Position numbers and translations under genes: made by a program
Sequence record: OQ680139.1
DNA: 49,857 bases
Origin: Escherichia phage PH1062
Strand: one strand, 5' to 3'
Shown here: one piece after another, positions 1-49,857 of the stretch
Numbering within the stretch: position 1 is the first letter of the stretch
Layout of the letters: every line of letters starts with the position of its first letter
Notes under the pieces: generated by a model
Seen by the model: the letters and a program-made list of their open reading frames with translations, nothing else
Databases searched by the model: none
What the model was told of the DNA's origin: nothing

Positions 1-2910
1 TGCTTCAGTTTCGGTGGCTAGCGCCGTCTGAACTTCAGTTATGGAAGCTACAACCTCATCATCAATCTGTGCTTTAAGCTGCGTGAGAGCCTCTACGCGA
101 GCCTGAGTTTCGGTGGCTAGCGCCGTCTGAACTTCAGTTACGGAAGCTACAACCTCATCATCAATCTGTGCTTTAAGCTGCGTGAGAGCCTCTACGCGAG
201 CCTGAGTTTCATCGGCAATAAGATTCACTGCCTGAACGTATTCAGCCTTTCTCTTTCCGTTCTCCTTGGTCATTCGTCGAACGTCAGTATTGTTTGCAAG
301 TGCGTTTTCAAGAATTGACTCCGCCTGCGCCTGAATAGCTCTGTTTGAATCAATGGCGTTCTGCTGTAGGTACTTAAACCCTTCGGAATTCTCAATATCT
401 ACCTTAATTTCACCAATGATCGATTCCACGTCATCACTAGCCATTCCTCGAACAATGTCAGACCAGTCAGAGACGTTCCCAATCCTGTCTACCAATCTCG
501 CCCTGTACCAGTTCACATATCCTGCAGGTAGTGTCGAGTGCCAGTACTCGTACTGAGGGTATGGGATCATTGTTAACAGGCTTGCGTTCTCCTCGCCAGT
601 GTGACCTCCAGCGCCATTATCTGGTATCTGCTGCAACTCAGTGTAGGCAGTGTCTCCAGAACCTTCTGGGAAACCCCATTTAACCCGTATCCCAAACACC
701 TGGTCGTCAGATGCAGTTATGACTGTTGGTTTATCTGGCTTCCCAATCTTACCAGTCAATCCTACGCTGACAACTTCAGACCATGGCGACGTATTGCCAC
801 CGCTTGAAATGCTCCTTACACGAACGTGATAATTACCCGCATAAATCCCTTCAACCTCAACCTCTGAGTTAGCAGTGCGCGGTACATTCATCCAGTTACC
901 GTTATCCTTTCTCCACTGCACGTCGTACTTGCTCGCGTACTGAACTTTATCCCACCCTATCACCATTGTCTCAACGCTCATCCCCTGCACAATTCGAGAG
1001 TATGATGAAACAACAATGTTTTTTGGTGGCTGCATGTTGTCAGGATCTACAATACTGGTTGGTCGGTCATCAATATTTACTCCGTAGTCGATCTCGTCGT
1101 ATTTATTGGGATCATACTCAACCGCCGTAATGCTGTATGTGAACTCATCATCACCGTCACCCTTCGTGATTCCAGTTACGACGTATTGCTGCAAAGCCAC
1201 GTCAGTTCTGTCGATTGCGAAAACAGTGTTGGGCTTAACATCAAAACCAAAACCAACGTTAAGCTCAATGGTTTTCCCGTCCGCAGATACTTTTGAAATC
1301 GTCCGACGCACCGGATTTCCGTCAGCCTTGTTCACGATAATGAAATCACCAGCTCGCGCATCGACCTTAAAGTGTGTGAACACTTGCAGGCCTGACACTT
1401 CCATCACACGACCTGATAACGAAAGCGTCAGGTTACTTGACCAGAAGTTATCAGCGATTGCTACCACGTCGCCAATCATCGGAATCATACCCTCAAGGCC
1501 AGTAGCAAAACTCACCGTCGTGCTGCGAAGGTTTGTTTTGAGAACCCAACGGCCCCGTCGATTCGCTTCACTGCGTCGAGTGCATCCGATCGCCGTGATG
1601 CTTGTCGGGTTATGGCCGAAGCGCAATGAAGCGTTAAGGTCGAACACGCCCTCAATGTCCTGGCTGTACATGTTCTGCTCGTCGTCGAACGTGACGTTGC
1701 AGGTTGTGTACATGCTTTTTTCACTTGCGAACGTATAGGCAAATGAGCCATCAACGACGTTATCGTTAGTAAAAATATAAGACGCCTCTCTCGGTCGGTC
1801 GATGACAATTGAAAGGCTCTCTCCGTTCCAGAAGCTCATTCCTCGGAATATTGAGCAAATGTCTCGCACAAGATTGTACGCTTCAACCTGAGACTGAATC
1901 ACCACATCGCAAAGATAGCGAGGCTCCGTTCCTCCGTGACCGTCTGGCACTTTTTGGTCGCAGTATTGACCAGCGTCATATAGTGACCACTTATCAACCG
2001 CGATTCCCAATTCCCGTTGGTCGAGTCCGTAGCGCTGATTGGTGATCAAATCATAAAGCACCCACGCCGGATTATTTGACCATGCTTTTTTAAAACTCCC
2101 ATCCCATGTGCCGTTATACTCTCGAAGCTCTGGATTATAGTTGCTCGGAACGTTAATGAGCTTCCATTTCTTTTTCGTGCTAATGCTTGGGATTTGCGGG
2201 AATAGATCGCTGTTAAACTCGACGTAAACAAGACCAGTCAGAGGGTAACGGAATTTAGCATCAACCACTTCGGCATAAGACTGAATGTTTATCGTGTCAA
2301 CGACGCGCGCATCAGTTGAATCAGCCGTAACGCGGCGCACACGCAATAGAACCTGACTATTGAACGTTGGTAGGTCGATTCGCTTTGTTTTGTCATATCC
2401 GCTAATTGTCTTTCCGTCGATTACGTCTGATAAAACTTCCTGGTAGTTCCCGCCATCAACCGCCATATCTACGGCCCACTTCACGACCACGCCGACCATA
2501 TCTCCGTTTTCTTTCGTTGTAACGCCGCGAGGCATCAGGATCTTGACGCGGACGGCTGAAAGCTGCTTATTCGTCACCGAAATCACGTAAGGCGTCGTTG
2601 TTTTCAATTCACGACCTACAGTGAACTCAGCCGCCGTGTCGTTGAAGCCTTTGATGTAATCCTGAGTCTGCGTTCCAGGGCGAAACTCAGCCGTTACGCC
2701 TTCATAGTTAACCTCGCCGGATGGTGCAATTACAGGAACATCATTAAGATATAAGTCCTTTAATGAGAAATTCGCGTCAACCTCGCCATCACTAACAGCG
2801 AGCAAAACCTTAATCTTGTTGATTGAGATCAGGTTATCTTCCATCTCCTGTGGGGTATGCGGCTTGCTGCTGCCACCCTTTCGGCCAGTCACTACACTAT
2901 TTTTAATCAT
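1..2910 (-). CDS. Central tail fibre / host-specificity protein, lambda gpJ-like (5' ~970 codons; ORF runs off the window start and resumes at 49177..49857)
   Basis: Minus-strand frame open from ATG at 2908-2910 to nt 1; absent from ORF track because no stop lies inside the window. My translation contains ...GTEPRYLCDVV..., matching the gpJ pattern GTEPRITCNAY from memory. Confidence 0.85.
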   Translation of the reverse strand, partial: MIKNSVVTGRKGGSSKPHTPQEMEDNLISINKIKVLLAVSDGEVDANFSLKDLYLNDVPVIAPSGEVNYEGVTAEFRPGTQTQDYIKGFNDTAAEFTVGRELKTTTPYVISVTNKQLSAVRVKILMPRGVTTKENGDMVGVVVKWAVDMAVDGGNYQEVLSDVIDGKTISGYDKTKRIDLPTFNSQVLLRVRRVTADSTDARVVDTINIQSYAEVVDAKFRYPLTGLVYVEFNSDLFPQIPSISTKKKWKLINVPSNYNPELREYNGTWDGSFKKAWSNNPAWVLYDLITNQRYGLDQRELGIAVDKWSLYDAGQYCDQKVPDGHGGTEPRYLCDVVIQSQVEAYNLVRDICSIFRGMSFWNGESLSIVIDRPREASYIFTNDNVVDGSFAYTFASEKSMYTTCNVTFDDEQNMYSQDIEGVFDLNASLRFGHNPTSITAIGCTRRSEANRRGRWVLKTNLRSTTVSFATGLEGMIPMIGDVVAIADNFWSSNLTLSLSGRVMEVSGLQVFTHFKVDARAGDFIIVNKADGNPVRRTISKVSADGKTIELNVGFGFDVKPNTVFAIDRTDVALQQYVVTGITKGDGDDEFTYSITAVEYDPNKYDEIDYGVNIDDRPTSIVDPDNMQPPKNIVVSSYSRIVQGMSVETMVIGWDKVQYASKYDVQWRKDNGNWMNVPRTANSEVEVEGIYAGNYHVRVRSISSGGNTSPWSEVVSVGLTGKIGKPDKPTVITASDDQVFGIRVKWGFPEGSGDTAYTELQQIPDNGAGGHTGEENASLLTMIPYPQYEYWHSTLPAGYVNWYRARLVDRIGNVSDWSDIVRGMASDDVESIIGEIKVDIENSEGFKYLQQNAIDSNRAIQAQAESILENALANNTDVRRMTKENGKRKAEYVQAVNLIADETQARVEALTQLKAQIDDEVVASVTEVQTALATETQARVEALTQLKAQIDDEVVASITEVQTALATETEA
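7..204 (-). repeat. Two tandem in-frame 99 bp repeats (33 aa each) inside the J-like gene
   Basis: Units at ~7-105 and ~106-204 differ by one nt (ttatgg vs ttacgg); encode TQARVEALTQLKAQIDDEVVAS(V/I)TEVQTALATE twice. Confidence 0.9.
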
Positions 2911-2957
2911 GATGTTTAGCCTTTCGTGCGATTTATCGAAGTTTCATTATACAGGCA

Positions 2958-2981
2958 CAAAAAAACCCGCGCAAGGCGGGT
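2958..2981 (-). terminator. Intrinsic terminator between tail assembly gene I-like and J-like
   Basis: Hairpin ACCCGC-gcaag-GCGGGT followed by a T-run on the minus strand. Confidence 0.55.
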
Positions 2982-2986
2982 TTGAC

Positions 2987-3580
2987 TTATGCCATATCTT
3001 CCGCAACGCTGTAGGCTGAGAATGTTGCTCCTCCTACCGTTCGATACCCGTATGGCACGGGGATCGGGTTTCCTGCTGCTGTCGTGTTTACTGCGCCGCC
3101 GAAGGCGTATGATGGTTTGTTCTTGCTGCTTTGAACCTCCATCTTTGAGCCGCCTTGCTGTGGTGAAATCATCTGCATTACCCCACCTAGCACCATTGCG
3201 CCGCCCATCATAAATGCTGACGTTGCGAACGTACCCATTAGCGCCAGTGATGCACCGCCTGTGTAGAATGCCGCAACCATCATTACAGCGCCAACAACAA
3301 TCTGGAACATCCCGCCGTTTTTTGATCCAGTAGGGATCGGAATAATGCGGACCTCTTTAGCACAAACGAATGCCGACTCGTCATGCTGGCCTACATTCTT
3401 TCCGTCAACGAATACTGCGAAGTGCATACGTGAGCCGATCTCACTCTGCATGAACTCCTTAAACCCTTCCACCTGGGATGATAACGCCCGAATTGCTTCG
3501 GGGTATGAGTCAACGTCGAACTTATGGAAAACACCGAATCGACGGCCCAGCGAGCCGGATAGCTTGATTGTTTTTAACAT
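2987..3580 (-). CDS. Tail assembly protein, lambda gpI-like
   Basis: 197 aa; SKNGGMFQIVVGA and Gly/Ala-rich hydrophobic tail resemble gpI; sits between K-like and J-like genes. Confidence 0.6.
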   Translation of the reverse strand: MLKTIKLSGSLGRRFGVFHKFDVDSYPEAIRALSSQVEGFKEFMQSEIGSRMHFAVFVDGKNVGQHDESAFVCAKEVRIIPIPTGSKNGGMFQIVVGAVMMVAAFYTGGASLALMGTFATSAFMMGGAMVLGGVMQMISPQQGGSKMEVQSSKNKPSYAFGGAVNTTAAGNPIPVPYGYRTVGGATFSAYSVAEDMA

Positions 3581-4299
3581 TTGTCTAAGTCCTTATGTCT
3601 GCAAACCATTACTGTATGTTCCTGGAACCAGCCTGAGTAAATATCCGTCTTTGACAGCTTACCGAAGGCATGGTGAAGAAGTTGATTGTTTCCAAGGTAA
3701 ATTCCCGCATGATTCCATACTTCGGCCTGTAGTTTCATGATTACCATGTCACCAGGTTCAGGATCTTTTCCTGTTTCAACGAATCCCTCTTTGATGTAGT
3801 TATCCTGGTATAGATTCTCGCCATACTCAGGCTTCCACCATTCGTAAGGCTTTCGGAAGTCATTCAGGATCACGCCTTGCTCTTTGTGCCACGCCATAAC
3901 CAGCCCCCAACAATCGAATGAGCCAAGCGACCAGGGCCGACCAATCAGCGGCATGGCTTCTGGATGAACGATTCTCATGTCACCTTCTGGCAGACTTACA
4001 ATCACCCATGGCAATTCCATCTCATTCAATACGCATAGGTCATGTGCGCTTGGTAAAGTGGTCGCCCCGTCGCCAGTGTGACTATGGACGATGGCGATCG
4101 TGGTTAGGTCGGCGTCATCCTCAATGCAGGCGTACTGTACAGAATGAAGCTGAAAACCTTTTTCCGGCTCTGAGTGAACGTTGTCAATAGGCCAGTATTT
4201 TTGCACTCGGCCTTTCTGAGTAACCACCCCGCAACATTCATTGGGGTAAACTGATTTTGCATGTTCGAAGATTGCCATCTTAATTTTGCCGTTAATCAT
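3574..4299 (-). CDS. Tail assembly protein, lambda gpK-like (JAMM/MPN plus NlpC/P60-like)
   Basis: 241 aa; HSHTGDGATTLPSAHD fits the JAMM metal motif; gene order L-K-I-J. Confidence 0.6.
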   Translation of the reverse strand: MINGKIKMAIFEHAKSVYPNECCGVVTQKGRVQKYWPIDNVHSEPEKGFQLHSVQYACIEDDADLTTIAIVHSHTGDGATTLPSAHDLCVLNEMELPWVIVSLPEGDMRIVHPEAMPLIGRPWSLGSFDCWGLVMAWHKEQGVILNDFRKPYEWWKPEYGENLYQDNYIKEGFVETGKDPEPGDMVIMKLQAEVWNHAGIYLGNNQLLHHAFGKLSKTDIYSGWFQEHTVMVCRHKDLDKC

Positions 4300-5042
4300 T
4301 GGTTTTTCCTGTCAAGTGATGCGACCGCGCAGCCGCCGAAATCTAATTCATTTTTGTCGCCAAATCGTAATTTGCAGGCAGTTACCGTTCCTGCGCATAC
4401 GTCCTGTGATGGATCAGTTACTGGATTATTGTCTTTGTCAAACATCCGGCTTCCATTATAACCGCAACCGCGTCCGCTCCGATACCATCCACGCTGCGCC
4501 CAAAAGCAAACACTCTGAGTCACTCGCGGCGGGATCATGATTCCGTCCATATCATATGGTGAAGTCAGGTCGAATCGCGCAAGGTTCTGATCCACAAAGT
4601 TCGGTCGTTCAACGTAGTAAACGTATTTTCGGAAGTCACCAGCCGCAACGTTACCTGTGCTGCCTAGCATTTCGCGTGAGGTTATCCAGATAGTCACCTT
4701 GGCCTGCATCATGCCGTTGTAGGATCGGATAAGGGCCGATACTCTGCTGTCAAGGTTGGATAAGGTTAACTGTGGTTTTCCTGCCTTTCCGTTACCGTTT
4801 AGGTCAATGCCTGATATGCCGAAAGGACGAGCGCCATATTCATTTCCCTGAAAGGTGATTGTTTTTGGCTGAAGGCTACCGCCTGGCTGTGTGGCTGCGA
4901 GAATCTCCTCCGGCGTAAACTGGATGTTTTCGTTGTGCATCCTATATACTTGCGCTCCAAACTTTGTGCCATCTATGTCAATCAGCGTTATAATCTCGCC
5001 AGGAAAAAGCCCCTGCAAGACGTTCTCAAACTTAGGTGTCAT
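4296..5042 (-). CDS. Minor tail protein, lambda gpL-like
   Basis: 248 aa; Cys-rich C-terminus (C..C..C.C) as in gpL; position between M-like and K-like. Confidence 0.6.
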   Translation of the reverse strand: MTPKFENVLQGLFPGEIITLIDIDGTKFGAQVYRMHNENIQFTPEEILAATQPGGSLQPKTITFQGNEYGARPFGISGIDLNGNGKAGKPQLTLSNLDSRVSALIRSYNGMMQAKVTIWITSREMLGSTGNVAAGDFRKYVYYVERPNFVDQNLARFDLTSPYDMDGIMIPPRVTQSVCFWAQRGWYRSGRGCGYNGSRMFDKDNNPVTDPSQDVCAGTVTACKLRFGDKNELDFGGCAVASLDRKNQ

Positions 5043-5085
5043 GGGATTACCTCCAATAAAAAAGCCCCCGTTAGGAGGCTTTATT

Positions 5086-5433
5086 CTACACCGCTGTGAA
5101 GGCTTCTACAATGGTGCATTTTACGACAAGAAGGCCTCGACCGATTGGCTGAGTATTCAGCGTGTCAGGCTTCAATAGGAAGACGCCGATCTTGTCCTCC
5201 GGTGGGGTAAAGGCAAAGGCTTTCAGTCTGTGCGATCGCAAAAATTCGCGCACTTCTTTCCAGTCCTTGCCAACGTAACTGATTGAGTACTCTCGTCGCT
5301 CAGTGTTGTAGCCAGACGATGCAACCTGGCGGAATCCATTACCAAACTGCACCTGCCTGTCATTGTTGGTGACGGTCATCACGCCGCCACCATCCTGAAC
5401 CTGTACGCACCACTTGAAAACGTCTAGGGCCAT
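5086..5433 (-). CDS. Minor tail protein, lambda gpM-like
   Basis: 115 aa; immediately downstream of tape measure gene. Confidence 0.5.
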   Translation of the reverse strand: MALDVFKWCVQVQDGGGVMTVTNNDRQVQFGNGFRQVASSGYNTERREYSISYVGKDWKEVREFLRSHRLKAFAFTPPEDKIGVFLLKPDTLNTQPIGRGLLVVKCTIVEAFTAV

Positions 5434-5436
5434 TTA

Positions 5437-8343
5437 TTACGCTCCTGCTTTTCCGTTGATGTAATTGTAAACTTCGCCACCCTGGGAACATGATTCCTGA
5501 ATCATTTGCTTGAAAATCATTTTCACGCCCTGCTCCATGCCCTTCGGATCGCTACCGTTATTGATGCTAACAGGGATGCTACCAATTGTCACGCCGCCAG
5601 CCATGATTGCACTACCGCCGCCACCGCTTGTTGTTCCACCAACCACGCCGCCATTAGCATAACCGCGCATCATTCGATAAAGGTTATCGACGCCAATTCG
5701 CTTGGTAGCTTCCTTGGTCATGACAAACTCACCTTTATGAACCGTGCCTGCTGGCTCATACTTGCCGCCATCTCCGGTGTAACCGCCAGTGGCGAACCAC
5801 CCTGAGTTAGCGAAAGAGAATCCCTTGCCGCTGCCTATTCCCATTCCTGATAGTGAGTTAAAGATTACCATCTGCGTGATCATCTTAATGATCTGGCTGA
5901 TAATGCTTTTTGCAAAGTCTGCAAAGTTGGCCTGCCCCGTCATCAAGAACTCAGTCATCATGTCTGTCAAACCGTTCAGGGCGTTACTTGCGATATTTTC
6001 TACGTTTCCGTACATATCCATAGCACTCTCGCCGTAGTCCGCAAATGCTTTCTGCGCCCCAGCAAGCCAGTCTCCGCGCTTCTCATCCTCGTTGGCGTAA
6101 TACTCGTTCTGCTTGTCAATCATTTTCTTGAGCGCTTCATCATCCTGACCGCCGCCCTTAGCCATGTACTCCGCTCGGATCTTCTCAAGCTGAATCTGGC
6201 GCTCTGCCTCAAGTGTACCCATGGCGCGCGTGGCGTTAAGGCTTTTGCTCGCTGCGTCAATCTGCATGATGAACTTCATTGAGTCGTCATTCAGTTTGTT
6301 GATCTGCTCCTGCTTAACAATCTGATCACCAAGCTCTGCCTTTTCCTTCGCCAACGAGAGCACCTTTTGCTGACTGGCAAGCAATGCTTTTTCCTCGTTG
6401 GTCAGCTTACGCTTACTCTGTGCATCCTGGAGGATTGAAATCTGAGCCTCAGTAGCCCACAAAGCACGGCGCTGGCTTGAGATCTTGTCGTTAATCGACT
6501 TGTGATCTTCCAAAACTTTAAGCTGAGCTTTGAGAACGTAAAGTTCTTTATCAAGCTGCTCGGTAGCGCCCTTGGTTACTGCGCCGTTGCTCTTAGTTTT
6601 CTTCCGGTTCTTTTCCTCAATTTCTTTAGCTTCCTTCGCTACGGCTTCCTTTGTTTCCTTGGCGTATTGCTTCTCAAGATCACGTCGGCCCTTAAGCGCA
6701 TTGATGTAACCCATCTCGCCCTTTTCGACTCTCGCGTTAATAACATCCAGATCTTTTGCAAGGCTGTCGTAGGTGTCCTTGGAGTTCTTAACGATAGTCT
6801 GCTGTTCGTTGAGAATATCCTTACCGAAATCACTCATACCTGGCAGGCTTTGCGTGGCCTTGATTGCAGAGGCGATAAAGTTAGAAATGTATTCGTCACC
6901 CTTGGCGAGAATCATTTTAACCTGAATCACCGTGCCGCTAACCACATCAATGATGAGGTTTAGAGCACCAAGCGTATGATCTCCAACCCACCCCCAGGCG
7001 TCTGATGACCATTTCTTAATGTCATTCCACATCTTTTCAAGCGGCGTTGCAGTACCTGCAATCTTGCTCATGCGTTCTTCCATGGTGTCGGCAAACAGCT
7101 TGGTCGCCTCCGTCACAGCTTCGGTTTCGCCCTTGGCTTTAACAATCCCGTTAATGTAGGTCAATTGACCTTTCTCAAGGAAGTTGTATTGCTCGTTCAG
7201 CTTCGCCAGTCCTTTTACCGGATCATCTGCAATCTTGCCGAAGTCACTGATAATATCGCTCGTCGCTCGACCCGTTGCGGCTGACCATTCAGCGGTAGCG
7301 CGGGTAATATTCCTGATTTGGTCCTGAGTGTACTTACCACTTTTCGCAAGCTCAGTAGCAATTTCTCGCACAGATCCGATAGTCGCGTTGCTGGTATCCG
7401 CAATTTTGTTTGCAATCTGGTCAAGGTCCGCCGCGCTCGCCGCTGCAAATCCGCCAGTCTCAATCAAGGCGTTTTTCATATCTGTGATGGAGCGGTAGGA
7501 GTCGTAACCAGCTTTAGCAAGGCCAGCAAGTGCGATACCCATAGCGCCCATACCAACCGTTACCGGATTAAGGTAAGAAAGCAAAACTTTAAACGTATTC
7601 CCAACACCGCCGAACGAATCCTTGATCTGCCCGCCCTGCTGGATTGCAACCAGCCATACAGGCATACCGGAAGCAAGGGAGGTAACAACGTCAGTGATCT
7701 GCATTGGCAAGATGCGCAGCGCGTTCTTGTACTCGCCAGCGGAAAGGCCAGCCGCATTTGTCGCTACAGTCTGCTTGTTCATCGCTGCAATTAAAGGTGC
7801 GGCCTGAGTCGATACGCCAAGCTGTGCCGCCTTCAATTCGAGAAGCTCAGTCTTGGTCATTGTCGCAGCGTTAGCTTGTTCTTGCAGTGATTTAAGGAAC
7901 CTGTCAGCGTCCTTTGTTGCCGCCTCTTTGGCTTTTGAGTTAGCCATAGCCGCACGGCCTTCTTCGGTCAGCGCCATCTTGGATCGGTTAAGCGCATTGA
8001 TCTGAGTTTCAATCATGCTTGACAGATTGAAGAACTCGGCGTCTGGAACGAGGCCTTTACTCCAGAGGTTATCCAGGTCAACGCTCGCCTTCTGCAACTG
8101 GCGCATTTTTCCGATTGTAGGATCAATGGCTTTCTCTACGTCGGCAAATTCTTTCTTCTGGCGCTTAACCTCGTTGTTGAACTCTTTCATCTTCTGCTTT
8201 GCTACTTGCTCAGCATCAATGAAATTGTCAAAGCTCTTTCCGGCTGTGTTGTTCGCCCTGGATAAGTCATCCAGAGATTTAACCGCCGCATCAACCTGGG
8301 ATACGTCAACCCCAAGCGATAGCCCTGCAAATTTATCTGTCAT
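5437..8343 (-). CDS. Tail tape measure protein
   Basis: 968 aa, long coiled-coil-rich sequence with Gly-rich C-terminal segments; follows the G/G-T chaperone pair. Confidence 0.85.
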
Positions 8344-8355
8344 AAAACCCCCATA

Positions 8356-8379
8356 CGAAAAAAGCGCCCGTAGGCGCTA
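8356..8379 (-). terminator. Hairpin plus T-run between G-T and tape measure gene (attenuator-like)
   Basis: AGCGCC-cgta-GGCGCT followed by TTTTTT on the minus strand, directly after the G-T stop codon. Confidence 0.45.
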
Positions 8380-9008
8380 TTATTTTTTGTGCATCTGCTT
8401 AAGCGCTTCCGCTTCCATCACACGCACATCATTTAAGGCCATTTCTTCACAATCTATTTTATAGATTCGAAATAGCATAGGCAAGACATTATAATCAAGC
8501 CCGTAGGCTCCGGCTCCGGCAGATCTCCATTGCGTTTGCATCGCGGTGAATACTTCCCATGACTGGTATGTTTCCTCGTCGAACTGCAATATCTCCGGCT
8601 CTTCGTTGTCGTAGTCTTCACGGGTTAATCCGTATGCCTCAAGCTCTGAGTCGGTGGGCGCTCGCCTGAATAATAGCTCGACCGCCCGTTTTAGTTTTTT
8701 ACTCGGTAGCCAGCCAGCGCTTGAGTGTAGGTTGAGATCAGGCCACCAACAACGGCAGGGTAACTATCAACAAGCTTATTGATGTTTTCATCATTGAACT
8801 CGTCCTCAAGTTCCCACCCGCTAGCCAGGGATTTTACAAACTGAGCGCCAGTCTGTTTTTCTGCATTTTTCAGCGTGGCGTTAAGTTCGGATGACGTTAG
8901 CGCCTTGACAGTGAATGAAAACGAAGCTTCAACGCCGTTCGGCAATACGAATTTAACCGGAAGCGGGAAGTCTGGCAGGCGTTCAGATAGGGTTACTTTA
9001 AAGCTCAT
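8380..9008 (-). CDS. Tail assembly chaperone G-T fusion made by programmed -1 frameshift
   Basis: -1 frame after the slippery site stays open to 8380 and carries the T part (ORF track 8380..8589). Confidence 0.6.
8691..9008 (-). CDS. Tail assembly chaperone (G-like)
   Basis: 105 aa ORF ending ...YRVKN; slippery heptamer AAAAAAC lies on its last codons. Confidence 0.65.
   Translation of the reverse strand: MSFKVTLSERLPDFPLPVKFVLPNGVEASFSFTVKALTSSELNATLKNAEKQTGAQFVKSLASGWELEDEFNDENINKLVDSYPAVVGGLISTYTQALAGYRVKN
8694..8700 (-). other. Slippery heptamer A AAA AAC (programmed -1 ribosomal frameshift site)
   Basis: Minus-strand GTA AAA AAC TAA at the 3' end of the G-like ORF. Confidence 0.65.
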
Positions 9009-9053
9009 TGTTTTTTCCTCTTTGTTTGAATTGGTGATATTAAATCACAAATA

Positions 9054-9075
9054 GAAAAAGGGGGCAATAGCCCCC
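9054..9075 (-). terminator. Intrinsic terminator after major tail protein gene
   Basis: GGGGGC-tatt-GCCCCC plus T-run on the minus strand. Confidence 0.6.
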
Positions 9076-9080
9076 TTGCA

Positions 9081-9752
9081 TTACTCAGATTCTTTCATGT
9101 GCGTGTATTTGCCATCAAGCGAGATGGTCAGGATGGTCGTTTCATCTTCGTTCATCACCGTGTTAGGGATGTCATCGAAAGATGGCGTGCCAGAGAAGGT
9201 GCGGATCGGATAGCTTGCCTTCGGTACAAACATTCGCATAGCGCGCGTCTTGCCGTCTTCGTCGTAACCAATCAGAAGCTGCGTGATTGGGTTGGCGTAG
9301 TCGAAGTCGAACGTATACGCGATGGACGTCGCAGATTTAAAGGTCGGGATCTGCTTTTCACGGTAATCTGAAAAACACTGCTTGGTATAGAACTGCTGCT
9401 CGCCACCAGATTTTGCGATGTCGCTCACGCATGGAATCTCAATCCAGCTTTCGATCTTAACGAAAGTGGAAGCGCCGCCAGCGGGGAACTTGTTAAGGTC
9501 AGCCGTGGAAGTGTTCTTGTCGCCTTCAAGCGTGATTGATGTGTCGCTAACCACTTCTTTTACGCGCATTACGCGGTTTTTGAATGCAGCCCATACGCTT
9601 TCCAGCACCAGGACGTAATCGCCTTTCACAATGCCAGTGGTCGATGTAACAGTTGCTACCGGATCATCCGCGTTGCTTACTTTGCTTGCGTCAATTTCAG
9701 TAGCGGATCGGGTCTGCTCAATAAAGATTTGGGAACCGTTAGGAAGTGCCAT
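9081..9752 (-). CDS. Major tail protein
   Basis: 223 aa, located directly upstream of the chaperone pair and tape measure gene. Confidence 0.6.
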   Translation of the reverse strand: MALPNGSQIFIEQTRSATEIDASKVSNADDPVATVTSTTGIVKGDYVLVLESVWAAFKNRVMRVKEVVSDTSITLEGDKNTSTADLNKFPAGGASTFVKIESWIEIPCVSDIAKSGGEQQFYTKQCFSDYREKQIPTFKSATSIAYTFDFDYANPITQLLIGYDEDGKTRAMRMFVPKASYPIRTFSGTPSFDDIPNTVMNEDETTILTISLDGKYTHMKESE

Positions 9753-9765
9753 AGTTAATGCTCCT

Positions 9766-10185
9766 TTATTCGTCGTATTGTACTGTGAAGCGGATTGGAA
9801 TTAACCAGCCTCTTTGGGATTTCTGCACGGGCTTTTGGCTCGCGCCTTCAAAAATAAAACCTACAGAAAGGATTTTACCATCTTCGAAGAAATTAGCAAT
9901 TTCTTTTGCTAGCTTGCGCGCGTCATCCATGCCAGTATCAGGCGAAAAAACAATGCCAATTTGGACAAGGCCACGAATCCTGATACACTTCCGGCTCAAA
10001 GATTTGTACGTCTTCTCTGCCGGAATGTAATCAAACTTCAACCACGTAGAGCCATCGTCAGGCTCAGTGAACGCTACGTTCTCATACATGATAGGGAATC
10101 GACTTCCGAACTCACCATGTAGCGCCTTACGCGCCGCGACCGCTAGGTCATAATCGTCATAAACCATTTTTATTCCTTGATTCAA
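9766..10185 (-). CDS. Tail terminator / tail completion protein (putative)
   Basis: 139 aa; position between neck genes and major tail gene. Confidence 0.4.
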   Translation of the reverse strand: MNQGIKMVYDDYDLAVAARKALHGEFGSRFPIMYENVAFTEPDDGSTWLKFDYIPAEKTYKSLSRKCIRIRGLVQIGIVFSPDTGMDDARKLAKEIANFFEDGKILSVGFIFEGASQKPVQKSQRGWLIPIRFTVQYDE

Positions 10186-10600
10186 TAATTGCTTCTGCCA
10201 TGTAAGATCTCAACCGGATAGCCACTAGGCCAAGCACGCCAGCGGGAGCTTGCTGTGAATGTCCGTATTCCAGAGCATTGGCATAGATCAGCATGTTGGA
10301 AAAGTAGATTGTAGTCACCGCGCCGCCACGACCTAAAGGCAATACGTTAGCTGTTCGTATACCTGCGGCAATGGTAGCGTTACCGGATTTGTCATACTCA
10401 TTCAGCGCGTACATTGGAATGTGGTTATAGGTTATCTGCCAGTTAGCTCTGAAGCGACCAGTATCAACTGGTGATCTCTTAACTAAATCAGCGTGAACAG
10501 CCTTGACGAACTCACGAATAACATCATCAAGGCCAGATTTAACCTGCTTAATCCACTTATCTATATCGCCCTGGAACTTCCTGACGATATAGTTAGCCAT
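10157..10600 (-). CDS. Neck protein (putative)
   Basis: 147 aa; position in head-tail joining cluster. Confidence 0.35.
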   Translation of the reverse strand: MANYIVRKFQGDIDKWIKQVKSGLDDVIREFVKAVHADLVKRSPVDTGRFRANWQITYNHIPMYALNEYDKSGNATIAAGIRTANVLPLGRGGAVTTIYFSNMLIYANALEYGHSQQAPAGVLGLVAIRLRSYMAEAIIESRNKNGL

Positions 10601-10982
10601 GCGCCGCTACCTTACGCAAGATCGGACGGTATGCGATAACGTGAGATTGAGTCGGGTTAACTGGTCGATTATCAACGACGCGCCAGTGCTGGCCATCAAG
10701 GATGATAATCATCCCATTCTCAATCGGTGTAACGTTAGAAAAGAACGCACGCTTGTCGCCCAGCTTGATAGATTCGCCATCAATCATGTGATAGCTGATC
10801 GCTCGTACAGCGCCGAAAACTTTTCCGCGAACCTCCGGTACTTTCACCTCTTCACCGTCAACCATTTGGACTCCGCCGCCAGTGATGATAATGTCGAATC
10901 CGACCTCATCGTTTCCAGAGAAGGCATTAATCCCCTGATCGGTAAGCCTTTGGACTTCGTTATAATCAATCATCGCACACAC
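10593..10982 (-). CDS. Head-tail joining protein (putative)
   Basis: 129 aa; position and overlapping-stop gene arrangement. Confidence 0.35.
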   Translation of the reverse strand: MCAMIDYNEVQRLTDQGINAFSGNDEVGFDIIITGGGVQMVDGEEVKVPEVRGKVFGAVRAISYHMIDGESIKLGDKRAFFSNVTPIENGMIIILDGQHWRVVDNRPVNPTQSHVIAYRPILRKVAAHG

Positions 10983-11383
10983 CCCCGCGCCCTAATACCA
11001 GAGATAAGGCCGAAGCCGCCGCCTTTCTTCTTGTTGAGAACGTCGTACATTTTGCCCCATGGGGTTTGTGTAATCTGACGCCCATCAGTGTTCTGAGTTA
11101 CAGATCCGTAGCCAGTCGAAAATTCACCGCTCAGGGAGAACGACGTTACTCGCCGTGAGTAGTTCTCCAGACTTTCATTCTCTCCCTTCATTGCACCATC
11201 CAAAAACATCAAGTGCATGGTGTACAGGGCCAGCGCTTTGTAATAATCAGCGCCGAATTTGTTCTTGCACACGAATGACTCAGCCAGCATCATCCAGGCT
11301 AGGAAGGTGACGCTATCAACCTTTCGTAATGCTGGGGCCAACTGGCACATAAATTCGAACGCCTTAATCTGATCTTCATTCAT
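10970..11383 (-). CDS. Head-tail adaptor protein (putative)
   Basis: 137 aa; position downstream of capsid gene. Confidence 0.35.
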   Translation of the reverse strand: MNEDQIKAFEFMCQLAPALRKVDSVTFLAWMMLAESFVCKNKFGADYYKALALYTMHLMFLDGAMKGENESLENYSRRVTSFSLSGEFSTGYGSVTQNTDGRQITQTPWGKMYDVLNKKKGGGFGLISGIRARGCVR

Positions 11384-11400
11384 AGTAGCTTCCTCATGTT

Positions 11401-11426
11401 AAAAAAAAGGGACGCATCAGCGCCCC
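11401..11426 (-). terminator. Intrinsic terminator
   Basis: GGGGCGC-tgat-GCGTCCC followed by T8 on the minus strand. Confidence 0.55.
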
Positions 11427-11432
11427 TATAGG

Positions 11433-11705
11433 TTATTTGTATTCCTTGCCAGTTTCAAGATCTTCAATATCTTTTACTTCTTTTTCCGGCTTAACCTTCG
11501 CTGACTTTTTGATTTCGGCGATGTACTCACGCGTGCGCTTCGGATCATCTTCGAACTCAATGTCTTTACGTAAGAACAGGTATTTCAACGCCTGGGATTT
11601 GATTTGTTCCTCTGTTACTTCCAGAGTGTCATCAGGTTTTAGATCTTGCTTTTCGATACGAATCAGACAAGCGCCGATGTTCTTAATTACGTTTTTCTTA
11701 GCCAT
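11433..11705 (-). CDS. Hypothetical protein
   Basis: 90 aa Lys/Glu-rich ORF with its own sigma70-like promoter and terminator. Confidence 0.5.
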   Translation of the reverse strand: MAKKNVIKNIGACLIRIEKQDLKPDDTLEVTEEQIKSQALKYLFLRKDIEFEDDPKRTREYIAEIKKSAKVKPEKEVKDIEDLETGKEYK

Positions 11706-11752
11706 GTTTATTTCCTTTTGATTAGTTTAACGAGTGTATTGCCTAGGTGTTC

Positions 11753-11781
11753 AATGTAATTGTTTTGATGTTGCATGTCAA
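11753..11781 (-). promoter_or_regulatory. Sigma70-like promoter TTGACA-17-TACATT
   Basis: Consensus -35 with 17 bp spacer, immediately after the capsid-gene terminator. Confidence 0.5.
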
Positions 11782-11782
11782 T

Positions 11783-11811
11783 AAAAAAAGCCCCTGACGT
11801 TAATCAGGAGC
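11783..11811 (-). terminator. Intrinsic terminator after major capsid gene
   Basis: GCTCCTGA-ttaacg-TCAGGGGC plus T7 on the minus strand. Confidence 0.65.
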
Positions 11812-11817
11812 TTTATC

Positions 11818-12771
11818 TTACTTACCTACGCCAACCAGCATGATGATAGTCAGCGGTCGATAAACGATCAGACCAGTAGTTTTAGAAGTGCACGGGACTT
11901 TAAAGTGCAAATCCTTAGCCTGCATCGGGAGCATATTGAAAGATTCCGGGATCTCGATGCTCATGTTCATTGGGTCTTTCTCATACGCCAGAACAGCTTT
12001 AGTGCCTGCACCGTCGATATCTTCCAGTTCGGAGATGGAAGAGATGGTGATGCCACCGTTCTGAGACTTGAACCAGTCCAGATAGCTCATCGTGGTTTCC
12101 GGCATACGCTTAGCGAGCAATTTACGCTGGGACGGCGGGATAACGATGTCGGTGATTTTATGCTGACCATTGGTCAGGGTTTCCATCTTCTCGATCAGGT
12201 CGGTCAGTTCTTCGCTTGCTTTCTCTGCATCAGCCCATGCGCCAGTAGCGGAGGTTACGCGGGTGATGTTCGGATGGTCGAAAACAGAGATGATTTTGTG
12301 AGGCTTTGAGCCTTTGAAAACCAACTGGTTAACCAGAGTTTCGTGACCTTCGCGCGCCAGAGTGGCTTTACGATCCGACAGGCTTGAACCAAGTGCCGCA
12401 CCAGTTTTAATCTCGTCGATAGAGATCAGCCACGCGTTACCGAGGCGGTGAACTCGACCAGATTCCAGACTGTGAGTAGCGTCAACAGTTGGCAGGTCGT
12501 CGGTGTAGTCAGCGATAATCTTCGCCATGGTCACGCCGTCAAACTTGAGATATTCGAACAGGTTAGCGGTCGGGCTAATCTCAGTAGTGACAGGGAACAG
12601 AGCCAGCGCGGAGGTTTCAGGGTAAGCCGCTTCATACTGGCGCTTAAGCAACTGAGTCATCTGTTTGACAGTCCAGATGCCAAGCTGGTCGGCTTTGTTG
12701 CCGCTTACGCCAAGCTGGCGCATACCATTAGTGATCATATTCTGTTCGAAAGCGTCGAGTTTCATAGTCAT
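11818..12771 (-). CDS. Major capsid protein
   Basis: 317 aa; size and position after protease/scaffold and decoration genes. Confidence 0.7.
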   Translation of the reverse strand: MTMKLDAFEQNMITNGMRQLGVSGNKADQLGIWTVKQMTQLLKRQYEAAYPETSALALFPVTTEISPTANLFEYLKFDGVTMAKIIADYTDDLPTVDATHSLESGRVHRLGNAWLISIDEIKTGAALGSSLSDRKATLAREGHETLVNQLVFKGSKPHKIISVFDHPNITRVTSATGAWADAEKASEELTDLIEKMETLTNGQHKITDIVIPPSQRKLLAKRMPETTMSYLDWFKSQNGGITISSISELEDIDGAGTKAVLAYEKDPMNMSIEIPESFNMLPMQAKDLHFKVPCTSKTTGLIVYRPLTIIMLVGVGK

Positions 12772-12823
12772 AATTTGTTTTCCTTTGTTTGTTAGAAAGC
12801 CGTGATTAAGTTCACGGCTCTAT

Positions 12824-12842
12824 AATAGCACTTTTTGTTAAG
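12824..12842 (+). promoter_or_regulatory. Copy of the 19 bp family element in reverse orientation relative to the capsid gene
   Basis: AATAGCACTTTTTGTTAAG on the plus strand, ~55-70 nt upstream of the minus-strand capsid start. Confidence 0.45.
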
Positions 12843-12865
12843 CGCGCAATAGATTTTTATGCATT

Positions 12866-12885
12866 AAAAAAGGGGCCGAAGCCCC
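12866..12885 (-). terminator. Intrinsic terminator after decoration protein gene
   Basis: GGGGC-ttcg-GCCCC plus T6 on the minus strand. Confidence 0.6.
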
Positions 12886-12894
12886 GTAATTTAA

Positions 12895-13506
12895 TTAAGC
12901 CGCCGCGCCAGGGTCGCCCTTGTCACCTTTTGGACCTTGCGGACCAGTATCACCTTTATCGCCTTTCGGACCTTGAGGGCCAGTGTCACCTTTTGGACCT
13001 TGCGGACCAACAACGGGAGCACCAGCAGATTGAAGCAACTGAATCTGAACGAGATCATATGTAGCATCATCAGATGATAACTTCTGACCAGTAAATTTAT
13101 AACCAGTTGCAATATCGCCATCTCGAGCAACTACGCCATCTGAGTTAAACAATACCTGCTTGCCGTAAGAGTAATCGTCATCAAGTAAACCAGCCTTAAC
13201 GACAGGAACCCATACGCGACCATGTGTAAGAACGTTTACAGCAATTCCGTCTTCATATTCACCACTTGCAGAGTATGCGTGGCTCATAACTGAAACGCCA
13301 ATCAATGGTAGAGAACTGTCAGTAGCAACCTTGACTACTTTGTGCCCGTCAACGGCTTGTACTTCACTCACTGCGAGAAGTCGCCCGACAGGGATTGAAC
13401 CATCAGCCGCGCAAGCCCCGTCAACATTGTAAAGGGAGGTGTCTGCGATTTGACCAGCATACGCTTTAGCGCGATGTACTGTGTAAGAAGCTTTGATTAG
13501 TGCCAT
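12895..13506 (-). CDS. Putative capsid decoration protein with C-terminal collagen-like Gly-X-Y repeats
   Basis: 203 aa ending VGPQGPKGDTGPQGPKGDKGDTGPQGPKGDKGDPGAAA; lies between scaffold and capsid genes. Confidence 0.55.
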   Translation of the reverse strand: MALIKASYTVHRAKAYAGQIADTSLYNVDGACAADGSIPVGRLLAVSEVQAVDGHKVVKVATDSSLPLIGVSVMSHAYSASGEYEDGIAVNVLTHGRVWVPVVKAGLLDDDYSYGKQVLFNSDGVVARDGDIATGYKFTGQKLSSDDATYDLVQIQLLQSAGAPVVGPQGPKGDTGPQGPKGDKGDTGPQGPKGDKGDPGAAA

Positions 13507-13559
13507 GATATTTTTCCTTTTTCACTTAGAGATTAAGCGGCCTTTCGACCGCCATTTTA

Positions 13560-14690
13560 TTACTTACGGAAGCGAGCCTGCGGATCAGGAATCGCGTCAT
13601 CATCTTTGCCGCCTTGAGCGCCATCAGCTTTGTCGCCGTGCACTTTAATGCGTTGAGCAGCCATCTTATCAGAATCGCGTGCGATTTCATAAGACTGATT
13701 GATGTATGCGTCGGATTTTTCTTTCGCGTCAATGCCGAGAACTTCGTCAATGACTGCCAGCTTGATAGCTTTCTCGTCCAGGCCGTCGCACTTGATACCC
13801 ATTCCGGAAGCTAATGCGATAACAGCGCCCAGCGCGTCAGCTTTTTCCTTTGCTTCCGCCAGAGCCGCTTCGATCTGAGCCGGAATGCCGTCAACCTTTG
13901 CTTTCAGCGCATCACGCTCAGCTTGCAGGCCATCGACTTTAGCACCAGCTTGCTCTGCTGCGGTTTGCAGTTTGCCGATGTGGTCAGCTACGTCTTTGGA
14001 CACTTCCACTTCTGCGGAATCAATTTTGATTTTTACGGTCATGTTACTTTCCTCATTGGTTAATTGAACATGCTCATCATATTTAATTTCTTCTGAGCCG
14101 TCAAGGTTTAATCTGGCAATACCTGCACGCCCGTGCTTTACCTTGGCAACGTGGTTTGGGATGATGTTCGTTTGCAGCACGTCGAACTCTTCCCATTCGT
14201 CAGTCATGACGGTTCCGTTAGGGAATTGCGCCTCCATACCTTCGGTGTCATCTTTGAATACATACTCACCAGTATTGACGTTGCCCCACCCTTCGCGGTG
14301 AATGTCATTAGTCTTGTAACCAACAGACAATTCTGCGGCGTCGCCACGCTTGGCGGATTCAATGGATTCTTTATCGTGGATTACAATCGGACACTTCAAT
14401 CCGATTCCATCACGACGACCAGCACCGGATAGTGAGCCAACAACAATCTTTCGTGCGTTGCTTGTGCTTACTTCCTGGTGGCCCTCTACGATAGGCATAC
14501 CGCGAAACAGTTCCATCGCCTCGGCCTTGAACACTTCGTTGGCTGGTCGGAACTCACGCTGCATTGTTCCATCGGCACGCATATATTCCTGAATACCGAT
14601 TCGCGCGATGATTGGCTCGTCGTGCATGAATCCGTTCGAGTCAAAGCGCGCTTTCAGTTGCACGCTGTCATATCGTTGCTTGGTGGTCAT
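13560..14690 (-). CDS. Prohead protease / scaffolding protein (fused)
   Basis: 376 aa; Ala/Lys/Glu-rich coiled-coil C-terminal half; position between head morphogenesis and capsid genes. Confidence 0.5.
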   Translation of the reverse strand: MTTKQRYDSVQLKARFDSNGFMHDEPIIARIGIQEYMRADGTMQREFRPANEVFKAEAMELFRGMPIVEGHQEVSTSNARKIVVGSLSGAGRRDGIGLKCPIVIHDKESIESAKRGDAAELSVGYKTNDIHREGWGNVNTGEYVFKDDTEGMEAQFPNGTVMTDEWEEFDVLQTNIIPNHVAKVKHGRAGIARLNLDGSEEIKYDEHVQLTNEESNMTVKIKIDSAEVEVSKDVADHIGKLQTAAEQAGAKVDGLQAERDALKAKVDGIPAQIEAALAEAKEKADALGAVIALASGMGIKCDGLDEKAIKLAVIDEVLGIDAKEKSDAYINQSYEIARDSDKMAAQRIKVHGDKADGAQGGKDDDAIPDPQARFRK

Positions 14691-14699
14691 ATATTACCC

Positions 14700-15479
14700 T
14701 TATGTGATTAATTGTGATTGTTTGCTGGTTGACATATCTGGAATTGCCCAGCATCGGCAACCGTAAGGCTCACCAGGGAACGGGTGATCGCTTGAGATCT
14801 CAATGCGTTTACCTTCCCATTTCACGTGCTGCAATCGCTCGCGCTCATCCAGTTTACCATGCCAGAAATAGTGAGTTACTCCCGCATCATCCAGGCGCTG
14901 GCGCATCAGTACGCTGTTCCAGGTGGACACAATTCCACGCGAGCGATTCACGGTCCAGCCAGTATACACCTTGTATCGCTGCTTTAAAACTTCATCAATC
15001 TGCTGACTGGTTTTATTGCGCACGTTTTCGACGCGAATGTTTTGCGACCAGTCAGAGATGATGTCTCTCGCTAACTTTAAAATACTCGCCTCAGCCGAAC
15101 CGCGCCATTGCGATGACTTCTCGCGATACCATGACTCATTGGCATTCGCCCCCAGCACCCCAAGCAAGATTACAGACTGGTTCTTTCCGCCACCTGCTTT
15201 CTTTGCCACGTTGAGAAATTGCTTTGAGTTGAATTTATAAATAGTCAGCGCCAGCGACGGAAGTGTAGCAACAATCGCCGCGATAAGTCCGGATGCATAT
15301 TCCTCTAGCTCACTTTCTGCATCATTTATTTCTTCGTCCGAAGCGTCGAATCTCATACCGCCAGTAAGCGATCTGGCTTTCTTTGCCACCTCGCCAGCGA
15401 ATGTTGACAATGAGCGGCTAAGTTGCCGCTCGCTTGCTTCGGGATAACTCCATTGATTTACAATGCCGTTAACCTTCAT
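14700..15479 (-). CDS. Head morphogenesis protein (SPP1 gp7 / Mu F-like)
   Basis: 259 aa directly downstream of portal gene. Confidence 0.55.
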   Translation of the reverse strand: MKVNGIVNQWSYPEASERQLSRSLSTFAGEVAKKARSLTGGMRFDASDEEINDAESELEEYASGLIAAIVATLPSLALTIYKFNSKQFLNVAKKAGGGKNQSVILLGVLGANANESWYREKSSQWRGSAEASILKLARDIISDWSQNIRVENVRNKTSQQIDEVLKQRYKVYTGWTVNRSRGIVSTWNSVLMRQRLDDAGVTHYFWHGKLDERERLQHVKWEGKRIEISSDHPFPGEPYGCRCWAIPDMSTSKQSQLIT

Positions 15480-15481
15480 GA

Positions 15482-16756
15482 TTATTCCTCGTTGTTCACC
15501 TGCGGGTTAGTCGGTTCGATTTCAAGCTCCGGCGCTGGGCCTTGAATCTTGATAAAGTCTGCGATTGCCTCAAGTGTATCACGCGCCTCGTCACGGTCAA
15601 TGACCTGATCCGCCAATAGCTTTGAGATTGACTCAACGTTATTCTTCAACGTCTCGGATTGTTCTTTCTCGCTTGGCATTGATAGTGGCTCGAATCGAAC
15701 TGACCATTCCTCTTCCTGCACAATCATAGGAATTAACCACTCCAGAAGCGGCCTGTAATACTCGTTACGCTTGCGGTCAATCATCTTGTAGAAAGTCTCA
15801 AGCGCTGTGTTCTGGCTCGCTGACACGCCGCCTACGTTCTTATTCTTGAGGATAATCTCATGAATCTGTGAGTAGTTAACGATGCGGTCCATCTTCTTAT
15901 CAAGGAAAGCATCAACGCCGCCAATGTCAGAGTTAAGAACGTCGTATTCTTCGTCAGTGGCATCAATGCCAATAGTCCTTCCTACGCCGCTGTTATCATC
16001 AACCTGCGCAAGTCGAAGCCGTGCTGCGTAACGACCTTCGTCATCGTCGCACAAATCCGCCAACCCTTTAGCTTTCCATACGCCCTGCTGCTTACGGCGC
16101 AATAGCTGTGTGGCAAGTTCTTCGCAGTAGTTGTAGTCCAAAATGGCATCAATCAATCCCTTGCTCAACACCGATGCGCCCCATTCGTTATTTTGCGCAC
16201 GAATTGAGTTAGGCAATCGCTCGCCAGAGTTAACATAGACTCTCGTGTAGTGAACATCGTATTCCGGTACGCCTCCGCCAGGGTTGATGGTATAAATCTT
16301 CGGCATGCCATAGCGAGGGTTGCGCGCGTTCTTCTCTCGGTCCTTGATGCGAATCTGCTCTTTTTCGTATACGCGGATTGATTCAAGCTGAGCACCTTCC
16401 TTGATTGGTGATGTCAGGAGTCGGTTGTCACGGACGACGGCGACGATGGCGGAACCACCATAAAGCCGCTCCCATGAGAACGCCTCGACAATCTGCTTGT
16501 TCAGCTTCATGCCATCCCACAAAGATTTGAACGCCTTCTCATCCTTCACCCCGTCCAGGCCGAATCCAGGGAAAACCATTTCCTCTGGAATAACATCGAC
16601 AATTTTCTTAGCCATAGGATCATCAATGTAAAACTGCGTCACATACATCTGATCGTATAGCGATGCAAGCGCGCCTCCTGCCGTACCTTCACCCTTAAAC
16701 GTCTTGTTGTAAGAGTCGGTCTTAACGCTTTTTTTACTCATCTGTTTTTCTCCCAA
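15482..16756 (-). CDS. Portal protein
   Basis: 424 aa; position after terminase large subunit. Confidence 0.8.
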   Translation of the reverse strand: MGEKQMSKKSVKTDSYNKTFKGEGTAGGALASLYDQMYVTQFYIDDPMAKKIVDVIPEEMVFPGFGLDGVKDEKAFKSLWDGMKLNKQIVEAFSWERLYGGSAIVAVVRDNRLLTSPIKEGAQLESIRVYEKEQIRIKDREKNARNPRYGMPKIYTINPGGGVPEYDVHYTRVYVNSGERLPNSIRAQNNEWGASVLSKGLIDAILDYNYCEELATQLLRRKQQGVWKAKGLADLCDDDEGRYAARLRLAQVDDNSGVGRTIGIDATDEEYDVLNSDIGGVDAFLDKKMDRIVNYSQIHEIILKNKNVGGVSASQNTALETFYKMIDRKRNEYYRPLLEWLIPMIVQEEEWSVRFEPLSMPSEKEQSETLKNNVESISKLLADQVIDRDEARDTLEAIADFIKIQGPAPELEIEPTNPQVNNEE

Positions 16757-16784
16757 TAAAAAAGGCTAGGTTGTTAGCCTAGCC
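16757..16784 (-). terminator. Hairpin plus T-run between HNH gene and portal gene
   Basis: GGCTAGG-ctaacaa-CCTAGCC followed by T6 on the minus strand. Confidence 0.5.
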
Positions 16785-16797
16785 ATTATACATGAGT

Positions 16798-17346
16798 TTA
16801 GCAATTCTCGCTATCCTTGCCGTGGTTTGTGTGATACCCAAGCTCATGCTCCGCGCTCTTCCTTGCGCAAACCGCATCAAACCAGTCATTATACCTGCCA
16901 AGATTTTTGTTCTTTCCGTCATCACCCATTATGCAAGCCATCCACATTTCATCGCGAGAATACCATGTAACACCTACGCAACCGCTTTTATTCCTTTTTG
17001 ATATTGAAAGGTTTCTGTTGTTTCCTCTATAGCTTTTAAGTTCAAGGTTTTCTATCCTATCATCATCTCTTACGTGGTTTATATGATCAATAACAAACCC
17101 TTTTGGAACGCTGGCTGCATTATTGTGAATACACCACACAATATGTGATCGTGGTATTTTCTTTTCAATACCTCCAATTGTAATCCACACATACCAGTAT
17201 CCGTTTGATTTATCTAGGTATCCAGCAGTATTGCCAACCATCCTATTAAACGCGTGATATGCACTCCTTTTACTAAAATCACTTTCTGGCCTTCCATTCC
17301 AGAAAACCTCTCCGCTTTTGTATGTAAAAATATCGCTGAATCTCAC
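16798..17346 (-). CDS. HNH homing endonuclease with AP2-type DNA-binding domain
   Basis: IDHINHVRDDDRIENLEL then NKSGCVGVTWYSRDEMWMACI; paralogous to 20784..21302 and 40529..41077. Confidence 0.75.
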   Translation of the reverse strand: MRFSDIFTYKSGEVFWNGRPESDFSKRSAYHAFNRMVGNTAGYLDKSNGYWYVWITIGGIEKKIPRSHIVWCIHNNAASVPKGFVIDHINHVRDDDRIENLELKSYRGNNRNLSISKRNKSGCVGVTWYSRDEMWMACIMGDDGKNKNLGRYNDWFDAVCARKSAEHELGYHTNHGKDSENC

Positions 17347-17396
17347 CTTAACACCTCATTAACTTTATTTATCTACACTAAATTATACAAAGCACG

Positions 17397-19007
17397 CTAA
17401 GGCGTGTTTTGACTTTTAGTGCTTTTCCTGAGTCCTGCGAGTTTTTTCATTCGTGCTACCGGATCATCAAGCAAGTTCATTTCGAAGTTTCCAGCATCAA
17501 CCACGTTATCCACTATATCATCGTGAGGATGGCTATCATCAAAGGTGAAGCCTACCAGTTCCGCTTCCATTTCAGTAAGCATTGGGTGAGATTCAGGAAA
17601 AACGATTCGCCCTGCTTTCATGATTGGTGCTGCGTCCATTGCACGCGTAACCTTGTCGGTATCTCGCTGCACTGGCGTGATGTCAATCGGGAGCTTCTTG
17701 TTAATTGACTGGATCAGGCCCGTACCGCTCGCTTTGTCTTCAATGTAAACCTTGCGTAATGACGTCTTGTTCTCCTTCGCCCACTTAAAGCAGTTGCCAT
17801 AAAAGTTAAGGGCCATCGTCTCAAGGTCCGGCGCTTCCCACTTACCGCGAATGCCGTCGATGAAATATACGCGATCCTTATACTTGCCCCACAAAACAAA
17901 GACGCTGTAGTCGTGAATTTCCTCGGCCTTCTGCGCAGTATCCGCAGTGGTAAAAAGGTATTCGAAGCGATCCGGTTTTGGCATATTGGCTTTCTCGCCG
18001 TCGCCGTAATACTGGAACCAGTCCGACTTAAACGCATTGCCACCAAGCGCAATGGGCTTCTGCTGATACTGAGACTCGAAGGTGTACAGGTCAGCTTCGC
18101 GCAACGCCAGTAGGCTTTCTGCGCTCTCCTTCGCGGGCCAGAAAGAGAAGTGCTCAACCCCGTCAATCATTACCGATGGGGACGATAGCACGTCTCTGTC
18201 AAATTCCTCTTTCAACCAGTCAGGAAGCGTGTCTCTGTATTCCTCAGTTACCAGCGCCGGAATGATTACCTGCTCAAACTTCATGCCACCCATACCTCCA
18301 TTCATCAGGAACCAAGTCGCATCGTTTACGTGTAGCCGCTGCTGGACAACAACGCATGGTGTCTTGTCATTCATTCTTCGCGATCGAACGGTGTTCTTTA
18401 ACAGCGTATGACCAGCCTTTCTCTTTACTGCTGAGTATAGGTCTTTCGGCTTCTCAGGGTCATCAAGCGTCAGCATACCAGTGAAGCCATCATCCATATA
18501 TCCACCACGCTTACCAGTTACCTGACCACCTATGGCTCGCGATGTTAACGTCAGCCACGCCTTGTCATTACTGTTTAGCGCTGTAATGTCTCCTCCTGAA
18601 GCCTTTGCTAGTTTGCAAGGCCATAACTCCTGGAACTCGTCAGATCCTATAATTTCACGAGTCCTGATCCCGTTGTCCTTAACAAGGCTATCTGAGAATG
18701 AAAGGTTCAGATTCCTTATCTTCTCACTCCTGAACATGCAATACACTGGCATGTGTATAGAAAAGATCTCAGTTTTGCCAGATCCGGGTGTGATATTGAA
18801 TATGATGTTTTGTATATCACCATTGATTATTTGCTCAACCTTCCAGCAAAGGTAGTTGAAATGCCAGTTCGACCTAAACTTTTGAGCCTGTATCAAAGCA
18901 AACCATATCTTCATGAAGTTATTAAATGAGTCCTCGCTCATTACCTTTATCACCGCCTTCTCTTTCTCCGTTAGGTTTTCCCATATCAAAATGTCTTTAC
19001 TAGCCAT
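17397..19007 (-). CDS. Terminase large subunit
   Basis: 536 aa; P-loop-like ITPGSGKTE, acidic C-terminal nuclease region; follows small subunit. Confidence 0.85.
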   Translation of the reverse strand: MASKDILIWENLTEKEKAVIKVMSEDSFNNFMKIWFALIQAQKFRSNWHFNYLCWKVEQIINGDIQNIIFNITPGSGKTEIFSIHMPVYCMFRSEKIRNLNLSFSDSLVKDNGIRTREIIGSDEFQELWPCKLAKASGGDITALNSNDKAWLTLTSRAIGGQVTGKRGGYMDDGFTGMLTLDDPEKPKDLYSAVKRKAGHTLLKNTVRSRRMNDKTPCVVVQQRLHVNDATWFLMNGGMGGMKFEQVIIPALVTEEYRDTLPDWLKEEFDRDVLSSPSVMIDGVEHFSFWPAKESAESLLALREADLYTFESQYQQKPIALGGNAFKSDWFQYYGDGEKANMPKPDRFEYLFTTADTAQKAEEIHDYSVFVLWGKYKDRVYFIDGIRGKWEAPDLETMALNFYGNCFKWAKENKTSLRKVYIEDKASGTGLIQSINKKLPIDITPVQRDTDKVTRAMDAAPIMKAGRIVFPESHPMLTEMEAELVGFTFDDSHPHDDIVDNVVDAGNFEMNLLDDPVARMKKLAGLRKSTKSQNTP

Positions 19008-19046
19008 GATTCCCCCGCTCCCCGTGAATGGATTCTGTTTATCAAT

Positions 19047-19565
19047 TTAAATCTTATCAAGAACGCTTCTTACGGCATCCTCAACAGTCTGGGTGTCATT
19101 GACTACATTGTTGACGTTAACCTCAGCGGCCTTGTCAATGCCAATTTCTTTACCTACGAATCCAGCGTTAATGATATTTGATGCAGCAAGCTGATATTTT
19201 TGCTCACGGATGACTGAGTCAACGAACTCCATCACTTCAGCGAATCCAGGTGATGCGCGCCAGCTCTGAATTGATCTTGCCGTAACTCCGCAGTACAGGC
19301 AGAAGCCATTCAAAGTGAAGATGCGAGGCTTATGCACTAGGTTTTCAGTGACAACGCCCTGGAAGCTCGCCGTTTCGATTGCCTTAATTGCCTGGTCCTC
19401 GGCCCATGAGAAATATTTAACCGCAAGGTTGAATACAGTCTCTGGTGTCATTGGGTGGCGGTGGCTCAGGTTGGCGATATCGCCATACTTTTTATTGTAC
19501 AGCTCTTTGAAGTTGCCAATGCGCACCTTCTCTTGAGCGGTGCTGGTGAAGTTTTCATCTTTCAT
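19047..19565 (-). CDS. Terminase small subunit
   Basis: 172 aa immediately upstream of the large subunit. Confidence 0.6.
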   Translation of the reverse strand: MKDENFTSTAQEKVRIGNFKELYNKKYGDIANLSHRHPMTPETVFNLAVKYFSWAEDQAIKAIETASFQGVVTENLVHKPRIFTLNGFCLYCGVTARSIQSWRASPGFAEVMEFVDSVIREQKYQLAASNIINAGFVGKEIGIDKAAEVNVNNVVNDTQTVEDAVRSVLDKI

Positions 19566-19616
19566 GGTTTCATCCTCTTGTTGAATAGGAAGGAATTATA
19601 CCAGATTGCATGGCGT

Positions 19617-19638
19617 AAAAAAGCCCCAATTAAGGGGC
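19617..19638 (-). terminator. Intrinsic terminator before the packaging module
   Basis: GCCCC-ttaatt-GGGGC plus T6 on the minus strand. Confidence 0.55.
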
Positions 19639-19692
19639 TCCTGTTTAAGATACATGTTGTTAAAGTGCAAGGCACTTGCCAACCCATTGGTA

Positions 19693-19875
19693 TTAATATT
19701 CGTAATGACCTTCATTCCACATGGCCATCTCGTCAAAAACAGCCTTCTTGTAAGACTCGAAGCTACCATCCTTAACTTCATCATGAATGTGCTCGCATCT
19801 ATATGCTGCTATGTAAGCATCCTGGTTGATAATTCCGTAAAACTCAAATGCTTTGATTAGATTTTCAATACCCAT
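19693..19875 (-). CDS. Hypothetical protein
   Basis: 60 aa ORF. Confidence 0.4.
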   Translation of the reverse strand: MGIENLIKAFEFYGIINQDAYIAAYRCEHIHDEVKDGSFESYKKAVFDEMAMWNEGHYEY

Positions 19876-20027
19876 CTTAATACCCCTTTTGCTTTTTCTT
19901 CTTTCGTTAATTGATGTAATGATTATGCCTACATCTAATCAATTCATCAAATCAATTTATTAATCGAATCGATTGAGTATATTTATCTTTGATATGAAAA
20001 AAGCACCCCGAAGGATGCTTAAATGAA

Positions 20028-20261
20028 TCAATCAACGTATTTGATGGCCCCAGGCTTCCGCCCCGATCGAATATCGTTAATCTCGTTAAACACTGAGATG
20101 AACTTACCGGATACTCGCCACTGCTTTTTCTTCTCATCGTATCGCGCTTGTGCGAATTGTCCGCGCCTGATTAGCTTAGCTACCCAGGCGCAGGAAAGCG
20201 AAATGTTCAGGACGGAAGCGAGAATAAAACCATAAAAAAAACCATAAATAAACATCAGCAT
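20028..20261 (-). CDS. Hypothetical membrane protein
   Basis: 77 aa; hydrophobic N-terminal segment MLMFIYGFFYGFILASVL. Confidence 0.45.
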   Translation of the reverse strand: MLMFIYGFFYGFILASVLNISLSCAWVAKLIRRGQFAQARYDEKKKQWRVSGKFISVFNEINDIRSGRKPGAIKYVD

Positions 20262-20452
20262 GAAATACCCCTTACATAATTAACTAAAAATTTATGAGTC
20301 GTTGTATCGACTCCGCTCATTTCCTTCACCTTTGAAACAGCTTCTTCGGAGTTACTGGCCTCAACCTTTGCTTCAAAGTTTTGCTTACAAGATGCGCATG
20401 TGCGCCCCATTAGCAAAATAGTTAGCTTGACCTCAAACATATCAAACCTCAT
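20255..20452 (-). CDS. Hypothetical protein
   Basis: 65 aa ORF. Confidence 0.35.
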   Translation of the reverse strand: MRFDMFEVKLTILLMGRTCASCKQNFEAKVEASNSEEAVSKVKEMSGVDTTTHKFLVNYVRGISC

Positions 20453-20583
20453 TGTTAGGTCCGGTTACGGAGTCCGGCGGGCTTTCACAATGCCCCGATT
20501 TTTTGCGGCTTACGAACCGCTCGTTGCCACTTGGTGGCCTCGTCTGTTTACGAGATTAAAGATACCAGTCAGTGAGATGGTTG

Positions 20584-20778
20584 TCAATCAACTTTTTTAA
20601 AAGTTCCATACGTCGGGCAAACAGGGTAGTCGATCGCGACCTTGTTCCCCTCGTCACTGTAGACGTAAACGTATCCCTGGGAATCAACTTTTTCCACTGT
20701 GTACTCGCAGCCAGTAAAGAACTCATAACCGCGCGCGCCGATACACTTGATCACGTCACCCTTCTTGATCTTACTCAT
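20584..20778 (-). CDS. Hypothetical protein
   Basis: 64 aa ORF. Confidence 0.4.
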   Translation of the reverse strand: MSKIKKGDVIKCIGARGYEFFTGCEYTVEKVDSQGYVYVYSDEGNKVAIDYPVCPTYGTFKKVD

Positions 20779-20783
20779 AGATT

Positions 20784-21302
20784 TTACACCTTTAATTTTC
20801 TTCCATGGTTTACATGGTAACCAAATTCAATTTCAGCACTAAGCCTAGCAGCCACCGCATCATCGAAGTTATTGAAATACCCAAGACTGATTGCCTTTCT
20901 ATCCTTTGAAATTACCGCCTTCCACTTCTTATCCCTGCTCTGCCATGACACTCCAGTTACACCGCTTTTGTTTCTAACGCTCCTTGATTGATTCATGCCG
21001 TTTTCGATATGCGTAACAAGCCTTAAATTTTCCATCCTGTTATCTGACCTACTGTGGTTTATATGATCAATCTGCATCCCTTCTGGTATTCTCCCCATTA
21101 CAGACTCCCATATAATCCTATGAGCCAAGTAAAGCCTATTTTCAAACCTAACCTTTATATAACCATCTCTTTTGCACTTGCATCCAGCTACCGATCCGAC
21201 AACTACCTTTCTGCTTAATTTAAATGCCCATATTAGGTCGCCGCTTGACTCATCATATGAAAGGTAATCATTTATATCAATCATAAATACATTCTCCATC
21301 AT
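20784..21302 (-). CDS. HNH homing endonuclease with AP2-type DNA-binding domain
   Basis: IDHINHSRSDNRMENLRLVTHIENG then NKSGVTGVSWQSRDKKWKAVI. Confidence 0.75.
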   Translation of the reverse strand: MMENVFMIDINDYLSYDESSGDLIWAFKLSRKVVVGSVAGCKCKRDGYIKVRFENRLYLAHRIIWESVMGRIPEGMQIDHINHSRSDNRMENLRLVTHIENGMNQSRSVRNKSGVTGVSWQSRDKKWKAVISKDRKAISLGYFNNFDDAVAARLSAEIEFGYHVNHGRKLKV

Positions 21303-21516
21303 CCCGCCTTCCGCATCTACCCTCTATGTATCCAGCAATCCAAATAAAACGAGAGCGCGATATAATGGTCGCTACGGCATCATGGTGCTTGGTAATAATT
21401 GAGGCAACCATCTTATCATCTTTGCGATCTTTCTTGCTCAGGTTGGCATACGCTGCGTTTAATTTCTTGGCCTTGGCCTTTACTGCGTTCATCTGCGGAT
21501 CGGTTAATCCAAACAT
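21277..21516 (-). CDS. Hypothetical protein
   Basis: 79 aa ORF; overlaps the HNH gene start. Confidence 0.35.
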   Translation of the reverse strand: MFGLTDPQMNAVKAKAKKLNAAYANLSKKDRKDDKMVASIITKHHDAVATIISRSRFIWIAGYIEGRCGRRDDGECIYD

Positions 21517-21652
21517 TTCTCTTTCACCTCTTTGTATTGTTTAACCGCACCGCCGAGAACATTACGCGCTGCCTCGGCTGATTCCTTCGTATCGTGAACG
21601 GTGCGATGAATCTCTTTTCCGAACTTGCCTACTCCGTATGTGTGAATGTAAA

Positions 21653-21865
21653 TCATTCTTCAATCACCTTATATTCATTTTCGCTAATGCTGATTTCGTT
21701 GCCAACATGCACAAACTCTGTTTCACGGATAGCCTGGATTGAAAGGTCGCCGTCCTTGTATTTACCTGACACTTCAACCACGTCTCCGACTTTGAAGCCA
21801 CAATCTTCCAGAGTAAGAGCGTCGTCATCAGTGATATAGTTAACGTCGATAATTTCAATTTTCAT
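21653..21865 (-). CDS. Hypothetical protein
   Basis: 70 aa; AGGAAGCAGAAATG RBS-start right after family promoter A. Confidence 0.55.
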   Translation of the reverse strand: MKIEIIDVNYITDDDALTLEDCGFKVGDVVEVSGKYKDGDLSIQAIRETEFVHVGNEISISENEYKVIEE

Positions 21866-21895
21866 TTCTGCTTCCTCGTTCGTTTCGATGGGGTA

Positions 21896-21940
21896 ACTAT
21901 ACCGCTACCCCGATTCTGAGTTTTAACAAAAAGTGCTATC
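21896..21940 (-). promoter_or_regulatory. Family promoter A: 20 bp element, 19 bp spacer, TATAGT
   Basis: Sense strand AATAGCACTTTTTGTTAAAA; -10 sits in the loop of inverted repeat GGGGTA/TACCCC; followed by CCCATCGAAACGAA. Confidence 0.55.
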
Positions 21941-22117
21941 GCCGGTGATTTCGTGCATTCTTTTTCAACACCAACCATATTTTAAAACTGAAGATTTCAG
22001 GTTTGGTGAATCGTCGCTTCCCGTACTGTCGGCAAAGGCGGCGAACTCGTCGCTTATCCATCCGAAGGTCAGTAATTATCTTTTCTGATTTGATTAGCTT
22101 CATGACTAGTCCCCTTC

Positions 22118-22264
22118 GTTTTCGTCAAACTGTTGATTGTTGATCTGTTTAATTACTTCCCTCATAACTTCTGGCCGATCTAACTGGCCGTATCGAATTT
22201 TCTTTATAGAAATCGCCTCTTTAAGCTCTGCTGCTTGCTTGTCTGACAGGTTGATAGTAATCAT
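22118..22264 (-). CDS. Small hypothetical protein (48 aa; below ORF-track cutoff)
   Basis: My translation MITINLSDKQAAELKEAISIKK...; GAGAGGAAAGCAGAATG RBS-start ~30 nt after promoter B -10. Confidence 0.4.
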
Positions 22265-22293
22265 TCTGCTTTCCTCTCGCTTGGTGTGAACTA

Positions 22294-22339
22294 ACTATAA
22301 CAAAACCCGCCGGAGCGGGTTTAGCAATTCGTGCTATTT
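22294..22339 (-). promoter_or_regulatory. Family promoter B: element, hairpin spacer, TATAGT
   Basis: AAATAGCACGAATTGCTAAA; spacer holds CCCGC-tccg-GCGGG plus TTTT; element overlaps the TAA stop of 22338..22955. Confidence 0.55.
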
Positions 22340-22955
22340 ACCAAGGAATATCATCGGCCCATTCGTCGATTGCTGGTCGGATACCGCAGGCGCGAACCAC
22401 TGCCATGACGCCGCCGTCAATATCACCATTCACCAGATGCACGTCATGCTCGTTATATTTCTTGTAATCAGGAAAATGCGATTCCTTGATGCGTATGTAA
22501 TCACGGCTATCTCCCGCGAAGTTCTTGCCATCCATGAATAGGCGGACCAGGGTAACATCGTGACCATCTTCAACGAGTCGAATCACTTCATCGGGGAATC
22601 CGCCATCAGTGCAAACAAAACAGAATCCTTCATCACACAGACGGATATGTTCGCTCATCAGCTTACCGAACTGCTGGTTGCCAAAAAGCGGCTTTACCAC
22701 TGTTTCGCTAATCCAGATCATGAACTCACGGCAGGTCTTTCCACCAAGAAAGCTCTGGGGCTGCTCTTTCTGATCGCGGTCGTCGTATGCAGTGATGAAC
22801 TTTGAGAAGGCCCTGGCCCCAAGGATGGATGCGGCAATCTCAAACATCGGACGCTTGAAGCTGGTAGGGATGCAGTTGTAATCCGCTGCGAGCGCGTTGC
22901 CGATCGTGTCTTTACCAACCGAGGCTGGACCGTTGAGAATGATAATTTTTGACAT
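22338..22955 (-). CDS. P-loop kinase, dNMP kinase / polynucleotide kinase-like
   Basis: 205 aa; N-terminal ILNGPASVGKDT Walker A with the GKDT signature. Confidence 0.5.
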   Translation of the reverse strand: MSKIIILNGPASVGKDTIGNALAADYNCIPTSFKRPMFEIAASILGARAFSKFITAYDDRDQKEQPQSFLGGKTCREFMIWISETVVKPLFGNQQFGKLMSEHIRLCDEGFCFVCTDGGFPDEVIRLVEDGHDVTLVRLFMDGKNFAGDSRDYIRIKESHFPDYKKYNEHDVHLVNGDIDGGVMAVVRACGIRPAIDEWADDIPW

Positions 22956-23075
22956 TTGTGTTAATCCTCGTTATTGTGCCGCCATGCGTATTAAGCATGA
23001 GCTTTGCGTATTTTTAGTCTACATAGTGCAGGATAATATCAACGCCCCTGCTGCTGAATTTATGTTCGTATATCG

Positions 23076-23615
23076 TCACTTATGATGCACGCCATGCGAT
23101 CCGACGCCAGCATGTAGTTTATCGCCATAGTCACACACCTGGTATGTGGTGATGCCTAGGCTTCGAAAGTGAGCGATTACGTTAGGACTGTCATCAAATG
23201 CTGCCGTAATTTGATGCAAGCCAATATACCGCAAGAACTCCTCTTTGATGATGGTATCCTTTCGGTTATCACTTGCCTGGCGCATGACCATAACGTTATA
23301 TTTTGCTCCAGCATCATGAAGCCACTGAGTAGAAATCTCACACACCTCGTCTGAACGCCCTGTTAGAATAATGATGAACGCGCCGGAGTCAAACAGGCTA
23401 TTCATTACCTGAATAGTTGACTCGATAGGCTGATCATATTCTGAAAGTCGATTGAACTCAGACCATGACTCAGTAAGGTGCAAATCCTTTGTAGGCAACT
23501 TATGCAAACGATGCGATCCGTCAGATAAAGTTCCGTCGTAATCAAACAGGTAGACTGGCTTATTGATTGCGTCTGTGTTCAAGTGGTGCTTAATCATGGC
23601 GTACATCTGATTCAT
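23076..23615 (-). CDS. HAD-superfamily phosphatase (polynucleotide 3'-phosphatase / nucleotidase-like)
   Basis: 179 aa; LFDYDGTLSDG matches HAD motif I. Confidence 0.55.
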   Translation of the reverse strand: MNQMYAMIKHHLNTDAINKPVYLFDYDGTLSDGSHRLHKLPTKDLHLTESWSEFNRLSEYDQPIESTIQVMNSLFDSGAFIIILTGRSDEVCEISTQWLHDAGAKYNVMVMRQASDNRKDTIIKEEFLRYIGLHQITAAFDDSPNVIAHFRSLGITTYQVCDYGDKLHAGVGSHGVHHK

Positions 23616-23648
23616 TGGTTAACTTCCTTTCGTGTGGTTGATGTGTGG

Positions 23649-23693
23649 ATTATACCAGTCAGGATGAATCCCCTTTTAACAAAACGTGCTATT
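23649..23693 (-). promoter_or_regulatory. Family promoter C: element, 19 bp, TGgTATAAT
   Basis: AATAGCACGTTTTGTTAAAA; extended -10; element contains the TAG stop of 23689..24432. Confidence 0.55.
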
Positions 23694-24432
23694 TAATATA
23701 GAACTGAGCCACTACTCCGTCATAAATATTTAGGGCTGCGTATGCGTCAACTAACTCGCCATTAGCATTTATTACATTACCAACTTTCAATGCTCTCCAG
23801 CGGTAATCACCTTTTAGTCCAGAGAGGAAGGCATCTTGCGTGATGTGAATGACGCTCGGTTTATGACCTGTTTCACACTCGTCTACTTCATAATCATATT
23901 CTCCACCCTTGATGAAGCCATTCCCGCCAACGTAATAGCAAACCGCCACCTTGCGATCATTCTCTGACTCGCATTCGCCTACTGACATGGTAAGCGCCTT
24001 GCCTTCACCGAAATTGCTACCGAAAGTGAACTTGGCATCTTTCGTCAGGTAATCAAACTTTGCGCCATCATCCACGATGGTCTTGCCTGGGCCAGCCGCA
24101 AGCTCATTCACGAATGCATCGACAGTGCTGTGACACGGATCGCCATTGTACTTAGGCAAATCATTGAGCAATTGCTCACATGCTTCGTGCACCAGCTTAC
24201 CTACAGTTTCTTTGATTGCCTGCTCAACATGGTCAGCGATAATCGACGGTGCAGAAATTTGATGTTTTTGAGTCGATTCTAAGGCCTTTAAGCGTGCCTG
24301 TAAGGACTCGATTTCTTTTTTATGCATTGCGTAGGATACCCATGCTCCATCGTCGCAGGATTGCATTCCGACGCCGTGAATATTGACGCTGGTTGGCACT
24401 GACACAGGGATATAACGGTTGATGCTGTTCAT
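23689..24432 (-). CDS. Hypothetical protein
   Basis: 247 aa; no motif recognised. Confidence 0.6.
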   Translation of the reverse strand: MNSINRYIPVSVPTSVNIHGVGMQSCDDGAWVSYAMHKKEIESLQARLKALESTQKHQISAPSIIADHVEQAIKETVGKLVHEACEQLLNDLPKYNGDPCHSTVDAFVNELAAGPGKTIVDDGAKFDYLTKDAKFTFGSNFGEGKALTMSVGECESENDRKVAVCYYVGGNGFIKGGEYDYEVDECETGHKPSVIHITQDAFLSGLKGDYRWRALKVGNVINANGELVDAYAALNIYDGVVAQFYIK

Positions 24433-24473
24433 ATGTGATTCCTCAGTTGGTTTGTGTTCACTTGACAGGAGAC

Positions 24474-24518
24474 ACTATAGCTAATGTCTCCGAGCAAGTT
24501 TTAACAAAAAGTGCTATT
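24474..24518 (-). promoter_or_regulatory. Family promoter D: element, 19 bp, TATAGT
   Basis: AATAGCACTTTTTGTTAAAA; -10 in loop of GGAGACA/TGTCTCC; element encodes the last codons NSTFC and stop of 24501..24731. Confidence 0.55.
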
Positions 24519-24731
24519 CGATGAATCCGGCGCGAATTGCAGTTTCAAGTGTGCATACTGCTTAGCCGTCAGTGATGAGTGATAGGTAAAGATGCCAGCC
24601 TGGATACCCTTTACCAACTGATCCTGCGTAATGCCTGAGATATTAATAATCCCGTGTCCGCCACCAGTACGCAGGACCACATCGCCGACCGCACAAAATT
24701 CAATGCCTTTGCTGTTAGTGTAGACTTGCAT
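24501..24731 (-). CDS. Hypothetical protein
   Basis: 76 aa; good RBS AAGGGG. Confidence 0.5.
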   Translation of the reverse strand: MQVYTNSKGIEFCAVGDVVLRTGGGHGIINISGITQDQLVKGIQAGIFTYHSSLTAKQYAHLKLQFAPDSSNSTFC

Positions 24732-24918
24732 TTTTTAACCCCTTAACCTGACATGCTGTTCCTGTTCGGATGGCTGTTACTAAAAGAGTGAACACTGTAG
24801 CCTGGCTTATAGCCTTAAGCCATCGACCATGTTTTGGGTAGTAGACGTATCCAGTTCCACACGATACGGCGTACCATAAGCTACCTCGTCTGAAAACTAT
24901 TGGCTTCAACGGAATCAT
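24715..24918 (-). CDS. Hypothetical protein
   Basis: 67 aa ORF overlapping both neighbours at start/stop. Confidence 0.3.
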   Translation of the reverse strand: MIPLKPIVFRRGSLWYAVSCGTGYVYYPKHGRWLKAISQATVFTLLVTAIRTGTACQVKGLKNASLH

Positions 24919-25304
24919 AAGTAACCCTTCCCTACAGTTTCTCCAACTTCACGTGATGCCTTTAACTTGTTCCAGAAATCGAACGGGCCGACTGGCTCCC
25001 ATGCTTTCGGTTTGCCTGGCTCATTCCACCAACCGAGAACTGCCGCACTGCCGTAGCATGAATCCATCTGGCGACCGTCGCTGAAATAGCTTTTGAATAC
25101 GCGATTCAGTTCATCACCGCCAACCTTGATTGAGTTAGCTTGAGACTCAATTCCATATTTCTTCTCTAACTCCGTAGGCTCATCAATGAACCCCTCCACA
25201 ACGATCGGGTAAGAACCAGGATCGCGTGGGTTAGTCTCTTTCGGATGGAGCTTGAAGTATTCAAGCTCGGCATAGATGCTAGGGTTAAGTAAACGTACTT
25301 TCAT
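24915..25304 (-). CDS. Hypothetical protein
   Basis: 129 aa; ~43 nt after promoter E -10. Confidence 0.6.
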   Translation of the reverse strand: MKVRLLNPSIYAELEYFKLHPKETNPRDPGSYPIVVEGFIDEPTELEKKYGIESQANSIKVGGDELNRVFKSYFSDGRQMDSCYGSAAVLGWWNEPGKPKAWEPVGPFDFWNKLKASREVGETVGKGYL

Positions 25305-25347
25305 TTGTTAATCCTCTGTGATTGGTTATCTCTGCTTCAATAAGTCC

Positions 25348-25393
25348 ACTATATCAAATGGACTTGCGGAAGGTTTAGCAATTCGTGCTATTT
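25348..25393 (-). promoter_or_regulatory. Family promoter E: element, 20 bp, TATAGT
   Basis: AAATAGCACGAATTGCTAAA; -10 in loop of AAGTCCA/TGGACTT. Confidence 0.55.
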
Positions 25394-25482
25394 AACCACT
25401 ATCAGAAAGATAATCACCAGGAACAGAAGCACCCAGGATAACCCGACAAAAAGCAATTGCAGCACGTCAACTAATTTGAACT

Positions 25483-25701
25483 TCATAGCACTTCAACCTC
25501 ATCCTCTACAAAGGGCCAGTCGCCTGGTGCCATTCCTTTCTTGCTGAGCGCCGGAAGGAAGTCAGCGCCAACCATGTACATCGGACCCTCATCATCTTCT
25601 TCATATTTCCAGGCCATCGCCACTACTGGCAGCTTGCTTTTATCAACGCCCTGATACGGAGACTTGATAATGCGAATCTTAATCATTTCTTCATTGTTCA
25701 T
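25483..25701 (-). CDS. Hypothetical protein (start moved to internal Met with RBS)
   Basis: ORF track 25483..25800 overlaps the upstream paralog; Met at MNNEEMIKIRI has a GGAG RBS. Confidence 0.4.
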   Translation of the reverse strand: MNNEEMIKIRIIKSPYQGVDKSKLPVVAMAWKYEEDDEGPMYMVGADFLPALSKKGMAPGDWPFVEDEVEVL

Positions 25702-25897
25702 TGTGGCGCTCCATGTAGTCAGCCATTTTGATAAGGTGCTCACCCATTGCTCGGACAGTAGCCGGATCTTGCATTGGGAATGCTCCAGAGTCGTCGTCAA
25801 TAACGATTTCGACAGTGACGTTATCGCTATTGGTCATCGTGTCAATCCAGCAATCGTCATCGTCCATATCCTGGAAGCGCTTGCGATCGGTAATCAT
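25691..25897 (-). CDS. Small acidic protein, paralog family member 5 (most divergent)
   Basis: 68 aa; C-terminal PATVRAMGEHLIKMADYMERH aligns with the family motif. Confidence 0.5.
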   Translation of the reverse strand: MITDRKRFQDMDDDDCWIDTMTNSDNVTVEIVIDDDSGAFPMQDPATVRAMGEHLIKMADYMERHNEQ

Positions 25898-26118
25898 AAA
25901 ACCCCCTTCTCAGCGCGGTGGGCCGCTTCCATCAGGTGACACGCCAGTTGGCGCGCCTGGTCTGGCGTGTACAGCATGTAAGTGCTTGGGTATGATTCTT
26001 CGTGAGGATTGAAGTCAAGGCGCACCTTGAAAGTCACACGATCATTGCTGTGAATCTTCACAGCCTCAATTTCGGCCTGCTCGTTGTAGTCGTCTGCAAT
26101 GCGCACTTTAGTGCTCAT
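25894..26118 (-). CDS. Small acidic protein, paralog family member 4
   Basis: 74 aa; VRLDFNPHEESYPSTYMLYTPDQARQLACHLMEAAHRAE. Confidence 0.6.
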   Translation of the reverse strand: MSTKVRIADDYNEQAEIEAVKIHSNDRVTFKVRLDFNPHEESYPSTYMLYTPDQARQLACHLMEAAHRAEKGVL

Positions 26119-26157
26119 AAATTACCCCTTAGTTGATTGTTTCACTTCAATGAGTGC

Positions 26158-26202
26158 ACTATAGCAAATGCACTCACGGCAGTTTTAACAAAAAGTGCTA
26201 TT
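26158..26202 (-). promoter_or_regulatory. Family promoter F: element, 19 bp, TATAGT
   Basis: AATAGCACTTTTTGTTAAAA; -10 in loop of TGAGTGCA/TGCACTCA; element contains the TAG stop of 26198..26398. Confidence 0.55.
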
Positions 26203-26398
26203 CTATCACCTTCACTACCTTCTCTTTGCGATACGGTGCGCCGGACTTATGCAGCCAGTAGCGGGCCTGGGTAAGAGTACCCATTTTCTCAACCGTTACC
26301 CACCAGAACCAGGCGACTCGCTTCTGCACGGCGAACCATATGACCGGATCGCTGAAAGCTGTCTCGGTCCTGATCATCACTATGCGATACTTCTTCAT
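26198..26398 (-). CDS. Hypothetical protein
   Basis: 66 aa Trp-rich ORF, start/stop-coupled to neighbours. Confidence 0.4.
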   Translation of the reverse strand: MKKYRIVMIRTETAFSDPVIWFAVQKRVAWFWWVTVEKMGTLTQARYWLHKSGAPYRKEKVVKVIE

Positions 26399-26601
26399 GC
26401 CTGGTCTCTCCCTAGCTGGTTGTTGGCCTTGTTGGCTGCTGACACCAGTGCCGCCGCCATTGCCAGTGCCTGATCTGGAGTTAGAAATACCATCTCATCG
26501 CTAGCCAGGATTTCAACTTGGTCACTCTCCGCGCCTACCTCAAAGTAATCAGCGTAAAGGCATTTTACAAACACTGGAAAATTGATGTTTTTGTTGCTCA
26601 T
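26395..26601 (-). CDS. Small acidic protein, paralog family member 3
   Basis: 68 aa; VEILASDEMVFLTPDQALAMAAALVSAANKA. Confidence 0.55.
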   Translation of the reverse strand: MSNKNINFPVFVKCLYADYFEVGAESDQVEILASDEMVFLTPDQALAMAAALVSAANKANNQLGRDQA

Positions 26602-26708
26602 ATATCACCTCTAAATGGGCCTGTAACGGCCCGTTATTTTACTTACCCAATCGCCCATGCGACTTGAGATTATGTCGGTAGAGCTGCATTACGTGCTCAT
26701 TATGGTGA

Positions 26709-26930
26709 CTACTCATCTGATTCTGCCTCCACTTCCTCAGCCGCCAGGATTAGCGCCGCCGCCAGCTCGCGAGCCTGCTCAGCTGTGTAGGCCATTGCAG
26801 TTCCACCACCATAACGAGAATCTGGTGAAAGGTCCAGGTGAACACGCTTACGCATCTTGCCGAATGGAATCTTAATCACGGATACTTCAGTTTCCTTATC
26901 CCAAGATGAATTGACTCGAATATCTTTCAT
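26709..26930 (-). CDS. Small acidic protein, paralog family member 2
   Basis: 73 aa; VHLDLSPDSRYGGGTAMAYTAEQARELAAALILAAEEVE. Confidence 0.6.
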   Translation of the reverse strand: MKDIRVNSSWDKETEVSVIKIPFGKMRKRVHLDLSPDSRYGGGTAMAYTAEQARELAAALILAAEEVEAESDE

Positions 26931-27139
26931 TGCTTTTCCGCCTCGTCCGCTGCCAGGATTAATGCTGCCGCTAATTTTCTAGCCGCGTCAGGTGAGTATT
27001 GCATCAGTGTCTGGCAATCTCCGTATTCGTCAGGATTGAAGTCTAGGTTAACAACATGCCCGCGAACGGTTCCCATCGTGACGCTGACCTCTGCTTGGTC
27101 AAAGTGAACATCGTCAATACGTACAGCTTCCATAATCAT
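26927..27139 (-). CDS. Small acidic protein, paralog family member 1 (start moved to internal Met)
   Basis: VNLDFNPDEYGDCQTLMQYSPDAARKLAAALILAADEAE; track start 27187 lies inside promoter G, so Met at MIMEAV with AAGAGG RBS is more likely. Confidence 0.55.
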   Translation of the reverse strand: MIMEAVRIDDVHFDQAEVSVTMGTVRGHVVNLDFNPDEYGDCQTLMQYSPDAARKLAAALILAADEAEKQ

Positions 27140-27163
27140 TTCCTCTTTGTTGTCGATATGGTA

Positions 27164-27208
27164 ATCATAGCTGACTACCCCACCCATTGTTTAACAATTC
27201 GTGCTATT
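27164..27208 (-). promoter_or_regulatory. Family promoter G: element, 20 bp, TATGAT
   Basis: AATAGCACGAATTGTTAAA variant. Confidence 0.5.
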
Positions 27209-27398
27209 TGATTCGTCTCATATGCTGCGTTCGGTGTTTTTCCAGATAATCACACCGAGCTTTGGCTATAGAAAAATCACTATACGAACTATCAGTTGAT
27301 GAATGAGTTATGCCAGAAATCATAACTTGAAAAACTCCCTTTAATTGCATCACCCAAAAATCACCATTTTCATATGCTATGTTTGATTTTTTTAACAT
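27204..27398 (-). CDS. Hypothetical protein (start moved to internal Met)
   Basis: Track start (GTG 27458) lies inside promoter H; Met at MLKKSNIAYENGDFW is downstream of the -10. Confidence 0.4.
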   Translation of the reverse strand: MLKKSNIAYENGDFWVMQLKGVFQVMISGITHSSTDSSYSDFSIAKARCDYLEKHRTQHMRRIK

Positions 27399-27435
27399 TT
27401 TATCCACCAATCCAATTCTTGTTTTCGATGTTGTA

Positions 27436-27481
27436 ATTATACCGATTCCTTGCGGCACTGGTTTAGCAATTCGTGCTATTG
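27436..27481 (-). promoter_or_regulatory. Family promoter H: element, 20 bp, TATAAT
   Basis: AATAGCACGAATTGCTAAA; element encodes NSTNC and stop of 27463..27690. Confidence 0.55.
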
Positions 27482-27690
27482 CGAACGATTTCGAATTTAG
27501 CCATTATGACGCCAAGGCTTTTTATCATAAGAGCTTCACCTATCGTCTTCACTATGTACTCATTGCCATCAACCTTGATGTAGTATGAGCCATTAAAGCG
27601 AGTGATTGGCTTAGCCTTGTATATCCCACCATTCACGACTGAAAGGTTGTGGTGATTGGCTTGCCTTACATACACACATTTTATAAGCAT
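27463..27690 (-). CDS. Hypothetical protein
   Basis: 75 aa ending ...NSTNC. Confidence 0.5.
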   Translation of the reverse strand: MLIKCVYVRQANHHNLSVVNGGIYKAKPITRFNGSYYIKVDGNEYIVKTIGEALMIKSLGVIMAKFEIVRNSTNC

Positions 27691-28256
27691 TAATGCTCAC
27701 CATTCAGGAGAGATTTCGCTTTCCGGTAGAACTGGATGGCCTTCTCCACCTCATCGGCATCATAGCCATGAATCATGTCTGAGCTTGCCTGCAATTTGCT
27801 ATGAGATTTGCGCTCAACCGATCTCCATGAGTCGCACCACTTGTGAATGTCTCTCCCATACATGCCCACCAGGTATGGGTGTGCATATATCTTGTCACCA
27901 ATAAGGCAAATGATTCCAGCGTCCTGTAGTGATGGTAGGATGTTGTCAATCAGGTTATTCATTACTCCATTACGCTCGACGAACGGCTGGACCTTTCTGA
28001 TCGCCTCATATGTTGAGCGAACTCCCACAACGCCTTTTCCATTTATCGCTTGCTTCCAGATATTTTCAACCACGACGCATTGTTCACGATTTAGGTTTGC
28101 GCGACGCATAACTTCTACTTCGCACCAGTACTTTTGTGACTGTCGGTATCCGTTAGCATTGATTGCAATTCGTAGTGGTGGAAGCCCATCTTCCGTAGCA
28201 ATCTTCATAATCTGCTCATCTGTCAGCTTCTCTTCGTTAAAATCAAACATCCCCAT
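27690..28256 (-). CDS. Short paralog of the 30528..32111 NTPase (shares its N- and C-terminal domains, lacks the P-loop core)
   Basis: N-terminus MGMFDFNEEKLTDEQIMKIATEDGLPPLRIAINANGYRQSQ and segment INGKGVVGVRSTYEAIRKVQPF...LIGDKIYAHPYLVG match both ends of the 527 aa protein. Confidence 0.6.
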   Translation of the reverse strand: MGMFDFNEEKLTDEQIMKIATEDGLPPLRIAINANGYRQSQKYWCEVEVMRRANLNREQCVVVENIWKQAINGKGVVGVRSTYEAIRKVQPFVERNGVMNNLIDNILPSLQDAGIICLIGDKIYAHPYLVGMYGRDIHKWCDSWRSVERKSHSKLQASSDMIHGYDADEVEKAIQFYRKAKSLLNGEH

Positions 28257-28777
28257 TATTTCGTCTCCCTAATCATTTCCTGGTACATTTTGATTGCCTT
28301 GATGGCTCCTGTAATCTCATCGCCTTCAAACTCAGTCACGGATGGCATCAGCTTGAGTATTTTGACCTTAAAGTCGCTCACGGCCTTCTCTGCAATCTGG
28401 CCGTTTGCCTTCACTCGCTTTCCTGTCTGGATTGCGCCATCAACCAAAGACAGATAAGCACAACGAACCTCTACGTCATCACCGAAATCACCATCCTTAA
28501 TTGAAAGTTTTGCACGAACGTTTGCCGCCTGTATCTCTGGCATCCTGGCTACCGTATTGGCGACATATGACGCCTTCAGCTTTGACATGCTGTATCTGCC
28601 ACCTACATCCAGATCCTCACGACTTATGCCTCCCATATCACTAGATGTGAGGCCGTAAACCTGGCGAGCTATTAGATGGATTGGGACGTGGTAGCTGCGG
28701 TTCTCGGACTTGAGCGCTTGCTCCGCCATGTAGCGGACGACATCGCCCAGGCTTACGTGTTGATTATGATTTGACAT
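28256..28777 (-). CDS. Hypothetical protein, first gene of the leftward operon
   Basis: 173 aa; first ORF downstream of the sigma70-like promoter at 28820-28848. Confidence 0.6.
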   Translation of the reverse strand: MSNHNQHVSLGDVVRYMAEQALKSENRSYHVPIHLIARQVYGLTSSDMGGISREDLDVGGRYSMSKLKASYVANTVARMPEIQAANVRAKLSIKDGDFGDDVEVRCAYLSLVDGAIQTGKRVKANGQIAEKAVSDFKVKILKLMPSVTEFEGDEITGAIKAIKMYQEMIRETK

Positions 28778-28819
28778 AGATATTACTCCTGATTGGTGGT
28801 CTTCGTTAAGATGGGTGCA

Positions 28820-28848
28820 ATACTACCAGTGTGGTTACATGTTATCAA
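28820..28848 (-). promoter_or_regulatory. Sigma70-like early promoter TTGATA-17-TAGTAT (leftward)
   Basis: Hexamers at 17 bp spacing ~45 nt upstream of 28777; spacer carries GTGGTTACATGT, also found at 47464-47475. Confidence 0.5.
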
Positions 28849-29068
28849 GTGTTATTGATGCAAGTGTTCGACTTAGTTACGTTTTGCGACCTCTCGCCCC
28901 AGATATAGCTCAATGTAAAGTCTGCGTATAGTTTGTAGATAAGTATTTTTAGCAAATGGGCCCCTACATGACCTTTTATTCCTACAATGTCGTCATATTC
29001 CTACAGGTGTAGGAAAATATCATAGAAAACTATCGCAATATCACATATCCACTATCTACATTATCTAC

Positions 29069-29145
29069 ATATATATATATTAATAATAATAATATAGATA
29101 AATGGTTATTATATAAGGATATTTTAATGTAACCATGGCGTAATT
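29069..29145. repeat. AT-rich conserved block, copy 1
   Basis: (AT)n, AATAATAATAA, GATATTTTAATGTAAC and GCGTAA in the same order as at 47687-47757. Confidence 0.7.
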
Positions 29146-29410
29146 CAGCGTGATATGCGTACATGATTCCTACGGAGTGCTGGTGTGTCTACATGGCATA
29201 ACATGCATAACGCGTATGCGCTAGAAACGTGTGGCGGGAAAGTCCTACCAGGAGATCAAGGGATCAGATCTCACCCCATCATTCCCCCCATCAATGAATC
29301 ATTGCTCAATTCGCAACAATCGAAAACATCATTGCAAACGATGCAATATTGCTATATGTGCAATAGTGAAGTGAATTATTGCAATAGCTGCAACAATCCA
29401 TAAATCGAAC

Positions 29411-29456
29411 GAATAGCACTTTTTGCTAAAGACATAAATCATCATTCTGGTAATAT
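29411..29456 (+). promoter_or_regulatory. Family promoter I (rightward): element, 20 bp, TAATAT
   Basis: GAATAGCACTTTTTGCTAAA on the plus strand; first rightward-oriented copy after the AT-rich region. Confidence 0.5.
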
Positions 29457-29642
29457 GTATCTCAAGGAAGCAGTGAAGCGAACGCCAAGTAGCTACTTCC
29501 CAGAAGTCGAATCGTCCAGATGAAAAATGCTGGCGAGTGTTGAGAAAGGGCACGTTGAGTCACTTCCGAACAGGTAAACTCCTAGACACCTTCTCCGGCA
29601 GCAAAGTCTGACCGGGTTCTTCGAAAAAGCAGTGAAGGTATT

Positions 29643-29688
29643 GAATAGCACGAAATGTTAAAACAGAAGTGAAGAAAGCAGGTATAGT
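29643..29688 (+). promoter_or_regulatory. Family promoter I2 (rightward): element, 20 bp, TATAGT
   Basis: GAATAGCACGAAATGTTAAAA; 126 nt upstream of 29815. Confidence 0.5.
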
Positions 29689-29814
29689 CAGTACATAGAG
29701 AACGGGGTGGGAAGTAAAGAGCCGAACGGCCTCCTGATGGAACAGGATAACCACTAAAGCAGAGATGACATCAAAGCGAACCTCTAGCAAAGCACAGTAA
29801 ACCATTGACGAGAG

Positions 29815-30039
29815 ATGAAAATGAACCAGGATCTTAATAAAATTGCTTTCAACAATACCATCGCTGACATTGCTGCCAAGGTAGATCTATCCCGCAATCC
29901 CGTTAAGCAGATCGCTTCTGAGTGTGAGTTCTTCGCATCGCAGATTGAAGGTGACGAATACAAGAGAGTGTTTGCAGCCCTAAGTAAATGCAAAACACGC
30001 AAAGCAATGAGTATAATCATCAATAGCACGAATTGCTAA
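29815..30039 (+). CDS. Hypothetical protein
   Basis: 74 aa ending ...NSTNC, the last five codons being the family element. Confidence 0.5.
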   Translation: MKMNQDLNKIAFNNTIADIAAKVDLSRNPVKQIASECEFFASQIEGDEYKRVFAALSKCKTRKAMSIIINSTNC

Positions 30040-30066
30040 AGCCCTTCGGGGCTTTTCCTGTATATT
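30022..30066 (+). promoter_or_regulatory. Family promoter J (rightward): element, terminator-like hairpin spacer, TATATT
   Basis: AATAGCACGAATTGCTAAA; spacer GCCC-ttcg-GGGC plus TTTT; followed by CATCCCATCGAAACGAA; 36 nt to ATG 30103. Confidence 0.55.
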
Positions 30067-30102
30067 CATCCCATCGAAACGAAACACAAAAAGGCAAACA
30101 AA

Positions 30103-30456
30103 ATGACTACTACTATTACTAGAAACTGGATTAGCAACGAAAATGTACTCTATAAAGCTCGCGTTAAAAATGGCGTAGAGCAAATCAAGAAAGATGGAAA
30201 ATGGATTAACCTTGAAGAGCGCGGCAAGTACATCAAGACAAAGACCATTTACTGCACAAAGGTTAATCATCGCTCATCCATTCGTAAGTACTTCACTGAA
30301 GGGAAGCGATATCAAGTGGATCTCCATGCTGGACTTGGGCAGCGCGCTGGATACATTTACGATAAGGAGGGCAGCGCATGGCAGCTATATCGTGACGAAG
30401 ATGTTGGGTTTGTATCACTGTGTGGAACTTATCGCTGGGAAGCTCAGTACAAATAA
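30103..30456 (+). CDS. Hypothetical protein
   Basis: 117 aa. Confidence 0.6.
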   Translation: MTTTITRNWISNENVLYKARVKNGVEQIKKDGKWINLEERGKYIKTKTIYCTKVNHRSSIRKYFTEGKRYQVDLHAGLGQRAGYIYDKEGSAWQLYRDEDVGFVSLCGTYRWEAQYK

Positions 30457-30527
30457 GTAGCATTTTTTGGCAAGCGGTCTTACCATAGGTGCGTTAACAT
30501 TGGCGCACCAACTAAGGAGTTATTTTA

Positions 30528-32111
30528 ATGTTTGATTTCAACGAAGATAAATTGTCAATCGATCAGGTCATGGCTGTAGCCGCTGCCGATAACCTGCCAC
30601 CTCTACGCGTAGCAATCAACGCGAACGGGTACAGGCAAAGCCAGTCATTCTGGAAAGCCCCAACAGAGATTGACTCAGGCGGTGACAAATATCCGGTAAT
30701 TTCACTTGGTAACGATTATGATGTCGTTGGTAAACTGTCAAGCAATGCCGCTCGTTCTGTTCAGTTCCCCGAGTCGTCCGCTTACATGCATTTCCTCGGA
30801 TGCATATCAGCCGCCATGCTGGGCCGATTTACGGTTGAGTATCACGGAACACAACAGCCTACCGCGCTGTACGTCGTAACCAGTCAGCCGCCATCGACGG
30901 GTAAATCAGCCATTAACTCACTTTCGCTGGCCCCGATGATCGCAGAGACTGAGCGACTCAACGAGATCAGAAAGCGTGACCGCAAGAAGATTATGGCTAA
31001 GCTCTCCGCTCTATCCAAGGAGATGAAGCAGGAGAAATCACCATCTGATATGGCGGCTCTGTTTGAGGAGAAAGAGGAGCTTGAAGAAAAACTTGAACGA
31101 CTCTGTGACATCGTTTTCCCCGTATCCGACACCACGCCGGAAGGTCTTGCGCGAATCAACAACCGCCAGGGAAACTTTGCAGTGATCTCGGATGAAGCAA
31201 CGAGCGTGAACTCACTGTTAGGCATGACCTATGGTGACGGCTCAAAGAAAACGAACAGCGAGCTTGTGCTTAAGGCGTGGGATGCTGGTAACGTATCTAT
31301 CGCCCGTGCGAACGCAGACAATAACATGAGCTTCATTGCGATGGGCTGCATATCTGTAATTGCACAGGATGAAACAATCAACGCGATCATGAATGCTGGT
31401 GCGCGTGGTATCGGTGTGTCAGAACGTTTCTTGCTTGTGCGTGAGAAGTCATTCCTTGGCGAGCGTGTATTCGTTGACGAAAAAGGAGAATCAACATACG
31501 AGCCTATTGATGGCGGACTCAAGGCGGACTACTTCCGTCTGGTCCATGAGATCATGAGCGAACACGAAGTCAACCTGACAGTAAGCACGTCGGCGATGAA
31601 ATATCTCAACCGTGCGCGTCAGGATATGGAACCTCACCTTGCGGACGGCGGGAAGTATTCACACACAATGCTTCGCGGCGCGCTGGGTAAGTTCGATAAG
31701 CAGGCTATCAGGATCGCGGCTGTTCTTCACACTGTGCGTAACTGGTTTAATCCCAATGGCGGGAGTCCGCAGAAGTCCAGAGAGATTGAGCTTGACACAA
31801 TGCAGGAAGCGGTAATTATGTTCCAGGAACTGAGTAAGACTTATCTGTCATCTGCAAACGCTGCTGGTCATGCTGGCGACCATGCGGAGATGAATAAGCT
31901 GATCGATATTCTGATCAAGCAAGGTAAGAACGGGAAAGGCGTTGTAGGTGTACGATCCCTATATGAAGCGGCTCGCAAGGTTAAACCCTTTGAAGGGCAA
32001 AGTGGTGTAATGACTCGCATCAAAGATCACCTGATCCCTATGCTTGATGAGAAGAACTACACGTGCCTGATTGGTGATAAAATTTACATTAATCCGCGAC
32101 TGCTGGGGTAA
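30528..32111 (+). CDS. P-loop NTPase of unknown function (putative replication-associated ATPase)
   Basis: 527 aa; Walker A QPPSTGKSA, Walker B-like FAVISDEA; termini shared with 27690..28256. Confidence 0.55.
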   Translation: MFDFNEDKLSIDQVMAVAAADNLPPLRVAINANGYRQSQSFWKAPTEIDSGGDKYPVISLGNDYDVVGKLSSNAARSVQFPESSAYMHFLGCISAAMLGRFTVEYHGTQQPTALYVVTSQPPSTGKSAINSLSLAPMIAETERLNEIRKRDRKKIMAKLSALSKEMKQEKSPSDMAALFEEKEELEEKLERLCDIVFPVSDTTPEGLARINNRQGNFAVISDEATSVNSLLGMTYGDGSKKTNSELVLKAWDAGNVSIARANADNNMSFIAMGCISVIAQDETINAIMNAGARGIGVSERFLLVREKSFLGERVFVDEKGESTYEPIDGGLKADYFRLVHEIMSEHEVNLTVSTSAMKYLNRARQDMEPHLADGGKYSHTMLRGALGKFDKQAIRIAAVLHTVRNWFNPNGGSPQKSREIELDTMQEAVIMFQELSKTYLSSANAAGHAGDHAEMNKLIDILIKQGKNGKGVVGVRSLYEAARKVKPFEGQSGVMTRIKDHLIPMLDEKNYTCLIGDKIYINPRLLG

Positions 32112-32114
32112 ATT

Positions 32115-32489
32115 ATGTTCCTGCTCGACGTGTACAGGTTTTGTGAAGGCTATGAAAAGTTCAACCGTCAGCACCTGGCGGTGTTCATATACAAGCACAG
32201 GGAGTGCGAGCGTCTTGCGAAGGCCGCAGGCGTGACTCCTCGCTATTTCGCATCATCATCATCAAAGGAGTTTATTGCAAGATGTATGGCAGAAGGATAC
32301 CTTGACGGCGTGAACAACTGGTACTGGTCAAAAGGTGCGCAAAAAAGGCCATTTGAATTTCATTTCAGGTGCTATGGCGGTGAGAGCGATCGCTATACAT
32401 GGGAGATGATGAACATAGAGAAGATGAGCGATAATGAGTTATTCGGAAAGCCAGGTAGTAATCGACGCGATAATCAGATGCAGTTCTGA
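32115..32489 (+). CDS. Hypothetical protein
   Basis: 124 aa. Confidence 0.5.
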   Translation: MFLLDVYRFCEGYEKFNRQHLAVFIYKHRECERLAKAAGVTPRYFASSSSKEFIARCMAEGYLDGVNNWYWSKGAQKRPFEFHFRCYGGESDRYTWEMMNIEKMSDNELFGKPGSNRRDNQMQF

Positions 32490-32628
32490 GAATGGTATCA
32501 GTGAGGATGGGCTTAACCAAGCCCTTCTCTCAATGCTTAACTCATCCATGCGCGCCGGGCGACGTGATGAGCATACGTTGTGCAATAATGAAGGTGAATT
32601 GTTGCTGCTGGTGCAAAGATTTGGGTAA
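32434..32628 (+). CDS. Hypothetical protein (overlaps previous ORF; one of the two may be shorter)
   Basis: 64 aa ORF ending before the bidirectional terminator. Confidence 0.3.
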   Translation: MSYSESQVVIDAIIRCSSENGISEDGLNQALLSMLNSSMRAGRRDEHTLCNNEGELLLLVQRFG

Positions 32629-32661
32629 AAAAAGGGAGCCTTTCGGCTCCTTTTATTTTTT
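32627..32661. terminator. Bidirectional intrinsic terminator between the rightward operon and the lysis genes
   Basis: GGGAGCC-tttc-GGCTCC flanked by an A-run and TTTTATTTTTT. Confidence 0.7.
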
Positions 32662-33039
32662 GCGTCGTTCGAGCAAGATTGAAAAAGCAATCATCGCAAT
32701 TCCGATGAACAGGAATACCAGTCCGGCAATCAGATTACCTTTCTCATCGTTCCTGATCTCAATCTTATCAGCGATGATGGTGTCAGCCTTGATGCTTGAG
32801 GTGCTGACAGACTTCCCGTTTGACGTATCAACCTTTCCTACCTTTGAATCTTTGATAGTGGTGTCGTTGTCGTTTGACTTATCCACCTTTCCGGTAACGC
32901 CTACCGTTTGCTTCACGTTCTCAGCCCCAGCCTGCGCACTGATTTCTGGCTTGCTGCCAATTAATCCGGTCAGCGCAGATGTTGCTGAGCACCCAGATAA
33001 AGCCATGCACATTACTAACGCTGCAATCCACTTAAACAT
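32653..33039 (-). CDS. Unimolecular spanin (u-spanin), phage T1 gp11 type
   Basis: 128 aa; N-terminal lipoprotein signal with lipobox LSGC, Thr/Ser/Lys-rich periplasmic region, C-terminal transmembrane helix. Confidence 0.7.
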   Translation of the reverse strand: MFKWIAALVMCMALSGCSATSALTGLIGSKPEISAQAGAENVKQTVGVTGKVDKSNDNDTTIKDSKVGKVDTSNGKSVSTSSIKADTIIADKIEIRNDEKGNLIAGLVFLFIGIAMIAFSILLERRKK

Positions 33040-33500
33040 AACTTAATCTCCTCATTCCTGCGATTCACTAACCCCTTAACGACAACCTTCTTGCCATTAA
33101 CGGTAGCCTTTGTCCACATCCCGAGAGCCTTGCAACCCTGCTCAATCTTACCCTGGTTAATTAACTTAACGGCAGTAGATTTCCTCATCGCTGAGCCGCC
33201 AACATTGTAGCTAAAGCTGATTAAAGCCGCCCTTGTTTGCGGTGAGATTGGGTAGGTGACTGCATTCTGAACATACTTAGCATGAATCTGAATGTGCTTC
33301 TCCAGCAAGTTCCGGCACTCCCTGTTACTGTAGCTCTTGCCCCATATCACATCGGAGCCAGTAACTCCAGCGCAGACCGTAGGCACTCCAGCAATGTCCA
33401 TGTATGGCTTGTTCTCCACGCCTTCTACAAGATCAATGAGCGGTGCTGCAATGTATATTGCTGCAGCCGTCGCCGCACTAATTACAAGCTTCTGCTTCAT
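33015..33500 (-). CDS. SAR endolysin (GH24 lysozyme, phage 21 R21-like)
   Basis: 161 aa; weakly hydrophobic Ala/Gly-rich N-terminus then E-x8-D-x5-T catalytic spacing (LVEGVENKPYMDIAGVPTVCAGVTG). Confidence 0.8.
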   Translation of the reverse strand: MKQKLVISAATAAAIYIAAPLIDLVEGVENKPYMDIAGVPTVCAGVTGSDVIWGKSYSNRECRNLLEKHIQIHAKYVQNAVTYPISPQTRAALISFSYNVGGSAMRKSTAVKLINQGKIEQGCKALGMWTKATVNGKKVVVKGLVNRRNEEIKLCLSGLQR

Positions 33501-33725
33501 TTATTTACTCCTTATCTTGATTGCTGTTTTTAAGTCTCCTGATTCAAGAGCGCGCCTAATGGCCTGGCTATCCTTAAACTTCCAGTAAGCCCCCCAAGCT
33601 CCAAAAATTATCAGAGCGATAAGGCTGATTATTGCTATGGTCATTTGACCAGTCGCTGCGCCAGTCACCGCAGCTCCGCCAGTTGATGCTGTAGCAGCGT
33701 TAATTACTTCCCTCATGTGATCCAC
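33501..33725 (-). CDS. Holin (pinholin-like, two TMDs)
   Basis: 74 aa; Gly/Ala-rich TMD1, hydrophobic TMD2, basic C-terminus; directly upstream of the SAR endolysin. Confidence 0.65.
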   Translation of the reverse strand: MDHMREVINAATASTGGAAVTGAATGQMTIAIISLIALIIFGAWGAYWKFKDSQAIRRALESGDLKTAIKIRSK

Positions 33726-33795
33726 CTTTTATTTATTTGTCAATGTTTCAGTTAGTAAAAACATGATACATTAGCGCCGCTCGTAAAAGAAGCAT

Positions 33796-33821
33796 AAAAA
33801 AAGGGAGCCTAAAGGCTCCCC
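33796..33821 (-). terminator. Intrinsic terminator
   Basis: GGGGAGCC-ttta-GGCTCCC plus T7 on the minus strand. Confidence 0.6.
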
Positions 33822-33847
33822 GTTCGTAACGTTATGTTTTTAATGCG

Positions 33848-34021
33848 CTAGTCAGCAATAATAAATTCAAGCAGCGCACCATCAATCAGCGCAAAAATCC
33901 ACGTCATATCGTCGCCGTAAATCTTGTAGTTACCGTCACCTTGATACTCGGCGCTGTACGGATTGTTGACAGTGAAAGGCAGGGTTTTAGATGTGTTCTT
34001 AACGCAAAATAATTTAACCAT
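33848..34021 (-). CDS. Small hypothetical protein (~57 aa; below ORF-track cutoff)
   Basis: My translation MVKLFCVKNTSKTLPF...; AAGAGG RBS just downstream of promoter K. Confidence 0.35.
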   Translation of the reverse strand: MVKLFCVKNTSKTLPFTVNNPYSAEYQGDGNYKIYGDDMTWIFALIDGALLEFIIAD

Positions 34022-34048
34022 GATTGAATCCTCTTTGAGTGAGATATG

Positions 34049-34094
34049 AATATAGCGCCTTCCGGCGCTATAGTGTTAGGCAATTCGTGCTATC
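34049..34094 (-). promoter_or_regulatory. Family promoter K: element variant, 21 bp hairpin spacer, TATATT
   Basis: GATAGCACGAATTGCCTAA; spacer is inverted repeat TATAGCGCC-ggaa-GGCGCTATA; element overlaps the TGA stop of 34093..35235. Confidence 0.45.
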
Positions 34095-35235
34095 AGATGT
34101 CGCTCATTTCAGGACGGTAAATAAATCGACCTACTTCGCCGAACTCCTTGGAGTAGACGATTACCGCCGCCTGGCGATACGAGCGCCAACCGCCGCGCGC
34201 CGTATAGGCATCTTTCGCGCCCAACTGACCATGAACCTCATCAATGCCAAGTGTACCCTCAGTGATCGTCTGGTGATGCCAGTGCCCCGAGTGAGTGTAA
34301 ATATATTTGCTCGTACCGAACTCTTCGCGGAAGTCAGTAGCCATTGCCGCCAGTCGAGTATCTGCTTTCTTCATGGTGTGACCATGAGTGTATCCCAGCA
34401 ATGTTTTGCCCCACTTGGTACGGTGAAGAATCATAGGTGAAACATCAACCGTTACGCGCGCCTCATCTTCAAAGTATGCTGCCATTGCCGCACGAAGCCA
34501 AATCATACCCGCCTGGTCATGGTTTCCCTCAATGATCTGGATTTCGACTTCTTCGTGCTTATCCAGCATCTGCGCCACCGCGCGGCGTACGGAACGGATT
34601 GCAACGTGAACTAGCTTGGCGTATCGACTATCCTGATCCAGTACGTGACCGCTTGCAGGCGTTACTGCGTCCAGGCCATCAGAGTGAAGGAAGTCACCGC
34701 CGATTAACAGGACTGCTTTCTTAGCCTTCGGAGATACGCCGACAGAATAATCAAAGAAGTTTTTCAGTACTTTCTCTGAGATGTCGGTGCTGTAGTTCTC
34801 GCCGCATTCGTGTTTATGGGCCATCGCGCCAATGTGCAGGTCGAATACAGGATAGAGCGCCAGGAGATTCTCATCATAGTTAGTCTCACCAATGATAGGT
34901 TGAGCCGTCGCACGTGGGAGTTCGTCACAGAATGCTTCAATTGCAGCATCCATCATTGCGGCTAATTTCTCCTTGTCCCGATCGGTCTTAACCCAGCGCA
35001 CGACCTCGGAACCGTCAGCGCGAATCATGGTTGACGTGCCTTTAACCTGAAAGCCATCTGGCACGTGTACGCTTACGTGTTTATTCCCGTGGAACTCACC
35101 GCGCTTTGCCAGGCGGCTTGAGCGCTGCTCAACAGTTCGAATGTTCATCCCGTATTCCTGGGCAATCTGGCGGAGTGTTTTACCAGCTTCGCGCTCAGCA
35201 ATGAATTGTTCGTCAGTGATTTTTTGAATAGCCAT
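34093..35235 (-). CDS. Calcineurin-like metallophosphoesterase with N-terminal HTH-like domain
   Basis: 380 aa; FDLHIG, GGDFLHSDG, GNHD, GHTH and HWHH motifs. Confidence 0.6.
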   Translation of the reverse strand: MAIQKITDEQFIAEREAGKTLRQIAQEYGMNIRTVEQRSSRLAKRGEFHGNKHVSVHVPDGFQVKGTSTMIRADGSEVVRWVKTDRDKEKLAAMMDAAIEAFCDELPRATAQPIIGETNYDENLLALYPVFDLHIGAMAHKHECGENYSTDISEKVLKNFFDYSVGVSPKAKKAVLLIGGDFLHSDGLDAVTPASGHVLDQDSRYAKLVHVAIRSVRRAVAQMLDKHEEVEIQIIEGNHDQAGMIWLRAAMAAYFEDEARVTVDVSPMILHRTKWGKTLLGYTHGHTMKKADTRLAAMATDFREEFGTSKYIYTHSGHWHHQTITEGTLGIDEVHGQLGAKDAYTARGGWRSYRQAAVIVYSKEFGEVGRFIYRPEMSDI

Positions 35236-35318
35236 TTTTGTAAATCCTTATCGTGTTAGTAAGTAGATGATAATAAAACCAATTAGCGGCGGTAATAATA
35301 CAGGAATTAAGCAGCGCA

Positions 35319-35609
35319 TCAAATCTTTTTCAACCATGTTGTTAAAGTATATGGCTCAACCGCTTCACCTGCCGTCTCTGATTCGCTGGGGACCATCATA
35401 CCAGTTGACGGGCTAAAATACATCAGGCGATAACCGCCACCGCGCGAACATGGCACATCTTCGAAATCCGAAGGCAACCAGTCAGAGAAAGGGATAATTG
35501 CGAACGTCTCATCATTATTGCTACACGTGGGATAAATTCCAGCGTCAAAATCAAGCCCTGGTAAATTCACTTGTATCTCCTCGCGGCGTCTTTTGTCGCC
35601 TGAATGCAA
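35319..35609 (-). CDS. Hypothetical protein (true start may be GTG near 35573)
   Basis: 96 aa ORF; ATG start overlaps upstream gene by ~40 nt. Confidence 0.35.
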   Translation of the reverse strand: MHSGDKRRREEIQVNLPGLDFDAGIYPTCSNNDETFAIIPFSDWLPSDFEDVPCSRGGGYRLMYFSPSTGMMVPSESETAGEAVEPYTLTTWLKKI

Positions 35610-35812
35610 GCCTTGTAGTCAATCTTAACAGGAGTTGCGGGAACTCTGATTAGCTTACGAGGCCTTTCATGTATATACGTCATCTTTCCGTTGAATATGA
35701 CGCATATATCTTTAATATCGAAATACTTGGCTATAAGCGCAATATCATCACTTATTCCCGCCTCCTTGCAGTGATTCCAAACAGCCTGACGGCCTACCTC
35801 AACAGTTACCAT
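35567..35812 (-). CDS. Hypothetical protein (start moved to internal Met)
   Basis: Track ORF 35567..35950 overlaps 35799..36032; Met at MVTVEVGRQ gives a coupled start. Confidence 0.4.
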   Translation of the reverse strand: MVTVEVGRQAVWNHCKEAGISDDIALIAKYFDIKDICVIFNGKMTYIHERPRKLIRVPATPVKIDYKACIQATKDAARRYK

Positions 35813-36032
35813 AAATGTCAAAGCTCCCCGACATGGCCTGATAATCTGCGACAGGCAAATGACCATAAGCGCCCTTGAGATAAGTAACAGCAATAACCTC
35901 ATCCAGAACGCCATCCTTGCCAAGTGCCAGCGCTTCAATCGCACACTCATTAGCCAGGCGAAGCAGGTGCGGCAATAAAATATTTTTACGGTATGCCTGC
36001 TGGTTGTAAGTGCTAAAAGGTTGCTTCTTCAT
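35799..36032 (-). CDS. Hypothetical protein
   Basis: 77 aa; ~30 nt after promoter L -10. Confidence 0.5.
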   Translation of the reverse strand: MKKQPFSTYNQQAYRKNILLPHLLRLANECAIEALALGKDGVLDEVIAVTYLKGAYGHLPVADYQAMSGSFDIYGNC

Positions 36033-36062
36033 GATGATTCCTCGTCTCGTTGGTATGAAAGA

Positions 36063-36107
36063 AGTATACCCGCGCGGCGGCGGGTATGTTTAGCAATTCG
36101 TGCTATT
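36063..36107 (-). promoter_or_regulatory. Family promoter L: element, 20 bp hairpin spacer, TATACT
   Basis: AATAGCACGAATTGCTAAA; spacer ACCCGC-cgccgc-GCGGGT; element overlaps TAA stop of 36106..36342. Confidence 0.5.
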
Positions 36108-36342
36108 ACGCGAAATCCTCGGGGCAATCGCGCTTATAGTCTTCCAGATCTTTACGTATTGCACGGCTCCAGCTATTAAGTGGCTTATCTCTAATCTCTT
36201 CAAATGACATATCCAGATCTGAGAACTCCCAAGCGTCACCATTAAACCCCGATTTAGTTAGCTCCTTGCAGACGATCGCGCGGAATAAAAGATACTGACC
36301 ATTGTGGTTTAGATTAATTTTCATACCGCTCATTTTAAACAC
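36106..36342 (-). CDS. Hypothetical protein
   Basis: 78 aa. Confidence 0.5.
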   Translation of the reverse strand: MFKMSGMKINLNHNGQYLLFRAIVCKELTKSGFNGDAWEFSDLDMSFEEIRDKPLNSWSRAIRKDLEDYKRDCPEDFA

Positions 36343-37063
36343 TCCGTTTACGTGGTTTCTTACGGCTTACGCCAGGGCAAATATCAGCGACGCTAACATA
36401 TGTAGTCTTCTGCGTCTCGCCTTCTTTCAGTTTTCGCATGACAAAAATCACGCTACCTTTATTGTTGCCATCGACAGGCTTTCCTGTCAGTCCAGAGATG
36501 AAGGCCAGGCGCCCAGTCCGGCAATATTCCTGACCGTCAATCTCCGTGATGTCAGCCTCGATCCAGATGATTTCAGCCGCGTTACGTCTTGCTTCGGCAA
36601 ACCACGCCGTTGAGTTATCACCAGGAAGCAACATATCAATCTGATTGTTGTGTTCCATTTGCTCAATCGCTTTCTTCACGAAAGTATCTGGATGTGAGTA
36701 CGGAGGATTCAGCCAGATGTGCTTATTGCTACCCCACCAGATTTTGAGGCAGTTCACTTGTTCGCTGTAGAACTTTTCGCAAACAGCATTGTTAGCGCTG
36801 GCGGCGGCGTCAATGTCATACTTCCCATAACGCGACTCCATCCATGAGATCACTTCGCGGTCGGTGGCCCAAAGGTCACGAACTGCGTCAGGCGTCTTGC
36901 TTCCGGCGTATCGGTTTCCAGTTACCCGATAGAAGGTGTCCGGCTTAACCGACTGATAATGACCGTTACCAGGAACAAGCGCATTGGTAACAAAGTTTTC
37001 ACGCTCGATCTGTTCAAAGCTAACGAATGTGTCATGGGTATCTTTGTCATTTGAGTCGATCAT
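36335..37063 (-). CDS. dam: DNA N6-adenine methyltransferase (phage Dam-type)
   Basis: 242 aa; DIDAAAS (AdoMet-binding-like) and NPPY catalytic motif. Confidence 0.75.
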   Translation of the reverse strand: MIDSNDKDTHDTFVSFEQIERENFVTNALVPGNGHYQSVKPDTFYRVTGNRYAGSKTPDAVRDLWATDREVISWMESRYGKYDIDAAASANNAVCEKFYSEQVNCLKIWWGSNKHIWLNPPYSHPDTFVKKAIEQMEHNNQIDMLLPGDNSTAWFAEARRNAAEIIWIEADITEIDGQEYCRTGRLAFISGLTGKPVDGNNKGSVIFVMRKLKEGETQKTTYVSVADICPGVSRKKPRKRSV

Positions 37064-37064
37064 C

Positions 37065-37337
37065 TTATTTAACCTCGGTAACTTTGCAGTTATTCACAGC
37101 GACGAACCCGCCGACGCTAACTTTTACCTGACTTTCAGTCACGTTATAAACTGCCTTGCCTAAGAAAGTTTGCAGTTCATAGTGATCGCCTTCACGCTCA
37201 ATAACAACGCCCTTATCTGAAACAATCTGTGACTTGGTTACTGTGAAGGATTCCTTGCCGCAATCGTAAAACTTGGTATCTTCTGCGCAACCTGCCATTG
37301 CCACAACTGCCAGTAAAGCGATGATTGACTTTTTCAT
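37065..37337 (-). CDS. Putative lipoprotein
   Basis: 90 aa; signal peptide MKKSIIALLAVVAMAGC with lipobox. Confidence 0.55.
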   Translation of the reverse strand: MKKSIIALLAVVAMAGCAEDTKFYDCGKESFTVTKSQIVSDKGVVIEREGDHYELQTFLGKAVYNVTESQVKVSVGGFVAVNNCKVTEVK

Positions 37338-37376
37338 TTTGATTTCCTTGGTTGGTTACTTCGTTTCGATGAAGTG

Positions 37377-37421
37377 ATAATACATCACCTCACCGATTCG
37401 TCTTTAGCAATTCGTGCTATT
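37377..37421 (-). promoter_or_regulatory. Family promoter M: element, 20 bp, TATTAT
   Basis: AATAGCACGAATTGCTAAA encodes NSTNC and stop of 37404..37832; followed by CTTCATCGAAACGAAGT. Confidence 0.55.
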
Positions 37422-37832
37422 CAGCATATCAGCAACTGCTTTCTTGTATTCCTCCTGGCCGTATGCCACCGCAGCGAACCCGCCACGCTCTCGGACACGC
37501 CGGAGGAAAGCCTTCTGCTCCTTGCTGACTGGTGATGCCTTTCCTTTCCCGCTCTTATTGACGCGCTTCAATTCTATGGCCCCGAAAGGATATTTGCCGA
37601 ACGGACCGAGAAGGAATACAAAGTCACTAACCCCCTTCAATAATCCGCTCTGAGCGTCCTTTAACGCTGTGTGGATATGCTTCTTGTTCTCATTAACGGC
37701 GTGCCAGAACAGCAAATCACCATGCCTAACCTTCGTCCAGGTCACACAATCGACCTGGTGTTTGTTCTCGGTCCATGTATCCGATTTGTCTGGATTGTAA
37801 TATTCCAGGTAGTCGACTTTATCTGTGATCAT
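37404..37832 (-). CDS. VRR-NUC domain nuclease (putative)
   Basis: 142 aa; D-x(n)-E-x-K-like core VSDFVFLLGPFGKYPFGAIELK. Confidence 0.5.
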   Translation of the reverse strand: MITDKVDYLEYYNPDKSDTWTENKHQVDCVTWTKVRHGDLLFWHAVNENKKHIHTALKDAQSGLLKGVSDFVFLLGPFGKYPFGAIELKRVNKSGKGKASPVSKEQKAFLRRVRERGGFAAVAYGQEEYKKAVADMLNSTNC

Positions 37833-39931
37833 AAGTTACCGTCCAATCCAAAATCCTTACGTGAGATAATATCCTCACCCTTTGCATTCTTGCGGTGAGT
37901 TACCCGCACCGGATGTGCTATGTGGTGAGCATTGTTTAAAATCATTTTCGCACTTCTGTAAGCCGCCATTAATTTTGCGATCTTACTGTCATGCACGTGA
38001 GGCAATACCCCTTTTTGTTTCCATATCGTGTGACATACCTGTGCCGTTGATTGAGGGAAAAACTTCTCATACGCGATGAAGTTAACTCCCACTGAGTCTG
38101 TCAGGTCGTACCGATAAAGAATACCAGTCTGATTACGTGTCAGCGTTACTTCAAAGCTGTTAACTGTGCACCAGTCGTTTTTGGTGTAAGCCTTACCAGT
38201 CAGGTTATCATTGGGATCTTTCAGGCTCACGTCACAGCAACGGCATATTCTCGCCACTACGTCATTCTCAGCGCCACACCCCTTAACGATAACCTCGCCA
38301 GTGCGATCATCAATTTGGTCTTCGCAGATACGAGACTTCCAGAAATACTCACAACGATTGCCATTTTCGTCTCTGTGAATGCAGCGGCGGGCGTAAAAAC
38401 TGTTCTCGGTTCCGCACAGTTCACATTTTTTCGGTTCTTTCTTACCATCAAAGCGGCGCTGGTACTGAGCCTCTTCAAGAATAGGATCGAAGTAAAGCTG
38501 ACCAAGCTCATCCATAGTGCCAGCGAAATCCCATACCAGGTGATCTTCCTTCACCATTCCCATCGCTTTTTGCCACGGCTTAAGCAATCGCATACCTCTA
38601 CCAAGCAACTGTATTAGAAGGGTGAGCGAGCCGATCTTGCGAAGGATTACCGAAAAATCCCAAAACGGAACGTTAACGCCAGTGGTTAGCGCCACCACCT
38701 GGAATATGTATTTAATCTCGCCACGGTTCGCCGCCTCAAGTATCTCTTGTCGTTTTTTGGTGTTCGTCTTCTCCGTGATGATCTCATAGGTAGCGTCAGG
38801 TGGCAGATAGCTCGCTGCCTCCTTGCAGTGTCGCTGACCTGCGCATGTAATCAGTACGCCATTTCGCTTTTTCGCTTCCTCTACGACCATCCCCATGATT
38901 CGCTTGGTCATGCTGGCGTTGTCATGGATTTTCTTCTCCATCGCCTTCATTTCTTTCTGACTGAAGTCAGCTGTTCCATCCTGACTGGACGCCTTGAACT
39001 CATCCAGATCATATCCAGCGTCACCGACACTTCCGAAAATGGTTGGGACAACAGAGCCGAACTCAATCAGGTAGCTGGTGTCGATGTTAGTAACCTGCTC
39101 GCGCCAGAATCCAGGTAGCTTAGGGTTATCAACAACGATCGGGGCCGTTCCTCTGAACTCGGAACCAGTCATGCCGAAGATGCGTAATTCCTTCCCGTTC
39201 TTCTCTTTACAGCGGCGCATCAATTCAGTGATAATGATCGTGTACTGGCTTCGCTTGGTTCCAAGAACAGGCTCGCCAGTCTTCCGGTTTATCAGCAATT
39301 GCTTATCCATCACCTGAACGCCAACCTCTACGCCATCAAGGTATCCATTGGCATAGCCTTCGCTGTTTTTCGGGTATTCAACGAATACACGCTCATCCTT
39401 TTCAGTGAGCATCATTTCAATCGTCTCTTCGTTGTCGATGGCGGCGGCGAGGTCTTCCCAATCCACCTGGTGACATTCATCAATACCCAGAACCATAGGT
39501 GTAAAATCACCAAGCGCCTTAAACAGACCGTTTGCAACCGATCCTTCCGAACCGACAACGATTGGGAAGTAAGCTGATTTTGTGTTCAAGCCAGCACAGT
39601 AAACTGAGTTAGGAACGCCAAAGTTTGAGATCTCCTCACTATCCTGAGCAACAATATCTCCCTGGCGCGCAAGAATCATCATCGACAAGCCCATCTCTTT
39701 GACGCGAGATGCGATCATGGCAAAGCCGATTGTTTTACCTGCCGACACTGACGCCTTAACGATGAATGGATGCTTATAACGAGCAATACGCTTTCCGATC
39801 TCATCATACATCACGCACTGATACTCGTAAGGAACCATATCACCGAACGTGAATTTATCCTGAATCTCTTTAATCTTTTGCGGGCCAAGTTCTTCTATCT
39901 GTTTTTTAATGGATTTAATGCGCATAGCCAT
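37829..39931 (-). CDS. SF2 DNA helicase (DExH) with C-terminal Cys-rich zinc-finger region
   Basis: 700 aa; Walker A VSAGKTIGF, DECH box GIDECHQ, C-terminal Cys clusters. Confidence 0.75.
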   Translation of the reverse strand: MAMRIKSIKKQIEELGPQKIKEIQDKFTFGDMVPYEYQCVMYDEIGKRIARYKHPFIVKASVSAGKTIGFAMIASRVKEMGLSMMILARQGDIVAQDSEEISNFGVPNSVYCAGLNTKSAYFPIVVGSEGSVANGLFKALGDFTPMVLGIDECHQVDWEDLAAAIDNEETIEMMLTEKDERVFVEYPKNSEGYANGYLDGVEVGVQVMDKQLLINRKTGEPVLGTKRSQYTIIITELMRRCKEKNGKELRIFGMTGSEFRGTAPIVVDNPKLPGFWREQVTNIDTSYLIEFGSVVPTIFGSVGDAGYDLDEFKASSQDGTADFSQKEMKAMEKKIHDNASMTKRIMGMVVEEAKKRNGVLITCAGQRHCKEAASYLPPDATYEIITEKTNTKKRQEILEAANRGEIKYIFQVVALTTGVNVPFWDFSVILRKIGSLTLLIQLLGRGMRLLKPWQKAMGMVKEDHLVWDFAGTMDELGQLYFDPILEEAQYQRRFDGKKEPKKCELCGTENSFYARRCIHRDENGNRCEYFWKSRICEDQIDDRTGEVIVKGCGAENDVVARICRCCDVSLKDPNDNLTGKAYTKNDWCTVNSFEVTLTRNQTGILYRYDLTDSVGVNFIAYEKFFPQSTAQVCHTIWKQKGVLPHVHDSKIAKLMAAYRSAKMILNNAHHIAHPVRVTHRKNAKGEDIISRKDFGLDGNL

Positions 39932-39968
39932 AGTATTAAATGCCTTTCATGTTCGTTCGATTGACGTT

Positions 39969-40012
39969 ATAATAACAACCATCGAAACCAATGTTTAACA
40001 AAAAGTGCTATT
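39969..40012 (-). promoter_or_regulatory. Family promoter N: element, 18 bp, TATTAT, upstream of helicase operon
   Basis: AATAGCACTTTTTGTTAAAC; lies in the divergent region between helicase and 40024..40497. Confidence 0.5.
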
Positions 40013-40023
40013 GAGGTGATAAA

Positions 40024-40497
40024 ATGAATGCAACTGATAAGCGTACTCTTAACGGTAACAACGGAACTATCCGCACGGAAGATAAGAAGCAGCGTAAGCG
40101 ACCGTCAGGTTACTATGTTCTCAAGGATGAAGTAAAGGCCGGATTAAGAGCGCGACTTGATATTGTATTTGAGTTCTACGGCAGCAAGGCGAATATGGCG
40201 AAGCAATTAAAAGTTACTCGCCAGGCGGTCGAAGAATGGTTTAAGCGTGGCATGATGTCGGCACGCGGCGCTCAACTGGCGCACAACAGATATAAGCGAA
40301 CTGGCGAAGGGTTCCGCGCTACATTCTGCCGACCGGATTTGCAATTCGACGGCAACGGTAAACCGCTGACACTGCGTTGCAAAAAGCGTCACATGCTGCG
40401 CGTCGTCACCGAGGCTGAACTAGCCACTAAGCCTGAATGTCGCTCATGGCGAAAAATTAAAGCAGCAAACGAAGCAGCACGAAAAGCTAAAGAATGA
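40024..40497 (+). CDS. Cro/YdaS-like helix-turn-helix DNA-binding protein (putative regulator)
   Basis: 157 aa; YGSKANMAKQLKVTRQAVEEWFKRGMMSARGAQLAH resembles Cro/YdaS HTH; basic termini. Confidence 0.5.
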   Translation: MNATDKRTLNGNNGTIRTEDKKQRKRPSGYYVLKDEVKAGLRARLDIVFEFYGSKANMAKQLKVTRQAVEEWFKRGMMSARGAQLAHNRYKRTGEGFRATFCRPDLQFDGNGKPLTLRCKKRHMLRVVTEAELATKPECRSWRKIKAANEAARKAKE

Positions 40498-40528
40498 CAA
40501 TCAAGGGGCGCTAGCCCCTTCATCTGAT

Positions 40529-41077
40529 CTATCTATCTCCGTCACACCCAAACTCACCATGATAATAATTACTGGCTTTTAAGTACGCTTCACGCGCCGA
40601 CTCCTTTGTGGTATGCCTTCCTAGCCATATTTTTTTATTATTAACCCATATCCACGCCGTGTACTTCCCTGTTTGCTTGCAGAATCCAACGCCTTTTACT
40701 CCTGATGTATTGTGAGATGGTTTTTTCATATTTCTATTGTTCTCAGATGATGACGCTTCCCTTAGGTTTTCTATCCTATTATCAGTCCTGATCCCGTTTT
40801 TATGATCTATATACTTAGAAGGCCATTCACCTTTACAAAGCGCCCATGAAACCCTATGGCATTTAACGTCGAATCCGAAAAATCTGAAAACCTTATAACC
40901 AGATTTATGGACCGTTCCGGCCTCATCTCCAGCCTTAACCCTATTAGATGTGCTTTTTACCCAAATTATAACTCCGTTGTCGTATTTAAGGTAATTCCTA
41001 AGCATATCAATACTAATCAATGACTCTTTTGCCTTCATTAAATCAAAGTCTTTGCTCATTTCATTTTCCTCATTCAT
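40529..41077 (-). CDS. HNH homing endonuclease with AP2-type domain (start may be Met at ~41059)
   Basis: YIDHKNGIRTDNRIENLREASSSEN then SGVKGVGFCKQTGKYTAWI; minus-strand gene inside a plus-strand block. Confidence 0.75.
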   Translation of the reverse strand: MNEENEMSKDFDLMKAKESLISIDMLRNYLKYDNGVIIWVKSTSNRVKAGDEAGTVHKSGYKVFRFFGFDVKCHRVSWALCKGEWPSKYIDHKNGIRTDNRIENLREASSSENNRNMKKPSHNTSGVKGVGFCKQTGKYTAWIWVNNKKIWLGRHTTKESAREAYLKASNYYHGEFGCDGDR

Positions 41078-41091
41078 GTGTTATGCTTTTA

Positions 41092-41121
41092 ATCATACCA
41101 ACCGTAACATGAGATAGTCAA
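41092..41121 (-). promoter_or_regulatory. Sigma70-like promoter TTGACT-18-TATGAT for the HNH gene
   Basis: Hexamers on the minus strand; -35 overlaps the primase start codon region. Confidence 0.45.
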
Positions 41122-42047
41122 TGATGGATATGTATCAAAAAGAGGAAGTTATACCTTACATGAAGGGTCTTTGGAGGGAAGCTCTGCAATCAATATGTGG
41201 CCTTGATAACTCATACTTCACGAAGCGACATGGGCCATGCCCGCATTGCTTTGGAAAGGACCGTTTTCGCTGGACTGACAATATTAACACCCCAGGCGAC
41301 GGCGGCGCGATCTGTAACTCATGCGGAAACGACTCAGGGATCGGTTGGTTGATGAAGTTAACTGGTATGCCATATAGCGAATGCATAAACATCCTGGGGA
41401 GATTTCTTGGAAAGGTTCCGCAGGAATACATTGTCAAGGCGAACAAGAAAGCGCGCAGGACTCCGGTAGCTGGCATCAATGTCATGATGGCAGATCATGA
41501 AGCGGTAATGAAAGTTATGGGGCGCACGGAGAAGCGTGTAAATACGCCACTAAGCATGTTTGAGTCACTGCCTACTGAATCATTCGATGTCGGCGTAAAA
41601 CTTCGTGAGGATGGCGGTGAGAGCGTATTTCACACCATACCGTGTCAACTTGTGCATGAGGATGGTCTTGATGACGAGTTTTGCAATATTTTGATTATTG
41701 ATGAAGAAGGAAGGGAGTCATTTTACGCGAAGAAATACACGAGTTGCTCAGTTGCCGTGACTGGTAAAACTGAAAAGGCGATATACTTATGCCTGAACTG
41801 GATTGATGCTCAGCATATTGCATTTCACACAAAGCAAGAAGTGTGGGCCTGTTTCACCCCTGAAAACCTCGAGATGGTTGCGTACAGATACAAAGGGGAT
41901 CGGGAGGTAATGGTGGCATGCGAACCGTCTGACAAAGAAACTTTGTATATGGCGGATGACCGACAATTAAAAATAATCATCCCGAACCCGGGAGGATACC
42001 GTTCAGGAATGCAAGCCAAGCTGTTCTCAGCAAGCGATCTGCTCTAA
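41121..42047 (+). CDS. DNA primase (zinc-ribbon plus catalytic domain)
   Basis: 308 aa; N-terminal GPCPHCFGKDRFRWTD...AICNSCG zinc-binding motif. Confidence 0.6.
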   Translation: MMDMYQKEEVIPYMKGLWREALQSICGLDNSYFTKRHGPCPHCFGKDRFRWTDNINTPGDGGAICNSCGNDSGIGWLMKLTGMPYSECINILGRFLGKVPQEYIVKANKKARRTPVAGINVMMADHEAVMKVMGRTEKRVNTPLSMFESLPTESFDVGVKLREDGGESVFHTIPCQLVHEDGLDDEFCNILIIDEEGRESFYAKKYTSCSVAVTGKTEKAIYLCLNWIDAQHIAFHTKQEVWACFTPENLEMVAYRYKGDREVMVACEPSDKETLYMADDRQLKIIIPNPGGYRSGMQAKLFSASDLL

Positions 42048-42068
42048 CCGTCTTCGGGCGGTTTTTTG
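42048..42068 (+). terminator. Intrinsic terminator after primase gene
   Basis: CCGTC-ttcg-GGCGG followed by TTTTTTGTT. Confidence 0.65.
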
Positions 42069-42076
42069 TTGCCCAG

Positions 42077-42105
42077 TTGCAAGACTCATAACACAATGAT
42101 AAAAT
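42077..42105 (+). promoter_or_regulatory. Sigma70-like promoter TTGCAA-17-TAAAAT for side tail fibre gene
   Basis: Predicted start site falls at the first nt of the inverted family element 42111-42130. Confidence 0.45.
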
Positions 42106-42110
42106 CTATG

Positions 42111-42130
42111 TTTAGCAATTCGTGCTATTT
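42111..42130 (-). promoter_or_regulatory. Family element in reverse orientation at the tail fibre promoter (operator-like position)
   Basis: TTTAGCAATTCGTGCTATTT on the plus strand between two plus-strand genes; ends 19 nt before ATG 42149. Confidence 0.45.
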
Positions 42131-42148
42131 ACTTAAGGAGTTTATATT

Positions 42149-44758
42149 ATGGCTTTATACAGACGCGGTACAGCATCAATGGATGCAGACGGAACGGTTC
42201 ACGGAACCGATACAAAATGGAACGATCAGCTTGCTCTGATTCGCGTAGGTGCAACTATCGTATTCCTGGAGCAACCAATTAAGCTGGCGGTAATCAGCGA
42301 TATTGTGAGCGACACAGAGCTAAAGGCTATCTCTACGGATGGTCAGACTGCCGCTGACGGAAAGTATGTAATCTTGCTTAACGATTCATTGACCGTTAAC
42401 GGGCTTGCGCAAAACGTTGCTGAGACGCTTCGGTACTACCAGAGCAAAGAGACCGAGATTGCTGGGGCAATGGATATCATTGCGAGTCTGGATATGGATA
42501 ACCTTAACCGTATCATTGAGGAAATTAAGGCGAACAAATCAGCCGCAGAATCTGCGCAGAATCAAGCGGAGCTTGCTCGCGACGCATCCGCTGCAAACCG
42601 TGATGCCGCAAGTCAATTTGCAACATCGGCAGAGCAAAGCAAGAATGCAGCAAAGACCAGTGAGACGAACGCCAACAACGCAAAGACCGACGCAGAGACA
42701 GCTAAATCACAGGCAGTAACTGCTAAAGACCAGGCTAAAGTATTTCGTGACGAGGCAGAGCAACTCGCAAATGGTGCCGATGCATCAAATAAGGTTGATA
42801 AAGTTGGGTCCGCTATCAACACCCCAACCAGCGTTGCTGACATGCTAAAAAGATTGCGAGACACGATAAAGGGTGGATTCTGGCGAGTTGATGATATAAG
42901 TCAGTTTCCATCCGGGCAAATGGCCCCGTTCAGATACGGTTCAGGGATTTGCGGCGGCGCTGGTGACACATTTTTTGCGTTTAACGTTGACTGGCAGTCC
43001 TCTAGCGTAAAGGTTTTCTCGGGAAACAATGACGCTATCAACGGAGAGTCTGGATATATTAGCTCTATTGAGCTGGCTAAACTTGGTACAAATGGGGACT
43101 TGGCGATCGCGGACGGCGGGACGGGAGCATCTAACGACCAGGGGGCGCGCGCCAACCTTCAGGCGATGCACGAGCGTCAAGCACCGTTGTTAAGCGAAGA
43201 CCTTAACGTATTAAAAGGGGATAAGGCTGGATTTTATTACACTAACATAAGTGCGAACGCGACCACGGATAAAAACTACCCAGTAGGCAAGGCTGGATGC
43301 CTTCTGGTCCAGAAAACTGGAGCTAACGACCCAAAAAGCTGCGTACAGACCTACACCGAATATAACAGCGGGCGAAGATTCATGCGGTGGATCTCGAATG
43401 GCGCGACAGACACCTGGTCGAACTGGTACGAACTGTATAACTCTGGGTCGTCGCCGACTTTTAATGGTAAAGTGACGGTGCCGCAGGTTGCGGTTGGCAC
43501 GGCTACTCTGCGGCCGGTAACTCCCGGAGAAGGAAGCGGAGACGGGGTTGTTTGGGAATCCAGCAACGCCACGGAGGCGAGTTTTGGCATTGCGAATGTT
43601 GGCGGCGGGTCTGCGGTGTTCCACAACTATTCAAAACCAGCAAACGGGTCTGGCGTGGCTACCGGAGTGCTTATTGGTGGGTACGGGTCGCGCCCGTGGA
43701 CTGGTACTACATATACGGACCACTCAAACGTGTCGCAGCACTTCCTCATGGACGGGACCGCTTCGGATACTAACCACGGCGGCTGGTTTAGGTTGCTAAC
43801 AACCCCATTGAATAAGACCAATGCAGATCGTAGGCAAACATTCGCGACCAGCAACAACGGCGACCTTTATATAGGTTTCGATGTACCTATGGGGCTTTAT
43901 AAGATAACGCAGGAAAGTTACAACGGATTGGAAATATTAAACGGTCGCGGTCTTAAACAAGTAAATAACACAGCTAATGAAATAGCCTTAATCACCCCAC
44001 GAAACGGGGCAACAGCTAATATAAATTTCAGAGGTGTAGCTTTTAATGGCTCAATGACCGGAGTTAAAGGTGCCACTCAGCAGGGAGACAACTTGTGGCT
44101 GTCTTTTGCAGGGCATGACGGTGTAAGATTCACGGGTGCCGCTGCCGGTATGCGGATTCAGGCGTCGACTGGATGGTCAGCCACAAACACGCAATGCGGA
44201 ATAACGTTTGCGACAACGAAAGCAGGGTCCACGCAGAGGGTGGATCGGTGGAGCATTACGAGCGACGGGTCGCTGTCCCCAGCTGCGGACAACGCATACC
44301 CGATCGGCAGTGCAGTCTCCCGTGTTAGTGCGGTCTACGCAGCAAACGGGGCCATACAGACCTCGGACGCAAGACTCAAGACCGAGGTTAGGGGTTTAAC
44401 AGAGGAGGAGATGGGCGCCGCTAAAGCAATCGCCCGCGAGTTTGGCTTTTTCCGGTGGCTTGAGAGAGTAGCCGAAGAGGGCGACGATGCGAGGCTCCAT
44501 GCAGGTATTACCGTGCAGAAAGTGATGGAAATCATGCGGTCTTACGGTCTGGACCCCTTGAAGTATGGATTCGTGTGTTACGACGAATGGGAGGAGACTT
44601 CAGAGGTTATCAGTGACCCCGATGATAATTCGAAGTCGACGATCAATATAACCCCCGCAGGCAATAGATATAGCTTGCGATATTCGGAACTAAACGTGTT
44701 TATCGCCAGAGGACTTGAGCAAAGAATCTCAGAACTGGAGGCTAAGTTAGCTGGTTGA
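42149..44758 (+). CDS. Side tail fibre with C-terminal intramolecular chaperone (peptidase S74) domain
   Basis: 869 aa; Ala-rich coiled-coil repeats; autoproteolysis-type motif SDARLK followed by HAGITVQKV...YSLRYSELNVFIARGLEQRISELEAKL. Confidence 0.75.
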   Translation: MALYRRGTASMDADGTVHGTDTKWNDQLALIRVGATIVFLEQPIKLAVISDIVSDTELKAISTDGQTAADGKYVILLNDSLTVNGLAQNVAETLRYYQSKETEIAGAMDIIASLDMDNLNRIIEEIKANKSAAESAQNQAELARDASAANRDAASQFATSAEQSKNAAKTSETNANNAKTDAETAKSQAVTAKDQAKVFRDEAEQLANGADASNKVDKVGSAINTPTSVADMLKRLRDTIKGGFWRVDDISQFPSGQMAPFRYGSGICGGAGDTFFAFNVDWQSSSVKVFSGNNDAINGESGYISSIELAKLGTNGDLAIADGGTGASNDQGARANLQAMHERQAPLLSEDLNVLKGDKAGFYYTNISANATTDKNYPVGKAGCLLVQKTGANDPKSCVQTYTEYNSGRRFMRWISNGATDTWSNWYELYNSGSSPTFNGKVTVPQVAVGTATLRPVTPGEGSGDGVVWESSNATEASFGIANVGGGSAVFHNYSKPANGSGVATGVLIGGYGSRPWTGTTYTDHSNVSQHFLMDGTASDTNHGGWFRLLTTPLNKTNADRRQTFATSNNGDLYIGFDVPMGLYKITQESYNGLEILNGRGLKQVNNTANEIALITPRNGATANINFRGVAFNGSMTGVKGATQQGDNLWLSFAGHDGVRFTGAAAGMRIQASTGWSATNTQCGITFATTKAGSTQRVDRWSITSDGSLSPAADNAYPIGSAVSRVSAVYAANGAIQTSDARLKTEVRGLTEEEMGAAKAIAREFGFFRWLERVAEEGDDARLHAGITVQKVMEIMRSYGLDPLKYGFVCYDEWEETSEVISDPDDNSKSTINITPAGNRYSLRYSELNVFIARGLEQRISELEAKLAG

Positions 44759-45084
44759 GAATGCAAGGCCTGGTCTTTCTAAGGTTGGCGGGTACACTTA
44801 CACCCTGAAAAAAGACGGAATGCCTTACGCTGGTATTATCGCTCAGGAGTTTATGGATGTAGTGCCGTGAGCTGTTAGCTCATATGAGGATTACGCTGAG
44901 CTTCAAGGTCCGACACTTGACGGGAAGGAACTTATTGGTAAGCAACGATTCTTCCAGGTTGACTACGCGGCTATCGCAGCTTACGAGGTGCAGGTGTGTA
45001 AAGAGCAGGAGGAAGAGATTGTTTCCTTAAGGAATGACGTTGATGAATTGAAATTGATTGTAAAATCGTTGCTTGATAGCAAGT
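44751..45084 (+). pseudogene. Degraded second intramolecular-chaperone module downstream of the tail fibre gene
   Basis: +1 frame after the fibre stop reads ...GGYTYTLKKDGMPYAGIIAQEFMDVVP, in-frame TGA, then ...QRFFQVDYAAIAAYEVQVCKEQEEEIVSLRNDVDELKLIVKSLLDSK; no start codon. Confidence 0.55.
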
Positions 45085-45115
45085 AAAAGAAAGCCCCGCA
45101 ATGCGGGGCTTTTTG
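45085..45115. terminator. Bidirectional intrinsic terminator between tail fibre region and ssb
   Basis: AGCCCCGCA-a-TGCGGGGCT flanked by A/T runs on both strands. Confidence 0.7.
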
Positions 45116-45589
45116 TCAGAATGGAATATCATCGTCGAACTGATTTTGCTGCTGTGGTGACTGATTTGGTTGCTGATTCTGGCGTTGTTGCTTCTGTTTC
45201 TGAGGATGCTGTTGCTGCTGTCGTTGCTGGCCTTGATTCTGCTGCTGCGCAGACTCACGCTGGCTGAATTGAAGTTGAGGCCGGATCATTTCAGCAGTAA
45301 CGTAAACAGTCCCGTCATTACCTTGGCGAGAAGATAAGTGAAGTGTATCGGCAGAAATTGAAACAACATTCCCTTCCTGGAACGCCTCATCATACCACTG
45401 CATGACATTTTCTTTTGCGAAGAATGTAGCGCGGTAGTTACTGTAAACCGTCTCATCCTCGCCCTGCTGATTGCGAATCTTCATGCGTTCTGACAGTTCA
45501 ACGGCGTACATTTTCCAACGACCGTTGTTGTTGCTGCCTTCTTTGGTGTATGGCGCTTTGCGGATCTGACCAGTGATTACGTGTGGCAT
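45116..45589 (-). CDS. ssb: Single-stranded DNA-binding protein
   Basis: 157 aa; Gln-rich linker and acidic C-terminal tip DDDIPF. Confidence 0.85.
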   Translation of the reverse strand: MPHVITGQIRKAPYTKEGSNNNGRWKMYAVELSERMKIRNQQGEDETVYSNYRATFFAKENVMQWYDEAFQEGNVVSISADTLHLSSRQGNDGTVYVTAEMIRPQLQFSQRESAQQQNQGQQRQQQQHPQKQKQQRQNQQPNQSPQQQNQFDDDIPF

Positions 45590-45627
45590 TGTATTTTCCT
45601 TTTTGGATGGGGCAGAAGCCCCGTTAA

Positions 45628-46284
45628 TTAGAATTGTTCGATGGATTCAGATTGTACAGGTTCGGGCGGTGCATTTGCAACCTTGTCTTCAACCTTTTGA
45701 GTATCGGCCTTTTTCGCTGGCTGGAAACCGCGAGCGTTACCGATACTCAGTTCAGCCTTGCGCTTCTGCAAGTGGTCTTCTGCAATCTTCCATTCCGCCG
45801 CGCCAAGTGAACCTTTCGCGCTCTTATAGATAACCTGGAGGTCTTCCAGTTTTTCACAGTTGGCGATAAGTTTTTTGTAGTCCGCTGCCGTTCGCTTCGC
45901 AATTTCTGCATCGTCATCGCTCTGAGTGATTCCAAGCGCTGCGCACAATGCGTAACGGCGACCGTATGATGTTGTTGAGCCGTAAGCCTGGGCGCTAATC
46001 TTCTCGATCGGCATGTTGTACTGGAACGCAAGCCACTCACCGGAGCTGTGAAGGATGAGTGTTTCAATATGCATTACCTTTTCTGTTGACGTGTCCAGAT
46101 TTGACTGGATAACCATAAGGTCATGCTCTTTTAGTGCTGGCTCTACGGCCTCCAGAACGTCCGTCAGGTTTGAGTAATGGTTTTTCAGGTGAGTGTTGAA
46201 GCCTGATTTTTTTGCGATTGCAAACTGCTTTTTAGCTGCAATTAGAGCGGCTGAAACATTCGAAAACTTCTCTGATGTACGCAT
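45628..46284 (-). CDS. erf: Erf-family single-strand annealing protein
   Basis: 218 aa; N-terminal pattern typical of Erf as I recall it; adjacent to ssb and exonuclease. Confidence 0.6.
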   Translation of the reverse strand: MRTSEKFSNVSAALIAAKKQFAIAKKSGFNTHLKNHYSNLTDVLEAVEPALKEHDLMVIQSNLDTSTEKVMHIETLILHSSGEWLAFQYNMPIEKISAQAYGSTTSYGRRYALCAALGITQSDDDAEIAKRTAADYKKLIANCEKLEDLQVIYKSAKGSLGAAEWKIAEDHLQKRKAELSIGNARGFQPAKKADTQKVEDKVANAPPEPVQSESIEQF

Positions 46285-46321
46285 TATATATACCTTTGTT
46301 TACTTCGTTTGATTTACGGTG

Positions 46322-46365
46322 ATTATAGCAAATCACCGCATTCTTGTTTAGCAAAAAGTGCTACG
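46322..46365 (-). promoter_or_regulatory. Family promoter P: element, 19 bp, TATAAT
   Basis: CGTAGCACTTTTTGCTAAA variant; overlaps TAG stop of the exonuclease gene; followed by ATCAAACGAAGTAAAC. Confidence 0.5.
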
Positions 46366-47416
46366 CTTCCAGGATGTGCTTGAACTGCTTTTTAATCCAA
46401 TCAGGAGTCTCAAGCTCAATCTCTGGTTCGCCGTTGCTGTATGAAGGCCATACGTCATTCGCTTCGCACATTGAGAAAGTATGAATAACGCTCATGTACT
46501 GCGCACGACCAATCTTAAGCTGATCGCTACTCATGCGGTAAGCCATAGGAAAGTAAGGCTCTTTCTTCTCCTGGGCCAGCAAGCGCACAACCACAGGTCG
46601 CGTTTCCTCAAAGCATTTAACGAACAGGTCACGCTGCAATGCCATCTTGAGGTAATATCCAAGGTTGAACGCCAGGCGCGGGAACTCGGTCGGGTTGGCG
46701 CTCATTGTCGTTTTGTAATCAGTGATGACGACGATTTCAGGGTGAATCTCAGGATCGTAACCCATGCGCCGGATGGCTTCTGGATCATTAATGATGTCAA
46801 CATGGTCAAGTCGCACCTTGACTTTAACGCCACAGATTACGCCGAACAAAGAATACTCACGGAATGCCGTTTCGCTGTTCATGCAAGCGTTATGCTCAGG
46901 AATCATTTCAAGAACCTGGCGCATACTGACGCAAGCGTCGTAGTCTTCCGCCTTAACCAGTTCCACGCCATCTGCCCACGCCTGACATTGTGCGATCATA
47001 TCAATCAGCCACATGACGTTGAGGTCTTCGCCGCAATCAACCATCATCTTGATCAGTTCTGGATATTGCTTGCCGCTTGTACCAGTCAGGCCAAATGATT
47101 TTAATTTCGTTGCCAATGCCGCCTGGCTAGTGATTACGTTTTCAATCTCGCTATCTTTCGGTGCGCGGCGATACTTGCGTTCAAACAGTGCCTTACTCTC
47201 GAAATTGGTATGCGACTGCGTACCGAAGACAAGTGCCTTAGTCGTCGAGTTCATTTCAAACTTCCACGCCGCAGGGCAAGTACTGTGGATCTTGCTGAGT
47301 GACGATCCTGATACGTACTTGGCGGTCCATTCGTCTTTGCTGTGATAGAAATCGTTGCTCATTTCTTCTGACGTGAAATATTGAAAAAGTGGCTTAGTCA
47401 TCTCTTTAATCCTCAT
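46361..47416 (-). CDS. PD-(D/E)xK family exonuclease (RecE / lambda-Exo-like partner of Erf)
   Basis: 351 aa; IVVITDYKTT fits the D-x(n)-(D/E)-x-K core. Confidence 0.5.
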   Translation of the reverse strand: MRIKEMTKPLFQYFTSEEMSNDFYHSKDEWTAKYVSGSSLSKIHSTCPAAWKFEMNSTTKALVFGTQSHTNFESKALFERKYRRAPKDSEIENVITSQAALATKLKSFGLTGTSGKQYPELIKMMVDCGEDLNVMWLIDMIAQCQAWADGVELVKAEDYDACVSMRQVLEMIPEHNACMNSETAFREYSLFGVICGVKVKVRLDHVDIINDPEAIRRMGYDPEIHPEIVVITDYKTTMSANPTEFPRLAFNLGYYLKMALQRDLFVKCFEETRPVVVRLLAQEKKEPYFPMAYRMSSDQLKIGRAQYMSVIHTFSMCEANDVWPSYSNGEPEIELETPDWIKKQFKHILEA

Positions 47417-47434
47417 TTGTTGTTGATGTGGGTA

Positions 47435-47462
47435 ACTATACGCGCTTGGTTGCCTTAGTCAA
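47435..47462 (-). promoter_or_regulatory. Sigma70-like early promoter TTGACT-16-TATAGT (leftward)
   Basis: Hexamers just upstream of 47416; GTGGTTACATGT abuts the -35. Confidence 0.5.
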
Positions 47463-47686
47463 GTGGTTACATGTAGATATTTGTAATCACGTGTATGCAA
47501 TGGCGTTAGTTACATAAAATGGCTATCCAGCCCAGCTATGGCTTGATGTAAACATCGTGTATATCGTGTATACCACTTTTCGCGGATGGTGCATTAGTGT
47601 ATGCGTGATTAGATACTGTATAAATATACATATTAGAAATTTATAAGCGGAATACTCTATAGAAGTAGTTACACGATATACACAGT

Positions 47687-47757
47687 AATATATATATAAT
47701 AATAATAAGAGTAAAAGGTTGATATATATAGATATTTTAATGTAACTAATGCGTAAA
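47687..47757. repeat. AT-rich conserved block, copy 2
   Basis: Same sub-motifs and order as copy 1 at 29069-29145. Confidence 0.7.
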
Positions 47758-47855
47758 TCTGCGTAACAGCGCGTATATCATTTTCAGCGGAAGAGATTGT
47801 ATACATCGAGTTACATCGGTTACGTGTATATCGTTGCATTTGCATACTTGACACC

Positions 47856-47900
47856 AAAAAGCACGAATTGCTAAAACTCAATTAATGGTTGGTGTATAGT
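47856..47900 (+). promoter_or_regulatory. Family promoter Q (rightward): element, 18 bp, TATAGT
   Basis: AAAAGCACGAATTGCTAAAA; followed by CACTCAATCGAAACGAA. Confidence 0.5.
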
Positions 47901-47939
47901 CACTCAATCGAAACGAAATTCACTTGCTAAGGACTCAAA

Positions 47940-48182
47940 ATGACTAACTTCATCAAATCGGCAATCATAGCAGCAGCAGTAATCATGACCGTAGGTTGTT
48001 CTTCTGGTCCACGACCTGATGGATGGTGTGCCACTCAGGCAAATGGTGTTTGCGTAGCCAAGTGGAGGGGCGGCGTAGTTGTTCCAGCAGGTGAGGTTGA
48101 TGTTCGCTATGCTGGTATTGAATCAAAAGCAGGTGGCGGATACGGCGGTTCAGTTTCAGATCACGGATCTAAGGAGTGGTAA
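47940..48182 (+). CDS. Small lipoprotein, Cor-like superinfection-exclusion candidate
   Basis: 80 aa; signal peptide with lipobox (…IMTVGC); size and position beside tail fibre genes as for Cor in T1/phi80-type phages. Confidence 0.45.
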
Positions 48183-48183
48183 T

Positions 48184-49146
48184 ATGGGGCAGGGTATATT
48201 GATCGATCTTAACGATGGAAGGCCAGCTATGGAGATAACTGCAGGATTGAGAGCACCTGCTGTGACTGGTTCAATAAATACTAACGGGCTTTCTACTCCG
48301 GCTAATTCATGGGATTTTGGATTATCCATGTCACCTGGCTCAACGGCTTTCTGCCTACCAACAAAGGCGGTTCACGTTGATGCTTATGATGTAATACCAG
48401 AAGTGTATTATATGAACGGATTTCAAAAGGTTAATGATGGTGTAGGAAGGATAACGCTAAGTAACTTCAACGGTGCCAATGGTCGAATAATTGACTTTGG
48501 AGGTAACTGCTTTGAAATACTACCAGCTTCATCCTCATCAAGCCCCGGTATACTAGTTGAAAACTCGACTGACTTCCTGGCCATATCAAGTAATTCAAGG
48601 CTAATGTCTGCAGCGTGGGTTGGAGGGATGCAAGTAAATGGAGCAGCATCTCTTCCTGTTAGTGGTATTCCTTTCGGTAAGTGGGATAACCCAAACGTGT
48701 CGCTTGAGAGTGATGGGAGTACGATATGGTGCAGGGATGCAAATTACGGCGGAATTGATGACGTTGGCGCAAGCACTTACGTACAGCTGGTTATATTCAA
48801 AAATGAGCCGCCGCCAGCAGGCCCGGGTATTACAATGTCAAACGGATCTGGCCAGATTGTTTTCTCTAGTGTTCGCAGGCCTTTCGTTCTTGGTGGGTTC
48901 ATTCAGATTAACAATGGATACCAGTCAATCAATGGTGGATTCTTCCCGCTTCTTAGGTGCGGTGCTACGGCTAGAGTTACTGGAGGCTATAACAACCTAC
49001 GTTATAAGGGCGTTTGCATGTCTGGAGGTTCTGTCAGGGCAGTTCCCGGCTCTGTAATAGGTAACTACTCGACTCAGACTGGCGCGCAATTCCCATTCGA
49101 CACAAACATATCAATGGCACTTCCATTTATTCCTAACTTCTACTAA
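48184..49146 (+). CDS. Hypothetical protein, candidate receptor-binding tail protein (start moved to Met after lipoprotein stop)
   Basis: 320 aa Gly/Ser/Asn-rich; AAGGAG RBS; ORF-track start 48079 overlaps the lipoprotein gene. Confidence 0.45.
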   Translation: MGQGILIDLNDGRPAMEITAGLRAPAVTGSINTNGLSTPANSWDFGLSMSPGSTAFCLPTKAVHVDAYDVIPEVYYMNGFQKVNDGVGRITLSNFNGANGRIIDFGGNCFEILPASSSSSPGILVENSTDFLAISSNSRLMSAAWVGGMQVNGAASLPVSGIPFGKWDNPNVSLESDGSTIWCRDANYGGIDDVGASTYVQLVIFKNEPPPAGPGITMSNGSGQIVFSSVRRPFVLGGFIQINNGYQSINGGFFPLLRCGATARVTGGYNNLRYKGVCMSGGSVRAVPGSVIGNYSTQTGAQFPFDTNISMALPFIPNFY

Positions 49147-49170
49147 AAGAAAAAGCCCCGAAAGGGGCTT
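49147..49170. terminator. Bidirectional terminator between 48184..49146 and the J-like gene
   Basis: GCCCC-gaaa-GGGGC flanked by A-run and T-rich tract. Confidence 0.65.
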
Positions 49171-49176
49171 AATCGT

Positions 49177-49857
49177 TTACCACACTCCAACTACAACTCT
49201 ACCTCCTCCAGGTAGGTTTACCGTGATTCCATTCCCGTTAATCTGGACCGTATCATTCACGCCATTAAAAGCAAAATTACCTTCAGCAGCCCTAACCTCA
49301 CCTCGAACAACTACGTTATTGAACTCACAAGCCCCGTCCTTGCCTATGCCCCATCCTTGAGATCCAGCAACATAGTTATTTGATTGAATTCTGTTACCAA
49401 TCTTGGCATTAGTGATTGAGCCATCCTTGATCACAGCGCTCTGGATGAACACTTGGTTATTCTCAACCACGAAAGGCAATGCCCACTGACCGGAACCAGA
49501 ACCAATCCCGTTACTGATCGCGAATCTGTTAGCGTCAAATATGAACTGACTCTTAACACCAGCACCGCTTCCAACAAGTTCCATGCTCATCCCTGCGCTA
49601 TATTCAACCCCATTATATTTTAGACCTAACTTAACACCGTACTGAGCGCCAGCGGATTCCGCATCAACCCAGGAGTCAAGTTTTTCATTCAGTGCTGCCT
49701 GCGTATCGCCAAGTTGAGCGCTCAAAGCTGTGTCGGCAGTAGTCCTTGCTTCAGTTTCGGTGGCTAGCGCCGTCTGAACTTCAGTTATGGAAGCTACAAC
49801 CTCATCATCAATCTGTGCTTTAAGCTGCGTGAGAGCCTCTACGCGAGCCTGAGTTTC
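49177..49857 (-). CDS. Central tail fibre J-like protein, 3' end (same gene as 1..2910 across the circular junction)
   Basis: ORF track 49177..49725 is an internal-Met fragment; the frame stays open upstream to the window end, and the window end equals the window start. Confidence 0.8.
   Translation of the reverse strand, partial: ETQARVEALTQLKAQIDDEVVASITEVQTALATETEARTTADTALSAQLGDTQAALNEKLDSWVDAESAGAQYGVKLGLKYNGVEYSAGMSMELVGSGAGVKSQFIFDANRFAISNGIGSGSGQWALPFVVENNQVFIQSAVIKDGSITNAKIGNRIQSNNYVAGSQGWGIGKDGACEFNNVVVRGEVRAAEGNFAFNGVNDTVQINGNGITVNLPGGGRVVVGVW
49747..49857. repeat. 111 nt terminal overlap identical to nt 1-111 (circular contig closure)
   Basis: Exact identity including the ttatgg variant of the first repeat copy. 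Confidence 0.85.

Follow-up and report, generated by a model that had tools for sequence, protein, structure and literature searches.

The window analysed here is the whole 49,857-nt stretch of Escherichia phage PH1062 (OQ680139.1), and the site under study is a 19-mer, AATAGCACTTTTTGTTAAG, in the gap between its cement/decoration gene and its major capsid gene. The locus around the 19-mer is 93-96% identical to the E. coli phages TH21, P817 and GaoY1-9D, with ESCO41, T1 and the Klebsiella weberviruses as more distant relatives, and these relationships place the window among the T1-like phages of the Drexlerviridae. An Rfam search of 12400..13300 gave no match. The locus contains the following features, in order of coordinate:

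11818..12771, minus strand: major capsid gene (Pfam Major_capside, E=4e-46)
12769..12787, minus strand: capsid ribosome-binding site (RBS; AAAGGAA) and start codon (ATG 12771..12769)
12798..12819, minus strand: hairpin AGCCGTGA-acttaa-TCACGGCT, -14.3 kcal/mol, 8-9 pairs, 1-2 nt past the -10
12815, minus strand: predicted capsid transcription start, a G, 7 nt past the -10 (placed by geometry alone)
12822..12830, minus strand: extended -10 TGcTATTAT (TG 12830..12829, hexamer TATTAT 12827..12822)
12824..12842, plus strand: the flagged 19-mer AATAGCACTTTTTGTTAAG
12825..12844, plus strand: marbox-like site, 20 bp
12828..12842, plus strand: 15-bp core GCACTTTTTGTTAAG, at about -13 to -27 of the predicted capsid promoter
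12844..12849, minus strand: -35-like hexamer TTGCGC, 3/6 to consensus, 16 nt upstream of the -10
12851..12858, minus strand: A-tract ATAAAAAT, directly upstream of the -35 (CAYAAAAA in relatives)
12866..12885, minus strand: intrinsic terminator of the cement gene, GGGGCTTCGGCCCC followed by T6 (stem 12885..12872)
12895..13506, minus strand: cement/decoration gene, upstream of the capsid gene (Pfam Phage_cement)

The cement/decoration protein ends in C-terminal Gly-X-Y collagen-like repeats, and the 3' part of its gene matches decoration genes of Klebsiella phages as well as tail-fibre genes from phages that are not related.

On the capsid strand, the order of elements between the two genes is gcATAAAAATcta-TTGCGC-g-CTTAACAAAAAGTGC-TATTAT-ag-AGCCGTGAacttaaTCACGGCT-ttctaacaaacAAAGGAAaacaaattATG. 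The 16-nt spacer, the TG of the extended -10 and the TAT of the -10 hexamer all come from the motif read in reverse complement, in which its ATAGCA end becomes TGcTAT. In other words, the predicted sigma-70 promoter of the major capsid gene has the 19-mer as one strand of its core, and the overlap with that promoter which had been proposed by an earlier, sequence-only reading is borne out: the 19-mer coincides with the spacer, the TG extension and the first three bases of the -10. This -10 has what a sigma-70 extended -10 calls for (A at position 2, T at position 6 and TGn before it), and the A-tract looks like a UP element. A promoter scan of the window did not call the capsid promoter, whose own -35 is weak (3/6). 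In relatives, the -35 is TTGACG, TTGACC, TTGCAC or TTGAAC (4-5/6 to consensus), and the scan of T1 and ESCO41 did call TTGACG or TTGACC-N16-TATTAT with the TG, at 10/12 matches. In phage Chapo, these 28 nt carry a promoter annotation from the depositors, who also marked the hairpin that follows as a terminator.

The conservation set consisted of 33 representatives with more than 12% divergence over 105 nt. The capsid layout is kept in 26 of the 33, down to approximately 57% capsid identity, and the flanks and the sequence of the hairpin vary. The shared layout runs from a stop codon through CAYAAAAA, TTG(A/C)(A/C)C, one base, TTTA(A/G)CAAAAA(G/A)TGC and TAT(C/T/A)(A/T)T to a hairpin (in most) and the RBS, and the -10 is TATTAT, TATCAT or TATATT in all 26 representatives that carry the reverse site with at most one mismatch. 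Across this wide divergence, core identity in conserved capsid spacers is 15/15. Such conservation goes beyond what a plain promoter needs, which argues that something reads the spacer. The Klebsiella weberviruses retain the promoter (TTGACG ... TGaTATTCT) but have a decayed site with 2-3 mismatches, so some lineages can do without the site.

The hairpin at 12798..12819 covers the predicted start with its 5' arm, has the tail TTTCT and was not called as a terminator by the scan; the corresponding tails are T5-T7 in T1 and several other genera, and the hairpin is an annotated terminator in Chapo and in TLS (T35). Most lineages have a capsid hairpin of -11 to -15 kcal/mol that begins 0-3 nt past the -10, with differing stem sequences and often a T-run after it. 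Because the predicted start falls within the 5' arm, it is conceivable that read-through could be stopped without stopping the capsid gene. Transcripts arriving from upstream would contain the whole hairpin, and those from the capsid promoter (starting at approximately 12815) would not, so the hairpin could, on inference alone, block read-through yet spare capsid transcripts.

Several positional claims of the sequence-only reading can be settled directly. It had described the 19-mer as a reverse-oriented member of a repeat family, and this holds: the sequence is found exactly at 12824..12842 (+), and the window contains seven matches to it at up to three mismatches versus 0.02 expected, an excess over chance that confirms the observation. 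Its placement of the site between the preceding terminator (12885..12866) and the capsid RBS is also correct. The site is indeed upstream of the capsid start (55-70 nt in that reading): the 19-mer is 53-71 nt upstream of the minus-strand capsid ATG (12771), in the orientation opposite to the capsid gene. The description of it as the only copy in the structural block applies to the TTT-subtype 19-mer and not to the family as a whole, which has degenerate forward copies there at 16797(-), 17408(-) and 2915(-). The family itself was underestimated, as the seven copies found with the 19-mer become approximately 20 when the GAA subtype, ATAGCACGAATTGCTAAA, is added. Finally, the remark that a tail-fibre copy likewise opposes its gene is accurate for the copy at 42110..42128 (-); the 29412(+) copy is co-directional with its genes.

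The repeat family has reportedly been on record since the T1 genome paper. Of the 13 copies in T1, two are reversed within the late region; these precede the major head gene and the tail chaperone gene, respectively. A re-annotation of phage TLS describes 21-nt direct repeats, aaATAGCACnnnTTGnTAAAA, numbered DR1-DR18, which fall into AAA, TTT and GAA subgroups and are also present in T1, Rtp and Rogue1 (PMC11447400). The TLS repeats lie along the direction of transcription, approximately 76 nt before start codons, and its authors left their function undecided between a stoperator, an enhancer site and a UP element (PMC11447400). In Table S1 of that paper, DR7 is assigned to the negative strand (15044..15024), immediately ahead of hairpin T35, without comment (PMC11447400), and by position and strand DR7 appears to be the counterpart of our flagged copy. 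The two belong to the same sequence family: AATAGCACTTTTTGTTAAG has one mismatch to the TLS-type consensus (its final G, so that it ends in AAG, not AAA), and relatives have the perfect form. Its distance to the start codon is near the TLS rule, but its orientation is not the one that the rule describes, an exception that DR7 seems to share. Both the repeat family and a copy on the negative strand have thus been published before, but the TLS paper is silent on the reversed copy as such, on its placement in the capsid promoter and on the marbox match described below. In the literature that we searched, we did not find the reversed copy in a conserved capsid promoter core, the marbox identity or the parallels to micF and rob.

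What the family does in its usual orientation is clearer from the other copies. The window has 20 matches to ATAGCACNNNTTGYTAAA at up to two mismatches versus 0.26 expected, and 15-mers of the GAA subtype (the 'G' group of TLS) start at 22320, 25374, 27190, 27462, 29648, 30026, 34076, 36089, 37403, 42111 and 47861. Approximately 17 copies in the window are co-directional with genes: each is followed after 19-21 nt (mostly 20) by a TATAGT/TATAAT-like hexamer, then an RBS and the gene, with an extended -10 (TGnTATAGT) and no -35. For quantification, sites were pooled from the window, T1 and 80 related loci retrieved by capsid protein. TAnnnT occurs at offset 20 in 71% of the 158 distinct forward sites and at almost none of them at adjacent offsets. 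Logos in which no selection was made on the half under measurement show ATAGCAC at 97-100% and TTG at 90%, after which come C (58%) or T (36%) and TAAAA; further on, forward sites have T at 75% and G at 89% in positions -15/-14, the -10 TATAGT and the conserved start region CATCGAAACGAA. On account of the fixed offset and the logos, we read the forward copies as predicted extended -10 promoters that have no -35 and instead carry a conserved site centred near -41.

Some other readings of the motif were tried and set aside. The flanks of the other family copies yield no -10 for reverse promoters, the motif's TTGYTA lies 22 nt from the -10 and so does not fit as a -35, and a comparison by eye with the consensus sites of IHF, Fis and CRP gave no fit.

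If forward copies drive transcription in their own direction, the flagged copy might be a working plus-strand promoter, giving antisense RNA across 12895..13506 or interfering with capsid transcription, as the sequence-only reading implied. The motif is intact, its TG is correctly placed (TGcATTAAA), and reversed chaperone-gene copies of T1 and several genera do have TGnTAnnnT at offset 20. At the capsid site, however, the plus-strand hexamer at that offset is ATTAAA in the window (without A at position 2 or T at position 6), TAAGCG in ESCO41 and TATACA in T1, and TAnnnT is present there in 7% of 14 capsid-type copies versus 71% of the forward sites. The promoter scan made no plus-strand call at the flagged site, and the conserved TTTTTRTG is accounted for by the other strand, where it corresponds to the capsid A-tract and to the stop codon of the upstream gene. 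With no usable plus-strand -10 at the fixed offset, we reject an antisense promoter at this site as very improbable.

A second reversed copy in the window also lies at a promoter, as these two features show:

42077..42105, plus strand: tail-fibre promoter TTGCAA-N17-TAAAAT, called by the scan
42110..42128, minus strand: second reversed copy ATAGCACGAATTGCTAAAC, at about -2 to +17 of the tail-fibre promoter

Both reversed copies in the window therefore overlap predicted sigma-70 promoters of genes for abundant late structural proteins, whereas the forward copies stand in for a -35 that is absent. The tail-fibre promoter of Chapo is likewise combined with a reversed motif. The reversed copy before the chaperone gene of T1, which is absent from the corresponding part of the window (9009..9080), is downstream of TTGCAC-N17-TAAAAT. 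This T1 copy (18833..18851) has TGnTAnnnT at offset 20, with equivalents in five related loci approximately 3.65 kb downstream of the capsid ATG. Copies of this type may be genuine antisense promoters facing the major tail gene, and since they keep TGnTAnnnT at offset 20, antisense promoters are possible elsewhere in the family.

The conserved site of the forward promoters resembles a known host element. MarA, SoxS and Rob (and RamA in Klebsiella) are monomeric activators that recognise an asymmetric site, the marbox, for which Martin et al. (1999) are said to have given the 20-bp form AYnGCACnnWnnRYYAAAYn. The Grainger laboratory's version of the MarA site is GCAnnWWnTGnnAAA, likewise asymmetric, and class II sites are forward and overlap the -35 (PMC12052159). 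The window contains 18 perfect matches to GCAnnWWnTGnnAAA versus 0.9 expected, of which 16-17 are copies of the family and one is probably due to chance. The flagged copy matches this core consensus at 14/15 positions and the longer form, taken as AYnGCACnnWnnRYYAAAY, at 18/19. The positions at which the phage motif varies (the TTT/GAA/AAA triplet and the C/T) are degenerate positions of the marbox, but the phage motif is far more uniform than host marboxes and fixes positions that are free in them. It is also asymmetric. The ATAGCAC half is 97-100% conserved and the dyad partner position is C (58%) or T (36%), so that a G at 100% on one side faces C/T on the other, and there are A-runs at both ends on the same strand. 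One invariant half, one C/T half and same-strand A-runs together argue against a symmetric dimer site.

The geometry of the forward copies agrees as well. The RamA structure paper gives the class II micF site at approximately -41 with the pattern CACT-7X-AAA (PMC8811837), and the phage motif has this pattern. In E. coli K-12 micF, GCACTGAATGTCAAA ends 20 nt before the -10 TAGAAT, with the annotated +1 next. Forward phage copies thus agree with micF and other class II sites in core consensus, in being centred near -41 and in the 20 nt that separate them from the -10, and by sequence and geometry the repeat is a match to the marbox. The flagged copy, in contrast, has the opposite orientation and is nearer to the start by 20 bp, which makes it a class II site for neither strand. 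Our literature search found no paper that links the marbox, MarA, SoxS or Rob to T1-like phages.

A simpler explanation would dispense with a regulator altogether: the repeat could be an RNA-polymerase element (UP-like, or an alpha-CTD contact), and the capsid spacer would be alike through shared ancestry of a promoter module. A UP element is among the options of the TLS authors (PMC11447400), the motif is A/T-rich, and forward sites lie where alpha-CTD binds. But a UP element would have no role in a spacer or at +1..+19, where the reversed copies are nevertheless conserved (with a 15/15 core), and the invariant GCAC and TTG are not UP-like. We consider this explanation improbable.

A transcription-factor operator within a promoter is a known kind of element, and a single protein can have opposite effects depending on the position of its site, as lambda CI at OR and phi29 p4 do. 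The dual activator/repressor logic of those systems is like the one proposed below, but they use proteins of the phage itself, at sites that have no sequence relationship to this one. Closer parallels come from marbox-type sites in host promoters. The E. coli rob promoter (...CACTGAATGCTAAAACAGCAAAAAATGCTATTATcc...) has a core, CAGCAAAAAATGCTATTAT, that is identical at 17/19 positions to the capsid core of ESCO41, TAACAAAAAATGCTATTAT. It shares with the capsid promoter a reversed marbox-like site, an ATAGCA end that makes TGcTATTAT, and an upstream A-tract; it differs in belonging to a host gene and in having a degenerate promoter-distal end (GTT for AAA). Schneiders and Levy (2006) reportedly placed the rob marbox between the -35 and the -10, in the backward orientation. 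The rob gene is repressed by MarA and SoxS (PMC12282887). At pbpG, a marbox within the promoter spacer leads to repression (PMC12052159); this site and the capsid copy are both of the marbox type and in a spacer, a likeness of placement. The opposite effect is seen at the sigma-28 promoter flgBP2, which MarA activates from a reverse-oriented site at -16..-30 by distorting base pairing (PMC12781870). Both flgBP2 and the capsid promoter have a reversed MarA-type site in the core promoter, next to the -10, but flgBP2 is sigma-28-dependent and opens poorly, whereas the capsid promoter is a predicted sigma-70 extended -10 promoter. Given the predicted promoter and start, the flagged core (reversed, at about -13..-27) falls into the same core-promoter-overlapping class, whose members are either repressed (pbpG, rob) or activated (flgBP2).

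Our preferred reading, to which we give a probability of roughly 0.5, is that the flagged copy is an operator inside the capsid promoter, probably a repressive one, to which host MarA, SoxS or Rob would bind. The sequence, the family, the geometry, the conservation and the likeness to micF and rob are observations, and from there we infer the protein binding, the identity of the host factor and the repression. At approximately 17 promoters, a forward site near -41 replaces the -35, which is the geometry of a class II activator. A factor that activates these early and middle promoters would, at the capsid gene, occupy the promoter between the -35 and the -10 and so hold it down. Repression is favoured because the capsid promoter is near consensus in most relatives and because of the pbpG and rob precedents, but the sign of the effect is uncertain because a reversed MarA site activates flgBP2; as a less likely alternative, the factor might help to open the capsid promoter. 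With either sign, capsid expression would be regulated apart from the rest of the programme. Points against this reading are the weak -35 and the missing scan call in the window, the AAG end of the flagged copy, the decayed site of the weberviruses, the uniformity of the phage motif, the Cro-like regulator encoded throughout the Drexlerviridae and the persistence of the motif in a phage recorded from Vibrio cholerae.

The same operator logic would also work with a different binder, for which the window encodes one candidate:

40024..40497, plus strand: Cro-like regulator, T1 ST23 family (phrog_2856; in 824 phage records)

The gene for this conserved regulator occurs in every Drexlerviridae genome, where it adjoins a motif copy. 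The protein combines a basic N-terminal arm with one Cro-type HTH domain (model pLDDT 88), and the best fold matches of the model are the Cro proteins of Xfaso 1 and N15. It could be this protein that activates the forward promoters and occupies the capsid and tail-fibre promoters, in which case the likeness to the marbox would be convergence or mimicry. Its N-terminal and HTH residues are invariant and the motif is likewise unchanged between genera, its gene adjoins a motif copy, and a core dyad (TAGCA-N5-TGCTA) can be read in the motif. In TLS, P57 (one of only three consensus sigma-70 promoters) is beside DR11, by T1 synteny in what should be the divergent region between regulator and helicase, so that synthesis of the regulator could come first. 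Both motif and regulator are retained in Vibrio phage Vc1. Against this, a single Cro-type HTH resembles dimeric Cro proteins but the site is strongly asymmetric, most promoters of the genome would need a protein that is absent at injection, and the marbox match, the micF spacing and the rob core would all have to be coincidence. We regard the Cro-like regulator as a possible but rather unlikely binder, and favour host factors because the site is asymmetric and agrees with the marbox in consensus, with micF in spacing and with rob in its core.

Vc1 (NC_054898.2) has 12 perfect 15-mers versus 1.2 expected and the same capsid promoter (5690..5760). Its recorded host is Vibrio cholerae, which may point to a phage-encoded binder, a Vibrio marbox-binding protein or a doubtful host label. 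No co-variation between the capsid-site and forward-site consensus, as might be expected from a co-evolving phage factor, was found across genera: forward sites are alike in all of them, and the capsid sites of weberviruses are merely decayed. No AraC-family protein was found by Pfam among 50 ORFs of the window, a point in favour of a host factor. A phage-encoded MarA-like protein was also sought with tblastn, using MarA and SoxS as queries, and rejected, as the best hit had E=0.12 (ORF 24915..25304) and no Pfam or PHROG support.

Two further regions near motif copies are of note with respect to the Cro-like regulator. At 29330..29395, where the early genes on the minus strand meet the plus-strand block and a short way upstream of the copy at approximately 29413, there are TGCAATA / TATTGCA repeats including the palindrome GCAATATTGC. 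This cluster could be an operator cluster for the regulator, or a replication origin. In the divergent region between the helicase gene (-) and the regulator gene (+), 39932..40023, the predicted -10s overlap (TTATAA / TATAAT), and the motif copy is downstream of the regulator's predicted start, approximately 10 nt before its ATG.

A broader proposal, which we offer tentatively, is that T1-like phages may run most of their transcription via consensus host marboxes. Activators of the MarA/SoxS/Rob type would turn on approximately 17 extended -10 promoters from class II positions, and the same proteins would sit in the strong capsid and tail-fibre promoters. If so, the timing and yield of the phage would be tied to how the host responds to antibiotics, oxidative stress and bile, and timing could follow the decay or titration of short-lived host factors after infection. 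If the repeats are marboxes, a very common group of enteric phages, among them T1, TLS and the Klebsiella weberviruses used in therapy work, would read the regulators of efflux-mediated antibiotic resistance, with the capsid promoter as the negative arm of the circuit. If the Cro-like protein binds instead, its operator would have been identified and a dual activator/repressor layout revealed. The TLS authors put forward the stoperators of mycobacteriophage L5 as an analogue of the repeats (PMC11447400); those are also many asymmetric genome-wide sites, but they are unrelated in sequence, lie in transcribed regions of a temperate phage and have a phage-encoded binder.

The forward promoters have some further regularities. 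CATCGAAACGAA lies approximately 7 nt past the -10 at many of them (e.g., 21860-21875, 37340-37355 and 30085-30100) and could be an initial transcribed sequence or a 5' UTR signal. Within the 20-nt gap between motif and -10, terminator-like G+C-rich hairpins with a T-run are found at 22300-22320, 30041-30060, 36069-36088 and 17388-17407. At 21922, 24500, 25374 and 26184, the -10 is enclosed by an inverted repeat whose sequence varies and whose right arm falls between the -10 and +1. A third geometry of the motif is found in the portal promoter region (16750..16815, minus strand), where a degenerate forward motif, ATAGCGAGAATTGCTAAA, is just 6 nt from TATAAT, past which come the hairpin AGGCTAacaaccTAGCCT with T6 and then an RBS. 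Copies of this portal type are present in many genera, approximately 4.3-4.7 kb upstream of the capsid ATG.

The window also has three HNH endonuclease genes lying between conserved genes, all on the minus strand (20784..21302, 40529..41077 and 16798..17346). Two of the three have AP2 DNA-binding domains, and all are probably homing endonucleases.

Follow-up and report, generated by a model that had tools for sequence, protein, structure and literature searches.

A conserved 12-nucleotide sequence at the predicted transcript starts of a promoter family in T1-like phages

Results

Promoters and 12-mer copies in phage PH1062

The window analyzed here is the whole stretch of 49,857 nt from Escherichia phage PH1062 (OQ680139.1), a T1-like siphophage (Drexlerviridae, Nouzillyvirus). 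Seventeen promoters of one family are located on both strands between 21879 and 47917. Their predicted transcription starts (+1) are at 21889, 22287, 23642, 24467, 25341, 26151, 27157, 27429, 34042, 36056, 37370, 39962 and 46315 on the minus strand, and at 29463, 29695, 30073 and 47907 on the plus strand. The sequence CATCGAAACGAA occurs in the window in three exact copies and two copies with one mismatch; these five at ≤1 mismatch compare with 0.39 expected, and five were reached in 0/100 shuffles. It had been proposed that this 12-mer recurs after the -10 of promoters A, J, M and Q. This was confirmed: four of the five copies begin exactly 5 nt past the TATAAT-like -10 of these family promoters, and therefore cover -1 to +11. 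The fifth copy (39980, plus strand) begins 6 nt past its -10. CATCGAAACGAA is predicted to be the start of the transcript, its first dozen bases, in a promoter family of the host polymerase.

Promoter A (minus strand) carries an exact CATCGAAACGAA at 21879-21890 (predicted -1 to +11), with the upstream element at 21922-21939, the -10 TATAGT at 21896-21901 and the predicted +1, an A, at 21889; its leader runs 24 nt to the ATG of a 70-aa ORF. The exact copy of promoter J (plus strand, 30072-30083) lies behind an upstream element at 30023-30040 and a -10 TATATT at 30061-30066, with the predicted +1 at 30073. The spacer of J contains a terminator-like hairpin, GCCCcttcGGGGC, followed by TTTT, and 30 nt of leader precede the ORF at 30103-30456. 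Promoter M (minus strand) has its exact copy at 37360-37371, the upstream element at 37403-37420, the -10 TATTAT at 37377-37382 and the predicted +1 at 37370; a 14-bp stem (-18.1 kcal/mol) covers the -10 and extends into CATCG, and the 33-nt leader is followed by a 90-aa ORF, possibly a lipoprotein according to a weak, below-threshold Pfam match. The copy of promoter Q (plus strand), AATCGAAACGAA at 47906-47917, has one mismatch. Its upstream element (AAAGCAC...) is at 47858-47875, with a 19-nt spacing, the -10 TATAGT is at 47895-47900 and the predicted +1 at 47907, and the downstream gene (47940-48182) encodes a phage lipoprotein.

A near copy after promoter P and a plus-strand copy after a TATAAT had also been reported, and both are present. 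Promoter P (minus strand; upstream element 46347-46364, -10 TATAAT 46322-46327) reads TATAAT-caccg-TAAATCAAACGAAG, and its near copy ATCAAACGAAG at 46303-46313 is shifted 3 nt from the canonical register. The plus-strand copy CATCGAAACCAA (39980-39991, one mismatch) lies 6 nt past TATAAT at 39968-39973, in a non-family promoter from which the family upstream element is absent. The next gene (40024-40497) encodes a helix-turn-helix regulator, an orthologue of T1 gp23 and Rtp52; this promoter stands back to back with a minus-strand family promoter and overlaps the spacer of the latter. The suggested search of other -10-proximal sites revealed further degenerate copies on the minus strand. The family promoter of a 700-aa helicase gene (upstream element 39994-40011, -10 TATTAT) carries the degenerate CAATCGAACGAAC at 39951-39963; the two-mismatch copy CATCGAAAACAA (27419-27430) is at the canonical offset from the -10 TATAAT of a family promoter with its upstream element at 27462-27479; and another two-mismatch copy, CATCTTAACGAA (28802-28813), lies 6 nt past a canonical TTGATA-17-TAGTAT promoter outside the family, upstream of a DUF7174 gene (28256-28777).

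Architecture of the promoter family

The family set comprises 135 promoters from eight Drexlerviridae genomes, and the 105 members of equal spacing were aligned for a per-column consensus. A family promoter consists of an 18-bp upstream element (ATAGCAC-N3-TTGYTAAA) at -50 to -33 relative to the predicted +1, a free spacer of about 20 nt, and an extended -10, (T)G-n-TATAaT. Within the hexamer, A-11 and T-7 are each present in 105/105 promoters and T-12 in 95/105; G-14 is found in 82/105 and T-15 in 39/105, many members having TGn and others the G alone. The spacer columns -30 to -19 mostly hold 0.02-0.21 bit in the 105 promoters, and no conserved -35 hexamer was found among them. The upstream TTGCTA was ruled out as a -35 because it lies 22 bp from the hexamer, which is too far. 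These features suggest that the family is read by the host sigma-70 RNA polymerase via the extended -10. A sigma-70 start would be expected at a purine 7±1 nt past the hexamer; the seventh position is A in 87/105 promoters, with C or T before it in 96/105. This geometry makes the A of CATCG the most likely start of transcription. It is also the basis for calling the 12-mer an "initial transcribed sequence", since no mapped start sites or 5' ends of T1-like phages were found in the literature.

Other promoter types were considered. In T4 middle promoters the MotA box, (a/t)3TGCTTtA, lies 11-13 bp upstream of the -10 and has its centre near -30; a MotA-dependent promoter was ruled out, as here TTGCTAAA/TTGTTAAA (-40 to -33) stops 20 bp short of the hexamer. 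A promoter of a phage-encoded RNA polymerase does not fit either: the -10 signature is that of sigma-70, and no phage RNA polymerase gene is annotated in ESCO41, p111, T1 or Rtp, the window itself having been examined through its ORF list and a Pfam scan of ten ORFs. The T7 class III promoters, which are read by the phage single-subunit RNA polymerase and conserved to +6, resemble the family in their conservation across +1; whereas none of these annotated T1-like relatives has an RNA polymerase gene.

The promoter family was undescribed in the literature found on Drexlerviridae or T1-like promoters, transcriptomes, the motif sequences and Rtp52. None of the family promoters is annotated in the records of T1, Rtp and ESCO41, and those of Rogue1 and KP36 contain only a handful of predicted sigma-70 promoters.

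Conservation and register of the 12-mer

The 105 aligned promoters yield C A T c G A A A c g A A as the consensus of positions -1 to +11, each of which holds 0.15-0.97 bit. The exact 12-mer is found in 22/135 family promoters of the eight genomes and copies with ≤3 mismatches in 41/135; about two thirds of the family promoters are without it. The mismatch distribution is bimodal, with 22 exact copies vs 7 with one mismatch among the 135. All of the copies with ≤3 mismatches (41/41) lie at offset 0 from the -10, in agreement with the original prediction that conservation extends past the core promoter.

Paralogous promoters that carry the motif in the same genome share 72-89% identity over it, a value that holds by construction because the class was picked on motif similarity; their spacers and downstream leaders are 25-50% identical and their discriminators 32-67%. 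The 12-mer is therefore not a by-product of recent whole-promoter duplication, since its flanks are at background identity. At the orthologous promoter after the VRR-NUC gene, CA.C..AACGA is invariant in seven genomes of six genera, and the spacer is free. Six loci were found for the 117-aa protein behind promoter J, with the promoter present at one only; a scan with the J spacer hairpin (AAGCCCTTCGGGGCTTTT) returned generic terminators and no usable orthologue set.

The 12-mer in unrelated phages

The same 12-14-mer is located behind the annotated -10 of phi80 pL at the same 5-nt distance: the -10 TTTAAT is followed by tactc and then CATCGAAACGAAAC, so that the 14-mer and the geometry are identical. 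However, phi80 pL has a canonical -35/-10 with CI operators, lacks the upstream ATAGCAC element, and has a leader about 400 nt long with nutL. In about 50 phi80-like prophage contigs this leader is retained and the upstream operators differ. The 12-mer also lies behind promoters in two T4-like phages, KP15 and CfP1, and in a relative of Cronobacter phage S13, and behind canonical TTGACA-17-TATnAT promoters in other phage contigs. Because it is present behind phi80 pL, T4-like and other canonical sigma-70 promoters, the 12-mer is not a recognition sequence specific to the T1 family. Its occurrence in unrelated enterobacterial phages points to a function that would involve the host.

Partial likenesses are seen in T7, where the annotated A1 start, C|ATCGAGAGG, has its first six positions identical to the motif, and the A3 start, C|ATGAAACGACAG, has the same GAAACGA core minus one base. 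These two promoters have canonical -35 elements and A1 diverges after +5; the likeness could be coincidental.

Stem-loops and the cassette character of the promoters

A stem-loop is embedded in the region -34 to +6 (mean MFE -10.8 kcal/mol, mean z -3.0; z < -2 in 68% of promoters). Its 5' arm spans -31 to -16 and its 3' arm -9 to -1, at times extending to +4, and the CATC of the 12-mer often forms the end of the 3' arm. Of the two strands, the sense strand forms the more stable hairpin in 103 promoters and the antisense strand in 30 (p = 2e-9), and a T run follows the hairpin in only some cases (e.g. 22336, 30024). No link was found between the motif class and hairpins extending into +1 to +4 (14/41 vs 34/94). 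Upstream ORFs stop within the upstream element or shortly ahead of it (e.g. the ORF ends at 22338, 23689, 27204 and 37404). Homology blocks between the window and p111/ESCO41 start or stop at -51/-52 and -30/-32 and, in one case each, at -19 and +6; as a raw count, about ten block ends lie within -52 to +6 of predicted starts. By this count, the family cassettes appear to mark the boundaries of exchanged gene modules.

Promoter-early stem-loop cassettes (PeSLs) have been described in the T4-like phages RB49/phi1, T4/PST and KVP40/nt-1 (Arbiol et al., 2010, PMC2839356; Comeau et al., 2014, PMC4122927). Both kinds of cassette are intergenic units of about 100 bp that extend from the upstream gene's stop codon up to the next Shine-Dalgarno sequence and ATG; both combine a host-type promoter with a stem-loop between the promoter elements or over the -10, have G-T pairs in the stems, and are found at mosaic boundaries, flanked by small early genes. 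In these publications a -35 and a -10 box are described for the PeSLs, along with an upstream region rich in AT; whereas the T1-like cassettes have no -35 and carry the specific 18-bp element at -50 to -33. These PeSL descriptions, through which RB49 and phi1 were compared, make no mention of a conserved 12-mer in the initial transcribed region. Because the -35 is absent, the T1-like cassette is a variant architecture rather than a plain PeSL member. Cassettes of exactly the window type are also present in the T4-like phages KP15 and CfP1, where the KP15 record labels them "putative middle promoter; discovered using MEME".

Alternatively, the 12-mer might be a functionless patch of homology, spread and homogenized as mobile cassettes recombine, be it in one genome or among co-infecting phages; its exact copies would then result from copying rather than from selection. 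The block ends inside cassettes, the complete cassettes of the same type in KP15 and CfP1, the excess of exact over one-mismatch copies, and the crossovers mapped in published PeSLs to the stretch between the -10 and the ATG (PMC2839356) are all consistent with this; however, the spacer and discriminator beside the 12-mer are at background identity among paralogues, and conversion tracts would therefore need a length of about 12 nt. Moreover, the 12-mer persists at orthologous promoters across genera in otherwise diverged DNA, and recurs at phi80 pL, as it does at canonical promoters with no other likeness to the cassette. A functionless origin is considered distinctly unlikely.

Leaders and a possible role in RNA

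The leaders are 22-37 nt long in most family members. The distance to the ATG is 22-34 nt in 35/38 motif-class leaders; the three outliers have leaders of 105-112 nt, with the next ORF far downstream. Since this distance varies, and is about 400 nt in phi80, a translational role bound to the start codon is ruled out; the long phi80 leader also speaks against a simple translation enhancer. The composition of +1 to +12 is 49% A and 14% T, the motif-class leaders are unstructured (mean MFE -0.69 kcal/mol, z = +0.72), and no Rfam family matched in the window at gathering thresholds.

A shared 5' leader function, as first suggested for the 12-mer, is possible. The 5'-terminal AUCGAAACGAA might act in the RNA as a specific leader element: it could bind a host or phage factor, affect RppH/RNase E-dependent stability, or assist ribosome loading on short leaders; on read-through transcripts it could also provide a cleavage context 3' of the embedded hairpin, by which processed and primary RNAs would share the same 5' end. 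This would fit a 12-mer that is locked to the predicted 5' end rather than to the ATG and retained as an exact sequence in unrelated phages, with leaders that are unstructured and U-poor past the conserved U at +2; the sense-strand bias of the hairpin also fits a sense-RNA structure ending at -1 to +4. On the other hand, the phi80 motif lies about 400 nt from the first gene, and a ribosome-loading role is therefore not general; unstructured RNA of 11 nt makes a small target, and Rfam gave no support in the window. Read against their consensuses, the Hfq A-R-N motif and boxA do not fit the 12-mer, the partial match to RNase E is limited to the U at +2, and NAD capping needs a purine at -1, which is C here. 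On balance, an RNA element is rather unlikely.

A possible operator

The 12-mer might instead be an operator at +1 to +12, bound by a phage regulator (e.g. the product of 40024-40497) or by a host DNA-binding protein. About 30% of the family promoters carry it, as would be the case for a regulated subset; the non-family promoter of the regulator gene has a one-mismatch copy, as in autoregulation; and TCG-N3-CGA forms a short dyad. However, helix-turn-helix dimer sites have half-sites about one helical turn apart, unlike this dyad, whose arms are of 3 bp and lie 6 bp apart; the genes behind the motif-bearing promoters are unrelated; and the 12-mer is also found in lambdoid and T4-like phages, which may lack the regulator. 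The regulator is more plausibly tied to the palindromic upstream element TAGCA-N5-TGCTA. Wietzorrek et al. (in 2006) reportedly proposed this for the Rtp genome, in which ten conserved inverted repeats upstream of genes were put forward as Rtp52 sites. For a LacI/PurR/Cra-type operator (GAAACG half-site), the 12-mer has no matching second half. An operator role is very improbable.

Discussion

The interpretation offered in the original prediction is partly supported. The view of the 12-mer as an "extended recognition sequence" of the promoter family finds no support, because the same 12-14-mer lies behind promoters with quite different upstream parts. The best explanation, tentatively held and at slightly less than even confidence, is that CATCGAAACGAA forms the downstream part (-1 to +11) of the consensus early/middle cassette of T1-like promoters, selected for initiation and escape by the host polymerase. 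The host sigma-70 RNA polymerase would read the cassette via the extended -10; the cassette has no -35 and carries the conserved 18-bp element. CATCGAAACGAA would give the nascent RNA an A-rich, U-poor and unstructured start. Such a start may help the host enzyme to choose its start site, to begin transcription efficiently and to escape from the promoter, and it may also bear on properties of the RNA 5' end. The occurrence, register, conservation, spread across phage families and lack of structure of the 12-mer are observed, whereas the start site and these effects are inferred. Taken as a whole, between one gene's stop codon and the Shine-Dalgarno sequence and ATG of the gene that follows, the cassette would behave like the mobile PeSLs of T4-like phages. 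Recognition of the 12-mer by a phage-specific factor is less likely than this role in initiation and escape.

Precedents for such a role come from strong coliphage promoters. Gentz and Bujard (in 1985) are said to have found effects of the downstream, initial transcribed region in these promoters, and Kammerer et al. (in 1986) reportedly showed that the strength of T5 promoters is affected by the downstream region. For T5 N25, Hsu and co-workers (in 2006) reportedly found that purine-rich initial transcribed sequences favour escape. N25 and its relatives resemble the present family in that the important stretch lies just past +1, the enzyme is that of the host, and purine-rich starts favour escape; however, the N25 start is ATAAATTTGAGAG, and the effect was measured in N25, whereas it is inferred for the window promoters.

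Against a role in initiation and escape, a generic A-rich and U-poor property should yield degenerate sequences. The bimodal mismatches and the identical 12-14-mers in unrelated phages are therefore better explained by sequence-specific recognition or horizontal copying than by a loose optimum. The known sequence-specific contact of RNA polymerase in this region is with G at +2 of the core recognition element, to which the 12-mer has no match. It is also conceivable, but somewhat doubtful, that the 12-mer(AC) is a sequence-specific 5'-terminal signal of the early transcripts of unrelated enterobacterial phages, read by the host and spread on mobile cassettes. The T1-like, T4-like, phi80-like lambdoid and other phages would then share this signal, and its reader would be RNA polymerase or a 5'-end factor. 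If true, the 12-mer would count as a promoter-proximal element in its own right, hitherto undescribed, rather than as a loose preference in base composition.

Promoter output is known to change with the initial transcribed sequence, whereas natural conserved consensus sequences of this region are rare. In the phage family described here, about a third of the promoters keep a 12-nt start in exact register, and this start recurs at promoters of unrelated coliphages. The 12-mer is thus a natural test sequence for the effect of the first transcript bases on start-site choice, escape and RNA fate. For annotation, the family defines about 15-20 transcription units per genome; and the promoters of T1-like phages are now linked to the mobile promoter/stem-loop cassettes of T4-like phages.

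Recurrence of the 12-mer in the PH1062 genome

Three exact copies of the 12-mer CATCGAAACGAA were found, at 21879(-), 30072(+) and 37360(-), each 5 nt past the -10 hexamer of a family promoter (upstream element ATAGCAC-N3-TTGYTAAA, spacer and extended -10). Two copies with one mismatch are located at 47906(+), 5 nt past the hexamer, and at 39980(+), 6 nt past a TATAAT without the family upstream element. The original prediction had claimed that the 12-mer recurs after the family -10 elements; this was borne out by the five matches with at most one mismatch in the window, since only 0.39 were expected and no shuffle reached five. Four of the five copies start exactly 5 nt after a TATAAT-like hexamer, with the upstream element another 20 nt upstream (19 nt for 47906). 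The predicted plus-strand copy after TATAAT is that at 39980, and the near copy after the family promoter labelled P is real, though displaced by 3 nt. Additional degenerate copies lie behind the promoters at 27478(-), 40010(-) and 27206(-), and one at ~28.8 kb stands after a canonical TTGATA-17-TAGTAT promoter.

The 12 kb around the motif are ~90% identical to the Escherichia phages vB_EcoM-p111, P817, BUCT-XGG-1 and ESCO41. ESCO41 is classified in the genus Nouzillyvirus of the Drexlerviridae, and this identity indicates that the window belongs to a T1-like siphophage. The minus strand up to ~21 kb carries structural genes; the remainder includes small early genes together with replication, recombination and lysis genes.

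The promoter with the 39980(+) copy drives the helix-turn-helix regulator gene 40024-40497, an orthologue of T1 gp23 and Rtp52, whose product showed a weak Cro/YdaS-like match. The presence of a one-mismatch copy at the regulator gene's own, non-family promoter would fit an operator for this regulator or for a host protein; such a role is nevertheless very improbable. At 39950-40023 this promoter and a minus-strand promoter are arranged back to back and have one AT-rich -10 segment in common (TTATAATAA), which provides the plus-strand promoter with TATAAT and the minus-strand one with TATTAT. The latter promoter drives a 700-aa helicase gene, and its upstream element sits within the 5' leader of the regulator gene. 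This arrangement could couple the two promoters or allow autoregulation.

Lipoprotein-type small genes are located downstream of two of the four best motif-bearing promoters, at 37065-37337(-) and 47940-48182(+). The latter product is a clear Pfam Phage_lipoprotein (132 bits; cutoff 27), and the former gave only a weak lipobox match (LPAM_1, 18.9 bits, under the cutoff of 20); both may be Cor-like exclusion proteins. The other two best promoters drive unrelated small genes, and therefore no downstream gene class is evident.

Architecture of the promoter family

The upstream element occurred 15 times in the window at three or fewer mismatches (0.14 expected), and a looser search combined with a -10 filter gave 17 family promoters. 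The same architecture is present 14-19 times per genome in ESCO41, p111, T1, Rtp, TLS, Klebsiella phage KP36 and Rogue1. The window and these seven relatives provided 135 promoters in total, and in 105 of these the spacing is exactly 20 nt. The column consensus was AAATAGCAC(T/G)WWTTGYTAAAAC - free spacer - T.tGGTATAaT - tACCtC - A T c G A A A c g A A. In the column statistics, A-11 and T-7 are invariant, and T-12 and G-14 were found in 95 and 82 of the 105, respectively; this pattern is a sigma-70 signature and points to recognition of an extended -10. No conservation was observed at the -35 position, and TTGYTA in the upstream element lies 22 bp away from the hexamer. This element (-50..-33) also holds a palindrome, TAGCA-N5-TGCTA, centred near -42, to which the helix-turn-helix regulator could plausibly bind. 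In the Rtp genome, ten conserved inverted repeats located ahead of genes have reportedly been proposed as binding sites for the regulator Rtp52. Promoter annotations are absent from the records of T1, Rtp and ESCO41, and those of Rogue1 and KP36 include a mere handful of predicted sigma-70 promoters.

The upstream element, (T)AAATAGCAC-N3-TTGYTAAA, also contains TAG and TAA in two frames, often with a third TAA just ahead; examples on the minus strand are 22320-22337, 23675-23692, 27190-27207, 37403-37420 and 34076-34093. Stop codons are thereby provided in two or three frames, and the upstream ORFs terminate at differing points within the element. It therefore serves as a multi-frame stop module, as expected of a cassette joinable to any gene.

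The structural-gene region also has copies of the upstream element, at 16797-16814(-), 12825-12842(+) and 2915-2932(-), none of them placed 20 nt ahead of a -10 as is usual. The first is followed 6 nt on by TATAAT and then by a terminator hairpin, and the second lies on the strand opposite to the genes, adjoining a terminator. Two family promoters, with predicted +1 at 29463 and 29695 (regions 29413-29560(+) and 29645-29800(+)), have no downstream ORF with a ribosome-binding site. The sequences after these starts (TCAAGGAAGCAGTGAAGCGAACGCC... and CATAGAGAACGGGGTGGGAAGTAAAGAGCCGAACGGCC..., respectively) are conserved on the minus strand of Rtp at ~46159 and ~45918, and the predicted transcripts are candidate small non-coding RNAs; neither region had an Rfam match.

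Conservation of the motif within the family

The family consensus at -1..+11 is identical to the 12-mer; its columns carry 0.15-0.97 bit each (0.8 at -1), compared with 0.02-0.21 bit in most spacer columns (-30 to -19). Among the 135 promoters the 12-mer was exact in 22, had one mismatch in 7 and had three or fewer mismatches in 41, all 41 at offset 0 from the -10. Each genome alone yielded the same consensus; it stood out most clearly in Rogue1, Rtp and the Nouzillyviruses and was less marked in T1, TLS and KP36. In the orthologous promoter behind the VRR-NUC gene, CA.C..AACGA is retained in all 7 aligned genomes (6 genera), with a freely varying spacer.

The ATG is 22-34 nt from the predicted +1 in 35 of the 38 motif-class members and 105-112 nt away in the remaining three, whose next ORF is far downstream. 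The offset to the -10 is fixed but the distance to the ATG varies; the motif is therefore tied to the promoter rather than the start codon. The same anchoring would suit a signal acting in the RNA, at its 5' end or as a processing site beside the hairpin, although we regard this explanation as rather unlikely.

Stem-loop cassettes and possible module exchange

The region -34..+6 folds much better than its shuffles (mean MFE -10.8 kcal/mol, mean z -3.0, z < -2 in 68% of the 135 promoters). The arms of the stem occupy -31..-16 (5') and -9..-1 (3'), the latter extending to +1..+4 in about a third. All 17 cassettes of the window have a stable stem-loop, over the -10 and discriminator or within the spacer, e.g. 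at 37366-37405, 26147-26186, 24463-24502 and 21885-21924, all on the minus strand. The arms vary among promoters, and compensatory changes were found between orthologues (GTCCA/TGGAC versus GGCCA/TGGCC; GGTGAT/ATCACT versus GAGGTG/CACCTC). GATG at -19..-16 accompanies CATC at -1..+3 in 11/15 cases, compared with 34/120 otherwise, so that in many cases the stem is closed by the first few bases of the motif. The sense strand was more stable in 103 promoters and the antisense strand in 30 (p = 2e-9, uncorrected for base composition), consistent with a structure that serves in sense RNA, specifically in transcripts that read through from upstream. The stem-loop is probably a terminator, attenuator or 3'-end protector of such transcripts; some members (22336, 30024) have a true terminator hairpin and T run inside the spacer.

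The window and p111/ESCO41 share homology blocks whose ends lie at -51/-52, at -30/-32 and, in one case each, at -19 and +6 of the predicted starts. These ends (25393, 27423, 27448, 29433, 30022, 37421, 39994, 47856 and 47875) fall within promoter cassettes. Small genes are replaced or inserted between the blocks, and p111 has four extra cassette-flanked genes at the window's 29.4-30.1 kb, which suggests module exchange through recombination at the cassettes. The same block ends might also be expected if the motif were a functionless patch of homology, spread and homogenised by such recombination. Motif-bearing paralogues within a single genome share 72-89% identity in the motif, a value that follows from choosing the class by motif similarity; their spacer and downstream leader, however, are only 25-50% identical, i.e. 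at background, and their discriminator 32-67%. The motif is therefore no relic of recent whole-promoter duplication, and a functionless patch seems decidedly unlikely.

The motif in other phages

Two IMG/VR scans were performed, one for the 12-mer 5 nt after TANNNT and one for the bare 14-mer CATCGAAACGAAAC. The Drexlerviridae upstream element was present in only 10 of the 84 matches of the first scan, the largest group being phi80/HK225-like lambdoid prophages. In the phi80 record (L130, 1469-1520), the annotated pL has the -35 TTGACC and the -10 TTTAAT, followed by tactc and CATCGAAACGAAACATCGAC, so that CATCGAAACGAAAC begins at the same 5-nt distance after the annotated -10. In ~50 phi80-like prophage contigs the leader is constant from the motif onward but the operator and promoter sequences upstream differ, which indicates a mosaic boundary at the transcription start. 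The phi80 N gene starts ~400 nt beyond the motif; a role tied to the ribosome-binding site is therefore not the common denominator.

The motif also follows promoters of T4-like Straboviridae (KP15, CfP1/Miller/RB16 and a relative of Cronobacter phage S13). In single contigs (e.g. L032, L056, L038, L016, L053 and L143) it stands after textbook TTGACA-17-TATnAT promoters that have a Shine-Dalgarno site and an ATG downstream. In the second scan TANNNT was located exactly 5 nt upstream in 52 of 80 matches; ~17 of the 80 were in G+C-rich, coding-looking contexts and were taken as chance background. The proposed search at other -10-proximal sites extends the observation and supports the original interpretation in part. 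Conservation in register stands; an extended recognition sequence peculiar to T1-like promoters does not, since the motif follows non-family promoters as well.

As described in two papers (PMC2839356, PMC4122927), the promoter-early stem-loop (PeSL) cassettes of T4-like phages are promoter and stem-loop units between small early genes. Their stem-loop has G-T pairs and lies mostly between the promoter boxes or over the -10; it functions in termination or attenuation and marks sites of recombination. The T1-like cassettes match these accounts in promoter, stem-loop placement and position at homology ends, but they have a specific 18-bp element and no -35. Promoter/stem-loop cassettes as such are already known; the literature searched contained no account of the 12-mer, of its status as a Drexlerviridae consensus or of its presence after phi80 pL and within T4-like cassettes. 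The T4-like myoviruses Klebsiella phage KP15 (L087, bases 1-12354; ~10040-10090 and 10369-10425) and Citrobacter phage CfP1 (L084; near 11500-11950) hold complete T1-type cassettes, composed of the upstream element ATAGCACTTTTTGTTAAA, 20 nt, GGTATAGT, TACCCC and ATCGAAAC. In the KP15 record such cassettes are annotated as 'putative middle promoter; discovered using MEME', together with terminators that overlap them. Two unrelated phage families therefore have the same regulatory cassette in common.

Possible function of the motif

T5 N25, T7 A1 and the promoters of phage RNA polymerases are known examples in which the initial transcribed region is conserved or matters for function. The motif occupies -1..+11 relative to a sigma-70-type -10, in register across the phage family and beyond. 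Positions +1..+12 are 49% A and 14% T, and the motif-class leaders are essentially unstructured (mean MFE -0.69 kcal/mol, z = +0.72). Transcription would start at the A of the motif, given the 7-nt distance, the pyrimidine at -1 and purine at +1, and the identity with the annotated T7 start contexts (A1 C|ATCGAGAGG, A3 C|ATGAAACGACAG). The excess of exact copies and the recurrence in unrelated phages hint at a more sequence-specific role than a compositional optimum, and for this reason the following reading, although the likeliest, is given somewhat less than even weight. The motif may have been selected because it favours initiation and promoter escape by the host RNA polymerase, and perhaps also for the properties that it would confer on the 5' end of the RNA.

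Follow-up and report, generated by a model that had tools for sequence, protein, structure and literature searches.

The marbox is the 20-bp asymmetric site of MarA, SoxS and Rob, which are monomeric activators of the AraC/XylS type, as well as of RamA in Klebsiella, Enterobacter and Salmonella. Its consensus has been published as AYNGCACNNWNNRYYAAAYN (PMC2064960) or GCAHWWWWTGYYAAA (PMC6900184), and mutations in the A-box of the site have been reported to lower Rob affinity 7-100-fold. At class II promoters, a forward marbox overlaps the -35 position (PMC6900184, among other sources), with the centre of the site falling between -36 and -55, while a marbox overlapping the core promoter is classed by a window of -35 to +25, in either orientation. 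In phage TLS, 21-nt direct repeats (DR1-18; consensus aaATAGCACnnnTTGnTAAAA), oriented with transcription and located some 76 nt before start codons, were described in 2024 and also noted for T1, Rtp and Rogue1 (PMC11447400). The function of the repeat was given there as an open question, with a stoperator, an enhancer or an UP element being offered as guesses; TLS presents only three sigma70-like promoters, together with 18 unexplained repeats (PMC11447400).

The window considered here, namely the whole 49,857-nucleotide stretch of Escherichia phage PH1062 (OQ680139.1), is a Drexlerviridae (T1-like) genome. The sequence AATAGCACKWWTTGYTAAA occurs in the window 13 times as an exact match and 21 times when up to three mismatches are allowed, with 0.00 and 0.23 copies, respectively, being expected from shuffled sequences. 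At least 17 oriented repeats had been listed in a sequence-only reading of this DNA, and all 17 sites were recovered at coordinates no more than 1 nt off. That reading would have been abandoned had the element been as frequent in shuffled or host sequence; instead, shuffles yielded the 0.00-0.23 copies cited above, and only 0-1 modules comprising the element and a -10 were seen in lambda and in E. coli K-12, the latter represented by one 50-kb sample. The copies had also been described as confined to the non-structural half, which is only approximately so, as diverged copies at 12824 (+), 16797 (-) and 2915 (-) lie in the structural half; these, like an exact copy at 42111 (-) without a downstream gene, were absent from the original list. 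As for the claim that such a promoter class had yet to be described, the repeat itself is already published for TLS, without linkage to a -10 or a function (PMC11447400).

Following the 19-mer element, a TAnnnT hexamer was found in all 17 cases, with 13 copies showing a distance of 20 bp, three a distance of 19 bp and one a distance of 21 bp. The proposals that the distance to the -10 is fixed and that orientation matches that of the downstream gene thus both hold, the latter for every one of the 17 modules. The presence of a ribosome-binding site and gene after each copy is true in general, the exceptions being the plus-strand copies at 29412 and 29644, where an ORF is absent or about 120 nt off. 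With the hexamer numbered -12 to -7, the element is centred near -42, i.e., at the position of a class II activator and in agreement with the -41.5 suggested earlier, while the TTG(C/T)TA that it contains lies 22 bp from the -10, too distant, as had been pointed out, to serve as a sigma70 -35. At the -35 position, the sequence is TAAA(A/C)C or variable, and the best '-35' calls of a promoter scanner were TAAACA, to which the marbox 3' end gives rise. The modules are composite promoters, as had been maintained, in which an oriented upstream element is joined to a -10 in the absence of a usable -35, and present the weak or absent -35 of class II promoters. G is found at -14 in 82/99 modules (about 82%) and T at -15 in 42%. 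Other features seen with the promoters include a covarying hairpin that surrounds the -10, spacer hairpins resembling terminators and a start region with conserved CATCGAAACGAA. Judging from sequence, it is fairly likely that some 17 class II, -35-less sigma70 promoters stand at the start of the transcription units for early and non-structural genes.

On the minus strand, the module at 21889..21939 (marbox 21920-21939, ATAGCACTTTTTGTTAAAAC; -10 TATAGT at 21896-21901; predicted +1 at 21889) precedes gene 21653-21865 (phrog_5684), and that at 22287..22337 (perfect marbox at 22318-22337; -10 TATAGT at 22294-22299; predicted +1 at 22287), with a GC hairpin and T-run in the spacer, precedes gene 22106-22264. 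Next to these are found the modules at 23642..23692 (-10 TATAAT at 23649-23654), upstream of the polynucleotide kinase gene 23076-23615; 24467..24517 (-10 TATAGT at 24474-24479, arms GGAGACA/TGTCTCC), upstream of 23689-24432; 25341..25391 (perfect marbox; -10 TATAGT at 25348-25353, arms AAGTCCA/TGGACTT), upstream of 24915-25304; 26151..26201 (-10 TATAGT at 26158-26163, arms GAGTGCA/TGCACTC), upstream of 25894-26118; 27157..27207 (perfect marbox; -10 TATGAT at 27164-27169), upstream of 26927-27133; and 27429..27479 (perfect marbox; -10 TATAAT at 27436-27441), upstream of 27204-27398. On the plus strand, the module at 29413..29463 (-10 TAATAT at 29451-29456) is followed by about 170 nt without a convincing ORF, that at 29645..29695 (-10 TATAGT at 29683-29688) by a leader of about 120 nt to ORF 29815-30039, and that at 30023..30073 (GC hairpin in the spacer; -10 TATATT at 30061-30066) by 30103-30456 and the helicase gene 30528-32111.

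Further along the minus strand, the module at 34042..34093, with 21-bp spacing, a GC hairpin in the spacer and -10 TATATT at 34049-34054, faces 33848-34021 and lysis genes (endolysin, 33015-33500), and that at 36056..36106, with a perfect marbox, a GC hairpin in the spacer and -10 TATACT at 36063-36068, faces 35799-36032 and the gene for a DNA repair exonuclease (34093-35235). The module at 37370..37420 (-10 TATTAT at 37377-37382) lies before 37065-37337 and the gene for a DNA methyltransferase (36335-37063), while that at 39962..40011 (perfect marbox; -10 TATTAT at 39969-39974) lies before the helicase gene 37829-39931, its hexamer overlapping an opposite-strand TATAAT (39968-39973) that faces a regulator gene. 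Finally, the module at 46315..46364 (-10 TATAAT at 46322-46327, flanks CGGTGA/TCACCG) precedes the genes for Erf (45628-46284) and SSB (45116-45589), and the plus-strand module at 47858..47907 (-10 TATAGT at 47895-47900) precedes the lipoprotein gene 47940-48182.

Comparison with the published consensus revealed that all 17 modules fit the AYNGCACNNWNNRYYAAAYN 20-mer with 0-2 mismatches, seven of them perfectly, and that 19 marbox sites with at most one mismatch exist in the window, as opposed to 0.65 in shuffles. The site is in the forward orientation, with GCAC distal and AAA proximal to the -10, in 17/17 modules of the window and in 119/119 modules from seven genomes, and overlaps the -35, the 20-mer keeping a fixed spacing of 18 bp to the -10. 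In the E. coli K-12 sequence, the marbox 20-mers of micF, inaA and nfo are likewise followed, after 18 bp, by TAGAAT, TATAGT or TATCAT; this spacing is the phage mode, being found in 99/119 modules. Read on the gene strand, the phage copies present CAC(G/T)-7N-AAA and the micF sense strand CACT-7N-AAA. Moreover, GCAC of the phage element occupies -47 to -44, where Rob contacts micF, with G at -47 and A at -45 being the bases contacted in the Rob-RNAP-micF structure. The conservation profile, with near-invariant GCAC and TAAA, a centre that is no more than A/T-rich and a degenerate -37, fits the RE1/RE2 layout of the marbox. As such, what had been put forward as a phage-specific element has the sequence of the host marbox/soxbox/robbox consensus, in the geometry seen at E. 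coli micF, inaA and nfo. Among the papers found, none describes the repeat as a marbox.

The same profile bears on the earlier assignment of the element to a dimeric activator bound at a TAGCA-N5-TGCTA dyad. The partner of the invariant G at -47, namely position -37, is C in just 55% of cases, and symmetry is broken by a further six positions with strong conservation (-51, -50, -44, -40, -34 and -33). Such asymmetry fits the two-element site of a monomeric AraC/XylS protein rather than a dimer dyad; indeed, the half-sites are unequally conserved, as would not be expected of a Mor/C-like dimer site, and the sole recognisable phage regulator is Cro-like and gives no sign of cognate specificity. 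An UP element was also considered and rejected, since an A/T-tract from -57 to -38, bound by alpha-CTD, would be expected, whereas G-47, C-46, C-44 and G-38 are invariant.

Four copies of the element are found at late promoters. At 12824..12842 (+), an inverted copy lies in the spacer of a minus-strand sigma70-like promoter (TTGCGC-16-TGcTATTAT) that faces the major capsid gene 11818-12771, and copies in similar context are found in T1, TH21, KLPN2, BHUENT2, A143 and Vc1. Upstream of gene 15482-16756, which synteny with T1 marks as portal, a diverged forward copy at 16797..16815 (-) ends 6 bp before TATAAT, after which comes a terminator-like hairpin; the arrangement is not that of class II. 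The forward copy at 2915..2933 (-), ATCGCACGAAAGGCTAAAC, fits the marbox consensus, lies at about +6 to +25 of a TTGCGC-17-TATAAT promoter and overlaps the ribosome-binding site of a large tail gene. Lastly, the exact copy at 42111..42129 (-) is oriented opposite to the tail fibre gene 42149-44758 and lies at about -1 to +18 of the TTGCAA-17-TGaTAAAAT promoter of that gene. At all four positions, a bound activator would be expected to repress.

The modules are widely distributed in the family, with 15-20 being present in each of seven Drexlerviridae genomes from several genera and nine in an eighth, Vc1. Across the seven genomes, 119 of 140 copies of the element are followed by a hexamer at 19-21 bp, the distance being exactly 20 bp in 99. 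In IMG/VR, at least 120 stretches contain an exact module, with the contigs of the 80 matches listed being 31-53 kb long.

Because the element has both the sequence and the position of a class II marbox, the early genes of this T1-like phage are probably driven by a host stress-response activator, rather than by a phage-specific one. The probability that the element is a class II marbox activated by host Rob, MarA or SoxS can be put at roughly 60%. By analogy with micF, the host activator would bind RE1 (GCAC, -47 to -44) and RE2 (TAAA, -36 to -33), replace the contact between sigma region 4 and the -35 and recruit RNA polymerase via alpha-CTD and sigma region 4, with the near-consensus -10, and G at -14, supplying the remainder. 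As Rob is constitutively present and abundant, these promoters could fire right after DNA entry, with no phage protein being needed. Activation by a host protein would also account for the puzzle posed by TLS, with its few sigma70-like promoters and many repeats. No homologue of MarA, SoxS or Rob was detected among six-frame ORFs of the seven Drexlerviridae genomes (phmmer --max; best E 0.29), and no mapping of transcription start sites in any Drexlerviridae phage was found in the literature.

Several points count against activation by a host protein. In the absence of inducers, Rob has little activity, and unstressed cells contain little MarA or SoxS. Class II activation by the MarA family is reported to be modest, at about 2-4-fold for RamA, and modules are also present in a phage whose recorded host is Vibrio cholerae. 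In addition, when the Keio collection was screened with LL5, a T1-like phage, eight host genes proved to be required, with rob, marA and soxS going unmentioned in the paper. No single one of the three appears essential; redundancy among the three activators or basal extended -10 activity could explain this result.

Alternatively, a phage-encoded activator could act at the class II position, be it a dimer of the Cro-like product of 40024..40497 (+) on TAGCA-N5-TGCTA or another early protein. This candidate rival binder, annotated as a transcriptional regulator (phrog_2856) and homologous to T1 gp23, is kept in 824 phage records; its gene is divergent from the helicase marbox promoter, with a 5' UTR that crosses that marbox, suggestive of autoregulation. 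The 5-bp dyad is real in about half of the copies, and candidate sigma70-like promoters at 28848 (-), 47462 (-) and 41121 (-) could give immediate-early expression. Nonetheless, the regulator, which the sequence-only reading had nominated as the binder, comprises one HTH, of the Cro type, preceded by a basic arm at the N terminus, and has no structural match to MarA, Rob or AraC, while the other proteins nominated, 28256-28777 (DUF7174) and 27690-28256, lack a DNA-binding signature, and the phage encodes no protein of the AraC type. Outside the dyad, the most strongly conserved positions are asymmetric, and an unrelated protein would be unlikely to match every specified marbox position by coincidence. 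An activator of phage origin is thus judged unlikely, although a phage protein of convergent specificity without sequence similarity may be an alternative binder.

It is distinctly unlikely that the promoters are activator-free, with a near-consensus, extended -10 sufficing and the element serving as an UP-like enhancer, a decoy for MarA/SoxS/Rob or inherited cassette sequence. The frequencies of G at -14 and T at -15, the UP element or enhancer suggested for TLS (PMC11447400) and the outcome of the LL5 screen are in line with such a view. UP elements are, however, A/T tracts without the invariant G/C positions seen here, a decoy would have no need of a fixed distance to the -10, and spacing held to within 1 bp, together with strict orientation, in 119 modules from divergent genera points to a stereospecific protein-RNAP contact.

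That the modules are mobile promoter/stem-loop cassettes, conserved through recombination-mediated gene shuffling rather than regulation, is quite improbable. Modules do lie at the borders of small, variable early genes, ORFs upstream of them terminate within the element, hairpins and the conserved leader travel with the promoter, and early-region content is patchy among relatives; the PeSLs of T4-type phages offer a precedent. Such mobility is nonetheless compatible with promoter function and leaves a marbox at class II distance unexplained. Most improbable is a stoperator-like negative site at which a repressor blocks early-region transcription, since, despite the sites being oriented, intergenic and repeated, as noted for TLS (PMC11447400), and despite the late copies at which binding would repress, the phage is virulent, no repressor or integrase was found among the proteins scanned, and -51 to -32 before a -35-less -10 is an activating, not a roadblock, position.

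The stoperators of L5 lie within the transcription units of a temperate phage and are sites for a repressor that the phage itself encodes; the sites considered here are oriented and intergenic, but locked to a downstream -10. In T4, middle promoters pair a -10 with a TGCT-containing upstream box that serves as a substitute (the MotA box, with sigma appropriation by AsiA). The MotA box is, however, centred at -30, as opposed to -42 for the window element, and no homologue of MotA or AsiA was found among some 30 proteins scanned (10 against Pfam and 30 against PHROGs). The middle and late promoters of Mu (Mor/C) and lambda PRM and pRE (cI at -42 and cII, respectively) are -35-deficient sigma70 promoters that rely on an activator near -42; there, the activators are phage-encoded oligomers at dyad or direct-repeat sites, whereas the window site is the marbox of a host monomer, and no such phage protein was found. 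Like MarA-repressed promoters, the four late copies place a marbox in the core promoter (spacer, start site or early transcribed region), with repression at these copies being suggested by position. With the TLS repeats, the window element shares consensus, orientation rule and GAA/TTT subgroups, as well as the distance to the start codon (73-88 nt from the 5' end of the element to ATG, as compared to about 76 nt in TLS), with the linked -10 and the match to the marbox coming from the present analysis rather than from the TLS study (PMC11447400). Finally, the phage modules have in common with the E. coli micF, inaA, nfo and fumC class II promoters a 20-bp asymmetric marbox, in forward orientation, that overlaps the -35, lies 18 bp from the -10 and has GCAC at -47 to -44. 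They differ from the mar/sox/rob regulon of E. coli in being carried by a virulent phage genome at about 17 copies per 50 kb, in lying nearer the consensus than the host sites examined and in adding hairpins and the conserved start region.

A search of the window for AATAGCACKWWTTGYTAAA revealed 13 exact matches, as compared to none in 100 shuffles, and 21 copies when up to 3 mismatches were allowed, as compared to 0.23 expected. The element is, therefore, not equally frequent in shuffled sequence, and all 17 sites proposed in the sequence-only reading proved to be real, each placed to within 1 nt. Overlooked at that stage were a further exact match, at 42111 (-), together with three diverged ones, at 12824 (+), 16797 (-) and 2915 (-). 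Read on their own strand, the 17 proposed sites are followed by -10-like hexamers (TATAGT, TATAAT, TATTAT, TATATT, TATGAT, TATACT or TAATAT) lying 20 bp (n = 13), 19 bp (n = 3) or 21 bp (n = 1) from the end of the 19-mer, and then by a purine-rich RBS and a start codon, with 73-88 nt separating the 5' end of the element from the start codon. TTGYTA was ruled out as a -35 sequence, given its 22-bp distance from the -10 and the lack of any other -10 at 16-18 bp. At least 11 upstream ORFs terminate within the element via TAG (19-mer positions 3-5) or TAA (positions 16-18), as at the copies at 21922, 23675, 24500, 26184, 27190, 27462, 30022, 37403, 46347 and others, such that the end of one gene and the activator site of the next promoter have bases in common.

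The window corresponds to a Drexlerviridae (T1-like) genome, with the nearest records, namely, P817, p111 and TH21 (genus Nouzillyvirus), showing ~85-92% identity to it across some two-thirds of the queried region. Seven further Drexlerviridae genomes were considered, these being T1, TH21, a Braunvirinae phage, a Webervirus, an Enterobacter phage, a Hanrivervirus and Vc1 (Jhansiroadvirus). With Vc1 set aside, a family profile was derived from the window together with the six remaining genomes, a hexamer being accepted when its second base was A and its sixth T. In this set, 119 of 140 copies present a hexamer at 19-21 bp, with the spacing in 99 of these 119 modules being exactly 20 bp. When the hexamer is numbered -12 to -7, a near-invariant upstream block (A-50 T-49 A-48 G-47 C-46 A-45 C-44) is followed by a centre, -42/-41, comprising only A or T, near-invariant T-40 T-39 G-38, a degenerate -37 (C 55, T 39) and near-invariant T-36 A-35 A-34 A-33. 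The spacer from -30 to -15 is low in information, G-14 is found in 82 of the 99 modules, and the start reads C-1, A+1 and then TCGAAACGAA.

The record of Vc1 (L015, MT360682.2) gives Vibrio cholerae as host; this Drexlerviridae phage contains 15 copies of the same element, several with weaker -10 hexamers (CAAAAT, CAATAA), and only 9 score as composite modules. As the same modules are present, Vc1 does not discriminate as a test of host range; a closer look is warranted either at how its host was recorded or at which marbox-binding proteins that host has. When the exact module was sought in IMG/VR, the 80 matches listed, of at least 120, were on contigs of 31-53 kb. Most of these were T1-sized, such that the matches listed provide no evidence for use of the module outside the T1-like family.

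The element had been considered undescribed, yet the same repeat was published in 2024 for phage TLS as a 21-nt direct repeat, aaATAGCACnnnTTGnTAAAA, present in 21 copies, 18 of them intergenic, and was also seen in T1, Rtp and Rogue1 (PMC11447400). There, the repeats follow the orientation of transcription ~76 nt 5' of start codons and fall into GAA, TTT and AAA subgroups, with just three recognisable sigma70-like promoters being found. Roles as stoperators, enhancer sites or UP elements were proposed, with function being listed as an open question, and no linked -10 was reported (PMC11447400).

Judged by its sequence, the family profile is that of the marbox/soxbox/robbox, the 20-bp site bound by the E. 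coli regulators MarA, SoxS and Rob. The marbox consensus is given as AYNGCACNNWNNRYYAAAYN, with RE2 being YAAA (PMC2064960), or alternatively as GCAHWWWWTGYYAAA (PMC6900184). All 17 modules of the window match the marbox 20-mer with 0-2 mismatches, 7 of them perfectly. Allowing at most one mismatch, 19 sites were found in the window, as compared to 0.65 in shuffles, while none were found in lambda or in 50 kb of E. coli K-12. In class II mar/sox/rob promoters, a forward marbox overlies the -35, with its centre at -36 to -55 (PMC12052159; PMC6900184), and RamA acts on micF at ~-41, where the sense strand reads CACT-7N-AAA (PMC8811837). The TAGCA-N5-TGCTA dyad earlier taken to be the site of a dimer is the marbox's own pseudo-dyad (GCA...TGY) rather than the unit of conservation. 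Indeed, the symmetry partner of the invariant G-47 is degenerate, whereas -51, -50, -44, -40, -34 and -33 are conserved yet asymmetric. No paper linking the marbox to phage promoters or to Drexlerviridae was found in a literature search that did not extend to the genome papers on T1 (2004) and Rtp (2006), nor was there, in the literature searched, any paper identifying the repeat as a marbox in class II geometry or mapping transcription start sites of a T1-like phage. As such, the repeat itself is known, while we found no paper in that literature giving its marbox identity in class II geometry. This identity offers a specific and cheaply testable answer to the question of function left open for TLS (PMC11447400).

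A host protein, namely, Rob, MarA or SoxS (RamA in Klebsiella), is favoured as the predicted activator of these modules. This preference follows from how the phage candidates fared. The search for homologues of MarA, SoxS and Rob in six-frame ORFs of seven Drexlerviridae genomes (phmmer --max) yielded none, the best E value being 0.29, and the only annotated regulator, the HTH protein encoded at 40024-40497 and previously put forward as the cognate binder, is Cro-like by structure. A phage-encoded MarA-like activator was, therefore, rejected. This regulator (phrog_2856) is a homologue of T1 gp23 found in 824 phage records, and its structure model (pLDDT 85) has all-alpha Cro proteins with a single HTH as its sole structural relatives. 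The other proposed binders, encoded at 28256-28777 and 27690-28256, present no DNA-binding signature, and PDB sequence searches with both were empty. The main caution against a host activator comes from the T1-like phage LL5, for which a Keio screen reported eight required host genes in a paper that makes no mention of rob, marA or soxS. None of these paralogues appears to be essential by itself, as would be explained by redundancy among them or by basal promoter activity from the G-14 extended -10.

Four copies lie in the structural half of the genome, each over a sigma70-like promoter 3' of a terminator. The inverted copy at 12824 (+) falls in the spacer of TTGCGC-16-TGcTATTAT, 5' of the major capsid gene, with copies in like sequence context being found in six other genomes. 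The copy at 16797 (-) ends 6 bp 5' of TATAAT, upstream of gene 15482-16756, which by synteny with T1 encodes the portal. The copy at 2915 (-) spans ~+6 to +25 of TTGCGC-17-TATAAT and covers the RBS of a large tail gene, while the inverted copy at 42111 (-) spans ~-1 to +18 of TTGCAA-17-TGaTAAAAT, 5' of a tail-fibre gene. In a genome screen with MarA, marboxes at -35 to +25 were classed as core-promoter-overlapping (PMC12052159). Going by marbox position, the same factor would have opposite effects, namely, activation at early promoters and repression at late ones. If also bound at the marboxes over the promoters of the capsid, portal, tail and tail-fibre genes, this factor would restrain late genes until replicating genomes, with ~20 sites each, soaked it up, such that titration of the activator would act as a clock for the switch from early to late expression. 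We put at about one in four the chance that T1-like phages give early transcription over almost wholly to host Rob/MarA/SoxS/RamA and also time late genes by such titration. Were early transcription given over in this way, the speed of infection would vary with the action of bile salts, fatty acids, salicylate, oxidants or antibiotics on the host. If real, reliance on the host regulon would offer a clear case in which the early programme of a virulent phage family is tied to a host antibiotic- and stress-response regulon, would bear on phage susceptibility under mar, ram and sox resistance mutations and on Drexlerviridae therapy (Klebsiella weberviruses, E. coli/Shigella phages) with antibiotics or in the bile-rich gut, and would provide a compact, activator-tunable promoter set for engineering.

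Several other loci were noted. At 39968-39974, divergent -10 hexamers, TATTAT (-, helicase gene) and TATAAT (+, regulator gene), overlap by 5 bp, with TATTATA being found in the helicase-upstream module, as listed, of 6 of 8 genomes; the 5' UTR of the regulator gene would cross the helicase marbox. Between the regulator and primase genes, which are neighbours in T1, lies an inserted HNH-AP2 homing-endonuclease gene at 40529-41077 (-), equipped with a sigma70-like promoter of its own (TTGACT-18-TGnTATGAT, 41121-41092). The 634-bp divergent region at 28778-29411 lacks genes and includes a very AT-rich tract at ~29060-29130 (tatatatatattaataataataatatag). This region corresponds to the place where the two early arms meet, which in T1 holds the genome ends, and may represent a region of the pac or ori type. 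Following the marbox promoters at 29412 and 29644, neither of the stretches 29464-29640 and 29696-29812 presents a convincing ORF, an Rfam match or RNA folding beyond expectation (z 0.75 and 0.52, respectively), such that leaders, very small ORFs or decayed genes may be involved; no known RNA families or tRNA were found in the window. Reciprocal family matches between the 188-aa early protein encoded at 27690-28256 (-) (phrog_7327) and the C-terminus of the helicase encoded at 30528-32111 (+) (phrog_2373) suggest that the two share a domain or carry a duplicated one.

Most modules conserve A-TCGAAACGAA as the predicted first transcribed bases, +1 to +11 (as at 21879-21889 and 30073-30083), with CATTGAAG defining a subfamily. 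The conserved start region, CATCGAAACGAA, is also seen, at 39980-39988 (+), downstream of the opposite-strand TATAAT at 39968-39973, which lacks a marbox, and thus tracks the -10 and start site, not the marbox. A perfect stem of at least 5 bp surrounds the -10 in 54 of the 119 modules, as compared to 13% in an arm-swap control (mean stem length 4.66 vs 3.53 +/- 0.08). Most commonly, the 5' arm occupies -24 to -18, the loop is 10 nt long and contains TATAG as well as G-14, and the 3' arm occupies -7 to -1, stopping exactly at the predicted start site. The arms comprise 44 distinct sequences and clearly covary (pair -20:-5 is TA in 9, CG in 6, GC in 4 and AT in 2). Such inverted repeats are found at 24467-24517, 25341-25391, 26151-26201 and 46315-46364, as well as in other sequences (L001-L006). 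In 18 further modules, a GC hairpin resembling an intrinsic terminator lies entirely within the spacer. At 22303-22322, 30040-30057, 36066-36087 and 34055-34075, a GC-rich spacer hairpin and a T-run leading into the -10 place a terminator-like structure within the promoter. On the simplest guess, the class II spacer, free as it is of sequence requirements, has been put to use for 3'-end structures of the upstream transcript.

Finally, the phage modules were compared with host promoters. E. coli micF, inaA and nfo present no hairpin around the -10 of the kind described above. When host spacing was measured directly on the E. coli K-12 sequence, 18 bp were found between ACAGCACTGAATGTCAAAAC and TAGAAT (micF), ACGACACGTTTCATTAAGAT and TATAGT (inaA), and ATCGCATAAACCACTACATC and TATCAT (nfo), with fumC being ambiguous at 17 bp. 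The modal phage spacing (18-mer + 20 bp, equal to 20-mer + 18 bp) is the same as at micF, inaA and nfo. The earlier assignment of these sequences as promoters with a class II activator position holds, while their description as phage-specific, as built on a dyad bound by a dimer and as new does not. In the cryo-EM structure of Rob, RNA polymerase and micF, Rob touches G-47 and A-45 in the A site, the B site (CAAA) overlaps the -35, and Rob, in contacting alpha-CTD and sigma region 4, moves the latter off the -35 (PMC9178005). The phage G and A occupy these same coordinates, -47 and -45, matching the Rob contacts at micF (PMC9178005).

Follow-up and report, generated by a model that had tools for sequence, protein, structure and literature searches.

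In the present study, we analysed the 49,857 nt of Escherichia phage PH1062 (OQ680139.1; this whole stretch is called the window), which is the genome of a T1-like phage of the Drexlerviridae, and found that a repeated promoter cassette of about 75 bp, oriented with the genes, marks most of its gene-block boundaries. The joint explanation that we prefer, and regard as on balance probable, is that T1-like (Drexlerviridae) phages use this cassette as their standard boundary between transcription units, where it combines a promoter driven by a host marbox activator, an RNA hairpin and a box at which recombination occurs. The box itself has already been published as a 21-nt repeat of unknown function in the TLS phage paper of 2024, where it was reported for TLS, T1, Rtp and Rogue1. 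New here is that we read it as a forward-oriented consensus marbox in class II register, from which we infer the activator. In this case, a stress regulator of the host may be what the phage uses to switch on its own genes.

The box, with the consensus ATAGCACnWWTTGYTAAA, is present in about 20 copies in the window. With ATAGCACNWWTTGYTAAA and at most 2 mismatches, 20 matches were found against 0.11 expected from shuffles, and 11 of the 20 fall in 21896-30066. The cassette is built from the 20-bp box (the consensus followed by 'ac'), 18 nt of free spacer, a partial TGn and a -10 TATAnT, and 3' of the -10 there are a 6-nt discriminator, the putative start A of the conserved CATCGAAACGAA leader, a Shine-Dalgarno sequence and ATG; the start site was placed from the -10 position and a CA motif. 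Among 640 unique cassettes pooled from relatives, a -10-like hexamer begins exactly 20 nt past the box in 79% and 19-21 nt past it in 91%. The start codon follows 42-69 nt after the box end. No usable -35 hexamer was found at 16-18 bp, TTGYTA being 22 bp away from the -10. Two-hexamer sigma70 sites between 21 and 31 kb were at chance level (19 vs 19.1). The first leftward genes are headed by a sigma70-like, TG-extended promoter without a box, at 28848-28820. The fixed -10 spacing, the conserved leader and the gene-wise orientation bear out the repeated promoter cassettes which had been proposed from the sequence only. The cassettes of 21896-30066 are as follows.

21889..21939, minus strand: cassette A; box 21922-21939; -10 TATAGT 21896-21901; putative start A 21889; stem GGGGTAGC 21904-21911 with GTTACCCC 21890-21897 (core GGGGTA/TACCCC, dG -14.9 kcal/mol, z -3.3); upstream 55-aa ORF, ended by the box TAG.
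22287..22337, minus strand: cassette B; box 22320-22337; -10 TATAGT 22294-22299; terminator-type hairpin AACCCGC/GCGGGTT 22304-22321 within the spacer, then a T-run; upstream 205-aa dNMP-kinase-like ORF stops just 5' of the box.
23642..23692, minus strand: cassette C; box 23675-23692; -10 TATAAT 23649-23654; weakened stem GGATT/AATCC (in relatives GGGGATT/AATCCCC and the compensatory variant GGGCATT/AATGCCC).
24467..24517, minus strand: cassette D; box 24500-24517; -10 TATAGT 24474-24479; stem GGAGACATTA 24482-24491 with TAGTGTCTCC 24468-24477 (core GGAGACA/TGTCTCC, dG -19.4 kcal/mol, z -4.8); upstream 76-aa ORF 24501-24731 (...NSTFC), ended by the box TAA.
25341..25391, minus strand: cassette E; box 25374-25391; -10 TATAGT 25348-25353; stem AAGTCCATT 25357-25365 with AGTGGACTT 25342-25350 (core AAGTCCA/TGGACTT, dG -13.9 kcal/mol, z -4.7).
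26144..26201, minus strand: cassette F; box 26184-26201; -10 TATAGT 26158-26163; core stem TGAGTGCA/TGCACTCA in an extended helix, 26167-26183 with 26144-26160 (dG -17.8 kcal/mol, z -5.1).
27155..27207, minus strand: cassette G; box 27190-27207; -10 TATGAT 27164-27169; stem GGTA/TACC (in relatives GGGTA/TACCC).
27429..27479, minus strand: cassette H; box 27462-27479; -10 TATAAT 27436-27441; weak stem only; upstream 75-aa ORF 27463-27690 (...NSTNC), ended by the box TAA.
29413..29463, plus strand: cassette I; box 29413-29430; -10 TAATAT 29451-29456; no upstream gene; no significant hairpin (z -0.05).
29645..29695, plus strand: second rightward cassette; box 29645-29662 (1 mismatch); -10 TATAGT 29683-29688; no upstream gene; no hairpin (z +0.24).
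30023..30073, plus strand: cassette J; box 30023-30040; -10 TATATT 30061-30066; hairpin AAGCCC/GGGCTT 30039-30054 and T-run within the spacer; upstream 74-aa ORF 29815-30039 (...NSTNC), ended by the box TAA.

Elsewhere in the window, the box was found in the following places.

12825..12842, plus strand: degenerate box copy; no -10 at the canonical spacing.
16797..16814, minus strand: degenerate box copy (2 mismatches), whose TAA ends a 182-aa ORF (...DSENC); TATAAT only 6 nt past the box, then a hairpin and T-run.
34042..34093, minus strand: cassette; box 34076-34093 (2 mismatches); -10 at 34049-34054; hairpin TATAGCGCC/GGCGCTATA 34051-34072, overlapping the -10 (z -5.6).
36056..36106, minus strand: cassette; box 36089-36106; -10 TATACT 36063-36068; hairpin ATACCCGC/GCGGGTAT 36066-36087, adjoining the -10 (compensatory variant ACCAGC/GCTGGT in ETEP102).
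37366..37420, minus strand: cassette; box 37403-37420, whose TAA ends a 142-aa ORF (...NSTNC); 14-bp helix, 37383-37396 with 37366-37379, around the -10 TATTAT (dG -19.2, z -6.0).
39962..40011, minus strand: cassette 5' of the helicase region; box 39994-40011; no co-oriented upstream gene; only a weak palindrome at the -10.
42111..42128, minus strand: box copy without a canonical -10; terminator-like hairpin after it; arrangement kept in relatives.
46315..46364, minus strand: cassette; box 46347-46364 (1 mismatch); -10 TATAAT; stem TGCGGTGATT/AATCACCGTA, 46331-46340 with 46315-46324, flanking the -10 (z -4.9).
47858..47909, plus strand: cassette; box 47858-47875 (1 mismatch); -10 TATAGT 47895-47900; weak stem.

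The marbox consensus for MarA, SoxS and Rob is AYNGCACNNWNNRYYAAAYN (PMC2064960), quoted also as gcannwwntgnnaaa (PMC12052159). The phage box agrees with AYNGCACNNWNNRYYAAAYN at every specified position but position 19, and its variation is confined to the degenerate positions; position 19 (Y) is A in 60% of the phage copies and likewise in micF. In class II marbox promoters, of which micF is an example, the marbox has the forward orientation and overlaps the -35. The 20-bp phage box is also forward; 18 bp separate it from the -10, and the G of its GCAC is 35 nt 5' of that hexamer. This is the register of E. coli micF, whose marbox ACAGCACTGAATGTCAAAAC is 18 bp from its -10. The phage consensus ATAGCACGAATTGCTAAAAC is identical to the micF marbox at 14/20 positions, with all differences at degenerate positions, and the phage variant ATAGCACGTTTTGCTAAAAC matches the mar marbox ATGCCACGTTTTGCTAAATC at 17/20. 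A logo anchored on the leader alone, independently of the box, returned A-50 T A G-47 C A-45 C n W W T T G Y T A A A-33, and Rob is known to touch micF at G-47 and A-45. Conservation is highest over the two elements by which a marbox is recognised, GCAC in the A site and YAAA in the B site, and it is relaxed at the N/W/Y positions. When the literature marbox consensus was used alone, the window gave 16 exact sites against 0.075 expected; a Klebsiella Webervirus gave 13. These similarities suggest that a host MarA/SoxS/Rob-type activator drives the box promoters, recruiting the host sigma70 RNA polymerase in place of a -35 contact. Rob is constitutively abundant and for this reason would be the most likely activator; MarA or SoxS could add to it under stress, and RamA in Klebsiella.

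It is also conceivable, although unlikely, that the phage itself encodes the factor which reads the box, for example a MotA-like activator, a partner in sigma appropriation or some other early protein, and that the marbox likeness of the box is convergent or coincidental. The region is full of ORFans without Pfam or PHROG function, the box-less promoter could express such a factor first, and the TLS authors had proposed an 'unidentified enhancer-binding sequence'. However, the MarA/SoxS/Rob HMM found no homologue encoded in the window (best E 0.018, a 74-aa ORF), and this HMM, Pfam and PHROGs detected no AraC-type or other helix-turn-helix protein. The model of the first leftward protein, DUF7174 (pLDDT 79.5), had no PDB fold match below E = 0.08, and agreement with the host marbox in sequence, degeneracy pattern, orientation and exact micF register would be hard to obtain by chance.

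Gene packing is tight enough for the preceding gene to end inside the box or against it, and the box supplies stops in two frames, TAG at positions 2-4 and TAA at positions 15-17. The TAA (offset +14) is the stop of the upstream ORF in the cassettes at 24517 (NSTFC) and at 27479, 30023 and 37420 (NSTNC), the TAG (offset +1) is the stop in six window cassettes, and in three more the upstream ORF stops immediately 5' of the box. The four proteins ending in NST[NF]C are otherwise unrelated to one another, as had been noticed from the letters alone. Across relatives, 403/505 cassettes adjoin an ORF of 40 aa or more in the same orientation, with stop offsets of +1 in 224, +14 in 55, -3 in 53 and -2 in 37; hence the earlier statement that the element supplies or adjoins the upstream stop codon holds in the relatives as well as in the window.

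These two stops would suit a box that is only a conserved recombination and stop-codon module, or else a UP-like/alpha-CTD element (a UP-element-like function was suggested in the TLS paper), in front of extended -10 promoters working independently of any factor. Many copies do carry a partial TGn (G-14 0.67, T-15 0.42 in the logo) and therefore could fire without any activator. We consider this improbable, since the core GCAC...TTG.TAAA is invariant with no A/T tract, its conservation follows the marbox recognition elements as described above, and a stop-codon module would constrain positions 2-4 and 15-17 only, leaving the 20-nt interval before the -10 free to vary.

The inverted repeats reported by the sequence-only reading in A, D, E and F were all confirmed, their RNA folds having z -3.3 to -5.1 vs dinucleotide shuffles, and the GC hairpins with T-runs in the spacers of B and J were likewise seen. 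As control, chimeras were made from the 5' half of one cassette family and the 3' half of a second, so that the positional composition is preserved. Perfect spacer/post -10 complementarity of at least 7 bp was present in 35/229 families vs 2.9 in these chimeras and of at least 8 bp in 20 vs 0.6, and in-spacer hairpins of at least 6 bp numbered 39 vs 5.0. The D/E/F superfamily alignment has 89% paired cells and 7/12 pairs that change on both sides; compensatory cells number 66 vs 20.6 in shuffles (reached by 0/500), and the covariation score is 0.465 vs 0.167 shuffled and 0.05-0.13 for slid partners. Thus stems which differ between copies yet stay complementary, as had been claimed, are kept in homologous cassettes of relatives through compensatory change, far above the chimera controls.

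The hairpins act like RNA elements that belong to the upstream gene and are formed on its sense strand, where G·T is tolerated and A·C is not. Internal mismatches in otherwise perfect repeats were G·T in 13 cases vs A·C in 1 (p = 0.002), and interior helix variation events were 23 vs 7 (p = 0.005), with 12 compensatory; other mismatches (21 events) were as common as G·T. Because the cassettes are not phylogenetically independent and a single exact box variant served to retrieve most related loci, the p values in this study are optimistic. The mean MFE was -11.9 for sense, -10.6 for antisense and -6.5 for shuffled sequences. The hairpin tracks the presence of a co-oriented upstream gene and not the promoter, the median MFE being -13.2 in families with an upstream ORF vs -6.1 without (p = 8e-11). 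Half or more of the families have a hairpin; it is built from the spacer and discriminator, and since these are the sole unconstrained nucleotides, it is found either inside the spacer or spanning the -10. It lies wholly within the spacer in 63/229 families, 65/229 have no clear hairpin, and no more than 74/229 place the -10 in the loop or the 3' arm. The -10 in the loop is not a special design: as the hairpin is absent without an upstream gene and its position relative to the -10 varies, this arrangement is a consequence of packing and not a mechanism. In read-through RNA, the hairpin would act as a 3' element of the upstream gene, terminating transcription intrinsically where it is followed by a T-run, as in B and J, and otherwise serving as an attenuator or a 3'-end protector against exonucleases. 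As a T-run follows in only 4/229 families, the terminator role cannot be extended to most of them.

That the repeats act in DNA, as cruciforms or hairpins which present or hide the -10 (compare the early promoters of phage N4) or as palindromic protein or nuclease targets stimulating recombination, appears quite improbable. Supercoiling could extrude stems of 6-10 bp, and about a third of the families place the -10 suitably, but a duplex would not yield the G·T over A·C asymmetry or the stabler sense folds, the hairpins vary in where they lie with respect to the -10, and cassettes without an upstream gene keep box and -10 yet lack the hairpin. The 'stoperator' idea raised by the TLS authors, in which a protein bound to the asymmetric, transcription-oriented sites at gene ends blocks polymerase elongating from upstream, is very improbable, since the strict 20-nt -10 spacing, conserved start region and downstream Shine-Dalgarno/ATG are those of promoters and no repressor candidate was seen among the proteins scanned. 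A marbox-bound activator could still serve incidentally as a roadblock.

Among relatives, inter-cassette distances vary, whole cassettes are gained or lost, and HSP endpoints fall exactly on box edges. Three explicit chimeric cassettes with box-to-box indels have their junction inside the box, and cassette E is a chimera that arose by recombination between boxes, its upstream part matching P817 cassette 7978 (33/40) and its downstream part P817 cassette E (51/60). These comparisons show the repeated boxes to be crossover points, at which promoter-plus-ORF modules have been deleted or inserted in the phage and its relatives. The modular gene shuffling that had been put forward is thus supported by the three indels and by gene content that varies between cassettes across relatives, although breakpoints are only modestly enriched at cassettes (2.67 relatives per junction vs 1.61 at other gene junctions, p = 0.03).

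The cassettes had also been likened to those of T4-type phages. Published T4-type PeSLs consist of a promoter, a stem-loop at variable position (often GGGG...CCCC) and an upstream stop codon inside the element, and this architecture is paralleled here. However, T4-type PeSLs have a sigma70 -35/-10 consensus promoter, whereas the phage cassette has instead a marbox in class II register, with TTGYTA 22 bp from the -10. As this phage is a siphovirus unrelated to T4, its cassette is an analogue of the PeSLs and not a member.

The nearest relatives of the window are siphoviruses of the Drexlerviridae, genus Nouzillyvirus, and 429 T1-like records (Escherichia, Shigella, Klebsiella) were matched when 21896-30066 was compared with phage records by megablast; on these two grounds the window (49.9 kb) is essentially an entire T1-like siphovirus genome. 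Coverage of 21896-30066 in those records was mosaic and at most 74% throughout. Among coliphages and Klebsiella phages the T1-like group is one of the commonest, and it is much used in therapy collections. The cassettes of interest are units of about 75 bp, each made up of a repeat of about 18 nt (the box), a spacer, a -10 element TATAnT, a 6-nt discriminator, a leader and the SD/ATG of the next gene. They occupy the small leftward-gene region and the divergent control region, a neighbourhood rich in small ORFans according to Pfam and PHROGs. Klebsiella phages accounted for 227 of the 326 phage records with similar cassettes. In the present study, the window was pooled with 7 relatives and 120 IMG/VR loci fetched by exact box, all of the latter on contigs of 39-53 kb. 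This gave 709 cassettes, 640 of them unique, which are phylogenetically non-independent, and most of the related loci were obtained with a single box variant.

The window contained 20 copies of ATAGCACNWWTTGYTAAA with at most 2 mismatches, against 0.11 expected, and 11 of them lay within 21896-30066. Every box copy was co-oriented with its downstream ORF, with 42-69 nt from box end to ATG (60-87 nt from box start). TATAnT stood exactly 20 nt past the box in the aligned window copies; among the 640 unique cassettes, the offset was 20 nt in 79% and 19-21 nt in 91%. The pooled consensus was AAATAGCACGAATTGCTAAAAC-N8-Gg..aT.tGGTATAATtaCC.CATCgAAAc.AAa. The leader, absent from the sequence-only reading on which this work was built, is conserved within the cassette: CATCGAAACGAA lies 6 nt 3' of the -10, at the inferred start site of most cassettes (e.g. 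21879-21890 on the minus strand and 30072-30083 on the plus strand), and 173 of its 220 unique sites in the pool had a box upstream. Transcription probably starts at the A of this leader, which could serve as a start-site or initial-transcribed signal, as a 5' stability or processing site, or as added recombination homology. At three boxes (42111-42128, 12825-12842 and 16797-16814) there was no -10 at the canonical distance and a terminator-like hairpin adjoined each one; the layout at 42128 (box, then GTGCAGTATAGCATT..., then an A-run hairpin) was kept in relatives. Such boxes may be decayed cassettes or may be otherwise used.

The hexamer at 17-bp spacing from the -10 was AAAACn, and a usable -35 at 16-18 bp was absent. 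A two-hexamer sigma70 scan returned 19 sites against 19.1 by chance and did not pick up the cassettes, and the promoter annotation in the record of the related phage ETEP102 is software-predicted and uninformative. In many copies the TGn of an extended -10 was partly present, which could make the cassettes less dependent on an activator.

The boxes are the direct repeat of 21 nt already published for the Drexlerviridae and not a new repeat. In the 2024 re-annotation of phage TLS, the repeat aaATAGCACnnnTTGnTAAAA was described at 21 sites, intergenic, oriented with transcription and some 76 nt 5' of start codons; it was also noted in T1, Rtp and Rogue1 (PMC11447400). Besides the repeats, just three sigma70-like promoters were given for TLS, and the authors left the function open, naming stoperators, enhancer-binding sites and UP elements as candidates (PMC11447400). 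The TLS repeat and the window box are alike in consensus, orientation, number (about 20 copies per genome) and distance to start codons, but the TLS paper has no fixed -10 partner, marbox match, covarying hairpins, stop-codon supply or box-to-box recombination (PMC11447400). A link between the 21-nt repeat and the marbox, the binding site of MarA, SoxS and Rob, was not found in the literature searched.

The marbox consensus is AYNGCACNNWNNRYYAAAYN (quoted in PMC2064960), also written gcannwwntgnnaaa (PMC12052159), with GCAC as A site and CAAA as B site (PMC9638938, PMC9178005). In class II marbox promoters the site is forward and overlaps the -35 (PMC9638938, PMC12052159), and Rob contacts G-47 and A-45 in the cryo-EM complex (PMC9178005). 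Using the literature consensus alone (first 18 positions, exact), we found 16 sites in the window against 0.075 expected, and the same search gave 13 sites in the Klebsiella Webervirus mtp2, whose cassettes share spacing and hairpins with those of the window. The common box variants CGAATTGCT and CTTTTTGTT differ solely at degenerate marbox positions, and position 19 is A in 60% of box copies, as also in micF. A leader-anchored, box-independent logo read A-50 T A G-47 C A-45 C n W W T T G Y T A A A-33, with low conservation exactly at the degenerate marbox positions. The marbox of micF, the archetype of class II promoters in Enterobacteriaceae, was read from E. coli K-12 as ACAGCACTGAATGTCAAAAC; it is 18 bp from its -10, and the phage box agrees with it in orientation, 18-bp gap and register, the G of GCAC being 35 nt 5' of the -10 in both. 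Martin et al. reportedly placed the class II marbox 18-19 bp from the -10 in 1999, with its centre near -41. The G-47/A-45 register of the phage GCAC corresponds to the bases contacted by Rob, and the mar promoter marbox ATGCCACGTTTTGCTAAATC is identical to one phage variant at 17 of 20 positions. At the level of sequence, everything that marks a class II promoter was found in the cassettes, namely a marbox, its forward placement near -35 and no -35 hexamer. The micF-type class II promoters and the cassettes both have a 20-bp asymmetric forward marbox that lies 18 bp from the -10 and places the G of GCAC at -47; both are without a functional -35 hexamer. Unlike chromosomal class II sites, the phage sites number about 20 per 50-kb genome and are much nearer the consensus than is typical; unlike the micF type, they form one unit with a conserved leader and with the stop codon and hairpin of the preceding gene.

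Other readings of the box fared less well. An UP element is an A/T tract from -40 to -60, bound by alpha-CTD and without a G/C core, and the box does not answer to this because GCAC (-47 to -44) and G-38 are highly conserved. The palindrome TAGCA-N5-TGCTA as a dimer site was rejected since it is broken in the second common variant CTTTTTGTT, yet the asymmetric marbox is preserved in both. Nor can TTGYTA be a -35 hexamer, given its invariant 22-bp spacer to the -10.

Host RNA polymerase would thus, on the marbox reading, be recruited to the cassettes by a host marbox activator. A search of six-frame ORFs with MarA/SoxS/Rob HMMs found no homologue in the window, and a recognisable phage DNA-binding protein that might bind the marbox was not found there by HMM, Pfam or PHROGs. 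Rob would be the most likely activator of the cassette promoters, as it is constitutive and abundant. In its widest form, the proposal is that in each genome of the T1-family enterobacterial phages about 15-20 class II marbox promoters close to the consensus drive most of the early and middle transcription, and that the phages hijack MarA/SoxS/Rob (RamA in Klebsiella), activators of the host response to antibiotics and stress, as transcription factor; we regard the chances for and against it as evenly balanced. If it is true, it would explain the near-absence of sigma70-type promoters in these genomes and resolve the puzzle of T1-like phage transcription. Phage gene expression would be coupled to bile, oxidative and antibiotic stress signals, each replicating phage genome would be a high-affinity sink for MarA/SoxS/Rob, and the host multidrug-resistance regulon would be tied directly to phage development. 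There would also be consequences for phage-antibiotic combinations, for bile and gut conditions and for receptor-independent resistance, and a further virulent phage would be found to rely on a host activator in place of a polymerase or sigma factor of its own. MarA/SoxS/Rob act via a marbox to induce TolC, which TLS-type family members use as receptor; phage promoters that answered to these regulators would place receptor level and phage transcription under common control. Short, strong and insulated cassettes of about 75 bp, joining a promoter, an upstream stop and an RNA hairpin, would in that case be interesting as synthetic-biology parts.

The claim that the cassettes absorb the stop codon of the upstream gene was borne out in the window and in relatives, where this stop lies within or against the box. 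The window cases, named by box position, are as follows.

21939, minus strand, cassette A: stop at box TAG
22337, minus strand, cassette B: stop directly before box
23692, minus strand, cassette C: stop at box TAG
24517, minus strand, cassette D: stop at box TAA, protein tail NSTFC
25391, minus strand, cassette E: stop at box TAG
26201, minus strand, cassette F: stop at box TAG
27207, minus strand, cassette G: stop at box TAG
27479, minus strand, cassette H: stop at box TAA, protein tail NSTNC
30023, plus strand, cassette J: stop at box TAA, protein tail NSTNC
34093, minus strand: stop directly before box
36106, minus strand: stop directly before box
37420, minus strand: stop at box TAA, protein tail NSTNC
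46364, minus strand: stop at box TAG
16814, degenerate box: stop at box TAA, protein tail DSENC

The four proteins ending in NSTNC or NSTFC have the tail alone in common and are otherwise unrelated, as had been noticed. Among relatives, 403 of 505 cassettes abutted an ORF, and in about 70% of these the stop was supplied by the box. Since the box has stops in two of the three reading frames, upstream ORFs stay intact after exchange at the box.

The inverted repeats named earlier for A, D, E and F were all found, and the 46 nt past the box in these cassettes folded as RNA at -13.9 to -19.4 kcal/mol (z -3.3 to -5.1). In B and J the GC hairpin with T-run was likewise confirmed, as a GC stem with a 4-nt loop between box and -10. 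No Rfam family was matched in a search of the whole window. The pooled cassettes were sorted into 229 families by greedy clustering, which was used because single-linkage clustering of spacers chained 324 cassettes into one cluster. As control, chimeras were built from the spacer of one family and the post -10 segment of a second one; they preserve positional composition, the recurrent GGGG...CCCC included. Perfect complements of at least 7 bp occurred in 35 of the 229 families against 2.9 in chimeras, those of at least 8 bp in 20 of the 229 against 0.6, and in-spacer hairpins of at least 6 bp numbered 39 against 5.0. Measured in this way, the complementarity between spacer and post -10 segment is selected.

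The stems of the E family were AAGGCCA/TGGCCTT, AAGTCCA/TGGACTT (the window copy), AAGCCCA/TGGGCTT, AAGGGCA/TGCCCTT and GAGGACA/TGTCCTC. Compensatory changes in other families included GGGGTA/TACCCC versus GGGATA/TATCCC and GGGGTT/AACCCC, and in the 37420 family the 5' arms GAGGTGG, GAAGTGG and GAGTTGG each had a matching 3' arm; stems of the GGGGTA/TACCCC type recurred across many families. The asserted covariation held when it was checked in a 35-sequence alignment of the D/E/F superfamily, in which 89% of cells were paired and 7 of 12 pairs changed on both sides. Compensatory cells numbered 66 against 20.6 after shuffling (0 of 500 shuffles as high), and the covariation score was 0.465 against 0.167 shuffled and 0.05-0.13 with slid partners. 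Column covariation in a fixed register over all families was marginal (top z 4.5, null 95th percentile 4.1) since the stems lie in different registers, and this test was replaced by the chimera control and the family alignment.

Two kinds of evidence bear on the strand in which the hairpins act. Where the best inverted repeat had a single internal mismatch, it was G·T in 13 cases and A·C in 1 (p = 0.002), and variation events in interior helix pairs gave G·T 23 versus A·C 7 (p = 0.005). Counts over every MFE pair showed a slight bias only (G·T 58, A·C 39), as they took in spurious outer pairs, and the comparison was refined to interior helices and single mismatches. Sense folds averaged -11.9 versus -10.6 for antisense and -6.5 for shuffles. 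This asymmetry, with the stabler sense folds, points to sense-strand RNA, as a structure in duplex DNA or a protein-bound palindrome would be symmetric. The hairpin also depended on the upstream gene: when a co-oriented ORF of at least 40 aa ended at the box the median MFE was -13.2, and without such an ORF it was -6.1, the shuffle level (p = 8e-11). The rightward cassettes of the divergent region at 29413 and 29645 had box and -10 with fold z of only -0.05 and +0.24. The inferred start of each cassette lies in or past the 3' arm of its hairpin, so the hairpin would be present only in read-through transcripts from upstream. From strand asymmetry, variable geometry, dependence on the upstream gene and start-site position, we infer that the hairpins work in RNA of the sense strand and are part of the upstream gene, probably as an element of its 3'-UTR.

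The placement of the -10 in the loop of the repeat was only partly upheld. Such stems are real, but the geometry varies: in 74 of the 229 families the spacer held the 5' arm and the 3' arm lay within or past the -10, 63 families had the hairpin wholly in the spacer, 27 had other arrangements and 65 had no clear hairpin. The position of the -10 in the loop would simply follow from box, -10 and leader being constrained, which leaves the 20-nt spacer and the 6-nt discriminator as the only nucleotides free to form a hairpin. A hairpin with T-run was present in only 4 of the 229 families and, in the window, in B and J; A, D, E, F and most families are without a U-tract. B and J resemble intrinsic terminators that overlap promoters (GC stem, 4-nt loop, T-run), and with such a T-run the hairpin would act as an intrinsic terminator. 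Unlike intrinsic terminators, most cassette hairpins lack the U-tract and many run straight into the -10 or the ATCGAAACGAA leader; these would act as attenuators or as protectors against 3' exonucleases. Outside the cassettes, a strong hairpin GGGCC-N-GGCCC was seen at 26614-26635 in a gap between two small leftward ORFs and was scored by the scan as terminator-like on the plus (antisense) strand.

Modular gene shuffling via the cassettes, of the kind proposed for those of T4-type phages, found support in variable gene content and in chimeric cassettes, but the excess of breakpoints over other gene junctions was modest. Inter-cassette distances varied in relatives (G-F 767-1169 bp, C-B 1318-1819 bp), and whole cassettes were present or absent among them. 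Three cassettes, in the window and in the related phages TH21 and P817, were explicit chimeras with the junction in the box.

Window cassette E (box 25391, minus strand): end of the upstream gene plus box variant as in P817 cassette 7978 (33/40), joined to spacer, -10 and leader of P817 cassette E (51/60)
TH21 cassette C: upstream flank of D (31/40), joined to core of C (59/60)
P817 cassette G: upstream flank of H' (35/40), joined to core of G (59/60)

It follows from chimeric cassette E that a 257-bp promoter-plus-ORF module is missing from the window. A fourth candidate, TH21 G against window H, was rejected with an upstream identity of only 13/40. BLAST block endpoints fell in cassettes in 61 of 281 cases against 9.9 at random positions, often exactly at box edges; this random-position null is too lenient, being confounded by gene boundaries. 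Against other gene junctions, the comparison was 2.67 versus 1.61 relatives per junction (p = 0.03), with no excess evident in 21-31 kb. Counts of upstream and downstream family adjacency were set aside, since paralogous cassettes and clustering without gaps make 'unrelated' partners look more numerous than they are. Judged by sequence comparison, boxes appear to be used as crossover points, and exchange is not limited to them.

The resemblance to the promoter-early stem-loop cassettes (PeSLs) of T4-type phages, which had been noticed in the architecture, held for architecture, stop codon and stems and probably for box-to-box indels, but not for promoter type or lineage. Both are repeated intergenic units of promoter and stem-loop with the upstream stop codon inside. 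In both, the stem-loop is variable in position, often in the box-to-(-10) region and often GGGG...CCCC; both lie amid small ORFans. PeSL copies recombine with each other, which causes indels or replacements of ORFans and yields mini-circles, and indels probably arise in this way between the window cassettes too. PeSL promoters have the sigma70 -35/-10 consensus and an AT-rich upstream region, and their stem-loops are effective transcription terminators (PMC2839356, PMC4122927). In place of the sigma70 -35 the window cassette has the marbox, with invariant GCAC in the upstream block, and in contrast to the terminating PeSL stem-loops the window cassettes, known from sequence alone, seldom carry a T-run. 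PeSLs belong to hyperplastic regions of T4-type myoviruses, whereas the window is an unrelated Drexlerviridae siphovirus, and there is no sequence homology between the two. Independently of the marbox idea, covarying hairpins and box-to-box indels would mean that convergent evolution has produced modular boundaries of the PeSL style in a phage family that is not related to the T4 type.

Several observations concern the region between the leftward and rightward operons, where about 1 kb (28780-29830) had no convincing ORF. It contains an AT-rich palindromic core at 29053-29115, ATTCCTACA repeats at 28968-29018 and TTGCAAT-type repeats at 29295-29403, and may be an origin or control region. The rightward box promoters at 29413 and 29645 are followed by about 350 and 120 nt of untranslated sequence before the first ORF at 29815, and each of the two promoters has a copy of A(A/G)GCAGTGAAG on its 3' side (copies start at 29465, 29624 and 29661). 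Transcripts of 29457-29815, which had no Rfam match, could be leader RNAs or small RNAs. On the minus strand, a box-less sigma70-like promoter (28820-28848, TTGATA-17-TAGTAT with TG) lies directly 5' of the DUF7174 gene (28256-28777), the first leftward gene; no other clear start without a box was seen in the region. A structure model of the DUF7174 protein (pLDDT 79.5, moderate) gave no informative match in a PDB fold search. A domain of the 188-aa protein encoded at 27690-28256 recurs towards the C-terminus of the 527-aa DUF3987 helicase-like protein (30528-32111), with reciprocal phrog_7327 and phrog_2373 matches, which suggests a partial duplication on opposite sides of the control region.

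Follow-up and report, generated by a model that had tools for sequence, protein, structure and literature searches.

The DUF3987 / superfamily 6 (SF6) proteins are MCM-related replicative helicases of phages and mobile elements (Kazlauskas et al. 2016, PMC4889955); one DUF3987 protein, AgaPH, has been shown to have 5'-3' helicase activity and to bind its primase-polymerase (PMC11724360). Among the self-loading initiator-helicases SaPI Rep and PriRep5, which carry an MCM-clade AAA+ domain and a C-terminal winged helix, that of SaPI Rep recognizes, through its winged helix, the iterons that border an AT-rich ori (PMC9371898). For T1-like phages, the replication origin and the initiation mechanism are undefined, no iterons have been found, and the open questions have been listed (PMC11447400). 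Here, we analyzed a stretch of 49,857 nucleotides (referred to as the window) of the T1-like coliphage Escherichia phage PH1062 (OQ680139.1), in which a gene for a 188-amino-acid (aa) protein, the mini, lies near that for an MCM-type helicase of 527 aa. The 527-aa protein belongs to the DUF3987 / SF6 helicases, and the modules of the mini are the ends of this protein; a separate core-less paralogue, such as this phage has, was not found in the literature on the family (PMC4889955, PMC11724360).

The helicase gene (30528..32111, plus strand) starts 1.7 kb into a rightward operon. Its product matched Pfam PF13148 (DUF3987) over residues 81 to 430 with 135.8 bits against a gathering score of 27. 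In and next to its Walker A motif PPSTGKS (residues 121 to 127; 30888..30908), Q120, P121, P122, G125, K126, and S127 were invariant among 36 helicases, and in the Walker B region (SDEA), S221 and E223 were invariant. The MCM-type AAA+ fold is followed by a C-terminal winged helix, in agreement with the description of SF6 helicases (PMC4889955). By its Pfam score, its Walker A/B motifs, and this fold, the 527-aa protein is a DUF3987 protein and an MCM-clade helicase ending in a winged helix, an architecture that it shares with SaPI Rep; its unwinding activity is predicted, ATP-dependent unwinding having been demonstrated only for AgaPH, a distant member of the family. The helicase has no PriCT or primase fusion, and a primase gene lies ca. 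9 kb away (41121..42047). A PDB sequence search with the helicase and the mini returned no significant match.

A sequence-only reading of the window had described the two proteins as a full-length P-loop NTPase and a core-less paralogue, and both open reading frames are present, the mini at 27690..28256 on the minus strand. Pairwise alignment by BLASTP gave two separate, collinear, and highly significant local matches. The N-terminal module of ca. 42 aa that the two had been said to share was recovered in full, with residues 1 to 42 of the helicase (30528..30653) aligning with residues 3 to 44 of the mini (28125..28250) at 29 of 42 identical positions (69%; E 8e-20). The C-terminal module is real too, although it spans ca. 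90 aa rather than the ca. 60 aa proposed: residues 436 to 527 of the helicase (31833..32108) and 40 to 131 of the mini (27864..28139) are identical at 41 of 92 positions (E 3e-23), and the winged helices are 45% identical. The mini aligns to these two ends only, and helicase residues ca. 43 to 435 have no counterpart in it, so the Walker A/B core is missing as had been claimed. Structure models of both proteins contain the same three short helices in the N module (residues 11 to 21, 25 to 33, and 36 to 41 of the helicase), with a pLDDT of ca. 90 in each; a Pfam search of this module for a known HTH family gave no match even at E 10. The C module consists of the end of the last lid helix and the winged helix, with the elements H451-468, E472-474, H475-482, H494-508, E512-515, and E518-521 in the helicase and H57-72, E76-78, H79-86, H98-112, E116-119, and E122-125 in the mini. 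PHROG profiles cross-matched in the same two-ended pattern, as did a mini-family HMM, which matched the helicase ends in six genomes (E ca. 1e-20 and ca. 1e-23), while the mini itself matched phrog_7327 over its full length (E 7.1e-77; residues 3 to 187, profile positions 1 to 179 of 179). The mini is therefore a paralogue of the MCM-like (DUF3987/SF6) replicative helicase of the phage that has no motor: both end modules are joined directly and the AAA+ core is gone. It is a derivative of this family and not a member, because the defining P-loop ATPase core is absent (no Pfam match).

The two genes are arranged divergently around an AT-rich region, as had been described, with the mini in a leftward and the helicase in the rightward operon. 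The leftward operon opens with the gene of a 173-aa DUF7174 protein (28256..28777, minus strand; Pfam PF23796, E 6.4e-49), followed by the mini as gene 2. The DUF7174 stop overlaps the mini start (TAATG), with AGGGAG as the Shine-Dalgarno sequence, and in annotated relatives the overlap is likewise 1 or 4 nt. A sigma-70-like promoter candidate for the operon (28820..28848, minus strand; TTGATA, 17 nt, TAGTAT, TG extension) came from a consensus scan in which the region-wide total of sites was not above that of shuffles. Many small accessory genes surround the mini in this leftward early operon. Directly 3' of the helicase gene is a gene encoding a 124-aa protein (32115..32489, plus strand; phrog_2794, 'YdbL' in some sources), found there in six of six loci and in Klebsiella PKP126 and Yersinia YP10S2. 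An Rfam scan of 27000-33000 gave no match.

Between the mini and helicase genes, a candidate origin/control region (28963..29194) contains repeats, the palindrome TTCCTACAggTGTAGGAA (28998..29015), and an AT-only run of 28 nt (29069..29096). YCTACA is present in seven copies within 250 nt, against 0.2 expected, making this the densest cluster in the window, and four of the seven genome copies of TTCCTAC are found here. The layout is kept in seven related phages, and the arms of the palindrome co-vary. Rogue1 and Sd1, both of which are devoid of the mini, still have the repeat cluster. The repeat/palindrome/AT-rich cluster is statistically real and conserved, and it is a candidate origin. Winged-helix origin recognition is plausible for the clade of the 527-aa protein, since SaPI Rep provides a precedent.

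The mini family comprises more than 117 full-length intact clusters, with identities down to 49%. Its dN/dS was 0.17 to 0.23 with saturated dS; the values for the N and C modules ranged from 0.06 to 0.23, the N module being the lowest of the three parts. Among 34 family members, 18 columns were invariant and 24 nearly invariant, tail included, and the invariant residues of the N module were F6, P27, A31, I32, N35, G36, Y37, and W44. The AF2 model had a pLDDT of 83 (>90 over residues 10 to 140), indicating a confident compact fold, and the start coupling and Shine-Dalgarno sequence are conserved. The marks of a pseudogene, that is, a dN/dS near 1 and frames disrupted across the family, were not found, decay being restricted to particular lineages. 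Across genomes, the helicase was 90 to 100% conserved versus 44 to 96% for the mini, which evolves at 5 to 10 times the rate of the helicase. In all genomes, the N module was 58 to 71% identical to its counterpart in the cognate helicase, including those in which the remainder of the mini was down to 44%.

In the sequence records, the mini was present in 104 + 42, a helicase with at least 80% identity in 144, and any such helicase in 906; by this distribution, minis occur with a single helicase clade only. An IMG/VR scan with the single protein as the query recovered one locus only, and a BFVD search recovered the family itself only. The mini is deleted in Rogue1, where a remnant of 28 aa is left, replaced in Sd1, and cut off by an in-frame stop at codon 141 in the 12210I group. 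It is a lineage-specific, selectively maintained, and dispensable gene, translationally coupled to DUF7174 and predicted to be expressed early. Because of the deletion, replacement, and truncation, any regulatory role would be non-essential.

The C-terminal extension of the mini had been estimated at ca. 70 aa; it is present, but it measures 57 aa and is not wholly unique. Its first ca. 15 to 19 residues (132 to 150, MYGRDIHKWCDSWRSVERK; 27807..27863) can be aligned, in register, to the N terminus of the 124-aa protein. Joining the N terminus of that protein to the helicase C terminus raised the mini HMM score by 11 to 14 bits in seven genomes, a gain reached by none of 1,000 Met-fixed shuffles, while two unrelated open reading frame N termini came within 1 bit of it. 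By hhalign, the tail matched the 124-aa protein in 14 columns that keep the register from its residue 1 onward (P 0.0085). The tail start is thus probably a short relic of the 5' end of the 124-aa gene (p of about 0.01). Homology over the whole tail (AIQFYRK versus AVFIYKH) was rejected, since hhalign supports the first 14 columns only and the mini HMM alone misses the 124-aa open reading frame. The tail ends in a basic amphipathic helix (residues 167 to 184, EVEKAIQFYRKAKSLLNG; 27705..27758), predicted at a pLDDT of 66 to 76, with Y165, V170, A173, F176, Y177, R178, K179, K181, L183, L184, and G186 nearly invariant. This helix is found in every mini subtype and is missing in the helicase; tails are otherwise modular and variable between subtypes, and the divergent subtypes P0352-P0358 and P0385 end in analogous helices.

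Minis nest beside the helicase clade of the window, and this, together with the tail relic, indicates that the mini derived from the helicase locus. We infer that a copied segment running from the helicase into the downstream gene lost codons ca. 43 to 435 and the intergenic stop, leaving the relic, and that the copy subsequently gained or remodelled the terminal basic helix. A read-through fusion of the helicase and 124-aa genes was discarded, because the shared frame (TAA ATT between them) exists in five of six loci, not in AHP42, and is not conserved. Where the helicase core was deleted (SQSFW / SKTYL / SQKYW), the DNA showed no convincing microhomology. We also rejected concerted evolution, or gene conversion, of the mini with the helicase of the same phage, their mutual identity being roughly constant across genomes. 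The P0352 type of mini is unusually helicase-like, the sole exception.

As to function, we tentatively favor the mini as a modulator of helicase loading that competes for the ligands of the shared end modules. Within the helicase, a single docking domain on the AAA+ ring is probably built from the N module together with the winged helix, and the mini would be this docking domain alone, made early from the operon facing the candidate origin. Its ligands would be those of the docking domain, whether DNA of the origin, a partner in loading or priming, or the ring of the helicase. Since it can neither hydrolyse ATP nor unwind DNA, the mini would tune the time and place of helicase loading as a competitor or an adaptor, and a further contact, by self-association or with DUF7174, could come from its terminal helix. 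The mini keeps the binding modules of the full-length helicase without the catalytic part, as a truncated competitor does, and inhibition is predicted from this. A regulator or competitor is thus the leading candidate function. Several observations weaken the competitor reading. In the winged helix of the mini, the recognition-position helix is acidic, without a basic residue (family mean charge of -1.5), within a winged-helix domain of net charge +4.9; with winged helices that are only 45% identical, the two proteins may by now bind different ligands; and the repeat cluster persists in Rogue1 and Sd1 without the mini. The sequence-only reading had offered an initiator plus a regulator or a dominant-negative decoy; these roles are still plausible, but an essential co-initiator is unlikely because the mini is dispensable.

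The fast evolution of the mini would also fit a role in an arms race. A host defence sensor could recognize the exposed N/winged-helix domain of the helicase of an incoming phage, and an early, excess mini would soak up the sensor or mask the helicase. The place of the gene, second in an early leftward operon amid small accessory genes, its patchy presence with deletion, replacement, or truncation in close relatives, and its modular, variable tails are all in line with such a decoy, which we nevertheless regard as unlikely: no PADLOC model or known anti-defence protein resembles the mini, literature linking Drexlerviridae helicases to a defence trigger was not found, and a dN/dS of about 0.2 means no gene-wide positive selection. 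The most conserved residues of the mini are those common to the helicase, which fits a decoy or a competitor alike. In the literature on helicase escape mutants in Drexlerviridae, the sole candidate paper deals with other phages and genes. A comparable, low probability is given to an inherited fold that now serves a role unrelated to replication, such as host takeover or transcription control, together with DUF7174 and the terminal basic helix. The mini is coupled to and co-distributed with DUF7174 (138 records with full-length DUF7174 versus about 104 + 42 with the mini), the terminal helix is the one feature of all mini subtypes that the helicase does not have, and the winged helices have diverged. 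However, the resemblance of the N module to the cognate helicase everywhere and its lowest dN/dS indicate a constraint still common to both proteins, and Rogue1 and Sd1 keep DUF7174 without the mini. No mention of DUF7174 was found in the literature.

MCM winged helices join inter-subunit and loader contacts (MCM/ORC), and the shared modules of a mini restricted to one helicase clade are compatible with homotypic contacts. The mini might co-assemble with the helicase hexamer as a stoichiometric replisome part needed for normal function. This is improbable given the viable phages that have a helicase of the same clade and no mini or a truncated one, and the disparity in conservation between the two proteins, which gives no co-evolution signal. 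Finally, the origin by deletion and the further decay in Rogue1 and the 12210I group could suggest that the mini is what remains, without a function, of a duplicated helicase gene. The intact clusters spanning identities down to 49%, the low dN/dS at saturated dS, the conserved start coupling and columns, and the compact fold speak against this reading, which the selection data largely refute and which is highly implausible. In a wider reading that we consider doubtful, T1-like phages of the clade would initiate replication through a self-loading MCM-type helicase whose docking domain recognizes TTCCTACA/the AT-rich region, and the mini would time the firing of the origin as a licensing or anti-licensing factor acting in trans. 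If true, this would give viruses a counterpart, encoded by a gene of its own, of the control of helicase loading by winged helices, made by excision of the motor from the helicase gene. An equally novel alternative would be a decoy hiding the docking domain from a host immune sensor.

The helicase-mini pair offers a testable handle on replication initiation in T1-like phages. The mini is a natural docking-domain construct maintained by phages in about 140 sequenced genomes, and a clean natural domain excision, with both termini kept and apparently folding together; excisions of this kind can reveal which parts of a helicase form an interaction surface. Were it a competitor or decoy, it would represent a new phage route to regulating or protecting the replisome. 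Compared with SaPIs, in which the ori is immediately 3' of rep and no stand-alone winged-helix paralogue exists, the phage has the mini, and its YCTACA/TTCCTAC cluster with the 28-nt AT run is ca. 1.3 kb upstream of the helicase, in the divergent promoter region. The likeness to the lid plus winged helix of ORC/Cdc6 and to the C-terminal winged helix of MCM is one of fold only (7 to 17% identity); there, a contiguous AAA+ lid precedes the winged helix, whereas in the mini, the N terminus of the parent supplies the preceding helices. The papillomavirus E8^E2 repressor, the Tn5 inhibitor protein, T7 gp4B, and phiX174 A* are short forms that keep a recognition or oligomerisation module without the activity and act by competition or modulation, and they are products of the same gene as the full-length protein through internal starts or splicing. 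In contrast, the mini is a separate, diverged gene (45 to 69% identity) on the opposite strand, it arose from an internal and not a terminal deletion, and it has its own added tail, inhibition being suggested here by analogy with these short forms.

BLASTP returned two independent collinear alignments between the 527-aa helicase (30528..32111, plus strand) and the 188-aa protein (27690..28256, minus strand), both ORFs lying where the sequence-only reading had placed them. The shared N-terminal module of ca. 42 aa held as described (helicase residues 1-42 versus residues 3-44 of the short protein, hereafter the mini; 69% identity, E 8e-20). The C-terminal module was also real (helicase 436-527 versus mini 40-131, 45% identity, E 3e-23), but it spans ca. 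90 aa rather than the ca. 60 aa first proposed. Likewise, the C-terminal extension of the mini exists, at 57 aa instead of the estimated ca. 70. Helicase residues ca. 43 to 435 had no match in the mini, which lacks the Walker A/B core as had been claimed. The Pfam DUF3987 match (helicase 81-430, 135.8 bits) falls within this missing part, and neither Walker A (PPSTGKS, with invariant G125, K126, and S127) nor the Walker B region (invariant S221 and E223) is found in the mini. PHROG profiles cross-matched the two proteins in the same two-end pattern, and an HMM built from 117 members of the mini family found both helicase ends in six genomes (E ca. 1e-20 and ca. 1e-23). This two-end homology and the missing core confirm the original observation. 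The 527-aa protein belongs to a known helicase family and is ordinary within it; the mini is a derivative of that family that fails its defining feature, the ATPase core.

The two genes belong to a near-complete genome of a T1-like coliphage (Drexlerviridae), whose nearest records are the Nouzillyvirus-type phages P818, p111, GaoY1-9D, and P817 (92 to 94% identity over 27000-33000). Transcription diverges outward from an ORF-poor region of ca. 1 kb (28778-29814). In the leftward operon, a DUF7174 gene (28256..28777) comes first and the mini ORF second; TAATG stop/start overlaps chain these two and the ORF after them. A Shine-Dalgarno sequence (AGGGAG) lies 8 nt upstream of the mini ATG. DUF7174 is preceded, at 43 nt, by a sigma-70-like site whose -10 is of the extended kind; it is a consensus match only, and the region shows no enrichment of such sites. 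In the rightward operon, two small genes precede the helicase ORF. Four tandem minus-strand ORFs at 25894..27187 (74, 68, 73, and 86 aa) are mutual paralogues (31 to 45% identity) with a common C-terminal motif, Y(T/S)P(D/E)QAR.LAAAL(I/V).AA.

The mini is a full-length member of phrog_7327 (E 7e-77). In a large protein database, its family comprises more than 117 full-length clusters of 170 to 195 aa, down to 49% identity, almost all on phage-sized contigs (45 to 52 kb). An exhaustive search of 1.84 billion representative proteins with an HMM gave just 45 matches, which were minis, mini fragments, or Drexlerviridae helicases; the viral structure library gave no match outside the mini's own family, and we found no description of the mini or of DUF7174 in the searchable literature. 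The mini model had a pLDDT of >90 over residues 10-140, including the junction of the two inherited modules, with three N-terminal helices and a winged helix, the same as in the helicase. From this model, we infer that in the mini the N module packs with the C-terminal winged helix as one domain, and the two probably do so in the helicase.

In tblastn searches of the mini against helicase genes, the alignment did not end at the helicase stop codon but extended into the gene that follows (32115..32489; 124 aa, phrog_2794, "YdbL" in some sources). A phrog_2794 gene lies immediately 3' of the helicase in all six loci compared, as it does in Klebsiella phage PKP126 and Yersinia phage YP10S2; in BEK6 (ca. 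38121..38456) and vB_EcoS-12210I (32656..32988), where it is not annotated as such, it appears to start with GTG directly 3' of the helicase stop. Mini residues 132-150 (MYGRDIHKWCDSWRSVERK) are in register with residues 1-19 of the downstream protein (MFLLDVYRFCEGYEKFNRQ). BLASTP by itself gave an E of 0.1, and hhalign gave a P of 0.0085 over 14 columns from residue 1. Joining the downstream N terminus to the helicase C terminus raised the mini-HMM score by 11 to 14 bits in seven genomes, a gain matched by none of 1,000 Met-fixed shuffles (14.3 bits versus a shuffle maximum of 11.4). Since the N termini of two unrelated ORFs of the same genome scored within 1 bit of the downstream gene's, a relic of that gene's first codons at the start of the tail is probable, not proven. 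Such a relic fits a history in which a copy of the helicase-plus-neighbor segment would have lost its motor by internal deletion, together with the stop between the two genes. Neighbor-joining trees of the shared modules, which were noisy, placed all minis beside the window's helicase clade.

Helicase and downstream gene share one frame in five of the six loci, with no more than a stop and one codon between them (TAA ATT ATG; window 32109..32117; also BEK6, 12210I, and the loci L001 and L002). A conserved read-through fusion was rejected, because the AHP42 genes are in different frames; AHP42 breaks the pattern, so the shared frame probably reflects a remnant of tight coupling and not programmed read-through.

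For the remainder of the tail, hhalign detected no derivation from the downstream gene. This remainder is not junk; a basic amphipathic helix (e.g., EVEKAIEFYRKAKSLLNGK, EEVVQAMELWQLMKKLNKLVK, and DEQIEKLKRKKKYLLTGK) closes every mini subtype, even highly divergent ones whose tails are unrelated in all other respects, and is the sole feature common to all minis yet absent from the helicase.

In a comparison of six genomes drawn from three subfamilies or genera, identity was 90 to 100% for the helicase versus 44 to 96% for the mini. The dN/dS values were 0.00 to 0.04 for the helicase and 0.17 to 0.23 for the whole mini (0.06 to 0.23 in the N and C modules and up to 0.54 in the tail), indicating purifying selection on the mini with a constraint far weaker than that on its parent. 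Each mini showed similar identity to its own helicase (N module, 58 to 71%; C module, 45 to 56%), and this near constancy indicates an old duplication with no ongoing gene conversion. The helicase-like subtype P0352 (AKS96, Sf12, and phiEB49) was unusually close, at 71%.

In the phage collection, the helicase family occurred in 906 records and the window's clade (at least 80% identity) in 144, with full-length window-type minis in 104 records, those of the P0352 type in up to 42 more, and full-length DUF7174 in 138; given these similar counts, all three are markers of one clade. Even so, the mini is dispensable. Rogue1 retains only Rogue1_004 (1103..1189; 28 aa, MFDFSEDKLTDEQIEKLKRKKKYLLTGK), a deletion remnant whose annotation reads hypothetical protein, similar to rtp2. 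In it, residues 1 to 14 of a P0352-type mini are fused to the final 14 at DEQI, a motif present at both places. In Sd1, the mini slot is filled by an unrelated 67-aa ORF. In the 12210I group (28056..28583 in vB_EcoS-12210I), an in-frame stop after codon 140 leaves a mini of 140 aa, with similarity to full-length minis extending past the stop, so that the terminal helix was lost in this lineage (Veterinaerplatzvirus; 43 records, all of 44,219 bp and sharing a single host strain, E. coli DSM 12242).

Between the two operons, YCTACA occurs seven times in 28950-29200 versus 0.2 expected, the densest cluster of the genome. Four of the seven genomic copies of TTCCTAC also fall there, two of them forming a palindrome (TTCCTACAggTGTAGGAA, 28998..29015), beyond which lies an AT-only run of 28 nt (29069..29096). 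The layout is kept, at equal distance from DUF7174, in p111, 50EP, AHP42, BEK6, 12210I, Rogue1, and Sd1, with co-varying palindrome arms (TTCTGACAagTGTCAGAA) in 12210I and Sd1; SECphi27, whose helicase is of another clade, lacks this layout. SaPI Rep proteins are MCM-clade self-loading initiator-helicases whose C-terminal winged helix reads 5- to 6-nt iterons flanking an AT-rich ori (PMC9371898), and T1-like phages have no known origin (PMC11447400). On these grounds, 28963..29194, comprising the repeats, palindrome, and AT run, is a reasonable origin candidate, or else a candidate operator, and the helicase is a candidate initiator-helicase. The simple model in which the mini binds the iterons is argued against by the helix at the recognition position of its winged helix, which lacks basic residues (family mean charge, -1.5) even though the domain is positive overall, by retention of the cluster in mini-less phages, and by the mere 45% identity between the winged helices of mini and helicase.

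The 74-aa ORF that opens the rightward operon (29815..30039, plus strand) had only a weak winged-HTH match below threshold (HTH_24, E 0.037) and zero matches in a PHROG search; it could be a local regulator of the adjoining repeats. A dispersed 20-nt element, AATAGCACGAATTGCTAAAG, has 11 copies in the window versus 0 expected (at 22319, 25373, 27189, 27461, 29412, 29644, 30022, 36088, 37402, 42110, and 47857), mostly co-oriented with local transcription. It reads ..N-S-T-N-C-stop; ORFs 27463..27690 and 29815..30039 take their final codons and stop from it, as do some mini-family members (STNC terminus). This element is the 21-nt repeat aaATAGCACnnnTTGnTAAAA already described in TLS, T1, Rtp, and Rogue1 (PMC11447400).

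As to function, we tentatively propose, as the most likely reading, that the mini tunes helicase loading as a separately made docking domain, a non-essential competitor or adaptor. The docking domain of the helicase would be produced as a separate early protein and would bind that domain's ligand, whether DNA of the origin, a partner in loading or priming, or the ring itself; unable to unwind, it would tune loading, with the terminal helix as an extra contact. Fast evolution, patchy presence, and an early accessory-gene context would also suit an immune decoy, an idea that we consider unlikely; PADLOC models and the literature gave no positive evidence for it. It is similarly doubtful that the mini is a neofunctionalized scaffold acting with DUF7174. 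A stoichiometric helicase subunit is improbable, given that the mini is dispensable and that mini/helicase co-evolution is lacking, and a decaying duplicate, contradicted by the selection data, is scarcely credible.

The mini is chiefly of value as a way into the initiation mechanism of T1-like phages and as a natural delineation of the proposed docking domain of an MCM-type helicase. Several replication and transposition proteins have truncated competitor versions, among them E8^E2, Tn5 Inh, T7 gp4B, and phiX A*. A mini that tunes loading would be like these in logic but unlike them in genetic origin, being encoded by a gene of its own that has diverged, lies on the opposite strand, and probably arose by internal deletion, with both termini kept and a tail added.
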